A DNA stretch of 64,000 bases. Source: Amphiscolops sp. MND2022 (taxonomy: Eukaryota). Below the pieces are notes generated by a model. It did no database searches and was not told the DNA's origin. It worked only from the letters and a program-made list of their open reading frames with translations. Each line of letters starts with the position of its first letter. Position 1 is the first letter of the stretch. The translations under genes were made by a program, and so were the position numbers. Where the stretch lies: assembly GCA_964187785.1 (NCBI GenBank), contig OZ076409.1:63924001-63988000 (forward strand), in the 5' to 3' direction. Positions 1 to 64,000 of the stretch are shown here, in pieces.

Positions 1-54
1 GAACGAAGAGAAAGTCTCAGTGAGTTACTCGGCTTCAAAAAAGTACCGATTTAC

Positions 55-1981
55 CTGATTGACATTCCATAGTCAAATGATGACACACTGCCGTTGCGCT
101 CTCTAGAGTAGGTACTTTCGACACTACTGTTGTCTTTGTCTCTACTTTTCGACAGCTCAACTGAGGGTCGTGGCACCGAAGAATCACTGATTGAGGTGGT
201 AGTAGTTTCAAGAGAGGATCCCAACACGTGTGTCGGCTCCCCGAAACAAAAGTTCTCTTCAGAAGACAGCACCGTATCCGAATGCCTTCTGGACTGAAAC
301 AGGGCCCCAATAAAGTTTGTTTCATGAGAGCTTCTATATGTAAGGAGTAGTAGATGTAACGATTCGGTTCAAAATACAAGTCAGGATATCGTACAAATTG
401 ATAGTTTCGAATAGTTATTGTGAGACCGATAATCTCATATGAAAATACACGATTGAATTGAATGTTTAGGTGGATAGTATTTAGTGAAAATAAGATGTAA
501 AAATATCAGATATCTACGATGTAAGAGAATCACGATCCTAAATTCTATTTAGGGGAACCTTTATAGACTATATAGGTTCTCGTAAATAGAGCGTTATAAA
601 CTGGCCTGGTAGTATACTATATAATACAGTACCGTACCACGTCTGTTAATAACGTTTGAAGAACAAAAATTGATTCTCAGAAATCAAATATGAATTTAGA
701 ACCATTAGTCACGCCTCAATAAAACTCTCAAATCAGAATTTAGACACAAACGCCCTTCTGAAAAACAGTCACGATAACACAATTCAAATGAAAACTAGAT
801 ATCCGTGGATTCTGAACTTCGAACTCGGACCAAGCAAAAAAATGATTAAAGCAAAAGAATTTTTCAATATAATGAAATAGTAGTTGGAAACTGCATGATT
901 CTCCACTGTAACGCACTCGTTTTTGGCTTTTTGTATACCTGGGCCAGAATTTTGACAACACTAATTAGGTAATTTTGAAGCCGCAATGAAAAATTATGTC
1001 GTGATTCCATTAGCGGTTCGAACTGGCGGTTTTTTGGAAAACGCGTTTTTGGAGTAAGCCGAGTATCAAAATGTTTTTTTTTCATACAACGCACAAAAAA
1101 TTATTGATTTTCATTGCATAGGCTAAATCTAGCCATTATCTAATCAAGTGAAAAGACGAGAAAGAGAAGCTACTAAAAAACAATCACTTCGAAAAAACCT
1201 ATTCAATGGATTCGGAATTAGCGGTGTTCCGATAAGTAAAAAAAAAGCGATGTCAGAACCCTGCCCCAAGCCTACTAATCAACATCAAGTATTAACCCGC
1301 CACTTTACCTTCAACTATTAATACTTTTAAAAAGAATTTGTTCCGAAGTTGGTGCCTGCAATGCAGACAGTGTGGGCTGTTTGTTTATAAAAAATTCAAC
1401 ATTAAAAATTGAAAAATTATAGATGGAAGGAATTTTAAATATTTTAAACTTACTTCGAGGTCAACATTTTTGCCTGATACAGGAGGAAAAGAATGACAAG
1501 TGGTCATCGAACTCCCTCGACTAGAATTGTCGTCTTTACCATTCGATTCCTCTGAACATGTTTCTAATTGGGTTCTACAGCTTTTTGAACTGGTTTCTGT
1601 TAGTGAGGTACTGGGTATGTTTATATTGGGTCCTTTCGGGCCAACAAATAACCCTCGGGCTTTAGCCTCATATGACATTTGCTTGGTTCGCAGTGAAATT
1701 CTATGCGAATGAAGCGTAGCATACGTGGTTGGCGCTACTGTGAACGAGCAACCGGGAATTGTGTTACTCCAACAGACCATCTGCACTCATAAATGCATCG
1801 CCAACTTGTAGTTTTGAGGGCAATAACACACTTTGAACCTTTTTGACATAACTGCTAGAAAGTGACCCTTCTGCTTCCACTACATCTGAAATAAAATGTG
1901 CTCGGAAGAGTAACTTTTCCTGCCTCAGATAAAACATTGTCTTTAACCTGGTATCAAGTTGGTCATCACGATAGATGACAT
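55..1981 (-). CDS. 5' part of a spliced host gene of unknown function; predicted exons 1981-1948, 1885-1839, 1780-1454, 293-55; continues beyond window start
   Basis: GT..AG introns with mutually consistent phases (1,0,0) join four open exons into MSSIVMTNLIP-DVVEAEGSLSSSYVKK-MVCWSNTIPG...VDLE-SRRHSDTVLSSEEN...; clear donors gaa|gtaagt and cag|gtaaat, acceptors tttcag; Ser/Thr-rich product. No domain firmly recognised. Confidence 0.5.
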
Positions 1982-2227
1982 ACCAGTTGACTGTAAACTC
2001 TTGGGTTCAAGTCGGGACTACTGAGCAACCACAGCTAACAGCTCGCACAAGAAGTCCAACAAATCAATAAGTAAGTGGAACAAGTGAAGACAGCCGTAAG
2101 TTCGACACCAAATACTGGAGCTAAGTATTCGGATGTTACTAACAATATTTTTATTCCTGAGACTTTTATCGGAGATTAGTCTTTGATATACCTGAGTACA
2201 AATCTAAGTTTTTTTCTTAAAATCTCC

Positions 2228-2372
2228 TTTTTGGAGCGTTTAGTGCTTTTTTCTGAGCTCTTGGCGCTTTTTTGAGCTTTTAGTGCGCCTTTTTGGAGCT
2301 TTTAGTGATCTTTTTTTGAGCTATTACTGCTCTTTTTTGAGCTTTTAGTGCTGTTTTTTAGCTGAGTTTTTT
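2228..2372. repeat. Degenerate T-rich tandem repeat (~20 bp unit like ttttgagcttttagtgc)
   Basis: About 6-7 imperfect units visible; lies just upstream of the esterase ATG, possibly 5' UTR of the CRE-like element. Confidence 0.7.
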
Positions 2373-2959
2373 GAGTCCGTGATTTTGAAAGTTTTGAAAC
2401 TCAAAAGATCCATCGATACTGCGCCGTCTTTTGTTTCAGGATGTCACGCTTCGAACCCAGACAACTGAGCCAACGAACGGATACGGGACAACTTGCAGAA
2501 AAATGACTCAGGGACAATTTTCGGCAAATTGTCCTTCACGTTCGGCTAATTGTGTTTCGGCAAATTGTCCCGTATCCGGTTTTTGCCCCTGCGAAGCGTT
2601 TAAAATAGATTAGGTACTTCTCCTCACCTAATATGGGGTCAAATACGGAATGGGGCAGGGACGTTTCGTCACCAGCCATTTGGGCGACAAAAATTTCGGC
2701 CCATTTAAGCGACAAAAATGTCGCCTAAGTGTCCCGTAGACTAAATGGCCAAATATGTTCATATACCCCTAGTGCCCTAAATGCAGGAGCGAAGCGAAGC
2801 GACGTGCCATATGGCCATGCCTCAATGTTGCTACTTGGCGAAGGAAGCGAAGCGACCGAGCCATACAACAAATATGCTAACCTCTTCAAATATATCAGTT
2901 AATTGATAAATTTGATCAACCCATTTGGTCGACACTTTTGTCGCCCATGTGACCGACGG

Positions 2960-3441
2960 CGGTGGGCGTTTGGATCGAATGAATTTGCGCGAATATGCAA
3001 TCTGTCACTGAGATCGAAGTAAAATGGTCAAAGAAAATGAGATCGAATCCATGTTCTCAAATACATAGCGTTTTCAAATAACAATGTTTTTGGCCGTCGG
3101 ATATGCCCCCCATTTCCTCTAATGCCCCGCGGCCCCTTGGGGCCGCTCATGTTCCCATCTTGCTAAGCGAGGTCGAACAGGAGCAAAGAACTAGCGGGAA
3201 CGGAGATCGCGAAGCGATCGTAGTGGGAGCTGGTCTTTGCGACGGTGAGGGCGAGCGTGCATACACCGTATATGATCCCATATTAGGTGGGGAAAACTAC
3301 CTAAATAATTTTAAACGCTTTTAAACACTTTACAGGAGCAAAAACTTGGCAAAACCAGAAAAATTCGATCTCAAAACCTTCGATCCATTTTCGATCTCGC
3401 TTTTCGCTCACACAAAAATTCGATCCAAAAATACCCCACCG
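2960..3441. mobile_element. Foldback MITE E2 (ttcgatc repeats, core A) nested in E1
   Basis: Termini cggtggg..ttggatcgaa / ttcgatccaa..cccaccg; flanking direct repeat tgaccgacg at 2950-2958 and 3442-3450. Confidence 0.8.
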
Positions 3442-3465
3442 TGACCGACGCATATTATCGCCCGA

Positions 3466-4376
3466 GGGTGGGCGGAAGTGGGTCGAAGGAACGGGATCGA
3501 AAATCAGAGTTAGTCCTCAGGTCGACATAACAAATTTTTGAATGGGATGGAAAAACTCGGATCGAAATTTTTATAACGTAGTCAGATATGTTCACATACC
3601 CCTAGTGCCCTGAATGCAGGAGCGAAGCGAAGCGGAGCAACGTGCCATAAGGGGTTACCAGTCACTTGGCTTAATACCATTTGGCTTAATTTTTTCGTCG
3701 AGTCATTTGGCTTAAAATTATTAAGCCAAGTGACCACAAAATTAGGCCAACTCCATTCCAACTCAAGGAATAAATGTCAACACCCGGAAATATCATAATG
3801 TGGGGTATATGCGGTGTATGCACGCTCGCCCTCACCGTCGCAAAGACCAGCTCCCACTACGATCGCTTCGCGATCTTCGTTCCCGCTAGGTCTTTGCTCC
3901 TGTTCGACCTCGCTTAGCAAGATGGGAATATAAGCGGCCCCAAGGGGCCGCAGGACACTAGAGGAAATGGGGACATATCCGAGGGGTACTTGATATGACA
4001 TGTTATAATAATACGCTGACTACGTTATAAAGATAAATTCGACAAAATCTGCTACGTGTTTTCAACTAAATGGTTTTAAGTTAAATGACTTTAAGCCAAG
4101 TGACCAATACCCGAGACACTTAGCTTAAAAAAATTAAGCCAAGTGACCAATTGTATTAAGCCAAATGACTTTAAGCCAAATGGCATTAAGCCAAGTGACC
4201 ATTTACCCCATAAGGCCATGCCTCAATGTTGCTACTTGGCGAAGGGAGCGAAGCGACCGAGCCATACAACAAATACAATAAAATTCGACCGCATTCCATT
4301 CGATCCCTGCAATTCGATCAAAAGGTTCGACTTCTGTCGTTTCGACCAGAAAAATTCGACCTATTTACAGCCACCC
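3466..4376. mobile_element. Foldback MITE E3 (ttcgac repeats, core B) nested in E1
   Basis: Termini gggtgg / ccaccc; 9-bp TSD atcgcccga (3457-3465) vs gtcgcccga (4377-4385). Confidence 0.8.
3653..4207. mobile_element. Foldback MITE E4 (ttaagccaa repeats, core A) nested in core B of E3
   Basis: ~35-bp TIR ggttaccagtcacttggcttaataccatttggcttaa; 8-bp TSD ccataagg (3645-3652, 4208-4215); near-identical inverted copy at 47603-48158. Confidence 0.9.
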
Positions 4377-4413
4377 GTCGCCCGAATGGCTGGTGACGAA
4401 ATGTCCCTGACCC

Positions 4414-7400
4414 TACAAGGTCAAAGCCTAATTGTTGTTAAACTTCTTAAATAGAAGCTTTGATTAACATTGGTGACTGGACTGGGTCAGGCGACAAATA
4501 CTCAACTGACGTTTCTTAGACAATGTCTAGCTCAAAGAGGGCGAACCGAAACAACTCCAGTTCGAAGAAAGGACAGGGTGTGGTCAAAGAACAATGTTGC
4601 TCTTGTTACAAAGGTGATGAAGTGGGCGACGACTGAATTCAGTGTCACTTCTGTGACGGCTGGTATCATGAAAACTGTTCAGGGTTATCGGAAGTTATCA
4701 TCAGTCAACTATCACAAGCTAAGTATTTGTTGTTCAGATGTTCTCTCTGTTTGGAAAACGAAAAAGTTGAGGAAACAACTCGAAAAGTTATAAAAGATAC
4801 CATTCAGGAATTGCTACCTTCCAAAATGGAAACTGCATTGGAACAACTCAACTTGGGTGAGTTGTCAACGACAGTTACGGAACTGAAGGGCGAAGTTAGG
4901 TCATTGAAACAGGACCGAATTAATGACAAACCTCGTGAAAAAACGTTTTCCGAAGCAGTAAAATCGAGTGATCAAGGGCCAAAAACTTTTAGTGCTCATT
5001 TTCTTCAAACACAAAGATTAGACACTGTTTTTAATGTCAACTCTTTGGTCTCTAGTTCAAAGGCAGTTCGCAAGAAACGTGAAGTAAATATTGGGACAGG
5101 TGAAACTGAAACTTTCAAAGGTGTTGAGAAGACACCTCCTAGAAAACATATTTACATTGAGAGAGTATCTACGCAACATGATATCGAAACAGTTCGTGAC
5201 TACTGCAACGAAAAACGAATGGGGTTGCTCCATATAAGAAAAATATCGAGTGAAGAGTCCAGATAACATGCTTTTTATTGTGTGTTTGAAATGAAAGATA
5301 GAGACATAGAAGATCCATCACTGTGGCCCAAAAATGTTGTCATTGGAAGGTATCGCCTGAATGATTTGTACCGGAAAAGGTTGAAAACTTCACCAAAAAT
5401 TGACAATCAAAAATTAGGACAGAGTTTTTGAAATGCTCGGTCTATAATGCTCGATTAGTGAGAATGAAGACGATGGAAATTAACTCTGCTCTTCTATCCT
5501 CTCAGTCACAACTGATTACCATTACTGAAAGTTGGATCCAAACAAACCAGAACGACGATTTTCTCATAAATAAATGTTTGCCTGAAAATTATATTCCGTT
5601 TTCCTTTCCCAGGGAGTTTTCGACTGGTGGTTGTATTCGTCTCATACACAGAAAATATATTTCTATTTCTGTTATTCAAAATCTATGCAACCAAGACTTC
5701 GAAATTGTTACTTGTCGAGTACTTTCTTTGAATATTCCCATAATTTTCATCTGCTGCTATCATCCACCTTCTGGAAACTTGCAACTCTTTCTTGAAGAGT
5801 TTTATGGCTTACTTGTGAATTTTTCGTCTGAATACATCTTGCGTAGTGGCGATTTCAATATTCACGTCAATCGAATATGTTCAGCTTCGACTGATTTTAA
5901 AGATATTCTCGATGAGTTGGGACTCATACAATCACTTGAACTACCTACTCATAAAAGTGGTAACACTCTTGATCTTGTCTATGGACCACAAAAGTTTGAA
6001 ATATGTCTTGTTAGTGTCTCCACATCGGATCACCATTGTTTAAATTTTGACTGCTTTAAAGTTCTTCTGGAAAATCGTAAAAGATCCGTTGTTAAATTCA
6101 GAAATTGGAAAAAAGTTAACCTAGTAGATTTTAATGAAGATTGTTTTTATCATATGTGGTCTATCGTAGGGTCTCCTCTGGTTGACAGTTTCTTGGAAAC
6201 CCTTCAAACAATAAGGGAACGGCGTCAATTGGAAAGATTATTCAGAAAAACGCGGTCCACCATCGATAGACTACATATGCAAATTGCGACAGAAAACTAC
6301 TTTAAGCTTTTTCATAAAAAACGTTACAGGTTTTTTGTTTTTTTTTTTGGAGAAGAAAACTATTGATGCTGATACGTCGAAGCTGAAACTCGCGGCTATT
6401 TGGCCAAAAACCCTCTTTGGATGTAAAAAGAAGCAAACTCAACCTTCTGTCTTTCCTCGTGTGAAATTAGCAAACAAATTTAATGATTTTTCCTATCCAA
6501 AATTCAGAATATTCCTAAAAACATTCCGCCAGTTTTAGTAGACTCGAAAAGCCCGGCCTCTGGAAACGTTCTGGAAACCTTTGAAAACGTTGATAACTTA
6601 TTTGTAGTGCTTGTTAGCAATCAAGTGTCGTCGAAATCTCAACCTAGTCAAAAAGTGCCTTCTAGAGTTCTGAAGAAGTTGTCATTTTTCTATAACCAGA
6701 TGTCTTAGATTATCAATGAGTCTTTCCTTAATGCCGTCTTCCCCACTGCCTTCAAACATGGGATAGTTACACCAATTTTTAAAAGTGGTGACATCGAAGA
6801 AATATCAAACTACAGACCAATCACGAATTTGCATTTCGCTTCCAAAGTTATTGAAAAAGTCATTGCTCTGCAACTCAAACGCTTCTTGGATAAACATGTA
6901 GTATTTGACGAGCATCAATCTGCGTATAGAAAATATCATTCAACAGAGACAGCGTTATTAGACTCAACTTCAAATCTCCTATGGGGCCTGAACAACAAAA
7001 GTACAATTCTGGTGATATCCTTAGATTTATCATCAGCTGTCGACACCGGGATCATGAAATACTTCTGTAGATTCTATTTCAAATTGAGATTATTGGTCAG
7101 GCGCATTCCTTGATAAACTCCTACCTGAATGGTCGAACACAATGTGTCCTCAGTGATGGAAGCTACTCTGAGGATGAATCTTTTGAAACAGGTGTTCCTC
7201 TTTGATCGACCTTAGGGAAAGTGCTCTTCATTCTGTACTAACACCCTCTGAGATCTCTACTTAATGAATTTGTTGCTAGCTATCATATCTATGCCGATGA
7301 CATAACGATTTACTTGGAATTTGACCTGGGGACAACCTTTGCCAATTTTCTGAAACATAAACAGATAATTGCCAGTGTTTTGAAACTATAAGCTGCCTGC

Positions 7401-8166
7401 CTTGAACTTGTAAGTAAATGGCTCAAAAACTCAATGTATGTTCGTTACGAATCAAAGAACTCGTCTGCCCGAGACAATCACTATCGATGGGATCAGAATT
7501 GAGATCAAAGATAGTGTCAACGTTTTGGGAGTTACCTTGGATAACAAGTTCGGTTTCTATTCTTTCATCAACAGCACCTGTGCGAAGTCCTACTATCACC
7601 TCAGAAGGATAACATCAATTCGAAAATATTTTTCATTCGATCTCACAAGGTTATTGATTCTCACTTTCGTTATCAGTAGACTTGATTAATTTAACTCACT
7701 GTTATATGGTGCTCCGGACTACATGATCAAATAAACGCAAAGTTCAAAACAGAGCAGCATGCCTCCTTCTTGATCAAGGAAATTCTAATGTTAACTTACT
7801 TTCGAATGAACTTCTTTGGCTTCCTGTTGAAAAAAGAATTAAGTACAAAATCTTATGATTCGTATACCGTCCTTATAAAGACTTGCCTGTGCCTATTCAC
7901 TTGTCGGTACCGTTTTTCAGGTATCAGCAACTTGATCAGTACGATCTGAGAGTTTCCAGAGAACGAAAATGGACTGCTAGAATTACCAACAATACCTATG
8001 GAAAACGATGCTTCTGGGTATCAGGTGCTGAATTACGGAACTCACTACCATGTGATCTTATATTGAGCCCTTCATATGACACTTTCCAAGCACGATTAAA
8101 GACATACCTATTTTGAACGCTTTGAGTGTTAAAAAAGCGTCATTCACAACTTCTTCAACTTCAACG
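4414..8166 (+). mobile_element. Near full-length degenerate L2/CR1-group LINE: ORF1 (PHD finger, ~4523-5403) and ORF2 (APE + RT, ~5428-8116)
   Basis: ORF1 CCSC..IQCHFCDGWYHENC..FRCSLC; APE motifs ITESW, YHPP, GDFNIH, PTH..GNTLDL, SDH; RT motifs NYRPITNL, QSAYRKYHSTETAL, LDLSSAVDT, YADD; L2-type C-terminus WLPVEKRIKYK...LKTYLF; 3' tail (ttcaac)n. Confidence 0.9.
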
Positions 8167-9029
8167 GTGTATGCACGCTCGACCTCACCGTCGCAAAGAC
8201 CAGCTTCCACTACGATTGCTTTGCGATCTCCGTCTCCGCTAGGTCTTTGCTCCTGTTCGACCTCGCTTAGCAAGATGGGAACATTAGCGGCCCCAAGGGG
8301 CCGCCGGGCACTAGCGGAAATGGGGGCATATCCAACGGCCAAAAACATTATTATTTGAGAACGCCTGGTTTTCGGCAAATTGTCCCTACAAAATTCGGCA
8401 AACTCAAAGGGACAATTTGCCGAAAAAAATTCGGCAAATTGTCTGTCACGTTCGTCAAATTGGGTTTTGGCAAATTGTCTTTCGGCAATATGTCTTTCGA
8501 CAGTTTGTCCCTTACCCCAAGGAACAACAAATCTTGTGATTGGCACATCCAGAACGAAAAACATCAGATCAAAAGACATCGATGAAGCAGTTCACTCTTA
8601 CCGTGGTGTCTCCCTGCTCGAGCTCTGTAATCTGATCTAACAATACCCGCAGCGCAAGATAAACACCCTCATTATTGTCGCTGGTTTCAATGATCACCGT
8701 GATGCAGCTACTTCATTTTGCGGACAATTAGAAGTTCCTGATTCAACTTGTGTACCTGAAGTTCCAACCCCGTCACCTCATTATCCCAAAACCATTGCAA
8801 CTTCTAAAAACCAGTCAGTCAAGAGAAACATCGACCAGCTGAATTTTGCCCTATACTATCTGCTACGCTCCCTCAACCTGCCTATAATATCACCTCATTT
8901 CAATCGTGGTTTGGATCACAAGATCTTTGCCCGAGACAGCATTCATTTTTCTTGATTTGGAAGTTTAGTTTTCTCTCAGATTTTAAAATTTTATTCTATT
9001 CACTTTACATGTAATCAAATCAAACAATT

Positions 9030-12000
9030 GACACGACAGCTCTCCATCCACTCTGTCAGGCAATCGAACACACTGCAGCATTTGCCAGACCCATTTACGT
9101 AGTCCTGGCGTATGGTGTGCGATATGTGGATACGTGCACAGGAAATACAGCGGTCTCTCCGCTGCGAAAGACTGGTCCAAGGATTTTATCTGTGTACGCT
9201 GCCGAGGACCACGGCCAAGCGAAGCCGCCAACTCGCCAGCCATTGAACCACTGAACAGTTCAACAAGTCACCTGAGCACCGCCACACACCAGAGACAACC
9301 CCCGACTGATGAACTGAACGAAGAACTATCAGTGGATGGTTTCTGGGCAAAAGTCACCTCTGAAAAAGCAATTCAAATTGAAGAGTTCTACAATCAAGTA
9401 GTTCGTTGGAAACCTTCATTCATCACGCTGCCTAAAAACAAAACTGGTCACAAGTCTGTCGAGATAATGGACCGCGTACTATCTGCAATATCAGAGAAAC
9501 AAAGCAATGAGAACATAGCTTTATATGCAGCAATGCTAATGCCTTTTTTAGTTTATCAAAGACTACCTCTGAGCCAGATAAGACGAGGAACGAGACGACG
9601 ACCAGAAGACTGAGAAGATGGCTGAATGGCGAAATCGAAGAACTTTTCAAGGAAGCACAGGCATTGCAGAAACGAACAACGAAATCAAAATCCAACAATA
9701 GAGCAAAAGATATGTTTTGAGACTTCGATGCACACATGTCCGCACGAAAAAGCTCAATTGCCCTACGGAGTGTAAACGAATTTGAGAACGGGGGAGTCCT
9801 ATTCGTTTAAAAAAAACTGACAGCGAGTCGTTTCTGTATATCTTCTTGAAGGAGAAAGACCCCCCAGCGAAAAGTTGCGACAACACCTACGTAGTTGCAA
9901 GTTCCGAAAACATTTCGCCTTACCATCCTGTAATCTTTTACAGAATACAAACAGGAGCCATTCGTAGAGCCGGAATGAAACACACGGAAGCCACGCACCC
10001 TCCGATGTGGATGCCAACGAATGGCGGCGCTAGATGTCCAATTTTAACCAGTCATCGACTTCACTCTCTCGTACAGTCGCCCGCTTAGCTGTGAGGATCG
10101 CTACTGAAGAAATTGACAGTGAAGCACTAAGGCCGTACAATGCCTGCTGTTTCATACCCCTTGACAAGAATCGAGGGGTACGAACAATTGGGGTTGGGAA
10201 AGTTCTCAGACGAATCATAGGAAGAAGCATACTGCGCTGTGTAGAGAACGACCTGAAACTCTTAGGTAAAAACAAACAACTTTATCTCGGTCTGAAATGC
10301 GGAATCGAACACGCTATACATAGCTTCAGGCAACAGTTAGAGACCCCTGATGTTCAAGGCATTTTGCTCATCGATGCAAAGAACTCTTTTGAAAGCTTGA
10401 ACAGTGATTTCGCGCTCCGGAACATCGAAAATTATGTCCTTTAATATTTACAGCTATCAAAAACTCGTCCAAAACATCGACAAATCTTTTTGTCAACGGC
10501 TAAACCTTGCAATCACAAGAGGGGACAACTATAGGAGATCCTCTAGCCATGGCGATGTACAGAATTGCTACCCTACCGCTGATTGACCTGATTCAAAAAT
10601 CAAACATCACTCAGAAGTGGTACGCTGACAATGGTAATGTAACAGGCAGCCCCAAAAACCTAAAAGCGGTTCACCAACATTTGGAAAAGCACGGACCTGC
10701 TTTCGGTTACACACTGACGAAATGTAACATCATTGCAAAACCGAACACTTGAAACAAGCCCAGAATCTATTCTTCAAAGAAAATGTTGAAATAGTTGATG
10801 GACATCGTGTCCTCGGGTCGGTAAAAGGATCAGAGTCTGCTTGTGAAAAATTCACAAACCATAAACAAAGTGATTACATTCAGATCGTAGAGAAGTTGTC
10901 GAAACACGCAAAAATTTCTCCCCAAAATGTATTTCACTGCTTCACCAAATGTCTTCAAAACACAGTGACTTTTCTCTCACACACGACTCCTAATTTCATA
11001 GAAAATCTGAAACGGAAAGAAATATCAAGGAAAACCTGATCCCAGCAATAACAAGCAGAAATGACATCATGGACGAGGAGCGTTCTCTTTTCTCCCTGCC
11101 TGTGAGGGATGGTGGACATAACATAGTACATCCTGAAGGCAGAGTAGAAGAATTGAACTGGTCGAGACAAATGGCAGCATGTTTAGACAATGACGATGAC
11201 GCAAAAGCTCAACAGTCTTCAATCGTGAAACAAGTTAGATAAAAGAAATCCGCAAAAATCAACGGAAAGATATCAAAATTGAAGGAAAAATTTGATGAAA
11301 AACAACGCTACGCACTAGATCTGTCAATTGAAAAAGGTCAATTTAGTTGGTTGAGCACGATGCCACTCAAACGATATCACTTGGATATATCAAAAACAGA
11401 ATTCCGCGACAGTTTGGCTCTGCGCTATGGATGGGAACCACTAAAAACACCGTCAATGTATCCCCGTGGAGAGTCTTTCAATCTATCGCATTTCCTTCAA
11501 TGCAACAAAGAAGGGTAGAGCCAAATGCGACACAAAGAAATTCGCGACACCTTCGCCTCCGTTATGAAAGAAGTCTGCTATGATGTCGAAATTGAGCCGA
11601 AACTTGAGCCTTTGGAAGGTGAGTTCTTCGTCCATAAAACAACGACAACTGAAGATGAGTCGAGACTAGACATTAAAGCAAACAGACTTTGGGATTCTCG
11701 TTTCTGTAGATTTTTTTTCGACGTCAAGATTTTCAATCCGCTCGATAGAGAAAGTCCCAAAAATATCAACGAAGCATACAAATTTCACGAATCTCAAAAA
11801 CTCAAATACGAGTCCAGAATTATAAATGTGGAAAAAAAGCATCTTTAACCCTCTAGTCTTTGCATGTACAGGTGGCGCTGGACCATCAGCCACAAAAGTA
11901 ATTACTCGACTAGCTGCAAAAATCAACGAAAAAGGTTCAGAAAGCTACGCTGACGCGATCAGCTACATTAGAACTAAGATTTGCTCTTCTACGTAGTTCC

Positions 12001-12096
12001 GTCCTCTGTTTCAGAGGGTGCAGAGCGACACGCCGCCAACAAGCAACCGTAGAGTCATCTATCAGTGCTACAGTTCACGAGGGAGGGCTGTCATAA
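9030..12096 (+). pseudogene. CRE-type polyprotein: PHD finger, reverse transcriptase, restriction-like endonuclease
   Basis: CSIC...WCAICGYVHRKY...FICVRC (PHD-like, one Cys replaced) at ~9073-9200, then ORF fragments 9134-9613, 10034-10444, 10507-10752, 10749-11039, 11279-11518, 11525-11848; ends ...VHEGGLS*. Confidence 0.85.
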
Positions 12097-12239
12097 CTCT
12101 GACAATCCCTCGGGTGCTTCCCACGAAACTCTATATTTCAAATAGCTTCGTTTTGCGAGCAGTTAACCATCTTAGTTGTTCAAACAAGATGAGATGACGC
12201 AAGTTCTCATGAATTCAATTGAACCGTTCTGCTTCTCTG

Positions 12240-12960
12240 ATAAAGTCAGTCAAGTTCTTGTTTTGGGGAGCTTCCAACAGGGAGCCTCGAATTTCCCATT
12301 TTTCTCCAGTTTACTCTGCAGTGGAGTGATACTTGTCTAAGGTGTCTACTTCGTCTTTCCGAGAAAATCCGAACTGCATTTGAATTTTGTGGTTGAGTGG
12401 AACTGGCGGGGTGTGACATTGATGGGTCCAGTGTCTCTGCCAAAGTCCTTATTCATGATTTTCGATTTCAACTTGGTTGTATGTAAAAGTGCAGGCTGTC
12501 AATTCAATTATGTCAATGTTTCTGTTTGTTCTTGAGTTAAACTCACATGCCGAAAAACATTTAAGGATCCTAATGTCGCGTCTAACGTTCGGGCGGGTTT
12601 GTGTGAGCAGTTTCAAGAATTCATGTAGTCATTAGTGCTGAGAACTTTCGATGAGAATTTGATTGTCGATGTTTGAATTTGGTTGTCTACAGTTTTGACC
12701 CCTGTCATCAGTTCCAGATTCCTGACAGCCGGTTTGCTGTAGCCTCCGGTGGCTGTGTGAAGAACAATTTTTGTAATTCGCTAATTTTAATGAGGTTTTC
12801 ATTATTCCAGGCCGGAAGACCATAAAACACTGGTTGAATAACGCATCTGTATAATTTTTTGATTGTTTTGCAATTCAAACCGTTCGTTATCTGACAAAAT
12901 TGCATGAGTTTGGCCCATTCAGCACAACCTTATTCTTGTTGATTTCATGATAGTTTCGCT
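12240..12960 (-). mobile_element. LINE ORF2 C-terminal fragment
   Basis: CQITNGLNCKTIKKLYRCVIQPVFYGLPAW resembles the post-RT region of APE-type LINEs; heavily decayed. Confidence 0.5.
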
Positions 12961-13034
12961 GACAGTGCCGACATCTATTCCCGTGACAGTCAGTCTTTCT
13001 TTCACTACCGTCGTGCCTTTGTGGGTGAAATTTT

Positions 13035-15150
13035 GTAGCGCTGGATAAAGTTAGCCAAAGTATGTTAAAATCGATCGTACTAGAGGGTATGTTGCAAGAT
13101 AACGACTCTTTGAAAACCGTGCACCACTTTTCGAGGGATAAGGTGACGTTAGTAGTGGTTAAAATAGCGTCGAAAAATTTCGAAAACTCAAGATATAGTT
13201 CTCGGTCATCGACATCTAGTACATCTGAAAATGTCGCATTGTGTTCCAAAGGTGGCAAAAGCAGAACATTGGCTAAAACGTTTTCGATCGAGAAGTTTTG
13301 AGAAAGTTTAGGCGTTGTAACGAGACAGGACACCACCAAATCGACTGCGAAGTTACGCAGTGCACTTTTTGGAAACTTTTGGTCACGATGAAAAACGTTG
13401 GTTTAAAGAAATTCCTCATCCAAAGCAAAAGGGAAACACCTCAACTGTGGCATCTTCTAACTTTTCCGAAGTGTTTTCGTTTTCCTGCTGTGAAAACGGA
13501 GTTCAAAATCGAACTTTTGTTTTAGATTCTGGCGCTTCATCACATATGTTCACACAAAGTGGAAGAGTGGTCGGTCAAAAATACAAATGATAGCTTTTCC
13601 AAAGTCGAGGTGACTGGCAATGTTCGTGTATGCCTTTTGGACACTGATGGAAAAGAACAATTTGTAACGTTAGCCAATTGTCTTTTTCTTCCTGATCATG
13701 CTCAAAACTTGATCAGCGTCGACAAACTTAGCCAAAAAGTCGTAAATTTTGAATTTGGAAAAAAGTCTCAACTGGTAGCTCCCATTGGAACAACTTTTTC
13801 AATTATCAAAAGCGAAAACCTCTACTTTTTGAAAGCTAAGATTCTGAGGTTTTTGTTACTTCGTAAGGAGAAAACGAACACTCTTTTGTGTCATCGACGC
13901 CTCGGTCATGGGTGATATTGACGGACTTTCATCTTGTGTTTTGGGGATGAAATTCAAGGGTTCAAGTTTAGAAAAACCATATGTGTGTGAAGTTTGTCAA
14001 AACTCCAAGTCCCACAACACTCCTGTCTCCAACAATCGACAGCCTCAAAAATCTGAAAAACTTGAGCTAGTTTTCGCTGAAGTTTTGAGGACTATGCCAA
14101 CAACTTCTCTGGGCGGTCAACGTTTTGCGATTTCTTTTGTTTATAGTTTTACTCGTTTTGGGGTGGTCTTTTTTTGTGAAGTCCAAAAGCGAATGTTTGG
14201 AAAAATTTTAAATTTTAAAGGTTGTGCGCTCAAGTAGGGACACCAAAAGGTTTTCCGTACAGATAACGGTACTGATGAAACCTTGCATCAAAAATGGAGT
14301 AAAAAGCGAGTTCACTGCTCCATATTCGCTTCATGAAACTGATGTCTGCGAATATCGTTGGCGCACTATTGTCGAAAGGGCGCGTGAACCGATTTTTCGG
14401 AAAGGACTTTGGACACTGTTTTTTGTATTACCAATTGCTGTTTGACATCAAGCTCGCCAAAAAGGAAAACGCTTTTTGAAATGTTCTTTGGCGAAAAACC
14501 GGATCTGTGTAATGTCTGAGTTTTTGAATATTTATCGCATATTGGAACGCACCAAGATAAGCTCTAACCAAAAGTCACTAGAAAACTTTTTGTTGTTACG
14601 CGCCTCTGTCAAAAGCCTACATTCTCTTCGACCCCTAAACAGGCAAAACTTTAGCTTCCCGGAATGTGGCTCTCAATGAACACTGCTTTTTGCAAAATCA
14701 TCTGCACAAAGAGAGCTGTTCACGGAAAAGCTTTCCAATTGAAGACCGCGGTGAAAAATCCGGTGTCAAAAACGTGTCTTCTACTGAGTCCGAAACTACC
14801 GAAAACTTCCTTCGTCATACGGACTCCGAAATGTCAGAGTCTTACTCAGTGCCTTCTAGCCAAAAGGACTTTGAAAATTACGACCAAAACGAGGTCAAAA
14901 CCATTGTCAAAAACATCGAGCAAAACATTGTCCAAAACACTGTCCCACGAACTGCCTATTCTCAAAATCAATCTTTTCCCTGCTCGCGCAGTGGCCGCCC
15001 GCTTAGATCCAAGGAGAGTTTCAATAGCTGCAAACTTCAGTTTTGACGTATCAGCTTCGTCAAGTGTTTTTCCTAAAAACCTAGTACGTTTTTTGCAAAG
15101 GCCTCTAAAAAGTTATCTCTCGCATTTTGCAAATGTAGTCAATCGCTAGT
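13035..15150 (+). mobile_element. Ty1/Copia internal fragment (gag end, protease, pre-integrase, integrase)
   Basis: FVLDSGASSHM protease, HRRLGH...CEVC zinc motif, integrase core; closely similar to 17590-19020. Confidence 0.9.
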
Positions 15151-15364
15151 GGACCGCGTTTACCTGAATATTCCTTCCAGTTGACGCTGTTTCATCTTAC
15201 ATGCTCTCAGTTCATTGTTGTAAAAAGGCAATCAAGATTCAAGATAACTCTCTTCATTTCTGGAGCGTAATGGTCACTTATTGTTTGAAGGGTTTTTGCA
15301 ACAGCAAGGAACTTCAAAATTTTTGACTGCTATTGCAGCCACGTCAAACCCTTTCAACAGAAGA

Positions 15365-15755
15365 TGACAAGTCTCTTGGCTCATAGTCATTTGGCTCAAA
15401 CTTTTTATGCCAAAAGACCACAAATTTAAGCCAAACCCATTCTAACTCAAACAATGGCTAAAAACGACCGGTTAGAGACCAAAACTGAATTGATTTCTCA
15501 ACGAAATGTTCAAGGAACAAAAAATGCTACGAAATAATCAGCATATTTGTATATCTAGGTCGCTTCACTCCCTTCGCCAAGTAGCATTATTGGGGCGCGG
15601 CCATTTGGCCGTCGCTCTGCATCGCTTTTTCACTTAGGGCACTAGGGGTATATGAACATGACTGACTACGTTAAAATAATTTCACACTCTGTCATACGTT
15701 TTCAATTTAGTGATTTTAGGCCAAACGACTGTAAGTCAAGTGAACAATTACCCAG
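15365..15755. mobile_element. Old foldback MITE with E4-type arms carrying core B (minus strand)
   Basis: Arms match E4 (gtcatttggct..gaccacaaat..ccattctaactcaa; ctgactacgtta..ttttcaa); core B at ~15542-15660. Confidence 0.7.
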
Positions 15756-15861
15756 CAGAATTGCCTATATTTGACTATATTTTCGGTAGTCAACAGAATA
15801 ACTAAAGAAGAAAGCTTCGATCCAATGGGTTTAGCTCATGTAGGGAAAAAAGCATAGGGAT

Positions 15862-15938
15862 TTGTTCAAATTGTTCAATTGTTCAAATTGTTCAATTGTT
15901 CAAATTGTTCAATTGTTCAAATTGTTCAATTGTTCAAA
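15862..15938. repeat. Perfect 17-bp minisatellite (ttgttcaaattgttcaa) x ~4.5
   Basis: Directly visible. Confidence 0.95.
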
Positions 15939-16182
15939 TGGGTAAAAAACGTTTGGATAGAACAATATTTATTCCAGAACAATTAAAACATAGTTCGCTC
16001 CGACCGCCCTTCTAACAGTGGTTCGTTTCATAGTAGCGCTTCATGTATGCACAAGTCAACTGAACTAACGAAACTATCTTCCAGACAAAAAACTTACATT
16101 GTTGCGCTTGTACCTTGTCGTTACAAGTCAATTGTCATTGCTCCGCTGAAAAACTGGTTGTTGGTGTTTGCCGCCTACCACA

Positions 16183-16545
16183 AATTACTTGACTTAAAGT
16201 CATTTGGCTTATAATTTTCATGTCAAATGACCACAAAATGGAACTCCTGTTTAACTCACGCAATGGCTAAACAACTTATTAAGGACCAAAACTGAATGAA
16301 AAGTTCAAGAGAGGAAGGTTTGAAAATAAATGAAAAGCTTATCATATTTGTTGTATGGCTCGGTCGCTTCACTTCCTTCGCCAAGTAGCAAACTTGAGGC
16401 ATAGCCACATTGCACGTCGCTCCGCTTCGAGTCGCTCCTGCATTTATGGCACTATGGGTTTGTGAACATACCTGATTACGTTATAACAACAATTTAGACA
16501 AAATCGGCCTTGCCTTTTCAACATAGTGATTTTGAGCCAAATCGT
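16183..16545. mobile_element. Old foldback MITE with E4-type arms carrying core B (minus strand)
   Basis: Same arm sequences as E4; core B at ~16343-16470. Confidence 0.7.
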
Positions 16546-16796
16546 ATTAGATAACTACTTTCTCTTTTTGTAGGTCACTTAAATCAGTTGTGGTAAACAG
16601 TTGGTGTGGTTGATGAGACCAAAGTTTAGAACGGGCACCCATGCAGGTATTTGCCATGGCAATATCAAACATCAATCCAAGACTGACAAAGTCATCTTCT
16701 TTGCTATTCCGTTACCCGGTGTCTCTTTTGAATAAAACAGCTTTTAATATGGTATACTTGGCACTGACAGCGTTTTTCGTAATCTTGAAGATCTCA

Positions 16797-19700
16797 TATT
16801 AGAGGTCGCTGAAGACCATTATGTCATCATATTCTCAAACTCTACATAAACTTATTTTAAAATAACCTTATTGTAAAATACCTGCTAAATGTACCAAATA
16901 CTTGTCACTGTGCAACGAAGAATCATTTCATTTAAAACAATCATTCTGCCAATGAAATCTTCAACACAATGACTTCACGGCGACTTCACAGATCCCTATA
17001 ATAAGTAATGGGCCCAGTACTCGGTGAGGTTTCAAGAACCAATTTTCCCCATTTTGTCTTTACCATTTCTTACTTCGATTTCTGGAAATTCGAAATTTCC
17101 GTCTCCGCAAATTCTACGACCGCGCTCAATCTTTCTGCCTTTCTAAAATTTTGTTTATTTACTTTGCGCCTGATACGGGCCTTCCTTGTGAGCTGTGAGG
17201 GATGGACAAATCTCTGTCGCATCAGCAGTTCTGTGGCATTGACGACGAATTCCCAGTCTGCAAGGAGAGTTCCGAGGGCTTTTGCTTTACGAAGAAGGCT
17301 AAGCTGCTCAAAGTGCTGGCTGAAGTTGAGGCTGGGACAAACGAGGAGAAGTACGAACTCTGGGTCTGCCTTGTGCAGTGTCTGGATCGCCGAAGCGTGC
17401 CGAAGCTGATCAACGACTGAGAGGGAGACGGACATAAGGTGTGGGAGATGCTGCGGAAGCACTTCAACAGCACAGAGACGCCTCGCCTGATGAACCTGCT
17501 GGCGAAGTTCACCATTCTGCGACTGTGGCCGAGCGAGGGGATGGTGGACTACCTGACGCGAGCAGACTATGTGAGTAAGCAGTAAGAGTTAGCGGCGGAT
17601 AAAGTTAGCGAACATATGTTAACGTCGATTGTACTAAAGATTTTGTCGCAAGATTACGACTCTTTCAAATCCATGCACGACTTTTCGAAGGATAAGGTGA
17701 CGTTCACAGAGGTTAAAATAGCGAAGAAAAATTTCGAAAACTCAAGAAATAGTTCTGGGGCATTGACATCTAGTACTTCTGAAAATGTCGCATTGTTTTC
17801 CAAAGGTGGCAAAAGCAAAACATTGGCTAAAACGTTTTCGAGCGAGTAGTTTTTGCGAATGTGTAGGCGTTGTAACAAGACAGGACACCAACAAATTGAC
17901 AGCGAATTTACGCAGTGCACTTTTTGCAAACTTTTGGTCACGGTGAAAAACCATGATTTAAGAAATTTCCTCATCCAAAGCAAAAGGGAAACACACTGTG
18001 GCATCTTCTAAGTCGAGGTGAATGGCAATGTTCGTGTATGCTTTTTGGACACTGAGGGATCGGAACCATTTGTACCGTTTTCCAATTGCCTTTTTCTTCC
18101 TGATCACTCTTTAAAACATGATCAGCGAGGACAAACTTGGCAAAAAGTCGTAAAAAGTAAATTTGGAAATAAGTCTTTTGTGGCATCAACGCCTTGGTCA
18201 AAACAACATGGATGATGTTGAGGAACTTTCATCTTGTGTTTTCGGGATGAATTTCAAGGGTTTAGGTTTTGAAAAACCATGTGTGTGAGAAGTTTTTCAA
18301 ATTTCCACGTCCCACAAAAATCGTCTCTAACAATCCGCAGCCTCGAAAATAGGAAAAACAGGAGCTAGTTTTCTCTGACGTTTTGGAGCCGATGCTAACA
18401 ATTTCTCTAGGCGGGCAACGTTTAGCGATTTCTTTTCTTGACAGCGTTACTCATTTTGAAGTGGTCTACTTTATGAAGACCAAAAGCGAATGTTTTGAAA
18501 AGATGTAAATGTTGTGCGCTCAATTAGGAACACCAAAAGTACTCCGTACAGATAACGGCACTGCTGAAACCTTCACTGGTTTTTGCATCCAAAATGAAAT
18601 GAAAAGAGAGTTCACTGCTCCCTATTTGCTTCATGAAATTGGTGTCCGAGAACGTCGCTGGCCCACTATTGTCGAGATGGCGCGTGAACCGAACGTTTGG
18701 GAAGGACTTTGGAGACTGTTTTTTGTATTACCAATTGCTGTTTGATATCATGCTCGCCAAAAAGGAAAATGCTTTTTGAATTGTTCTTCGACGAAAACCC
18801 GGATCTGTGTATTGTCTGAGTTTTTGAATATCTATCGCATATTGGAACGCACCAAAATAAGCTCTCACCAAATCCACTAGAGAATTTTTTGCTGTTACGC
18901 GCCTCTGTCAAAAACCTACATTCTCTTCGACCCCAAAACAGGCAAAACTTTAGCTTCCCGAAATGCAGTTCTCACTGATCACTGCTCTTTGCAAAATCAT
19001 CTTCACAACGAGAGCTGTTTCAAATGAAGGAAAACTGGCTTAGTCTTTCAAAAATGATCTTCAACTGGATGTTTGCATTGAGGACAGGATTTAACATAGA
19101 CTTATGACTTGGTTTCTTGGTTGTAACATAAGTCACTCAACGAGATGCATAGAACTTAGTCAAATGTCGTACGTCTTGGATATCTTTATGAAAGGGAACA
19201 TGTGTGCATGCAAGCCGTCATCAACAAAATTGTCCCGAGGGTTGGCCGAGCAAGACATCTGAAATGGCAAGCTTGAACAAGCCCTATCGCAGGCTAGTTA
19301 GTAAACTGATGTATCTTTCAGTGTTTAGTAGGCCTGATAATTGCTTCGCACTGTATAACTTAGCCGAGCTTGTCTCTATTCCAGGCATGGTGTATTGGGT
19401 GGCTCTTATGATTTTACTTTGCTACTTAAAGGGGTCTACTAATCTTAGTTTAGTCTTTCACAAGGGTGCAACGTTCGAGCTCTTGGGATACTCTGACTCA
19501 GAGTGGACGACCGACGAGGCTGATCGGAAGTCAACTTCTGGTTTATGCTTCAAGGTGAATTGCCATAGTAGTGTTTGTCTTGTGCTTCTAAGAAACAAGC
19601 TTGTGTTGCACTTAGTTCTTGTGAGGCCGAGTATGTTGCTTTAGCTTTAGCTGCACAGGACGCCATATTCATGCAGGGGCTCCAGGTTTTCATCTCTTGT

Positions 19701-20594
19701 TCGCGGATGGTCCCGAAGTCTACACTTGTTCACAGTGACAACCAAGCAGCATTTGCCGTGGCCAACACACCAGTCTCTCACAAGCGCGCCAAGCACATTA
19801 AGACGACACAATATTTCATCCGGGACCTCATGGAAGCAAAGAAGTTGCAACTGGAGTACACTCCAACAGCTGACAACAAGGTGGCCGACATCTTCACCAA
19901 GAACCTACCCAAGACTGCCTTCATGCAACTACGAAACCAACTCTTCGGCCAAGTTTGGCCATCTACCCTTACAACACTTTACTTTTGTTTATTTTATGTC
20001 TTTTACCTTTATCATTTCTCCTCTGCCCATGATGCTTCAACCATTGATGTCTTTTGATCATGCGTGATCTACTTAACCCTCTTCATCTTTAGCTGCGACA
20101 ACCTCTTTACTACTGCCCTAGCACGACAGATGACTAAGCACACTAATCTTGAATCTCCAATCTTCTTCCTTCAGCAGTGCCCTCTCAACCACTGCCCTAG
20201 CACGCCAGATTGCTAGGCACAGTGGTCGTCAACCATCTTCAACCTTCATTCTTACCTGCTGCCCTATCACGACAGATAGCTCCGCACAGCAGTCTCCATG
20301 GTCAAAACAGTCCTCTAGCTGCCCCTTTTACTGGCTTCTACCGACTGTGCTCTCAATGTCTGACAGTAAAAACACGAACAACTACTTTCATCGGGCAGGG
20401 GTGTTAGAGGTCGCTGAAGAACATTTCGTCATCAAACACTCAAACTTCACATAAACTTAATATGTATTAAAGCTGCTAAGTTCATAAAATACCTGTCACT
20501 ATGTAACCAAGAATCATTTCAATTAAACGTGTCATTCCACCAATAAATTCTTCAACATGATGTCTTCACAACAACTTCACAGATCCCCATTAAT
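16797..20594 (+). mobile_element. Ty1/Copia LTR retrotransposon, internally deleted; LTRs 16797-17003 and 20402-20594
   Basis: Diverged ~200-bp direct repeats (t[a/g]ttagaggtcgctgaaga...cacagatccc); TSD tctca/tttca; PBS agtaatgggcccag; PPT gggcagggg; gag, integrase (LRTDNG), RT end and RNase H (GYSDSEW, RKSTSG, SSCEAEY, DNQAA, ADIFTK). Confidence 0.92.
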
Positions 20595-20635
20595 TTTCAT
20601 CATCATCAACGAGACTTATGTCAATAGAGCTGCAA

Positions 20636-22450
20636 AAGACAATCAATAACAAACCAACGGTACCCGATATTATTACTGCGACAAACTTCGAGAACTGTGC
20701 ACATACATTGTGGCGTTCTCTCTGCCGAACAGTCAAGACGGTTTGCTTCAGTTTGACGCATCAAGAAATCTAATAGCAGCGCATTGTCGTCCCTAGTCCG
20801 TATCCATCAGAAACGCAGGACACACGATGTCTCAAACTACAGTTCAGTATCGCTGAATGCCCTGGCTTCCAAAGCATAGGAAAAATGTTGTTTCTCATCA
20901 CATTATAACAAGGCTTTGCAATTTTTACTTGCTTACTTGCAACCAAATGCAAGGATTTGAATTCACCAACGAATATTGCGAAAAACTGTTCTCACCAATA
21001 AACAAATGCAATTATTGAAAAAAACAGGAAAAAATCATGTCATTTTGTGGAATTTTTGGATTTTTTGGCGTTTTAGAAAAATCCCATCATTTTTCGCGAA
21101 GCACAGAGTATATATAGAACTGAATTTGAGACGTTTCACATTGCGTAAGTCAGTAAAAACAGCTGAAGGGCGAATTTAGCGTATTTCGTTTATGATTTTG
21201 GCAACGGAATATAGAAAGAGTATATTTGATTGTTTGAGCAAAGTAGAGTTGACGTCAATAACGAAATTGTTCGAATCATGCTAAGACAGAATTTGTCTCA
21301 CTTAGAGTGCATTTCACTAAGTTTTTCTTTTTGCGCAAAAACAAGAGGTATGTAAAAAAGGGCCACTCCACCGTCGCAGAGTTTTCCCGAATCGATTCGT
21401 TTGAAATTTGGCACACGTATACTTGACGTGTTAGGCGGCTACAGATTTATAATAACGGAACCGGGCCAGGACCCCCCAGTTCAGAGCTATTAGCACCGGA
21501 AGTTACCTAGATCGACCCCCCTACCAACCCTAAGTACTATACATGAAAGATACATTAATTGGTCTAACAACCACGGAGTAATGTTTGTTTAATGCACGCG
21601 GAACCGGACGCGCGGGTCCGACCTATAATAGACATTTGATCTTGGCTTGTAATATCTCAAACGAACCGGAACAATGAATGTAGTCCATCACTAACAAGAA
21701 TGGAACCGTATTTGTAACCCAGGCGGTGGTAACTGCCTTAAGTAAACCAACGATACGCATATCATGTGACTAGGAAACCATTGACCCTAGGACAATATAA
21801 CTTGGCATGTGGCAACATTAGCTGATACCGAATACCTTCAAGGTCACGGAAGAACCTCAAGGTCATTCTAGTCGCAACCCCTGGGGAGATAGGAAAACGT
21901 ACATTAAAACATATAAATCAGCGTCTTTCAGTTATAATTTATGCAATTCAGTCAGGCGCGACGATTCGCAATGCAACGCACTTAGAATGACGCAAAGGTA
22001 CCCCTCACGTGTGGAAAACATGTAAACCATGTAGTTGAAGGTCATTGAGCAATTTCTTCGATATTAAAAATACCTCGAGTGACTTGAATTATTTTAGATA
22101 TGTGAACTTTGTACAACCATTATTGAATTATTTGTCGTTGGCAGCAAAGAAAGACAGTCAATGACAAACCAACGGTACCCGACATTATTACTGCGACAAA
22201 TTTCGAGAACTGTGCACATACATTGTGGCGTTCTCTCTGCCGAACAGTCAATACAGTTTGCTTCAGTTTGACGCATCAAGAAATCTAATAGCAGCGCAAT
22301 GTCGTCCCTAGTCCGTATCCATCAGAAATGTAGTTGAAGGTCATTGAGCAATTTCTTCGATGTTAAAAATACCTCGAGTGACTTGAATTATTATTGATAT
22401 ATGAACTTTGTACAACCATTGTTGAATTATTTGTCGTTGGCAGCAAAGAA
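20636..22450. repeat. Local duplications: 20636-20812 ~ 22151-22328, and 22029-22151 ~ 22328-22450
   Basis: Near-identical direct copies read by eye. Confidence 0.85.
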
Positions 22451-22719
22451 TGTTTAGCCGAAGAATAACCAAGGCGTTCGCCTTGCCATAAAAGGAATAG
22501 TAAACATAAAGGTGAACTCATGCAAGTTTAAGACGCCGACGCCCTGTATGTAACGAAAAATGTCAAGTATGATAGAATGTGAAGATGAAACCACCCAAAA
22601 CACGCGCGACGAACAAATATAATTGAGGCTGACTTGAAAAATACGAATTAGACACAACCGAGTTAGAGAGCTTAAGAATTCAGTTGAGCCCAAAGGGGGG
22701 GGGGCAAGAGATTCAAACG

Positions 22720-25700
22720 AGCTGGAGTAACTGGTCGTTTAACTCCGGGACTCACTGACAGAAATTGTACAAGTCCGGGTTTTGTGCCTGCATAGTTGAC
22801 TGAATCGTGGCTCTCAGTCTAAGCTAGTTTTGTTAAAATGATCTGATGACGATTGAAGAGACATTTTGCTTATCGCTATCAAATTTAATTGGATTAGTGA
22901 ACACCTATTTTCGTGATCGATTGACTTTGAGCCGATTGACTTTGGCCGAAAACTTTGAGCACGGAGATATTTTTTATAGAGAATTGCACGTTTATAGAAC
23001 GAAACTTACTCACCAAATTTATACCATTCTGTTAAGAGTTGAGCCCTTGGGGTTTCTCTCCGACCCTCTGGCTATACTTTTTCACACATTTCAAACTTGT
23101 TAACAATTTTGAACAGTTTGGGTTGTCCAAAGTTTCTTTTTGGCTTTGAGGACAAGCTGCTGCTCAAGACTATCGGAGTAAAGTTTAAAATAACCTCAAT
23201 CCATTCTTCGATCACGCACAGGATGGGTTTAGAGAACACCGCCTTCTAATTATACAAATTCTGGAACATCTAGTTCCTGTATTCGAATCAACCAAACTGA
23301 ACAAACTATTCCTGTAATTCAATTGTATTTGGAAAAAGCGAGGCGTTCGATAGAGTGAACCATAGAACTCTCTTCTTCATCAAGTAAAGTACTCCACTAC
23401 TTGGATAGTTTCAGGCTTCATCGTCCTTGTTTAGCTTCTTGGCTTCCAAAGCGAAGGTTTAAATTTCGTCGCAGTCGTCTTTACATAGTAGGTTCCATTT
23501 ATCAATTTGTTGGAGTCTGATTTCGTTGTGAACTTTGCAATTTAGGTAACAGTGTAGAGCAGTGTTTTTTTGAAGCTCTACAATCACACGAGGGTGATTC
23601 TTTTTTACTCATTTTCTAGGCTTAATTAGAGAAATAGAATGAATTTCCCAGAACAAGTTCACAGATTTTTTTGCTTCGTGTTCTGAACGGTTTAGAAATC
23701 GGGTACAGTAATTGTAGCTGTCGTCTCAGTATAACATTCGATAAAGGAGTTGTTGTCCGAAGCTGTCCATCTACATCTCCATATGAAATCGATGAAATCG
23801 TTGATGTTATCTACCGTGTAAAATCAGCCGTCAATGTTCACAATCTGAAAACTTTCTAAAAGATTAGCAACATTTTTTTGTCGTAATACCGATGAATCAT
23901 GGGCCATTGTAAGAAGATCGATTGCTAATTTGATTTTATGAAGAACTTGACGTTGATACTCGCCCAGTAATATTCGACGAATAACTATTCTTGAAAACCA
24001 TTCTAATGAAATTTTTTCGTACACTTTGCATGCTGCAGCAATCTCTTTCAAACCAGATCGGGGAGTCAAAGAGAAAGAGGGGAAGATTTGTTGTCTGGTA
24101 GAGCAGAATCAAAGTAGGAATGGTGAGGATCCATTTGTTGTCACATAGGCAAGATGTGGTGTTCGACTTTCGCTTTGCATTTTCAGCCGTTGCTTCTGGA
24201 TGGTGTCGGTTTGCTAACTGATTGTCAATCTTCATTCTAAGTGATTTAGTTTGGCATTTGATTTGGCAGGGATCACTCATAAGCCTAGGAATTTTCATGT
24301 CACTTGCTTCACTATTGAAATGTATAATTTCTGTCTTGCCGGCATTGACCACCATTCTCCAGCTTGAACACTATTTTTCCACTCCAGCACAAGTTTGACC
24401 AAGTTTCGTCTGACCAAGTTCCGACTGACCAAGCATCAGATCGTTTGTGGTTTCGTCTCTGACAACAATTGAGCTGTCGTCCGCGAATTCAAACGAGCAG
24501 TCTTCGTTCATCAGGAAGTCATTGAGAAATACGATAGAAAGCAGCGTGGAAAGCAGGAGCAAAAGGTTGTTTAAGAATGTGTTCAAATTTCGCTTTTCGT
24601 GTAAAGAAGTTCACCTGTCTTGTTTCTTATCAGCCCAACCTCTTCTTTCGTCTTCTTGAGTAAACTTTTTTACGATGCTCAAAAGTCTCGGCCTTTTTTC
24701 TGCCCAAGGTTGCTGAGGAAGCAACTCATCCATTTAGACGCACTATCGGATAATTGTTTCTTGAAAGTCTTTTTTTCTCTCACCAGTTTTTCACCAGTTA
24801 TGTAGTTTCAAAGTGTTTGATTTTTCTTCTCGTGTGCTTCAGTTCTTCACTAGATTTCGTTAATTCGGGATTCCGAAAAGGTTTGCTGTCTCTAGATGTA
24901 GTTTTCAAGGGTATATATTTCTCCGACGCATCCAGTAAAATGTTCTAAGGGATTTTCCACTGTGTAGTGGCGTTGTTGTCATCGAGATCGATTTCGTCAA
25001 TACCAGTGTCAACAACATCTTTCCAAAGATTCCAATTTGCTTTCTCCATCCACAACTTTTTTGTTTTTAGTTTTTCGGTGAACACAGCAAAATCAACTAA
25101 AACAGGCAGATGACCTCTATTCAGTGCTCCAGTGAAGAGTTAACCACACTCTTCTGTTGTTAGATCATGTTCGTAGTGACTGACAATTGGTCCGTAGATG
25201 GGACATAGGTCAGTTATACTTGAACAGTTCGTTGAAATGAAAGTTGGTTGACCATCGTTGAGTATGCTATTTGTATCCATGATTTTGATTATCTCTTCTC
25301 CCAAACAAACTATTTCTCTTTGAAACGCACCAGTTTTGATGACGAGCGTTCAGATCCCCGAAGATTATGCAACCACCTATTTTGCTGTCATCAACTATAT
25401 CGTTACACTTTTCCAAAACCTTCATTTTGTTCTCGACTCCATCTAAGTTCTCTAGTTGAACATAGGCTGTTGAAACGGCCAACTTCAAACCATTTGACAC
25501 TACTGTTAATACAAGGTTGTCTAGTGAGTTCTTCTCTATTTCTGACGGTCCGGCGTACAGAATTTCGTCTCTGAGTAGTACTGCCACTCCACCCCAGCCT
25601 CGTTTGTGTTAACTAGTAGCAATGTAGTTGTTCGGAAAATGTCTGGTACATTTGCTTTCGTTTGCTTCAAGAACACCGCATCGGGATCTTTCTCATGTAC

Positions 25701-25765
25701 ATCTTTATTTAATGCAACTTTAGAGCGTTCACCTAGTCCGCAGATGTTATTTTGCTTCAATGTCC
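22720..25765 (-). mobile_element. Degenerate APE-RT LINE (I/Jockey-group-like) ORF2
   Basis: APE motif FGDLNARHQNW, RT motifs FEFADDSS and WRMVVNAGKTEIIHF, C-terminal SPSCDC knuckle remnant; internal deletions. Confidence 0.8.
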
Positions 25766-26962
25766 AGTAGGTTTTACGGAACGATAATCGTGGTTTCCCA
25801 TATAAGAAAGGAATGAAATTGACACCGAAAATGACAAAAAACCCTGAATTTTCCTTTTTGAAAGTTTTTATGCAAGATTTACTCAAATTTTGACAGACTT
25901 CGTGCGTTGGAATGTTGAAATCTGCAGCAAGTAAAAAGTTTATCCAGTGGGTTTTGCAGCTTTCTAAACGGAAAATGTCTCAAACTGACATCGAAAACAA
26001 TAAAAATCTAATTTTTTCCAACTTTCAAAGTTTTTACGCCTTTTTTGTCAACTTTGGACCGACTCCGTTGATTGGAGTGTTGAAAACGTTCATCAAGATA
26101 ACAATTCATTGTCCAGTAATAGTCTTTTCTGAATAGATACCTGCAGTTTTTTTTAAAACGTTCAATTTTTAAAATTTTTTTTGCAATTTCTTCCAAGTTT
26201 TCTGACAGAAATCGTGGATTGGAGTGTTGAGAAGGGTCAAGAAGGAAAACATGTGGTGTCGAGTTTGCTTAGTGAAGAGCTAAATGCAGTTTTTGAAATA
26301 AAAAATGTCCAAAATTGACATCGAAAAAGATAAAATTTCGAAATTTTCCCGGTTTTCTTCATCTTTGTGTAAGTTTTGTCATCGATAGACTCCGTGAACT
26401 AGAATGTCAAACCTCCTCAACAATGGGGAAAACTTGTTGTTTCATTGAACTTTCGTCAAGAGATAAAGTCAACGGTTTGTTAAAATGGTGTAACTTTTCA
26501 ACAACAACTGAGTTCGGTGTCCAGTAGTCTAGATTTTGAGGAGACACATGTGGATTCATGTTGGAAGAAATCCTCAAATTCACCCCTAAGTCGTCAAAAT
26601 TGTTTCCAATTTTCGACCCTTCTGAAGAAACTATGTGCAATAAAATAACAAACCGGGACCACTCAAGTTTCTTAGGCTTGCAAGAGACCAAGTTTCAAGT
26701 TTACCATTATCGCAGTGCCAAAACCACTTTTTCATCTATTGGAAATCACAAAATCCAATCTTTTGAAACATTTGAAACGGTAGAATCTGAAACAGCGAAA
26801 AATTTTCAGCTCGCAGAATAACTTTCTCGAGCCGAAATTTGGTATGAAAAAAGGGGGTACCCTTCGACCAAATGAAAGTTTAGGAAAGACGCACAGAGCC
26901 GAAAAAACTGAGTTGTGTTTTTTTCCACAATCAAAAGGAAAACTCATCAGTCCCACGTGATC
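25765..26962 (-). repeat. Satellite-bearing repeat (degenerate ~150-180 bp units plus unique arm), inverted relative to 34178-37590
   Basis: Motif ttgga[a/g]tgttga recurs at ~25907, 26072, 26219, with a degenerate copy at ~26399; 26480-26962 is a diverged reverse complement of 34178-34682. Confidence 0.7.
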
Positions 26963-26979
26963 ATATATTTAAATTAATG

Positions 26980-27179
26980 NNNNNNNNNNNNNNNNNNNNN
27001 NNNNNNNNNNNNNNNNNNNNNNNNNNNNNNNNNNNNNNNNNNNNNNNNNNNNNNNNNNNNNNNNNNNNNNNNNNNNNNNNNNNNNNNNNNNNNNNNNNNN
27101 NNNNNNNNNNNNNNNNNNNNNNNNNNNNNNNNNNNNNNNNNNNNNNNNNNNNNNNNNNNNNNNNNNNNNNNNNNNNNNN
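26980..27179. other. Assembly gap (200 N)
   Basis: Run of n. Confidence 1.
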
Positions 27180-30100
27180 AGATGGTTAATGAAGAGGACG
27201 ACATGATGAAGTGACGTAGTTGAGATTTTTGTCAAGCCATATCAGCGTGGCATAAAGAAGTGATGGAAAGATCGTTGTTTTGTACAACAGAACTAGCGTT
27301 AAAACTGTGAGGCTCAATTCTCTTCTGCATAGCGACGAAGTTATATTCCAATTTCGTTTTGTTTTCACAATTGTTTTAGAAGAATGATCACGGTAGTTGA
27401 GCTTGCTATCAAAAATTACTCCGGGAGACTTTGTCGTTTTTTGCACTTGACATTTATCACATTGAGGGACTGGAATTCCAAGTCATTTCTTTCGCAGTTG
27501 AAAAGGATCAACTCAGTTTTTCCTCCGTTTACTCACAATCTTTCTCCAATCAGCACACCACTTCTCGATGTCCGAACAGGTTTTTCGAAGGATAGCAGAT
27601 TAATCTGACGAATCTTTGCCAGTGACAACGACAGAACTATCGTCTTCAAACTTGAATATCTGTTCTTCATTACAAAGAAAATCGTTTGGGAAGATGATGT
27701 AGAGCAATTGGAACGCCAATTTTAATCTAGAACTTTGGAGATTGATAACTACTCAGTTCGATGAAAACTACTCTGATTGGTGGAAACGATTCAATTATCT
27801 GATTTAGTTTGTGAGAAATATTGTGTTCCAAAAGTTTAAAGAGGAGGCCGTCCGCCCACTCGCTATCGAAAAACTTTTCGAAGTCATTTTTTAGCAGAGC
27901 CAACGGCAAACGTGAACAGCTGGAACTTTCGAGTATGAGATGTAGTCTGTAGAGCGATCGAGAGGTGTTTTTATTTTCGATCTGAATCCCTCCTGTTCGT
28001 CCCGAAGCAGTCCATGCACATTGGGATGTGAGTTGATTCTAGTTGCAAGCATACTTTACAACGTTTTTCTCCGTTTTTCATCACTTCTCTCTTCGTTCGG
28101 TTCGCGTTTGGAGACGACTCGTGACTCCATCCTTGGCCACACATGATACTCCCAGCAAGCATTAAATATAGTCAGCAGAAACAAGAGTACTTTAGTGTCC
28201 GAATTCGTTATCATTGTTACGTCGAGATCATCAGTATCAGAAGATTTGATTTTGCTTAGTTTCAAAATGACATTCTTTAGGTCATCTGTAGTAACTTCAA
28301 TTTGAAATATTTCATTATCATGTCACAATCATCATGTGATTGGTTTATTTGGCTTCCATTTGCAGTCCTTTTGCATCGTTGAAACTTTGCTGTTTCAGAT
28401 GTTCTCTTCCGAAGAACGTGGTTTCCTATGTTCTGCTAATTTCCTTTGGAGCCTTTAAGACCCTTTCTCCGTTATTGCGTATTAGTCCAACTTCTTGATA
28501 TTTAGTGTTGATCAAAGTTTTGTAAAAAGTCTAAAACTCTTTTCCTCTTTTGTGCCCAAGGGTGACAGATATTTCTCCATCCAGTCAGATACATTTTTGT
28601 TGAGTAAAAGTTTGAAACGCTTCCTTCGCTGCCGCCAGTTTTTGTCCGTTCTCAAAATTTTGATTCGTTCTTGAACTTTTTCAGTAAATATTGAAGCTCA
28701 TTGCTTGCGTCTGTCAAGTCTGTGTTCCAAAACGGTTTGCTATGATTTGAAACACACTTAAGGAAGCTTCAAGAAGCAGACTCTTGAACTCGTTCCAAAG
28801 AAAAACAGAGTCGTCCTCAACATCCATGATAGCATGTATTCGGCCCTCAATGACAAGTCCAACCTAACGAATCAGCTCTTTCAATCCATATTTTCTTGGA
28901 ATTCTCAGTGTCGTTATAACCTTCCAATCTGAAAATAACAGGAACAAGATCCGTCAGTGGATCAACGGTGAACAGCTTTGCAAATTCAACCGTATTAAGA
29001 GTGTGCTTACATCAATCAAACAGAGGCCCATAACAAATGCAAAGATCAATAACTCTGGAGTCGTATGCTGCCAAAAACGTAGGCTCACCCTCGTTGAGGA
29101 TGCTGAAGTGGTCGGTTACTTGAACTAGCATTACGATACAAATGCTGCAAAAGTGGAGTTTATCAACAAGTATAAAGTGCATTTTCCGTAAAACGAGAGC
29201 GAACCGTATTCTAGTTAAACAGTGCATAATGTAACGTTCACTAATGTACAGTGCATAGTGTACAGTCCAAGTCACACCGTGTAACAAGCAAAACACGTAA
29301 CGCGTATTTGAAACAATGACGCGTTTCTATTGGCTGTTAATCGAACTAGCAAGATCTTGCTAGTTCGTTGCGGCATATGTACTGTAATGAGTTCCTCACC
29401 GAACAAGTTACACGATTCCCCCCCCCCCAATAGGTATGCCTTGCATTGAGGTCACAAAAAAACAGAGCTCCATACAGGCAATTTTTATCAACATAAGTTC
29501 TGCAACTCTATATAACTTACATTGTTTTTTTCAAGCTCTCGAAGTCATCGGGTCTGAAAAAAGAACAACTTACTCAATTCCGCCCAGCCTAACAGTCAAA
29601 ACAATGTTATCAACAGAGGCGTCCCCCAGCTGATTAGGTCTTGAGTAAGGAATGTGGCTTTTCAACACTACTGCGACGTCCCCAGAACATCTACCCATAC
29701 CGACCCAGAAGCTGATTGTTGTGAAATTGTCAAATAGATTTGCGCTAATTTGTGTCTTGGTTTCATTAGGAAAACTGATATCAGCATTAGTTTGTTGTAG
29801 AAAACGAATTTTGCTGTTTTACTATGATCACTCAGCAGTATATAATTTTCTGCAAAAAGTTGAAACTAGGATAAGCTATCATTTTTGACGCAGGGTTTCT
29901 CGAAGTTGATGCTTGTAGATCTCGCGCCTCATAAACTATTTGTTGCTGTTTGATATAAGTTGGCCAGTCAAAAGAATCCGTTTCATGGTTTCCGCTGCAT
30001 TTGGCAGGCACCTGGCGGGCTGATTCCATTGGCAGTTGTCTACAGAAAGCTCGCCAGAGCAATGTTTGCATGAAAGTTTCGAATGGCAAATGGACTTGAC

Positions 30101-31180
30101 ATATCCGAACTTCTGACATCAGTAGCAGCCGATTATTGGTATTCCATATTGTATGAATTCGACTGGTTGATAGTACAAATGTTCAATGAAATCCCGTGGG
30201 TTGTTGCCTTGTCAAACTGGGTTTTTGTGGGAAACGGCAGTTTGACAGTTTGCAGTGATTCCCCATCGCTTTTGACAATATGTCTGATTCTGACACCTGG
30301 AAAAATATCCTTCAGAGCTGATGTTTTGTCACTAGCTCTCCGAGCGGACGAGTCGCCCAACAAAAATCAGCCTTTCATCCGTACAAAACACAGTCAGCCT
30401 CCTCTGGTGTTGTAAACTCAAGATGAATTTCACCACGTGCGGAAATTAAGGCGTACAGTAACTTTTCGAAGCAAACGCTCATTTGATTCCGATATTATTT
30501 CTGGATTTCTGATCTGTCTTGATGAGCAATATGTTGGGAGGATCACGGTTTTGTCTTGTTCGACTTTCAGGTGTCAGTCGTACTTTTTGTAGGAGATTCG
30601 TTTTGATTAGTTTTTACTTTATTCGCTTAGTTCTCGAACAACTGAGTTGATGCTGGGTTGTCAAGCATGAGTTTGATGGTTAATAGGTCCTTTTTCATGG
30701 TCTTGATAATTGGTAATGTTTTTTTTAAATTAAGTTCCTTTTTTCTGTTGTTGATTTCTGGCATTCAAGGATATCCAGACGCTAGAAGACCGACCCTGAA
30801 GGTGCTTGTTTTTCGCATTTGCAGCAAAATTAATGAACAGAGGCACATTTTGAAGTACTGGTAAGTCCTTTACATCAAGGTCCCCACAACATCCATACAA
30901 CCAAGATTCACATCCGTTGCAACATATTGAATTCTTTTCAGTTTCCTCGACGATACATTTACATTAAGGGCGACAATCATCCGAGACTGACTGATTTCTG
31001 TTTTTTGGTCCCCTTATGTCAGATCATTGCCAACTAATGTTTTCGAAGACCAAGAAAAAAACAGGTCACTAACCTATTGAGCCACTTTCAATTGTCGGAG
31101 TTTCTTTCGTATTCTCTGATTCCATTTCTTCCTTAACTTTTTATCTGGTTTGAACCTCTGTACGTGATACTGGTGATTCC
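27180..31180 (-). mobile_element. Degenerate APE-RT LINE with ORF1 (zinc knuckles) and ORF2, related to 22720-25765
   Basis: ORF1 remnant (DIFPGVRIRHIVKSDG...CSGNHET), APE (ILNEGEPTF..VIDLCI), RT fragments (DFEKFFDSEW..GLLFKL; GVIFDSKLNY..H; LYKTTIFPSLLYA); 3' end runs into the gap. Confidence 0.8.
29121..29379. mobile_element. Small insertion with a perfect 26-bp palindrome, inside the LINE APE domain
   Basis: 4-bp direct repeat tact on both flanks; excision restores EELITVTDHFSILN; palindrome cgaactagcaagatcttgctagttcg at 29342-29367. Confidence 0.7.
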
Positions 31181-31188
31181 AGGTATAT

Positions 31189-32440
31189 AGGGGCACAAAT
31201 AACGTCTGAGGAACAACACCTAAAGGAAAAACGTCTAAATTTTACTCATTTATCAGGAATAACGTCTAAAGATTTAGACGTTATTCCTGTTTTTTTAGAT
31301 GTTATTTCCGATTTTGAAATATTGTTTCTTGTGCAGAAAAAATCTTTCCTTGCTCTAATTTTCAAAAATGAACTATGAAATAATGAAAAGCCACGGAATC
31401 GGAGCAAAAGTCTGTATCGGATGAGTATGTTTGCCTAAATTAGGAGAAAGTCCAAAACATCAAATAAACTATGCAAATCTAACCGAAAAGAACGAAAAAC
31501 GTATAAAATCCAGAAAAACGCTCAAAATATCAGAAAGTTATCAAAATGCGACTGAAAAACGGGAACAACACATAAAATTGGAACAAAATGAAATCATTTA
31601 GGATTTAAAACTATAAAGTAAAATACGCGTAGACTGTTTTCACAACATTCGAGGAGCTGTAAGGTGGCATCATGGTCGGCTACGCGTGTGGCTGTCTTGT
31701 AGGCGTCCCACCTGCTGATGAAGTACTCCCAGTCTTCACTCGTACTCTCTTTAGACACTTTTGGGCGAGACAATTTGTCGGGTTTGGCCCGTTGACAGAA
31801 GCCGGGGGCATGTTAATACCAGTGCACCGTGAAAAGTGCGATGGCTTGAGCCGCTTCAATATCCCCCGTGGCGTAGGTACATCCTTCAATGGGGCAATTG
31901 AGCCATGGCTGGCGAACACGTTCACTGGTGTTATTTGTGCTTGGAGCACATTATACGTGATGCTACCAAAGTAGATATAGAGGTAAATGGCCAGTTGGCT
32001 TAATGCCATTTGGCTTTAAGTCATTTGGCTTGATACAATTGGTCACTTGGCCTAATTTTTTTAAGCTAAGTGTCTCGGGTATTGGTCACTTGGCTTAAAA
32101 TCATTTGACTTAAAACCACTCAGTTGAAAACACATGGCAGACTTTGTCGAATTTATCTTTATAACGTAGTCAGCGTAATATTATAACATGTCATATCAAG
32201 TACCCCTCGGATTTGTCCCCTTTACGTCTAGTACCCCGCCGCCACATGGGTCCGCTTATATTCCCAGTTTGCTAAACGAGGTCAAACAGGAGCAAAGATC
32301 TAGCAGAAACAGAAAGTCCCTTTTTTCAAACAGGAATAACGTCTCTAATTTTAGACGCTCTTCTCAAAAAAATCATTTGTTTTAGACGTTTTTCCCGTTT
32401 TGTATTTAGATGATGGTCCTCAGACGTTCTTCCTGCTGCC
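31189..32440. mobile_element. Foldback MITE F1 (tagacgttatt repeats) containing a copy of 47243-47925
   Basis: Inverted ends aacgtctgagga / tcctcagacgtt; internal 31627-32305 matches the Gypsy gag/PBS/LTR-MITE junction; no clear TSD. Confidence 0.65.
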
Positions 32441-32471
32441 ACGGGTTTCGATGATTTTTGACATTTTACAA

Positions 32472-32772
32472 GGTAGATAGTAAGTTTGTAAAAAAAAATG
32501 GGGAAGTAAGTTTGTTGAAAAGTGTAGTGGGTTTGTACAAAAAATTTTTCAAACTCAACCACCCATAGTAAGTTTGTAAAAGTCTACAAACTTGCTTTAA
32601 AAAAACTACTGTAATCCAAAGGTAGGCAGTAAAATTGCAAAAAACAATTTTGTCGAAGTAAGTTTGTCGGAAAGTGTTAGTAATTTTGAAGAAAAAAATC
32701 TACAAACTTACAAACCCATTGTAAGTTTGTAGAATTCTACAAACTTGCTTTTTACAAACTTACTATAATTCC
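32472..32772. mobile_element. Foldback MITE (agtttgtag/ctacaaact repeats)
   Basis: Inverted ends tagtaagtttgtaaaa / ttttacaaacttacta with internal repeats of the same motif. Confidence 0.65.
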
Positions 32773-32884
32773 GTTTTTGCTATTTTTTGTTGTTTTTCCT
32801 GATTTCAGGCGTTTTTTGATGATTTTTTACACATTTAGGCGTATATCAGTTTTAGACGTTATTCCACGTTTTAGACGTCAACTT

Positions 32885-33880
32885 CAACATATTGAGTACA
32901 ACGATCTCTTGTGATGATTTGTAGATTTTTCCAACTGCGTCGATACAATGCATTTAAGCAGATATAGATTCTTTATCATCATGGTCAAGGAGGCAAAATG
33001 GTCCATCTCTTCATCCTTGTAAGTGCAAAATCATGTCTTTTGCATATGCAATCCTCTGATATTAATTGAGACTGAGCTCGAGGTTGTATCTGAGAAAAAA
33101 GTTTTGGGCACCTTTAGCAGTGCAAATCTTACCCGGAACAACCGTGTTGGCTACCAGGTTGCAAAATGGACAAGAAAAATAAATTCCTTCAAGCGCAACA
33201 TGCCCTTCGCACTATCTGTTAATCGAAAACTAATGTTATTCCGCAGTTCAATTGTACCGATTTTACTATATGCCTCATGTGCCTGGCACCCTGGCATTGT
33301 GAGTTTAAAAAGACCTGAAAAGTCCAGCGCTTGTGTTTTCGGAGGATTTTGGGAAACAGCTTTTTGATTGAAAACGATTACGATTCATCTGTGTAAAACC
33401 ACTGAAACTGCTGCCAGTATGTTTTCAGGTAATTCACGCGGACATGAGGCTGCTCTGTAGGATGGTAAATAGCAAATGCGACTGTGGCATTGAATTCTCC
33501 TTTGTCAACTGATCGCCTCGCTCATCGGAATTTCAACTGTTTTTTTTTACCAGAGAAATAGAAAGTTCCTCTCAGAACAGAGCTTTTATGTCCGTGCTCA
33601 ACGTGCTACTAAAGTTGAAAGTGGTTCAGTTTGACACCCCTTCATGAATAAACTGAATGTCTTTTTGTTAGCCAAAATTGATTCTTCTGACCCAAATAAT
33701 GCTTGCACTTTTTATCTGAAATGTTACTGTACTAATTGTCATCGCCAGTCCAGTTCTCATTTCTTTTGAACAGTGCTTCTGATTGATTTATGTACTTCCT
33801 TTATCGGAATAGAGCCTGTTAACAAGACGCCCTCTGAGCAGCGCGATATTTTCTGTCCCAAACTATTCTACAACTAAATA
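32885..33880 (+). mobile_element. 5'-truncated CR1-group LINE (ORF2 C-terminus + 3' UTR)
   Basis: KKVLG..NLT..N...RKLMLFRSSIVPILLYASCAWHP; 3' UTR motif aacaagacgccctct..gatattttc also present inverted at ~49160-49230. Confidence 0.7.
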
Positions 33881-34177
33881 ACTTTGAGGCTCAAGATTAA
33901 CCATTGCACTATAAAAACGAGAAGCTCGAAGGAGGGAAAGCTGTGATTCATCTTAGCCCATTGGAAAGGAAACCCTTAATTTATAATGTCTGCGATAGCT
34001 GGCCATCTTTCGTTTTCTCGGCACTATGTGACTTACCAAGAAAAAATGAGACTTTCAATAACTTCTTCGAAAAAAGTTTTCGAAATTCACTTTTTGCAAA
34101 CTTTACTTTTCGAGGTTTTCTGTATAAGCAATAGGTTTTCGAGTCTTGAGGATAACTATTTGTTCATTTTGTTCTTT

Positions 34178-37100
34178 TGATCATATGTAACTGACGAGGT
34201 TTCTTCTTGATTGAGGAAATTACCTCGTTTCAGTTTTTTTGACTCTGTGCGTCTTTCTGAATTTTTCATTTGTTCAAAGAGTACCCCTTTGCTGAAATAC
34301 ATAATTTCGGTTTGAGAAAAGTAGTTTTGCGAGCTGAAACTCGTTTTGCTATCAATTTGACTGGAAAAAATTAATATTTGTTTTTTTTGTACTTCTTGTT
34401 GGGCAGTGTGGTTTTTTAGTCTAAAGCGTAATTCATTAGTAATTTTTGCCACTGAGAAAAGAGTAGAAACTAGGTCCTTTGCAAGTTTAGGAAAATTGAG
34501 CGATCTCGGTTTGTCATAATATTGCACAGAGTTTCACCAGAAGTGTCAAAAATTGGAAATAGTTTTGAAAACTTTGGGGTCAATTTGATGACCTTTTCTA
34601 ACATGAAACAACAGATGTCTCTTCTGAATTAAGCCTACTGGACACCCAATTTGCTGTTGTTGAATGTTTACACCATTTTAAAACACGCACGAAGTAGCTC
34701 GGAAAATTTTCTATTTGAAGTTGTACTCCATATCTAGTGATTTTGCTCGGAGGTTTTTGAATACTAAATATTAAACATATGAAGTCGAAAAGTCAAAGTA
34801 GTTTGACAGTTGTGCAAAAAACCTTGTCTGTTGTTTTTTCAAATCACTTCTGGTAGATACACGTTTCAATCAGGAGCCTCTGGGTTTTCTGATTGAAGTA
34901 AATGTTCGGAAAGGGTCTAAAATTAGGACAATGTTTTCAAAAACAGAGAAAAATTGGGAGTTTTGACACCTTTTTAGTAAACTCGATGAATTTATCCCAC
35001 TTGTTTTCCTGAAGTAGCTGGAAAATTGCACAAACACAATCCCTGAAAAGTCATTTTTGCCTCATTTGCAGTTTTTGCATTATTTGGGTCATTCTGAAGA
35101 AACTTTTTTCTATACCAAATTCAAATGTCTCTTTGAAAAACGTGCTGTAGACCCATTTCTGTCATCTAGAGCTATTCAAATCTTTTGCCGTACCAAAAAA
35201 TTCTATTCTCAAAAAAGATCTCACTGAAAATGTCAGAAATCGAAAGAAAATGACAATTTCATATTTCGAGGTCAATTTTGAGCCGTTTTTCGCAACTATT
35301 GATTTGAAAACCTACTGAAATATGAGTTCAGTCTTCGTAGAACGTTTGCCAAAATTCTGACTCCAAAATGATTTAAAAGTACTCGAGTACACAAAAACGA
35401 AATAGTTTCGACACCCTTGGAGTCATTCTGAAGTGTTTTTGAAGCCGAACGCTGCAATGTTTTCTTCAAGAAATGTAATTTAGTGCTCTTTTTTTGTTGT
35501 TGAGTTGGTTGTGTTGGAACTTAGAAGAAAACTTCTCGGAAAATAAATAGCAATTGCATCAAAACCAAAAAAACTGTTTTTGACTGTTCCAGATCAATTT
35601 GAGGCCGTTTTGTCTTACAAATTGGACTTATCTTGTAACGAAAGCTCACTGAAACAACACATTGGCCCATGCTTTAGGCGTTTTAACATTCTAGTCCTCC
35701 AAGTCTATCGATATTCAGACAAAAATTGAACAAAAAGAGTGAAAATTGGAAAATTTCCAATTTTTGTCTTTTTTGATGTCAATTCCGGACAAGCTTGACA
35801 AGCTGTATTTATCTCTTTTTTATGCATAGTGGCCAACACATTTTTTCCATGTTGACCTTTTTGAACGTTCCAGCTGACGAAGTCGGTCAAAAATTTGGAA
35901 AACAATCATAAAAACAATGCATGAAAACATTAAAAATTGGAAATTTTCTGGTTCTTTAGTCATTCTGGATGTCAATTTGAGACGCTTTCCATTCAGAACA
36001 TTGCATTTATCTCTTCATAAACAACTTATGGACAACCAACGTTTTCCTTGTTGACCCTTCAAACTTTTCCATTCCACGAAGTCTGTCGATGCCAGGGAAT
36101 TCAATCTCAAACCCAAACAGTACCCCTCAAACTCAAACTAATGCAATTCAAACTAAACTCAAACTATTTTCATCCAAAAATTGAAGCTCAAACTCGAACC
36201 CAAAATTTTCTCGATTCAAAATCGAACTTCTGCTTGGTTGATATCAAACTGGAACGTCAAAAGTATTGAAAACTGTCTGCGACGTTTTTTCAAATACATT
36301 GTATCCTTGGCTTATTTAATATACTTAATACATAGCTATTTTAAAATATTTATCACTATTCCATGTGCTGGTATTTTACAAAATTGGATTTGTCTATTTC
36401 AGATTCGCAATGTCCTACAGCGAGCTGCAAGTGCTTGTGACATCTGAGTAGTCAAATGTAGAACAACCATCAAGCTGGAGGAAACTGGAGAACGTTTGCA
36501 ACATCTTGAAGCCGTTACAAGAGCTTACTTTGTATTTGCACGGTGAAAATGCTGGCGTCTCTGTTAAAGCGGTTAAATTTCTGAAGCATCTTACGAATTC
36601 TGATCCAGCATTAAACTCTCCTATACTAAGCATTTTGAAGAAACACTTTGATGGCAATTCGATTGTTAATGCAAAAATCTACATACATGGGGAATTTTAC
36701 GAGCATATGAAGTCTATGCATCAAATACAAGTTGGTATTGAAGTTTTATCATCTGAATATGAAGACAGGTTGGAGCCTATCTCATTTTCATTGTTTGTGG
36801 CGAGTATAATTATTGAGGAGTTTGACGTGAACCTTATGATGACAAATTCCCGACCAACAAGTGCTGATACAGAACGTGTTTCTTACTGGCAAATTTCTTA
36901 CAAAATCGACTTACGTCTGGTAATCACACTCGCAATGTGTTCTTGAAGAAAAATATATACTTGCTGTCATTAAAACCTTTGGTTTTACTTGTCGTTCATA
37001 TAAAAATTTGAAAGTCTTTTTGTTTTTCACGTAGTCAAACATCTTAGATTAGATTCAAACTCAAACTCAAACTTTCGCAGCCCTGTTTGAGCCAAACTCA

Positions 37101-37590
37101 AAACCAAACTCAAACTTTCCACTGAAACTCAAACTTTGAAAATTAATGTTTGAGTTCCCTGGTCGTTACTTTATCAAAAAACGGATAACTTTGAAATATG
37201 AAAAGATGTGAGATTTTTTTGTCATTTTCGGTGTGATTTGAAACATTTTCACTTAGAAACTGCAATAAAGTGTACGTAAAAGCCTACTGGACAACACATT
37301 CTTTCTGTGTAGACCTTTTCAACGTTCCATTCCACAAAGACCGTCAAAAATTTGGAAAAAAAATCATTGAATCTTTGAAATTTGGGAAAGTTTTGGGATT
37401 ATTCAGTTTCGGTGTCAATTTGAGGATTTTTGATTTGAATACAGCTATTATCTTTTCGGTAAGGCCTACTGGACAACAAACTAGTGGTATGTTGAGCAAT
37501 TTCTACTTTTTAATCCACGAAGTTTATCGAAAATTTGACAAAAATTGCATGAAAACATTGAAATCGGGACTTTTTTGTTTTTTTTTGTCA
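34178..37590 (+). repeat. Degenerate ~180-bp satellite-like array with unique arm, interrupted by a hAT element
   Basis: Related motifs (consensus like tttcaacgttccattccacgaag) at ~35681, 35860, 36058, 37317 (182 bp from the previous one after removing the hAT); cctactggacaaca at 37283 and 37466. Confidence 0.7.
36093..37161 (+). mobile_element. Internally deleted hAT DNA transposon with transposase remnant
   Basis: TIR cagggaattcaa / ttgagttccctg; 8-bp TSD gtcgatgc vs gtcgttac; (ctcaaa)n subterminal repeats; WRKLENVCNILKPLQELTLYLHGE is a typical hAT/ZBED segment. Confidence 0.85.
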
Positions 37591-37949
37591 TTTTTGTCAG
37601 CGGAAAAAAAATTAATTATTATAGAAGTTAATCCTTCCGACGTTATTCCCGGTTTACTTTTAGATGTTATTTCCTAGACCTTATTCCGGCGATATATAAC
37701 CAAGTTGAAAATTTTGGTCGAAAAAATTCAGGTCGAATATGGTCGACAAGAAACTAGGTCAAAATTGAAGGGATAGTTTTTCGGTCGACATAATTAGGTC
37801 CAATATGTGAATATTTGCGAAAATAATCAAAACGAAAATGGGGGTCATTGACGGTGCATTCACACTCGCCCTCACCGTCGCAAGGACCAGCTCCCACTAC
37901 GATTGCTTTGCTATCTCGGTTCCCGCTAGGTTTTAGTTCCTGTTCGACC

Positions 37950-40900
37950 GGTATGAAACGACGGGCGGGAATAACGTTGTGGTATAACCTCGCAAAGCAA
38001 ACATAAAAAAAACTTTAATTCCACGTATAAATCATTATCAGCTCAATCTGAAAAGACACACTTTACAACCATCAGTTTTAATGTTGGTTGAATCAGTCAA
38101 TAATAAACGTAGTCACCACACTCTACCTGCCTTTGTTTTCTGAGTCGGCCACCTCTTGGTAGCGGCGGAGATGACGTTTCTTCTAGAAACTGTTTGGCTG
38201 GGGATACGTTCAAACCAACATCCGAAGGACTTTCTACGGTCTTGACCGTGCTCGGGGCTCTTTTACATCGGGAATTCGCTTGCTCTGATGGAAGTTCCTG
38301 CGACGTATCATTTGCGACTGTGTCCGGTTCTGTCGGTATTTCCGTCGGATTCTGCTCCGAAGTATTGGTAGTGTCAGGTTCTGGTCCCTTCGATATAAAT
38401 TTTTTGGCGACCGTGTCGATTCGGTTTGTCTCTGTGTACGAAACCACTGCGTGTTGTGGCGATAATAGGCGCAAGTATCGTGCAAGGTGTACTAATGAAT
38501 CGTCTTTAGACTTCTTTGTAAAATTCTTTATGAATACTGTCGAACCCTGAGACATCCATTTGGGTGTAGAACTAGAACAGGTTGGCGTTACGTCACTTTT
38601 GTCAAAACCTATATAGTTTTGTTCCAGCGATGAGCGTCTTGTGAATCCGAACAGGCAGCTGTGAGGACTTTCGAAACCGATTGCTCACGAAGACAAACAT
38701 CGAATATTGCACAAAACTTGCGGAATATCTTCGTCCAAGATCTCAGCTGGTTTGTGAAGTTGCTTCAGTCGAAGTTTCACTGTCTTCCAGATTATTCCGT
38801 TCAACCTCTCGCATTGGCCGTTACCAGCTGGATTGTACGGAGTGGTTCGCGTTTTGTATAAGTTCTAACAATCCAGAAAGAATTTGAACTCCGAACTTTC
38901 AAACACACTTCCTCGATCGCTATGAATCGCCAGTGGAGGACCAAAGATCGAAAATAGTTGTGATAAAGCTGATATGACACTTGTTGTGTTAGCTTCTTCG
39001 ACGACAAATGCGAACAGAAATCTGCTAAATTTGTCTACAACTGTTAAAAAGTACTTGTTGCCTGACGATATGCGTTTCTTTGGACTTACGAAGGCTAGCG
39101 ACAGTCTTTCCTAAGGTTGTTTGGATCTGATAAGTGGAGTGTAAGGTGGTTTGAAGAACCTGGGTTTAAGCTCTCGACAGACAGAGCATTTCGAGATGTA
39201 GTCTTGGACCTTTTGCTTCAGATTAGATACATCGAAACTTCGTTGGATAAACTCAACGATTCCGGCTTTTCCGGTATGGCCCATTTTGTCGTGGACTGCC
39301 TTGAGTATTAAGTTTATGTCACCTGCGATATACGTTTTGTTCTTTTCTTCGTCTATGGCGTCGTATCCGGTTTCGTCCGATTGTGAGCAAAAAGCACTGA
39401 CTCGGCTCATCGCATCAGCCACTTCGTTCAGTTTACGTTTCGGGTACTGTACGTCGAAATCGTATTCTGATAGTACTAATCTCCACCGACATAAATTGCT
39501 GTTTTCGATAGAGGACCGTGGCTTTGAGTCAAACAAGTACGAAACTCCTTCTTGATCTGTCAGTATGGTGGAACGACTTCCTAGCAGGTACCGCCGACAT
39601 TTCTGTACAGACCACACTATAGCAAAAGCTTCTTTTTCAATCGCTGACCAATTCATCTCTTGGTCCGAAAAGTAAAGAAATACGAAGGCTACTGGTTGAC
39701 CATTTGGGGCTAGAACCGCGCCAATTGCGTTGCCGGAGGCATCTGTTTTGAGCACGAAAGGCTTCGTTCTGTCTGGGATCCACAATGCCGCTTTTGATAC
39801 CACCTGGTTAAATAAATTATATGCTGTTTATGGTCTCAGTGTCCAGCGGAAGCTTTCCGTCTCGTTTCGCCTTCAGCAGCGGAGCGACTATATTTGCAAA
39901 ATCACCTGCCCACATGGAGTAGTAGACACTCATGCCGACGAATCAGTCGAGTTCTTTCACTGTTGTAGCAACAGGGACTTCTAGTAAGGGTTTCATCCGC
40001 AATTCGTCTGGATGAATTTTCTATTCGAAACCCGATGGCTAAGGAATTTCAACACCCAAACTTTGAATTTCGATGTTTCTTTATTGAACCTCGCAAAGCA
40101 AACGTAATATTAAACTTTTATTCGACGTAAAATCATTAACAGTTCAACCTGAAAAGACACAATTTACAACCATCAGTTTAAATGTTAGTTGAATCAGTCA
40201 AAAATACACGTAGTCACCACAAACGTCTGAAGAATAACGTCCTAATTGGCAGCATGAATAACGTCTGAATTTAAATCATTTTTCGGGAACATCGACCAAA
40301 ATTTTAGACGTTATTCCCGTTTTTTAGACGTTATTCCTGTTTTTTAGACGTTATTCTTTTTTTGAAAATTGAACTTTCTGGAAGTAAAAATGTCAATTTC
40401 TGAATGTTTTCGTTCGGAATGGCTGGGACAAAAATGGGTCATCGCAACGATTTTGCTCCATTTCGACTTCGCTTAGCAAAATGAGAACATAAGCGGCCCC
40501 AAGGGGCCGCGGGGCAGTATAGCAAATGGGGACAAATACGAGACATGTTTTATAGTTTAAATCACTACATAGCATTAGATCTTGATTGACCTGAATTTTC
40601 CCAATTTTAGACGTTATTCCCGTTTGTTAGACGTATTTTGTTTGTTTTTGGTTATTTTAGGCATTTTCCCCCAATTTTAAACGTTATTCTACTTTTTTAG
40701 ACGTATTTTGACGATTTTTTAGACGTTTTTCTGTAATTTAGACGTTATTCCCGTTTTTCAGACGTATTTGACAATTTTTCTGTCTTTTAGATCTTTTTCT
40801 GTATTTTAGGCGTTTTTCTGTTATTTTCACAGAACGAGTTGTTTTTTTTAAAACCTCTAAATCATTGCAGTTTTTAAAAAAATTTCTACCGTTCGACTGG

Positions 40901-41287
40901 GATAGTGGCTCGTATGCGTAGTTTGTTGGTTGTTTTTTTCTGTTACTGGGATAGTGGCTGGCATGGGGTTCCCTATTTTCGTTGCAGACCACGGGTGTGT
41001 GTCATCGCCCTCCATTATGATGATACACATGGCACTTGATTGATATCGAAGATCCATGATATCTGCTAGTAGAGAAAAAATTTGGAAAAATTAGGACGTT
41101 ACTCACGTTTTCAGGTTTAGACGTTATTCCTCTTTTCAGAATTTTTTCCACTGTTTAGACATTTTTCCCGTTTTTCTAGACGTTATTCCCTAATGTTTCA
41201 GTTTAGATGTTATTCCTTTAGACGTTTTTCCCGGTGGATCTTTAGACGTTATTACTCAGACGTTATTCCCTCCTCTAGTTTGGAACC
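37950..41287. mobile_element. Foldback MITE F2 (tagacgttattccc repeats, partial core A), split by a Gypsy insertion in its left TIR
   Basis: Left end ggtatgaaac..gggaataacgt|ctgaagaataacgtc matches reverse complement of right end gacgttattactcagacgttattcccc..gtttggaacc; core A part at ~40450-40535. Confidence 0.7.
37978..40221 (-). mobile_element. Ty3/Gypsy LTR retrotransposon with gag/PR/most of RT deleted; LTRs 37978-38120 and ~40087-40221
   Basis: TG...CA LTRs, 5-bp TSD aacgt, purine tract next to the 3' LTR; RNase H (TDASG..IGAVL, EKEAFAIVW, TDQ, ADAMSR), integrase HHCC and core. Confidence 0.92.
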
Positions 41288-41291
41288 AGTA

Positions 41292-41973
41292 GGTAGAATC
41301 CAGTTTGTAGAAAAGTGACGTCTAGTTTGTAGAATTTTCTTTCTACATACTGGATTCTACAAACTGTTGAAGTCCGGTTAGTATGGAACCAGTTTGTAGA
41401 AAACCAGTTTGTGAAATTCAGTTTGGAGAAAAATGAGGTCCAGTTTGTAGAATTTTTAAAATACAATTTGGATTCTACAAACTGGTTTTCTGCAAACTGG
41501 TTAGGTCCAGTTTGTAGAATACCAGTTTTAGGATTCTGGAATTTAAGAAAAACAACAAGACCAATAATGTAGGAAAGAAGCAAAATATAAAACGTGCCTC
41601 GGATATGACCCAATTTCCTCTAGTGCCAGGCGGCCCCTTGGGGCCGTTTATATTCCCATTTTGCTAAGCGAGGTCAAACAGGAGCAAAGACCTAGCGGGA
41701 ACGGATATCGCGAAGCGATCTTAGTGGGAGCTGGTCTTTGCGACGGTGAGGGCGAGCGTGCATACACCGGAAATGCCCCACATTTCAGTTTTCAGATCTC
41801 GTTCCTTTAGGTCTTAGGCAGTGGAGCTCTCAGGATCTTGTGTCAAGGATGTCCAGTTTGTAGAATTCATTGATCCAGTTTGTAGCATTTAATGATCCAG
41901 CTTGTAGAAAAACAATTCCACAAACTGGAGCACCTAGGAACAGTTTGTAGAATTCTAAAAACTGGAACGAATT
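41292..41973. mobile_element. Foldback MITE (ccagtttgtagaa repeats) with full core A
   Basis: Many direct and inverted ccagtttgtagaa units; core A at ~41600-41770. Confidence 0.75.
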
Positions 41974-42019
41974 TGTTCGACCTTTTTTAGCACGATTGGA
42001 ACAAGGTTCTCCACAAGGC

Positions 42020-43557
42020 TCTCATGGCCTTCCCCAACGGCTCCAGTGCAGTGTTGGACGGCAGTTCGCCCCATTTTTGAAAGCTTTGACTGCCAATTCG
42101 AACGGGCAAACTGGACTGTTTTTTCTCAAAGACTTAACAAATTTTGTGAATGTTATTCTCGATGGAAAAGTACCTTTAGAACTTCGGCCGTTCTTCTTCG
42201 GTGCGAAACTAATTGCGCTAAAAAACCCAATGGAGGATTGTCCGCAAAATGTGCCGGATACCATATTTTCGAATCACGTCAAGCAAGATATGGAAATCAA
42301 CAAGTAGGTGCAGGCACCAAAAGGGGTGCTGAAATGGCCTCACGAATTTTCCGTTAATTGAAAAAATCCCCTAGCCCAAACAAAACGTAATTTTGAGAAT
42401 TGACTTTGAAAACACTTTCAATTCGATAAACCGACAATTCATGCTAGAGAAAATTTTTGAAATAGACCCTGACGTTTATAAGTACTCACACTTGGCGTAC
42501 AGTCAGCCAAGTTTTCCTTTTTACGGTGATTCAGTAATCAAATCTTGCGAAGGGACCCAGCAAGGAGATCCTGAGTCTCCAGCTTTACTTTTTGATTCCC
42601 TTCAGGGTCTGATTGACAGTTTGGAGTCAAAAATAAACCTTTGGCAACTTGACGATGGAAATTTAAGTGATGATTACAGAACCGTTTTGAAAGATCTCAA
42701 ACAAATTATTGGAACGGAAAAAAACGTTGGGACTCAAAATTAAACCAACAAAAAGTGAAATTTTTTCCTTGGTGGTATCACAGAAAAACGATGATCGACA
42801 ATTTTAGCACCTTTCCAAAAACTTTGCCTCGGGATCCAAACACCAAAGAAAGATGAACTTATAATTCTTGGTTCACCGCTCGGCACGAAATCACAAGCAG
42901 ACTTATTGGAAAAGAAAATTAATGAAATGGAAAATATTTATGAAAATGTTGAAAAACTAGATGCACACTATGGTTTCTTATGTTGAAAAAATTGCTTCAG
43001 TCTGCCAAAGTTGTTGTACTTCCAGAGAACCAGTACATGTTTTAATCATCCAACTCTCTTGGGAAAATATGACAAAACCGTACGCGACGGGCTTTCCGAA
43101 TTGTGTAAAGTGAACTTCGACGATATTTCGCGTACTCAGCTGGCTCTGCCCGCTCAGATAGGTGGTCTTGGGGTTTCATTCGCATCATTATTAGCACTTC
43201 TTGCCTTTCTGGTCTCAACTTTTGGTGCGAGTGACTTTCTCACGACGATTTTCTCGGAAACACTCGAAGATATTTCGTTTTAAAAGCGTTTGAGAAATGG
43301 TTGAGTATGACGAATGAACAGGAAAGTTCTCTCGATGGAATTCAGAAAAATTGGACACAACCTGTCTATGTCAAAACCGCCCAGCATTTGATTTCTAGAA
43401 TGGATGACAAACGTTCGAATGTTTTTAACGCTCATCAAGGCAAGTTTGGGTCTCAATGGCTGAACGTCGTTCCTTGCAAGAACCTAGGATTGAAACTTGA
43501 TGATCAGCAGCATCGGATTTCAATTGGTTTGCGTCTCGGAGCCAACATCTGTGTTGC
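42020..43557 (+). mobile_element. Second CRE-clade retrotransposon fragment (RT and post-RT region)
   Basis: FFGAKLIALK, QVGAGTKRGAE, IDFENTFNSINR, GTQQGDP, WQLDDG, LPAQIGGLG, QWLNVVP...GLRLG; abuts the Gypsy integrase. Confidence 0.88.
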
Positions 43558-46255
43558 GGTCAGGGGTGTTGCGGTATTGAAGCATGACTCTATGAAATTT
43601 GTCGAAGTTCATCTGATCTCGCTGTTCGGGCCAGTGTTGTCCATGAGCATGCGCTTGCAGGTCTTGACCCCGAGCTCGGCGCGACCATTTGAGTGGGCAA
43701 GTGCAACAGATGAGAGGCGGTGATGGACACCCCAGTTTGACAACAGTTGTTGTGTCTCCTCGGCCGTGAATTCAGGTTCACCATCTGACGATAGTTCGTC
43801 TGCAATGCCGTATGTAACGAAAATTTCGCGTAGGCATTTTACAAGACCTGAAGAAACATCACGTGATTGCTGCACAATCGGCCAACCAAAGTAGCGGTCC
43901 ACAACCACCATGTAATTGCAGCTCTTGTATTTGAAGTAATCCGTACAGATGCACTGGAAGGGGTAAACTGGTTCCTGACCAGCGAGCGGAGGGCCATGTG
44001 GTTGACTGGGCACACGCTCGTTGCATGAACGCCACCGGGCTCTCAAGTTTGCATTAGCCGGCGTAATGCCCAGCCAAAAGACATTAGATTCAGCCCTAGA
44101 CGTCATGCAGGAGACACCTTGATGAGCAGAATGCAGTGTGTTTAGGATTAGTGCTCTTAGTAGTGATGAGATAACAGTCCGTCCTGTTGTTGTATAAAAT
44201 CACTCCATCCACTGTGCTGAGTCCATCCTTGAATTGGAAGAATTCTCGTATACCCGGGGCAAGATCCAATCGTGAGGTAACGCCCTGGAAACCGTCTTCG
44301 ATCTTTTCTGGAGAGTTTGTAGGTTTTCATCGCGTAGGGTGTGTTATCGGACCTCCGTCCATGTAACAGCGCGAATGTCGCCGAGATTGGTGGCCGCAGC
44401 AATTGCAAGCTTTTCTTCCAGATCAGCTGATGTGTCGGGTTCCCACGTCATTATAGCCTCAGGAAGACGGAAACTAGGGTCAATACAAGCGATGGAGTCC
44501 GACTCCTCGAAATCACTATCCAAGGGAAGTTTTTTTGCATCACCAGTGGGTTTCCTCGGGTTTGCATCCGGCGCCTTTCGTTTCTGTCTGGGTACATGGA
44601 TTATAGCGAAACGGTATGGCAGCGTCTTCTCCTTGAGGGACAGTAATCTTTCATTCTTGATATCGCCGAGGTGTCGGTTGTTGAGGACCCCGAGTAGCAG
44701 CTTGTGGTCGGTAGCTACTACTACTTTGTCTCAACAGAGTACGAAATGACGGGCCGACTCCAGTCCATAAACCACAGCTAATGCTTCCCCCTTCAATAGG
44801 AGCATATCTTGATTCTGCTGGGTGTGTGAACCTGCTACCAGTGAACACTATTTTCCATCCCGTTGAGCAACAGACAGGAGTGATGACCTCACAGGTGCAG
44901 TACTTCTGCAAGAGCCAAAAACCGATGCCTTTCTTGGACCAATCTGTGTCGAGACATGTGACACGTTTGGAGTCGAATATTCGGACACCCTCGGTGACTT
45001 TGTCCGGTATAGCAGCCTCCGACTGCTCAAAAACTTGTTGCAGCTGATCATCCCAATAGAACGTTGACGACGGCTTGAGATGCTCGCGGAAAGGCGCCAT
45101 GTCTTTGCGGAGGGAGTCGCAGTACGATACTTGGTTGATGAGGCCAAATCAAGATCGGATATCAGTGATGTTTTGTGGCGTAGGAAAGTCACGGATTGCG
45201 CGGATATGTTTGTCACTGGGCTGGATATCGGTCGGAGTGATGACGAAACCAGCAAATTCTATCGTGTCGGAGCCAAATACAAATTTTTTGGGATTCTGAA
45301 CATTTCCGTGTCGACCGCGGATGTCTAGCCAACGACATATTTGAAAGAAGTTTTCTTCGAGAGTGTCTGCCCATAAGCATGTGTCATCGATGCATTTGGT
45401 TGTGTTGGGGAAGTCATTGACAATCTCGTCAAATCGTCTGGTGTATCCGTCCTGCGAAGCAGCGTAGCCCTGTGGACAAGTTTTGTATCGGTACCGACCC
45501 CATGGCGTGATGAACGTGGTTACGTGGCGATCTTCTTCTCGGATTGGTACACTGTGATACCCGTTCCAAGCATCAGTAATTGTCTTCTTGGTCCCTGCAG
45601 GTACCAGCGTTGCTTGGTGAAACGGGGATTGGGTGTGATGTGTTTCACGAACAGCATGTTTGTTGAGCACCTGCATGTCCACTGTGCGTCGTGGTTTGCC
45701 GTTTTTCTTCAGAGCCGTGAGTTTGACATCTCTGTCGATAGACTTCTTCACTTCCTGTTGCCAGTGTAGAGGGACTGGAATGGGTTTGTGGACTGGGATC
45801 GGCTTTGCTTCGGGGTTGACGTGGAGTTCCAACGGCGGGCCCTCCATCAGAGGGAGTGTTTGGCATTCGCAAGTGTTGAAAGTGCTGGATCGGTATCTGT
45901 CTAGTATCCAATTCTGGAGAGCGGTCCGGTTGGCGTCCGTTGCTGGGAATGGTAGAGCAGTTGGTAATGGTGGCGGCTTGGTGCGTATGGGGCAGGAACA
46001 ATCGCATTCCTCGTCGCGTGGGCTTGCTGCAGCTGAACTGACTGACATAGGTTGCTGAGTGGCTGATCCGATTCGCGGAAAGTCGCTCGGGATAATTCCA
46101 AGTGTTGTACAGGCTTCCCGACTCAAGTATGCACCTTCTATCACGTCGGTCACATAGCATTTTTGTGCTGTCTCTATTACTTTGCCAGACCCCGACTTTC
46201 CGGACAGTCGTAGGATAACAGCCCCTAGAATTGGGATGACGTCACGATTCACCGC

Positions 46256-47527
46256 CTACATTTTTGTTTTCACGGGTATGAGGTCTGATTTTTTGAAACC
46301 CAGTCTATGGATGATTTTGATTCCAACTAAGACAGATTGACAACCAATATCAGCCGTCATGGCTATCGTAATCTGGCGTGTCCTTGTGTGAAGGCGGTAC
46401 CCCAGCTCCTCATGGTCTTTTGTATGAGCGCGGGCGGTAAGAGAAACTGTCGGTTGTGGCGGCGACCGTCTTGTAATCGAGCTGTTTCTGTCGTCGAAAA
46501 TGTCGTGGCCAAGGACGACCGCCTGTTGACCGGTTTTATGAGAAATGGCAGTGCAGGCTACCGAGATGTTGCATATTTTGTGGAAGACAGTGTTGGATTC
46601 ATCCACATCCTTCGTTGTGTTTCCACTGATCCTTCTGGATTTAGACCTACAGACGTTATCGAAGTGGTTCTTTTTGTAACACTTTGAACAAATTTTGTCC
46701 CAGGCCTTGCATTTCTCCTTCCTAGCCTGTGTATCGCGGCCATTACCATGGCCTGGTTTACCACAATTTCGGCATTTGCCTACGTGTTGGTCTTTGTCCG
46801 TCTGTTTATACGAGGATACTGTCGCAGCAATCGTGATCTGGAGAGTTGCTTGTGATCGTTTACCAGCTTCTTTGGCCTCTATAATCTTGATCGTGCCCTC
46901 CAGTGTCATGTCCTGGTTGTAATGTCCCAGTACATCTTGCTGGATGTCGCTGTCGCCAAGTCCTCTAATGAGAGCGTCACGGACCATGTCGTCAGTGTAT
47001 TTGACTGCTTCAAATGGGTTGTGAGAGCAGTTTTTCCAGACCTTCCAGACCTTGACCTTACCTTGACATCGTAAGCGAGTGGCAAAGCTCCTAACACCCT
47101 CCTTTCTGTCCTGTGTCATTGTCAGGAGAGTCATCCTGCTCACCATGGCGTTCTCAGCCTTCACGGCTAGAGTTTTGATTGCTGTCAGAGCGTCTATCTC
47201 GGTTGCCATGGCGATGTTTGAGTGGGAGTGGTGGAAGTCCTTGCGTAGACTGTTTTCACAACATTCGAGGAGCTGTAAGGTGGCATCATGGTCGACTATG
47301 CGTGTGGCTGTCTTGTAGGCGTCCCACCTGCTGATGAAGTACTCCCAGTCTTCACTCGTACTCTCTTTAGACACTTTTGCGCGAGACAATTTGTCGGGTT
47401 CGGCCCGTTGACAGGCGCCGGGGGCATGTGAATACCAGTGCACTGTGAAAAGTGCGATGGCTTGAGCCGCTTCAATATCCCCCGTGGCGTAGGTACATCC
47501 TTCAATGGGGCAATTGAGCACCACCAT
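46256..47527 (-). CDS. gag: Gypsy Gag-protease ORF (423 aa open)
   Basis: WEYFISRWDAY motif, zinc knuckles CRNCGKPGH and CSKCYKKNHFDNVC, protease site degenerate (ADIG for DTG). Confidence 0.8.
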   Translation of the reverse strand: MVVLNCPIEGCTYATGDIEAAQAIALFTVHWYSHAPGACQRAEPDKLSRAKVSKESTSEDWEYFISRWDAYKTATRIVDHDATLQLLECCENSLRKDFHHSHSNIAMATEIDALTAIKTLAVKAENAMVSRMTLLTMTQDRKEGVRSFATRLRCQGKVKVWKVWKNCSHNPFEAVKYTDDMVRDALIRGLGDSDIQQDVLGHYNQDMTLEGTIKIIEAKEAGKRSQATLQITIAATVSSYKQTDKDQHVGKCRNCGKPGHGNGRDTQARKEKCKAWDKICSKCYKKNHFDNVCRSKSRRISGNTTKDVDESNTVFHKICNISVACTAISHKTGQQAVVLGHDIFDDRNSSITRRSPPQPTVSLTARAHTKDHEELGYRLHTRTRQITIAMTADIGCQSVLVGIKIIHRLGFKKSDLIPVKTKM

Positions 47528-47602
47528 GGCTGGCGAACACGTTCACTGATGTCATTTCTGCTTGGAGCACACGATACGTGATGCTACCAAAGTAGATATA
47601 GA

Positions 47603-48158
47603 GGTAAATGGTCAGTTGGCTTAATGCCATTTGGCTTTAAGTCATTTGGCTTAATACAATTGGTCACTTGGGGTAATTTTTTAGGCTAAGTGTCCCGGGT
47701 ATTGGTCACTTGGCTTAAAGTCATTTGACTTAAAACCACTTAGTTGAGAACACATGGCAGACTTTGTCGAATTTATCTTTATAACGTAGTCAGCGTATTA
47801 TTATAACATTTCATATCAAGTACCCCTCGGATATGTCCCCATTTCCTCTAGTGCCATGCGGCCCCTTGGGGCCGCTTATATTTCCATCTTGCTAAGCGAG
47901 GTCGAACAGGAGCAAAGACCTAGCGGGAACGAAGATCGCGAAGCGATCGTAGTGAGAGCTGGTCTTTGCGACGGTGAGGGCGAGCGTGCATACACCGCAT
48001 ATGCCCCACATTATGATATTTCCGGGAGTTGACTTATTTATTCCTTGAGTTGGAATGGAGTTGGCTCAGTTTTGTGGTCACTTGGCTTAAAATTTTCAAG
48101 CCAAAGGACTCGAAGAAAAAATTAAGCCAAATGGTATTAAGCCAAGTGAATGGTAACC
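47603..48158. mobile_element. Foldback MITE, E4 family (core A), inserted in the Gypsy 5' LTR
   Basis: GG...CC termini, perfect 8-bp TSD gatataga (47595-47602, 48159-48166). Confidence 0.92.
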
Positions 48159-48567
48159 GATATAGAACGGGTTTAAAGTACACGATACGTGATAGTTTAA
48201 GGACAGATAAAAAGAATACGCTTGAAGCACACGACACGTGATACTACAAGGTGATATTCATGAGCGATACAATTGTAGCTCCGATCCAGTTCAGGCTTTG
48301 TTAGGAATAAGATGCAAAGGAACGAACTAAAAAAAGGTAAGGGTAGATGTTCCTTGTTTGCAGGTTCTTTGTAGATTGCAGAAGTAGCTCGTCCACTTAT
48401 TGAGAATAGAGGATCATATAGAAACCTCTATTTGTAGAAACAGTGGTAATAAAACATTTATTTCATACAATAATCCTCTGAAATAGAATGACACTTTAAA
48501 AATACATCTATACATTTTACGATCTGTTATAATAGAGTTTGCGACATTGTACAATTACATATAACTT

Positions 48568-48950
48568 ATTTTTTAAACCTCTATATCATTGCAGCTTTAA
48601 ATAATTTCTACCGGTCGACTGGGACAGTGGCTGGTACGAGTAGTTTGTTGGTTGTTTCAATGATGATACACATGGCACTTGATTGATGAAGATCCATGAT
48701 ATCTGATAGAGGAAAGAAAGGAAAAAGATTGGAACATGAGCGGCCCCAAGGGTCCGCGGGGCACTAGAGGAAATGGGGACATATCCAAGGCACGTTTTAA
48801 ACTCTAAATCAATTCCAAATCTGGAGGTTTCATGTTGCCTGCCATATGTCGATCCAAGTTGTTTCGATCTGGATCGCTAATTTGGACATTTCGATGCGAG
48901 GATTCGATCTTTCTATTTTGATTCCGTTGTTTCGATCCCAGCTTATCGCT
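48568..48950. mobile_element. MITE relic: segment shared with 40845-41067, partial core A, ttcgatc repeats
   Basis: 48568-48706 matches 40845-41067 with a deletion; gcggccccaagggtccgc hairpin at ~48740. Confidence 0.6.
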
Positions 48951-49936
48951 TGAAATTTGACCAAAAGTCACCCGTTATTCCTGATCCCCGAGACTATATA
49001 GAAGCTTTAATTCTAGAGCTGCTGACGGATATACATGTTGCAAGTCGGACAGTCGCATTATGCCGAAAAAAAAACGAAAAGTGACCAGCTATTGCGGAAA
49101 TAATAAATTTGGTGTTTCCCTTAAAATTTGGATGAATCGAAACCTTTTTCTTCGAACCTCTTTGCGGAAAATATCTCGCTTCTTAGAGGGCGTCTTGTTG
49201 AATTTTCATATAGGATAAAGTAAATAAAGCTGTTTTTTCGGGGCACCTGTTTTCGGGTTTTTGACATTTTTCGCTCTTGAATATTTCGCACTGATTATGT
49301 CGGTAAGAACTTTGCAGACAGCAGCCAGCTTTCTTATCGCCAGGTGCAGTGGGGCATTCATTGTGTCATTTTAATTTTAACTTTTCCTATTTGTGCCCGG
49401 AAGAATGAGCAAGCGTGGTGAAACGCTCAAGATTAAAATTAAATAGGATCTAATCTAATTTATTTAAAAAATTCCATTTACCTGGTATCTTCCGCCTAAG
49501 ATCTGACCAGGTTTGGAAAAAGTATCAAAGTCTCCTCAGAAAGCATGATGATTTGAAATAAGGTTTCCTTGATTGAAGGCATTGGTATAGCTGTGGTGTG
49601 AATACTCTGCCTCGCCGTTAAAAAGACCAGCTTCCACTTAATCGCCTCGCGATCTTCGTTACGTCTTTTCTGTTCGGCCTCGCGTTGCAAGATGATCGCT
49701 GGGAAGCGGGAGCGGCCGCAGGGCACTAGAGAAGTTGGGTTCGTGAGCTAAACCTCATTGTTAGCGAGTCTTCATTATAAAACAATGATACTGCAAAAAT
49801 GATGATAAAATAAATGTTTCAATCGTGTGTGTTAGATCATATTCTGGTTTTCTAATGATTTTCATCGAGTTTTCTTTTCGTGGGTATCGAATGTACTGTT
49901 TTGATTTTTTCAAGAATCGTTTGATGAAACATCAAA

Positions 49937-50878
49937 ATGAGCTTACTTCCAAGTTTTCGATATGACAGAAAGCGTCGAGGGCAGTTGTCAAATTCTATAA
50001 GCCAGAAAACAATCAAGTATCAAGGATGCAATTCGTCAACACGCGACGACCAAATTACCAACTACGAATGCCATCCACATATTCGGGACTCGACATTTCA
50101 CGACTCTTCGTCTGTGCCTATAAGATGCATTCCCATGAGCCACGTTTGCAATGGCGTGCATGATTGCCCCAATGGTGACGATGAAGCAAGATGCAGTCGA
50201 CCTCTATCGCCCACCAATTCTTTGCCCAGTCACAGCAGCGTGCAGACAACCACAACCTATGCTTTAATGGCAACCTTGTGTTCTGTAATGCTAATGCTAA
50301 TTTTAGTAGCTTTCTTCGTGCACCGGTTTCGGAAATTGAGATGCGAAACAGCCTTTCGAAGCGTCAGTTTTGCACCTTTAATATATCGACCTGTTACCAC
50401 ATCCTTGACTTTTGGTTACAATAACGATAACAATGGCACCTCTTCGGCCTATCCAACAACCCGGGGTGGCACCAATCCCTCTAACTGCCATAGTTTAGCG
50501 TGCCAAAGACTTCCGCGAACACAGGGGACAGCGCCAACTAACGTGGCTCTTGACAGAGTTTTCCATCCTTTGTCATCATATTCTGCTAGATTTGCGGTGA
50601 ACTACAACGTGCACAGCAATTGTATCAGATTCGTGCAAACACAGCCTGGTTTTGACAACGACAGTACTTCCACCACAGGATTAGAAAATATATCGCCTCC
50701 AAGCTATTTAGAGACAGTCATGAACCCTAATTACGTCAGAAACAACCCTCTAAGTGTTGTCACTGAAACATCCGTTGCCGCCACTACTCATTCAAATTAC
50801 ATGAGACATACAACCACAAACCCATTAAGTGTTTCGGCTGAGCGTCGAACACCCCCGCCGCCATATTGTCCCGAGTGA
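49937..50878 (+). CDS. Single-pass membrane protein with one LDL-receptor class A module and two cytoplasmic PPxY motifs (LDLRAD3/LDLRAD4-like architecture)
   Basis: Intact 313-aa ORF; RCIPMSHVCNGVHDCPNGDDEARC; hydrophobic YALMATLCSVMLMLILVAFFV followed by HRFRK; PPSY and PPPY; AT-rich 3' UTR-like tract follows. Confidence 0.88.
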   Translation: MSLLPSFRYDRKRRGQLSNSISQKTIKYQGCNSSTRDDQITNYECHPHIRDSTFHDSSSVPIRCIPMSHVCNGVHDCPNGDDEARCSRPLSPTNSLPSHSSVQTTTTYALMATLCSVMLMLILVAFFVHRFRKLRCETAFRSVSFAPLIYRPVTTSLTFGYNNDNNGTSSAYPTTRGGTNPSNCHSLACQRLPRTQGTAPTNVALDRVFHPLSSYSARFAVNYNVHSNCIRFVQTQPGFDNDSTSTTGLENISPPSYLETVMNPNYVRNNPLSVVTETSVAATTHSNYMRHTTTNPLSVSAERRTPPPPYCPE

Positions 50879-52204
50879 CGTCATGTCGATCCGAATCTCC
50901 CGCTTTTGTGAATCGTACAAAAGTCACACGTTTAGTGCCAGCTTTTATACTGTTTTGTGTTAGAAGTAAAGTGGCTAGAAATATGTTCCTTGTTTTTCTA
51001 TTATTGTTATTGAACATTTGTATTTTTTAAACAGCTCAGCCAATTTTCTATTGAGTTTTCTATTGTTTTACAATTTTTTGTCAACATTAGCTTCAATAAT
51101 ATATTGAATATCTTTGTCGTATTTGTTTTGCAGATTTTATTGCATTAGTTACTTTTTTCTATTGAATAGTTCTATGATGAAAGTAAATTATTGTGAATAA
51201 CGTTTTATTGCCCATTCATACTAAACGTATTCAAAACTAGATTAGAGTATAAGACAGTCTTAGATCTCAGGGTTCAGTTACCTACTTTACATTACTTTTT
51301 ACAATACCATAGATAACGAGCTCAAATTAGGGTGACAAGGATGCGTTGTTTCATTGTCATAAGCTAGTGATGGTTCATCTGAAACCTGTTCAAACTAGTT
51401 CTTGGGGCTTTCCGTTAACTAAGTGTTTGCTATCAACTAAACATGGCCCTCAATGGTTTCAAAGATATATAGATGGATTCCGAACTCATGCGTCGGGAAA
51501 ACAAAATTAACAAGCAACTATTCTTAAGTAGGAATTTTCCAACTTCCAAAGAAAATCACCACTTGGACTAGTTTTCCCGTAGTTACAGTTGTGCAGAGCT
51601 CATGTTGAATAGATTTGGAGATGATTTTTTTGGTGTAGCATCCCACTAACCTAACCTCGAAGTCTTAGAATTTTCACAAGCCCTTTATGCGCTTTGATTG
51701 TGCAGTCGTAATTCAGTTTCAACTGCACACGCTGCTTCCAGCACTAGCCGCCGGCGTTTTTCCGGTCGAAGTGACCATTTCGTGCCGAAAGCAAAAATAT
51801 TTAAAAGCACGAATAATTCGAAATTTTTGAAATTTCACAGAAGGGTCCCCTTTCCTCTTTTGATGTTTTCAGCTTTAAAAATTACTTACAAGCCCAAAAG
51901 GTCCCCTTTGGGATTTCGGCACGGTGCTACTTCCCAGTTTCCATGGAAACAGCCATTCAGCATTTTTGAGTTTTTAAAGCCCAAATAGACTCCCTGTTAC
52001 TTTGAAAATATTAAAAGTATGCCCTCGAAGTAAAAACTGGACCTCGGGCTCAAGTGCCTGCGGAACGAGCTCACACTAACTTTGGCATCTTACGACCATT
52101 TTCTAACCTGGAATAAGGGTTGGGTTTTTTTTTGCAGAGACCTCAAAAAGCTGGTTTATGCAACTTGTAATGTTTGGAGCCGTTTAACAAAAGATTAAAA
52201 CTGA

Positions 52205-52407
52205 ACGCCTGGTCGCTGAGATGGTTAGGTACTTCTGTATACAGGCAGAAGTTCGAAACCTACCTATTACCTTGGCTCATTTACGTAATTTGAGAAAGGG
52301 GCCCAAAAACTATATGCATCAATAATCCAATTTTCAACAAAATTGTGGACATCAGCGGGATTCGTAACCACGACCTACGGCTTACAACAGCTCTACCACG
52401 AGACCAA
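52205..52407. repeat. Two convergent tRNA-derived (SINE-like) heads: ~52205-52270 (+) and ~52343-52407 (-)
   Basis: Degenerate Pol III A/B boxes: tcgctgagatgg..agttcgaaacct and tggtctcgtgg..ggttacgaatccc; no intact cloverleaf. Confidence 0.45.
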
Positions 52408-55400
52408 ATCAATCACCGCCGCTGTTTTTCTTTGTTCATATTCGCGCCTGTCTTCAAAGGAAAAAAGAAATAACTTGATAATATTCGCAGTGAGAAAATA
52501 CTTTGATCCATACATTAGTAAATTTATAAATCCTGTGGTCACCTAGTATGGCGAATTTATTCTATCTTCTGAAGTAACGCGACCAAATGTCGATTGTTTG
52601 ATCCAAATAAGCTTGATTGATGCCGTAAATGATTTGTCTCGATCCCGTTTATTTTGATTGAACTGCAACCTAAATTGAAAGGAGCCCGAGCCTCAACTCA
52701 AGTTGTCAAGCGGTATTAAACAAAAGCCAGGATTTCTGCAAAGACTTTGAAATTTTCCCTCTTTATAGCACATAGTCTTGAGAATTTCTCGTCTCCTTTT
52801 TCATTTCCCATTAAACTGTCAAATGTGGGTAATTTCACTTCTGCAATGGACTCCGTTTAAAGGTACAGTTGGTTCGTCTACAGTACAAGATGTCCGGGCA
52901 ATTAGATGTTTATGGTTTCTTATGTTGGATTACAGCTAAAATAATTAAAATACTCTTTCAGAAAGCCCACATTAATGTCAGAATCAGTATTTTGGTAATT
53001 GCGAGAATTGAAAACCATGTTTTCTTTAAAAAAAATAGCCCTAAATAGACAACACTGTCAATACACCGAGATAAAATCTTTGATCTTATACACTGTCAAT
53101 ACACTGACATTTGATCTCACTGTCGAAAATGTCAGCGCATTTTTTGATATTTTTAAAAGTAGCTCTCATTGGAAATTAAAATGATTTTCTTCGAATTTTC
53201 TGGATTTTTAAAGAGTCGCAAGCCAATTTTGTTAACCACCCGTACCAGAAGGCGTCAGTGTCAGTGAAAAACTGTGTATACTTTAACTCTAATTTCTAAA
53301 TTTTCACCTCAGCAGATTTTCTTACAATCCTAATTTCAAAAACTAACAACCAGAGCTGGAGAATTGAAAAAAAGTTTGAAACGTTCAAATGTTGTTTTCC
53401 CGGAATATATACAACTGAGGCGTAATAACAGGAACAAACTGAGGACCGGAAGAGAGCGTTCTTAGACGGAATGACAGCCGGGACGTTTCTATTGTTGCCA
53501 GGGGGAGTGTCGCAGGCCGCCGCCTGCGACGGAAATTACTATTCCATCAGCTATGTCCATCACCAATCTCTCCCTGGTACTCTCCATTTGATCTAAAGGA
53601 GAGCCAACGAGGACGTTGGCAACAAACTGTAAATTAGTGCTCTATTTTTATGCTTGTTAGTTTATTAAATTATTCAGTAATATTGGTCTGATAACCGGAC
53701 ATGAGGGTATATTTACCCGTGTTTCAGTGCGAATTTGACTTGTATTTAGTTGATGTATTGTTTATCTATTACACGTTACACTTAAATTAGTAATATGCTG
53801 TTAGTAATTGGACACCAAGGCGTACAGGTAGAGGAAACGTGTTCAAATGTTTCCTCTCCTGTCGCCAAGGACACGCAATCCGCATTAACTTTCAACCAAT
53901 CATCTTGCAGTGTTTATCTGAGTGCTTTGATAAGGTGCTTTCAAGTAATGGACACGGTGGCCATATGCCGCTAGCTTGCCAATACTAGTGCGTTAATCAA
54001 AGCAATAGGACACTGAGTCCAAATTAGGTTATAGAATATTAGTTGCAGTAATAACCTTGGTTCGAAGAACAGTTCATTGTATACTTATGTTCTGTCAAAT
54101 ACAGGTGTTTCTATTAGTCGCCCCAACCCCCGCCCTCAACGCCACAATGACCATAGTTCAACGCTTTTGCCTAAATGTAGGCATGTAACTATCTAAGCAT
54201 GAAATTGTTGTGTGTTCGTTATATGTAATATTACAGTCATGTCTAGAAAGGTTTAGTTGTCCCTTGGGGACGATTGCTGTGTTTTATAAAGATGGCGGTA
54301 TAACAACTTTGATGTGGCCTAAAGGTCATAGCGTCAGTGCATCTATAAATAGTTGGTGCTATTTTTAGAATAGTTATCAGCTATTTTTAGATCATGATGG
54401 TAACAATTTTGCGTGTCATGCAATTTTTGATATATAAACACCCAGGACCTGAGGTCCGGGAAAACAAAAATTTTACCACTCTCTGATACAGTTGTGTTAA
54501 GTAAAACAAACGTTGTTTACAAGATAAAGGATTATAATTAATTCTTCCCTTGTACGAGTCCCTTGTAAGAGCCCTCAACTAGAAGACAAAAAGCAAAAAC
54601 TACAAAGAAATGGACATGATGTGCGATTTTGATAATATGGACGTGATGATAGGGAATGAGGATATTAATCCCATTGAGAGAGAATTATCAAATGCAATTG
54701 AGGAGTTATCGGTACTTGGGGACATTGAGTCCAATACTTACCCAAGAAGCGAATTTAGAGGACTTAATTGTGAAAATGTTGAACATAGGCCAAATGAAAC
54801 AAGAAACTACATGGAAACTTTCTCAAATGAATTCAACCTTAGGTTGTCCAGGAAATGGATTCCATGATGGCTATGATGCGTTCGCAAATCAACAGAGCTA
54901 TAAGCTCAGCTATCTCTGACAGATTAATTCAAGAAATAAAGAACATCACTCGTCGGTAAATGGGGACACTGAGGCTAGTTCGTCCCCTAATAGTCAGGAG
55001 AATAGAAAAACAACCACGGGTTGAGAACGAAAATTACAAAGAAGGATTCTCCGGTCCACTGGTGATCTGAGAGACTCGGAGAATCTAGGTCCTTTCATGG
55101 TGACAGGAGCTACCGACACCCAACGGCAAATTCCTGAGTTCTTCACTGGACGAATCCACTCACACCCGAATCTTGAGAGACAGGAATCGACCACAATAAC
55201 GCTCCGGGCACTACTCTGCCAGCCTCAGAGCCTGAGGTGCATGAAACACCCCAGGACCCATTAAACAGATTGGCTGATGTTCTGGTCAATCTCCAGAACA
55301 AACCACAGTCAATGACGATCAGACCAGTTACAACCACCCCCATGACATTTGACGTCAAGAGCGAAAACTTCGAGCTCTTTGAGGACTTGTTCCATACAAT

Positions 55401-55971
55401 GATCAAAATGCAACCCTTGATGAGCGAGGAAAAGAGACTTAACCATTTTCATTCTTTGCTGCGAAAGGGGGCGCTGCAGACATTTAGATACACAAACACC
55501 ATCAACCGTCAAACACTTGAAGACGTGCTAGTCATATTCCGGCGAAAATATGTGAAACCAGAATCCCAAGCGACGGCAAATTATAAATGGTATAGGCTCA
55601 TTTTCGACCCCAATACCATGAAATTGCATGACTTCTTAGAAGAACTGAACCAAGGCGCCGAGAAAGCCTTTGGTGAAAACGCAAAAAGCATGATTGACAA
55701 CCTGCTGTTCGCCAAACTTCCACCAAAGCTGACACGATCTGTCAACATGGCCTGTTTGGAGAATGGGACATGTGAAGAGAGTGTAGCTCATCTTGAACGA
55801 GAGCTCGAACTTAATGCATTGGAGGAATCAGACGACCTACCAAATGCCACTATGGCAGACCTCAGGATAATACGGCTTCTAGCGCCTCAATCCATAATAA
55901 AAGAGGTCCCTGCTCCTTCATTTGAAATAATGGTCGCAAATGGAGACTTAGAAACCCCATAAACACCGTTG

Positions 55972-56171
55972 NNNNNNNNNNNNNNNNNNNNNNNNNNNNN
56001 NNNNNNNNNNNNNNNNNNNNNNNNNNNNNNNNNNNNNNNNNNNNNNNNNNNNNNNNNNNNNNNNNNNNNNNNNNNNNNNNNNNNNNNNNNNNNNNNNNNN
56101 NNNNNNNNNNNNNNNNNNNNNNNNNNNNNNNNNNNNNNNNNNNNNNNNNNNNNNNNNNNNNNNNNNNNNNN
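55972..56171. other. Assembly gap (200 N) with duplicated flanks
   Basis: 55825-55971 is repeated almost exactly at 56172-56318. Confidence 1.
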
Positions 56172-56390
56172 GAATCAGACGACCTACCAAATGCCACTAT
56201 GGCAGACCTCAGGATAATACGCCTTCTAGCGCCTCAATCCATAATAAAAGAGGTCCCTGCTCCTTCATTTGAAAAAATGGTCGCAAATGGAGACTTAGAA
56301 ACCCCATAAGCACCGTTGAGTTAAAATTCGAAGTGGGGAGACGTCGAATTCCATGAAATATTTATATTAATGGAGAAACTGTCTAGCCCC

Positions 56391-56640
56391 GTAATTGGCC
56401 TTATGTTCCTGCAAAAAAACCACACAGTCCTGGACATCCGCCAAGGCATCCTCAACTTCCCCTATGTCTCTATGCAACTGAAATATATATATAAGGCCGT
56501 AATTAGCCTTATGTTCCTGCAAAAGAACCACACAGTCCTGGACATCCGCCAAGGCATCCTCAACTTCCCCTATGTTTCTATGCAACTGAAATATATATAA
56601 AAGGCCGTAATTGGCCTTATGTTCCTGCAAAAGAACCTTG
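56391..56640. repeat. 108-bp tandem repeat x ~2.3 of protease-coding sequence
   Basis: gtaatt[g/a]gccttatgttcctgc starts at 56391, 56499, 56607. Confidence 0.9.
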
Positions 56641-57967
56641 TATATATATTTATACCAAGATGGCAAGAGTTTACGGACATCACTTTAGATGGAAGTCAGG
56701 GTACTCGATTTGGCGTTGACAAGGCGCTGCGAAGATATTGTCTTTCGTATTTCGTCAATTGGATTAATACTTGTTGTTTATGTAAGAAAGTTGAAAAATA
56801 TATTTTCAGAGAAAAAACTTTTCTTTGATAGAAAACACTTTTTCGTCAACCCTGCTAACAACTGTAAATGACCAAAATAGGAGAATATTCTCATGAAATT
56901 TTTGTTCCGATAATTTTCAAAAATTTCCGGAAGACACCCTGATACTCTTTCTGCAATTTTCCAATGAAGGCAACAATTATCATGCTTTTGAAAAATGCGG
57001 ACATTTATGTGCCCGTTTTTGTCCAACGCATGAAACGTCATCATGCTTTAAAATTCTGAAAATGAGCGTCTTTAGCTTCTCAGCATGCTACTTCGCATCA
57101 TCGTGATGTTGACAAATATTTTTAAATTGTAACTGATGATAATAGCGCAGAGATCACAGCTATGCGCTTCAGTATTGTAACAAGGAGTTTTGATGGGTTT
57201 TGGAACATTTATTTGGGTAAAACGGGAAGCACGGTAATCGAAGAAAGTACTAAATTTCGATATATCAACTAATGAGAAAAGGGCGTAAGATTTTTACTCC
57301 CATTTTGTCAAGTTGGGAATCTTCTCTTGGAAACTGAAAGACTTCATTGATTGACACAGATCGCCCTTCACTCAGAACGGGAGAAACAGCAGACAAATCG
57401 AAAAAAAGATGCATCGTTATTTATTCAACATTTCTGTGTGAACTAAAGAACGCCTCTGGAAGCCCAAATGTTTTTGGCGCAAAAGAAAAATTCAAGGTTT
57501 TCATAAAAACAGCTGCTTAGAATGTTGAACCACTGCGATTTTTGATCATCAGGCGTAGCGTCGACTTGATTGTTTCACGGTGTAAACCGAAACCGATTCA
57601 ATTGGAAAGCGTCACTAAACAAAACCGAACAAGTTGTTTTTTTATTATTGTTCACCAAACGACAGCTTTGTTGAAATTAGACTGCTCTGAAATCTCTTTC
57701 AACTATAGTCTTCATTGAGCTTACGTAGAATAGATCTTTCTAGAAGCAACCTAAATTTATTTTCAAGTCAAAAAAGAACAGGACGCAGTCAGGCAATATT
57801 ATCTCTGTTACCTGACAAAACTGTACTTTATTGAAACAGACAAAAGTAGGACAAAAATAATTTGTAATTGAACAAAAAAATTGGAGAACCAATTTCAAAG
57901 CAAAAGCCTGTGACAATAAACGGATAAATACACCGTTACAATGGCTAGAGAGATTTTGACAACAGGT

Positions 57968-58423
57968 AACAAGCAGGAACGGCGTAAGTCGGCTCTATAC
58001 CTAAGGCTCAAAAATAGCGCAAGGACTTCAAAGTGTCAACTATTCTCTTCTACAGACCCCGAAAACCCAAACTTTCCGGCGCGCTAAAAAGGGGACCATT
58101 TGGGATTTTTTAACATCCATTCTGTAGGAAAATATCAAACATTGAAGGGGGACTCTGTGGAGACACTAAAAACTTTCAGGAAAAAAGTCATACGAAGCCA
58201 AGCAAACTGAAAGGGACACCCTTTAATCTCGTCCGGTTTTGTATGTTCCTCTCAAAAAGGAACAACTATTATAGTTCAGTTCCCTGGACCAAAGGAAACA
58301 ATTTGGCCCATTGAAAAGTTTGTAGAACTATTCTGGTCAGTTCGTGTGGATTGAAAAAAGAGTCACTATTACAGTCGCTATAGAGTCACTTATAGTTTCA
58401 CTTCATGAAGCGCCGACTAAAAA
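57968..58423 (-). mobile_element. Helentron-associated (HINE/DINE-1-like) non-autonomous element
   Basis: Read on minus: T-run + agtcggcgc subTIR at the 5' end, complementary subTIR, small stem-loop and cttgtt at the 3' end; homologous to 62319-62679. Confidence 0.7.
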
Positions 58424-60647
58424 GAAGTTACGAAAATGATATCGCAGAATTCATCAAGGTCTACGAAATGACGCAAAAGCTTGACCAAAAAAGTGAGACA
58501 TTCAAGAAAACTTGATATGAGGGAAGTGTCTGAATACCCTATATCAACATACACCGGCACAATACAAAACAGAATCGGACAAAATTGCCACGAAAGACTT
58601 GATCCGACTGATCCATAGATAGTTTCGCTCGACAAAATTATATCGCCTGGCAGAGATTTAAAGAAGAAGAAAAATGAAACTTAGAAAATACTACAGCCTA
58701 AATAATACTGGTCCAAAATTCATTACCGTAATTACAGACAAGAGACTCAGAGACAAAATGATAAAAGAAACGAAACCGGAAATGAAAAATACAATTGAAA
58801 TAGGAGGAAGATGAGGAAGAGGAAGAGGCGTAGGATCGCAGCAAAGCGCTCGTATTTGTCTCAGCACGCTATATCTGAACTTATGAAGCGTTTTCTGAGC
58901 ATGAGAGGCAATTTTGGGTGTTTCGAAACTGTTTTCTCAGTTATTATGAAAAAAAGTCCCGGGTATATTTTAAAATTCTTGCTCTTTTTGAGCCTTAGTT
59001 ATAGCGCTGACTTTAGAGATCCAGTCTTGTACTTTTTTCAGCACTTTTTCTTTGTTTCTCTCTTCGGGAAAATAAACTGAGACGCTCAATTTCCATGCCC
59101 TGGAGTATAGGTTTTTCTCCTCGCATGCGTTCTCAATGAATGTAAATCTTCTCGTCTGTTTAGAGTCTAAATTAGGCTGTAAATTTGCGCTGATTATTGC
59201 CTTTTGTCTTAAAAACAAATTGGAGTGTGATTTTCTCATTCTTCCAGAGAATAAGCAAAGCAGCGCATAAGACCCCTCCATCGTAAAATGTCTCCATTCG
59301 GATTAGACTTGATCGATCTCAAATGAAGGTTATTGCTAACTTCATTTGGTTCGAACTGTAGTGAAGAAGGGAATTCAAGATTATAATGAGCTAATCTTTA
59401 GATATTTTTTGTCTTTGAGAATAACTACTTAAATTAGGATAAAAAAGAAACTTAGATTACAAATCCTAAAAGACTCAGGAAAGAATTGTCTAAAGGAAAG
59501 AATTTTATACTTTTTCGAAGCTTCCAATTTGTGCTCTGGGAAAATTTGAAACGAGTTCATTAATCTTGGAATTAAAGGTTTTGTTTGGATCGTTAGCTTG
59601 CTTGTGTGGGCGGACCCTTTCTGGGATAAAAAATAAATCGAGTGATAGAACAATCGCAAATGAGGTTGCACCATAACCCTGGTTAATCGCCCATAATACC
59701 TAAATCGCGGATTGAACCCGTTTTTCAACACACTTCCTCCCTATTTCTTCACCCAGCCTTGGGTTTTATTACCATCGTAGGTGGTTCCAAAAGCGTGACT
59801 ACTTTGTGCAACATATTTCAATATTTTATGGATTTTGTGTCGACTTAAAAAGTGGCATAGAGTCTACAAAACGTTTGATGTATCAAGTAAAAAGGCGTAT
59901 GTGTTTTGCAGTATTGTTCAGTGATTTATAGAATTTTCGGAGTCTCTGCTTCTTTTTGCTCGCATGGTGATCACAGATAACCCACTGGTGCGTTGCCCCT
60001 GAGGTAGTAGACTAGCACTGGAGCGAAACTGATAAATCTTTTTCCCTTTTTCTCCTCCTTTTCTTCTCATGTTTTCTCCAACCCCCCCCCCCTCCTTTAC
60101 TGGCACAATGTGGCATGCCATATCTCTCCCTTGCCTTGCAGGGAGGGGGTCAAGATACAACCCAGGCAGATGTGGCAGAGCATAGAGTGTTGTGTTAGGG
60201 GATAGACTGAGCGACTGAAGTTAATGAAAAAGAAGTAATCCATCAGCTACGAGTGCTAAATACTACATCATCCTTTTCCCCCGAAAAAGATCTTTTTTGA
60301 TTCCCTTCTACACTCAAGGGACCAGGTACTGCTTCTTTTCCTTTTATTGCTTCCAACTCCTCAGCTACTACTACTACTACTTGCCAACAACTTTCAGCTG
60401 AACAGGAGAAAAGAACAGCTCTGAACAAATTGTGAACAATTTTCAACAACCAGTCGCCACAAATCTTCAGTCAGTCATTCACTCTGTCACCCAACGCAGC
60501 CCTTGCTTTCACAGCTCAAAGCGCAGAATCTTTCAGCGCCCACTAATTCGATTTGTGCCATTCATAAAAGCCATTTTCTGTGCAAAGGGAGACAGATTTT
60601 TCCTCTGTTGTCTAAATAAATTTCAGCTACCTGTGAATCATCTAAAA

Positions 60648-61797
60648 ATGTCGCAACCTCAGATTTCCAAGAAGTTTTCCCTAGCTTTGCTTCTGGTTAT
60701 CCTAGCCCTCTCTTCCTTGACCTTCAGCAGCGCCATGGACACACATACCAGCCTCCGATCTAAACTCCTCGAGCCTGCAGGTAATTAACTATCAATTATA
60801 GTTTCAGCTACTTAGCCTAAACAAACACGCATGATTATTAGATGCCATTTTCTGATTTTTTTTCTGAATTCTTAAAATCCATGATTGAAACAATATAATT
60901 GGGAACCAAAGTACTTGCGTTAAAAAATAACCTAATTTCCGAAAATGCCCAATTTTTAACTTTTGAGTATGTAGCCCGTACTGAGACTCCATTCAATCCC
61001 ATCGATGGTCCATCGCAACTTTTTCCGCAATCAAGCTTCCATTGCTGAGAAAACCATCTGCTTGTAAGAAGAAAAATATCTGAAATATGCAGAAATTTGA
61101 CTCTGGAAATACGTTTTTGTATCAAAAAAATTGGGGTTTTTTCCTTGGAAAATCAACAGAATCCGGTTTTTCACAAAGGTAAATAATATGGATAACTATG
61201 TATAACTTCATTTCCGAATAAAATATTTGGGCACCCTCGAAATCCCAAACAAAGTTTAAATAGACTGAATGAAAAACTTAAATGGCCAGAGTTTTGTTGA
61301 AATTTTGAACATGGCCAAGTCGAACGAATTTTTGTGATAGAAAATTTCGATTCCCATCGATGGGATCATCGTTAGAAAAACCTCATCGATGCCCATCGAT
61401 GGACCATTGATGGCCATAGATGTGCCCCATGGGACTGCGATGGCCATCGATGAACTGCGATGGCCATCGATGAACTGCGATGGGATCTCAGTACGGGAGA
61501 GGACTCAGACTGCTTATATTAATTAGTCTACGTTTACAGTTTATGTATTATTGTTCTTTTTATTAAATACCTGCCAATTGAGCGCAGAAGAAGCACTGCT
61601 CAGTAAAAGATACAACAAGATAGAGTACAGTTGAGTTTCGATAATCTTGTGTCTTTCATACATAATCTAGAATACAACAGAGTATTTAATAAAAAATTTC
61701 ATTTTTTTCACGTTTAGATTTTGTCTTTTATCTGCAGCATTTAAGTGCGAAAAGTTTCGGGAAACTTCCTTCCATTTTAGTTTAATTTCAATTACAA
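60648..61797 (+). CDS. Secreted/membrane protein, signal-peptide exon 60648-60780 and candidate next exon 61738-61797
   Basis: MSQPQISKKFSLALLLVILALSSLTFSSA signal peptide; aaaaATG context; donor cag|gtaatt (phase 1); candidate 60-nt exon tctgcag|..|gtgagt keeps frame (AFKCEKFRETSFHFSLISIT). Confidence 0.6.
60975..61497. mobile_element. CACTA/EnSpm-like MITE in intron
   Basis: TIR cccgtactgaga / tctcagtacggg, 2-bp TSD ag, subterminal ccatcgatg repeats including a 20-bp tandem at ~61435-61484. Confidence 0.8.
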
Positions 61798-62318
61798 GTG
61801 AGTTTATGGAAAACTTGATTAGTTATCTGCGGTGTTTAAATTATTTACACATAAAAATGTTCTCATGAAAAAGTTTATCAATTCTGAAAATATTACTGTC
61901 ATCTCCGGTTGATTGGTATTCCGATGATTGATATCTTCCCTTAATTCGTATGTATCTGACAAACAATTTCACGACAACCAAAGTAATACCATCCGGATAA
62001 TTCGTATTACTCAATATTTCTACTATTTTATTAGGTCCCTAGCGATACGAATTATACTATTAATTAATTCAACTTTATTTTGATTTCTTCAATAATTTTG
62101 CTTCGACATGAAAAATTCCTAAAACTGACAAAAGCAGCTGAAATTTCAGGACGCTAATTCCAAAAACTACTCGCGCGGAGGTAGTGCCATTTGGAATTCG
62201 ATTACATGGATTCGTTACATGAAATCAAACATGAATCCATACGAGTATATTATGTCGTTTCCATACCTTAATAATGTTTGTTGTGAATATAGCCCAATGA
62301 GAACCATAATTATTGATG

Positions 62319-62679
62319 TTTTTAGTCGGCGCTTTTCGTAGAAAACGCAGACTATAGCAGTGACTTTTCTTTTCTTTTAAGACCAACGAAGTGACAGATT
62401 TTATAAGTTTTATAAGCTGACTTGCATTAACACTAACTGCCACACTACTTCTACTGGCACTTGAGGTAGAGGTTAATTAGGCTTTTTTGAGGTCCCCTTT
62501 TTACATTTTTCGGCACTACCGGAGACCAAAAAAATGGAAAAAAATCGAAAAAGTTTCGGATTTTTTTAAAATTTTCTCCTCATGCGGGTACTGCAGAAGA
62601 GAATACTTGACACTTTGAAGTCCTTTTGCTATTTTTGAGCCTTAGATATGGCGCCGACTTGGGCCGTTCCCGGTTTGTT
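62319..62679 (+). mobile_element. Helentron-associated (HINE/DINE-1-like) non-autonomous element; partial copies at ~58975-59035 and ~63746-63810
   Basis: ttttt-agtcggcgc ... gcgccgact-tgggccgttcccggtttgtt: subTIR pair, 3' stem-loop, T-rich ends, no TSD. Confidence 0.75.
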
Positions 62680-63550
62680 GATAAAACAGTTGTAGCTTTT
62701 GACTGCGTCACAATGATTTCTAAGTTTGAATTGCATGTTTCCATTGATCACCTAAAAACCATAATTTTTCGTTGGAACTGGAACTGAGTGGAGATCTCCT
62801 AAAGTCGGATCCACGTGAAACTGGCCAGTACGTGAAGTGAAACTGATGAGAACGAGTTTTTTGCGGCACCTGTTTGCTGTAAGAAGCATGGTAGAAAATC
62901 AGACCATTGATTGACGCGTCTTAATCAGAAGAGATTTGTCAAGACTGTAATTCTGAAAACTTTTTTAAATTTCACCTGCTTTTTTTTCTCATAAGATTAC
63001 GATTAGATTCGTCCGACTTATGTCTAAAATGTTGATAAGTCGCCACTATGAGTTCTTAAGCAAGCTTTTTGCTAATTAACATTTTGGTAAATTTTAATTC
63101 GGGAAGCGATTTTTGATTTCACTTTTATTCCTAGAAGTTAAACCTCACTCATTCAGAAAATCATGAACAGTCAAAAGCTATTTTTGGTTAAATCGTGTCT
63201 TGTCCGTTTACTTACTCGTTTAGAAAGTAAATTTCCAATAAATTGAAAGTGAGGCAAGATTTTTGTATTATGTGCTTTACCAGCTTCGAAGTCCAGCCCA
63301 CTCATATTTGGAGGGAGAGATTTGTTTGACGTATCCGAATTGTGACGTAATATCCCTTGGCAATAAAATTTCATCTCAAAACTCCCCAATTTTTTTTTAA
63401 TTGACGCGTGTCTCATCAGCCTCAAATCTTTTAAGACCAATTAAATTGATTTGTTTTCTGATCAAACTGTCAATCTGTTCCAGCTCTGAAAAGTTCTCCC
63501 TTTCTTTTGAAGCCATATTGCAACCAATTTATACAAACTGGGGATTGAAA

Positions 63551-63689
63551 ATGCATCAGCTTCAACCATCCAAAAAGAACTTTATCATCGTGACTCTCGT
63601 TATCCTAGTAGTCTCGACTTTACACGCGAATAATGCTAATGCTCAAGGTGCAGTCACCGATTTTGAAGCCAAGCTCCAAAGTCCTGAAG
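63551..63689 (+). CDS. Signal-peptide exon paralogous to 60648-60780
   Basis: MHQLQPSKKNFIIVTLVILVVSTLHANNANA..KLQSPE; aaaATG context; phase-1 donor aag|gttgtt at the equivalent position. Confidence 0.6.
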
Positions 63690-64000
63690 GTTGTTAATTT
63701 AATTCAATTAGTTTCCTTACTACTGAAGTTTTTTTTTCATTAGTGTTTTAGTCGGCGCTTTTTGAAGAAAAATACTTACAACGACTAGCTTTTTTCGTAT
63801 CTCTAGCCTCACACTGAAATGTCCACTCTTTGAGCACTCATTTCCGAACACAGTGGTTGCAAATTGTCGTAGTTAGCTAGCTATCATGCGTGGCTGGGGA
63901 GCATGAGTTCCTGGGTTCGCATACCGCACTGGTCTAAAATCATTTTACATTTGCAAAAATAGATGAGGCCCAATGACCATTTTCGGGTTCGGTTTTTCGG

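Follow-up and report, generated by a model that had tools for sequence, protein, structure and literature searches.

MITE families are defined by common ends, with whatever lies between regarded as free cargo. A shared interior is already known in a simpler form from corals. As the report on Acropora CMITEs describes, several non-autonomous families with different TIRs have a common interior which is more conserved than the TIRs, and one element carried the interior of another family; the authors left the role and origin of this interior open (PMC2872659). CMITEs are about 100 bp long, with 13-14 bp TIRs that all have CC[C/T]T and with TTAA TSDs (piggyBac) (PMC2872659).

Other described systems resemble the elements reported here in single traits. 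The type 2 foldback MULEs, Muta1-14 of Aedes (PMC5225508, PMC5499845) and Tm1 of nematodes (PMC3169594), have long TIRs of family-specific 9-15 bp subterminal repeats, 8-9 bp TSDs and many non-autonomous derivatives, and Tm1-HH has a conserved internal hairpin, which is the histone stem-loop within one TIR family (PMC3169594). Merlin elements have terminal GG, 8- or 9-bp TSDs and TIRs of 24-462 bp, sometimes imperfect, with several families per genome and internal tandem repeats (PMC8101967). In Pack-TIRs and Pack-MULEs, template switching guided by microhomology at internal breaks puts new sequence between the TIRs (PMC8277862). The highly conserved domains of SINEs, and the V domain on MER6, are conserved middles with different ends and can ride a DNA transposon (PMC6887750).

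We analysed a single window, the whole 64-kb stretch of DNA, together with contigs from two thin independent runs, X1 and X2 (small shares). The window has small non-coding foldback families whose ends do not align, yet which hold inside one of two near-identical hairpin-rich middles, core A or core B. These elements work like CMITEs, with an interior that is better conserved across families than the TIRs are, but are not CMITEs, since TTAA duplications, CC[C/T]T termini and a length of about 100 bp are not found. Here the units are 280-700 bp, the arms are long, internally repeated and non-aligning, and the TSDs are of 8 or 9 bp by class. Further differences lie in a choice of two cores, in recombinant junctions that can be seen, in elements nested within each other and in a rate test for constraint. 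The initial annotation held that MITE families usually share ends and differ inside, and that this is reversed here; the reversal stands, and the published precedent which it did not name is the CMITE report (PMC2872659). For this exact pattern CMITEs were the only match in a literature search with most subscription journals and Repbase Reports outside its scope.

Long subterminal-repeat TIRs and TSDs within 8-10 bp, as in the definition of type 2 foldback elements (PMC5225508), are present, whereas the common ends and heterogeneous interiors of that group are reversed. Terminal 5'-GG with an 8- or 9-bp TSD, as in Merlin, is also present (GG at both ends in 5/10), but the accessible Merlin account reports no interior shared across families (PMC8101967), and no DDE_Tnp_IS1595 protein was found in the window. 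Unlike Pack-TIRs with their varied host cargo (PMC8277862), these elements take the same two modules repeatedly, and unlike the SINE conserved domains, cores A and B have no SINE features and gave no sign of being conserved outside the relatives of this organism.

Cores, arms and element map

The modular foldback system that was first annotated, with core A in about ten places and core B in four, is confirmed as a whole: the cores are in place and the arms differ by class. BLAST, nhmmer and a profile search recovered exactly the ten named copies of core A (E 1e-57 to 6e-12), at 3096-3289, 3789-3983, 8159-8336 (3' flank at 2594-2648), 32206-32315, 37828-37950, 40435-40542, 41598-41792, 47826-48020, 48725-48789 and 49584-49749. 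Core B was recovered four times, at 2754-2883, 3587-3656 with 4208-4279, 15539-15659 and 16336-16470. Inverted arms are found on both sides of 11 of the 14 cores, on one side of two and on no side of one (at 49.6 kb). Just 5/10 core A copies are full-length and young. Of the others, two belong natively to the tagacgttatt family and consist of the 5' half, one amounts to the 5' third, one was divided when an element inserted into it later, and the last is about 67-69% identical. Full core A copies from four arm classes are 88-94% identical while the arms of these classes do not align, which agrees with the annotated view that the interior is shared and the arms vary.

Seven arm motifs had been listed as unrelated arm types. 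Several distinct types exist, but the seven collapse into about six classes, since GGTCGAA and GATCGAA both occur in the ttcgac element, four times each. Among 435 arm pairs 57 were significant, 56 within a class and 1/57 across classes, so the arm types in the window do not align as one diverging family. "Unrelated" is nevertheless too strong: two motifs are one class, and matches of 12-14 bp link three classes, between the arms of E1, E2 and c47.

The TSD length of 8-9 bp holds at 9 of the 10 tested boundaries (7/8 to 9/9 matching, four perfect); over 49 offsets the chance of 9/9 or 8/8 is <=0.001, and that of 7/9 is 0.09, not significant. The exception is E2, which has no 9-bp match and whose right copy is cut by a LINE. 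The length is fixed per class, 8 bp in 3/3 TTAAGCCAA elements and 9 bp in 6/6 others (p=0.012). No TSD was found at the boundaries of t31, c48, c49 and the c37 host. Termini had been given as mostly GG..CC; GG is at one end or more in 9/10 and present in every class but one, but at both ends in just 5/10. What moves is the complete arm-core-arm structure, which makes an 8- or 9-bp duplication; a core does not move by itself.

The outermost element on the left is E1 (2479-8516, minus strand), a foldback with GGCAAATTGTC arms at 2479-2579 and 8366-8516, GG at both ends and a 9-bp TSD matching at 8/9. It is interrupted by E2 and the LINE, and its core A is on the minus strand (8164-8337; 3' flank resuming at 2580-2646). 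E2 (2647-4418, plus strand) has GGCGAC arms in a long TIR and is inserted at the 3' edge of this core A; its right boundary is a probable one (TSD copy cut by the LINE), and its core B (2752-2880, plus strand) is identified by sequence match to the other core B copies. The right arm of E2 harbours E3 and E5, and is empty of both in run X2. E3 (2958-3440, plus strand; GATCGAA arms, core A 3096-3289, TSD 9/9) has about 270 bp of interior in common with E1, and recurs whole with its own 9-bp TSD at another locus in the independent run X1. E5 (3466-4376, plus strand; GGTCGAA/GATCGAA arms, TSD 8/9) has a core B at 3585-3652 and 4208-4280, split by E4 (3653-4207, minus strand; TTAAGCCAA arms, core A 3789-3983, TSD 8/8), which was inserted within it. 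The decayed LINE at the junction of E2 and core A (4419-8163, plus strand; endonuclease and RT Pfam matches, junctions) is outside the system.

Two old elements of the TTAAGCCAA class carry core B. They are b15 (15363-15752, minus strand; core 15540-15660, TSD 7/8, arm homology to E4 at z 6-18) and b16 (16168-16599, minus strand; core 16336-16470), which aligns with b15 end to end; the ends of b16 are tentative, with a candidate TSD of 8/8 and no GG ends.

The TAGACGTTATT arms flank the 5'-half cores. t31 (31190-32445, plus strand; core A 32205-32313) has the layout of t40 and no clear TSD. t40 (37960-41277, minus strand; core A 40435-40542) has a weak TSD of 7/9, contains a gypsy element (about 37986-40221) and lies in the left end of c41. 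c41 (37950-41973, plus strand; TTTGTAGAA arms, core A 41598-41792, TSD 9/9) sits inside the core A of c37 (37700-37949, minus strand), which has a GGTCGA arm and the 3' half of core A, resuming at 41974-42018, with no right arm seen. The foldback m32 (32472-32748, no strand assigned) has TTTGTAGAA arms which align with c41 and a TSD of 8/9; similarity and profile searches gave no core match in it.

c47 (47603-48158, plus strand; core A 47826-48020, TSD 8/8) is a second copy of the E4 family, 94% identical to E4, in a gypsy element. In c48 (48566-48960, minus strand) the 5' third of core A (48725-48790) is flanked on one side by a GATCGAA arm; on the other lies a segment common to the t40 interior. 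c49 (49584-49749, minus strand), recognised by core similarity, is an old core A with no recognisable arms or TSD. This armless copy is about 180 bp before an ORF with an LDLa domain.

Probable core exchange, and nesting

The same arm class can carry either core, and recombinant junctions are found at core edges, which supports the earlier claim that the core is transferable. The TTAAGCCAA arms carry core A in E4 and c47 and core B in b15 and b16, and arms with the TCGA motif carry core A in E3 and core B in E5. E4 is itself an exchange product, a shell and spacers of the b15/b16 (core B) type with core A: its core-B upstream motif is retained up to a shared ACCCCT, and core A follows. The other product is t31, in which an E4-type arm is joined at the core edge. 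Compared with c47, mismatches in t31 are 24/578 before the core edge and 21/109 after it (4% vs 19%, p=4e-7). The 578-bp segment (31627-32204, plus strand), a gypsy fragment with E4-type left arm and spacer, is to judge by its match to c47 a copy from a c47-like locus, fused at the 5' edge to the core that belongs to t31 itself; t31 could also be an assembly chimera. One contig of run X1, with 30 letters per side, has core A next to an arm motif of the E1 type and a flank of the c41 type, and this pairing is absent from the window.

Nesting is frequent. Six of 11 insertion sites are inside other elements, which are 12% of the DNA (p=8e-4), and 3/11 are in cores (p=0.005). The six nested sites fall in two nests and are not independent. 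The same nests were also hit by a LINE and a gypsy, and run X2 has one further E4-type end in core B.

The reading that we favour by a modest degree is as follows. The roughly six arm classes likely belong to different Mutator- or Merlin-type transposases. Recombination anchored in the shared core likely carries it from class to class, and it likely persists owing to better amplification of the copies in which it is intact. The annotated transposase-binding role of the arms and their Mutator or Merlin affiliation are putative. TSD length is no proof of separate transposases because Muta1 alone yields both 8- and 9-bp TSDs (PMC5225508). No transposase was found in 99 of the 106 window ORFs (>=90 aa; the 7 spanning assembly gaps left out).

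Arm-core-arm units transpose whole and make 8- or 9-bp TSDs. Elements land in each other's cores and arms, and therefore unlike arms adjoin a core. A break at the core edge might then be repaired by copying from, or recombining with, another core, which would give new arm-core pairings, and deletion of the leftover inner arms would complete the swap. The core may act in cis as a helper which keeps the element accessible, most likely as a patch that is rich in GC, resembles a promoter or forms hairpins, and this accessibility would also attract new insertions. It is not strictly required, since m32 has no core and t31 and t40 have half. Single steps have parallels in earlier work: subterminal repeats increase Muta1 binding and excision (PMC5499845), internal MITE sequence modulates transposition (PMC9921582), animal TIR elements are filled by template switching with microhomology (PMC8277862), and maize Mu targets open chromatin and TSSs (PMC7337890).

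A bolder reading is speculative and in our judgement rather unlikely. The core would serve cut-and-paste elements as a portable amplifier cassette, tied to no one transposase: a hairpin and promoter-like module, strand-specific and under selection at the level of the element, which boosts mobilisation, lures other families to insert alongside, hops between transposase systems, possibly across superfamilies, and outlives each arm set. If so, the core would live as a parasite on MITEs and would be to DNA transposons what core domains are to SINEs. As a general mobilisation enhancer it would explain how non-autonomous lineages outlive their transposase, and it could improve transposon vectors.

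The window gives exchange products, a route (nesting and core-anchored recombination) and a first sign of selection, and therefore the question of conserved interiors becomes testable. In practice, similarity-based repeat libraries will lump these families together, and both ectopic recombination and misassembly are likely to occur at the cores.

Possible constraint on the cores and alternative origins

Private changes in core B are 1/114 in E2 and 3/117 in E5, against 9 and 18-20 in the old copies (p<0.05 in 6/8 tests), while the E4 shell has 25/155, similar to the old copies (18, 23); the core and shell rates differ at p=1e-5 and 2e-4, in a test with four core B copies and with core and shell taken from different young elements. 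Young core B is at the ancestral node of the old copies, and the arms and shell are not. For core A, young copies changed less than old ones in 32/32 overlapping triplets (p<0.05 in 11/32), and for the c41 core 0/8 triplets were significant. This suggests, from sequence comparison, selection on the core in amplifying lineages, though gene conversion, or an E4 shell that split off early, would also produce this rate pattern. For the annotated claim of a functional core, this rate test on few copies is indirect support. In the E3 copy of run X1 the core has fewer changes than the rest, 2/173 and 12/310 among those listed (p=0.10, not significant).

Neutral cargo is a possible explanation, though we hold it doubtful. 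The cores would be pieces of an abundant older repeat without function, recaptured in Pack-MULE style because they are common and nested, and kept alike by gene conversion. It fits that m32 moved coreless, that t31 and t40 have half cores, and that the old copies decay evenly (b15 vs b16, 71% and 72% identity in core and shell). E1 and E3 share spacers as well as the core, at 85-93%, as a recent bulk transfer would yield, and the same exchange mechanism fits. No covariation in core A was significant either (2 double changes; 68/500 shuffles equally high), with 90.5% of the cells in the core A alignment paired. Folding also weighs against the favoured reading: core A folds only modestly better than shuffles on one strand (z -2.1 to -2.3), with RNAalifold choosing a weak alternative pairing on its 3' half, and core B in most tests is no more stably folded than its shuffles (z +2.5 to -1.9). 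However, the Aedes MULE derivatives have heterogeneous interiors (PMC5225508), whereas all foldbacks but one have one of the two cores here, and the position of young cores, but not the shell, at the node of the old copies also argues against neutral cargo. So does the likeness of the cores, whose ends carry common motifs although their middles differ. Core B was missed by the profile of core A, and in global A-B scores E2, E5 and b16 were beaten by 0-14 of 1500 GC-matched windows and b15 by 37-79; from end motifs and these scores A and B may be related.

An origin of the core in the host is improbable. Its source would be a constrained locus, either a promoter or a gene for a small RNA, or else a promoter that is conserved in the autonomous elements, and being inherited or recaptured by the non-autonomous families it would change slowly. 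The slow core lineage agrees with this, and Tm1-HH foldbacks captured the histone hairpin (PMC3169594). A 9-mer beside the core has 8 matches vs 0.28 expected, 3 of the 8 being outside the system in two elements, a gypsy LTR and a hAT-like element. The nearness of the armless old copy to the LDLa-domain ORF is in line as well, but this copy is the most decayed and not the most conserved. Against it, Rfam gave 6 matches in 2400-4500, which has both cores (E 1.2-4.2, all far below the gathering score), ARAGORN found 0 tRNA genes, and no autonomous element was seen in the window. The cores by exact pattern were absent from viral contigs, metagenome contigs and prokaryote genomes, and core A by blastn from phages; these negatives say little on range because those collections hold little animal DNA.

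A single old family is very improbable. Slippage would renew its arms quickly, in co-evolution with a single lineage of transposases, and the core would be the ancestral interior. The star-like core A tree (0/7 branches supported), the GG ends in all classes but one, the 12-14 bp arm matches and the E3 and E5 arm motifs, one base apart, are what it would predict. But arms that do not align around cores of 88-94% identity, either core in one arm class, class-specific TSD length and recombinant junctions at core edges speak against it.

That the core itself is mobile, a SINE or non-autonomous Helitron which targets foldback centres, is extremely improbable, since its edges have no TSD or tail (edge repeats of 5-8 bp at most, out of register or core-internal), a B-box-like 8-mer in 3/8 cores tested has no paired A box, and the flanks are common to families, which independent insertions would not produce. 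Cores mostly free of arms with TSDs of their own had been named as the contrary finding; in the window, no duplication, tail or tRNA head belongs to the cores as such, and one copy is armless. The GCGAAGC mini-hairpins, of which 8 cores have 10 and 56 kb of background have 4, are confined to one strand and would suit a mobile core, as would the B-box-like 8-mer and the armless copy.

Helitrons end in a 3' hairpin and then CTRR, and insert between A and T. The minus strand of core A has an 18-nt GC hairpin six bases before CTAG, which resembles such an end. The base after CTAG is A or G where a Helitron would have T, and the similarity between A and B continues about 20 bases beyond CTAG, so the candidate was rejected.

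Core copies and the moving unit

The analysis drew on the 64-kb window and on a small share of each of two public sequencing runs (X1 and X2). The window is repeat-dense animal DNA, with LINE, gypsy and copia-like remnants that gave Pfam matches to RT, RNase H and integrase. The ten core A and four core B copies listed in the initial annotation were all recovered by BLAST, nhmmer and profile search, and these searches found no further full core copy in the window. Five of the ten copies of core A are both complete and young, and the others are halves, a third, one split and one old copy. Among the five complete young copies, core A identity was 88.2-93.5% between arm classes (values for element E3 are depressed by a one-base misregister; BLAST gave 89.9-93.1%) and 97.6% within the single class sampled twice. 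The location of nearly every core between inverted arms, as first proposed, holds on both sides for 11 of 14 copies, while two have an arm on one side and one has none. This last one, an old copy of core A, stops about 180 bp ahead of the one LDLa-domain ORF (Pfam) in the window, a 316-aa open frame near 50 kb (49928-50878) with nearest relatives at 81% and 40% (ENA or Logan proteins).

Element boundaries were obtained from a joint TIR and TSD scan plus direct check. TSDs matched completely in E3 (2958-3440, 9/9), c41 (37950-41973, 9/9), E4 (3653-4207, 8/8) and c47, the second copy of the E4 family (47603-48158, 8/8), and a perfect match has a chance of at most 0.001 over 49 offsets. Matches of 8/9 were found for E1 (2479-8516), E5 (3466-4376) and the coreless foldback m32 (32472-32748), of 7/8 for the old core B element b15 (15363-15752), and of 7/9, which is not significant, for t40 (37960-41277). 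E2 (2647-4418) had no 9-bp TSD match; its right TSD copy appears to be cut by a LINE. Run X1 contains a complete E3 copy, differing at 16 of 483 bases, that sits at a different locus and has a 9-bp duplication of its own. In run X2, the right arm of E2 is found lacking both E3 and E5. Therefore the moving unit is arm-core-arm. The core edges examined in the window showed no duplication of their own, no tail and no tRNA head, and the cores matched no Rfam family.

Arm classes and nesting

Among 435 pairs from 30 arm segments, 57 reached z of at least 5 against shuffles, and 56 of these were same-class pairs. The classes are GGCAAATTGTC, GGCGAC, TTAAGCCAA, TAGACGTTATT and TTTGTAGAA, plus a TCGA class united by motif only: the arms of E3 and c37 aligned with nothing, and E5 contains both variants. 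Matches of 12-14 bases connect the arms of E1, E2 and c47. TSDs were 8 bp in 3/3 TTAAGCCAA elements and 9 bp in 6/6 others (p=0.012), so TSD length is class-specific. It suggests different transposases but is no proof of them, because Muta1 is reported to yield both 8- and 9-bp TSDs (PMC5225508). The arm anatomy equals that of type 2 foldbacks, for which subterminal repeats are described as increasing transposase binding and excision (PMC5499845), and the GG ends with 8-9 bp TSDs fit the published outline of Merlin equally well (PMC8101967). No transposase was found in the 99 of 106 window ORFs scanned. In the E4 family, the longer arm (4040-4207; 47603-47770) resembles a duplicated TIR with an outer and an inner end, the latter matching the b15 terminus, and in this it is similar to plant MULEs, where tandem TIRs are reported (PMC3310237).

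Six of 11 mapped insertion sites lie inside other members of the system, which makes up 12% of the window (p=8e-4; with alternative counts, 6/13 gives p=0.002 and 4/11 gives p=0.035), and these six form two nests, are not independent, and share their location with inserted LINE and gypsy. Three of the 11 sites are within cores (p=0.005). In run X2, the core B of an E2-type element likewise contains an E4-type end, located at another position.

Exchange of cores and their possible role

Exchange of cores between families is visible as end products in the arrangement of the elements. TTAAGCCAA arms hold core A (E4, c47) or core B (b15 and b16), and TCGA-motif arms hold core A (E3) or core B (E5). 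The E4/b15 alignment covers inner arm, spacer and core B upstream motif up to a common ACCCCT, past which E4 becomes core A, and b15-type sequence resumes on the far side. E1 and E3 have about 270 bp of interior in common between non-aligning arms. The elements t31 and t40 are arranged alike around a 5'-half core A. Unlike t40, t31 carries a 578-bp segment of gypsy DNA with an arm and spacer of E4 type, matching the arrangement at c47, and this segment stops at the first core bases: mismatches to c47 rise from 24/578 before the core edge to 21/109 after it (p=4e-7). Template switching or a between-core deletion would produce this junction, and it may also be a misassembly. Microhomology template switching is described as a documented route by which TIR elements in animals acquire sequence (PMC8277862). 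In an X1 contig, core A has an arm motif of E1 type on one side and a c41-type flank on the other (30 letters per side), a pairing absent from the window. A third shared internal segment (48566-48726 and 40842-41090; 87% over 94 bp and 86% over 74 bp) is found inside the TAGACGTTATT element t40 and beside the GATCGAA-armed partial core at 48.7 kb.

Private changes were counted in triplets with two old copies each. In core B they were 1/114 in E2 and 3/117 in E5 (young) versus 9 in b16 and 18-20 in b15 (old), with p<0.05 in 6/8 tests. In the shell (the non-core part) of its class, young E4 had 25/155, similar to b15 (18) and b16 (23); core versus shell gave p=1e-5 and 2e-4, with few copies and with different young elements in the two comparisons. 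For core A the young copy had fewer private changes in 32/32 overlapping triplets, with p<0.05 in 11 and in 0/8 of those with c41. E4 and c47 differ at 5/199 core sites and 23/355 sites elsewhere (p=0.044). Core and shell decay equally in old copies, and in most cases there is some excess of CpG; any constraint therefore falls on lineages that are amplifying and not on inserted copies. The signal might also arise by gene conversion, or if the E4 shell split off early.

The cores are shared between arm classes and the units that carry them are mobile, and we infer that the core has a helper function. The leading and somewhat probable reading is that distinct foldback families have a helper module in common, through nesting, core-anchored swaps and better amplification with an intact core. 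Nesting would place foreign arms next to a core, core-anchored repair would exchange arms, and copies whose core is intact would have an amplification advantage, which probably stems from the core maintaining accessibility of the element. Modulation of transposition by internal MITE sequence has been reported (PMC9921582), and Mu is described as targeting open chromatin (PMC7337890). The main rival, that the core is neutral cargo spread with gene conversion, seems rather unlikely; in its favor, m32 and the half-core family show that the full core is dispensable.

The system resembles coral CMITEs in the shared interior and in working mode. Their interior is more conserved than the TIRs, and the authors leave its origin and role open (PMC2872659). 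Since CMITEs are described there as piggyBac-type, 100 bp long and with related TIRs, unlike this system, ours is CMITE-like in working but not a CMITE. The novel features are that the arms are long and do not align, that there are two TSD lengths and two exchangeable cores, that junctions are visible, and that a constraint signal is seen. The literature searched, with most subscription journals and Repbase Reports outside its coverage, contained no closer precedent.

Nature of the cores and other repeats

Both cores have a GC content of 49-58% versus 40% in the background, and both carry GCGAAGC mini-hairpins on a single strand only (10 in 8 cores versus 4 in 56 kb). Core A folds into a row of hairpins with z of -2.1 to -2.3 on this strand and 90.5% of cells paired, and no significant covariation was found in it; for core B, most tests gave folding no stronger than that of shuffled sequences. 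The cores have common ends, ATATGT...CTAGTGCC and CGAGC...CATACA, and their similarity exceeds nearly all shuffled or GC-matched controls, less clearly for b15. The core A profile did not detect core B. By these sequence comparisons, core A and core B are likely related. The 9-mer ACGTAGTCA is directly upstream of the core in E4, E5, b15, c32 and c47, with 8 matches in the window versus 0.28 expected. It is also near one end of both LTRs of one gypsy element and within a hAT-like element (37029-37037, 38107-38115, 40208-40216). As a weak hint, it is possibly a host factor site for several TE types.

The element at 36093-37161, which we take to be hAT-like, has CAGGGAA...TTCCCTG ends, an 8-bp TSD-like pair and AAACTC subterminal repeats, and its ORF remnant had no transposase Pfam match. 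An AT-rich dispersed repeat family with inverted copies of about 70% identity occupies 26174-26963, 34178-36087 and 37282-37367. Two decayed copies of one element, presumably copia-like, have 83-87% identity (13036-14720, 17590-19019). Two decayed non-LTR retrotransposon stretches (9000-12100, 41950-43550), with only a weak RT match, resemble the R2/NeSL/CRE group, and c37 is truncated by the second of them. There are two 200-N gaps (26980-27179, 55972-56171). The sequences on either side of the second (55825-55971 = 56172-56318) form a nearly exact 147-bp duplication that is probably an assembly artefact. A perfect TTGTTCAA(A) array of 17-bp period lies between b15 and b16 (15862-15939), and a T-rich 21-bp array is immediately left of E1 (2226-2363).
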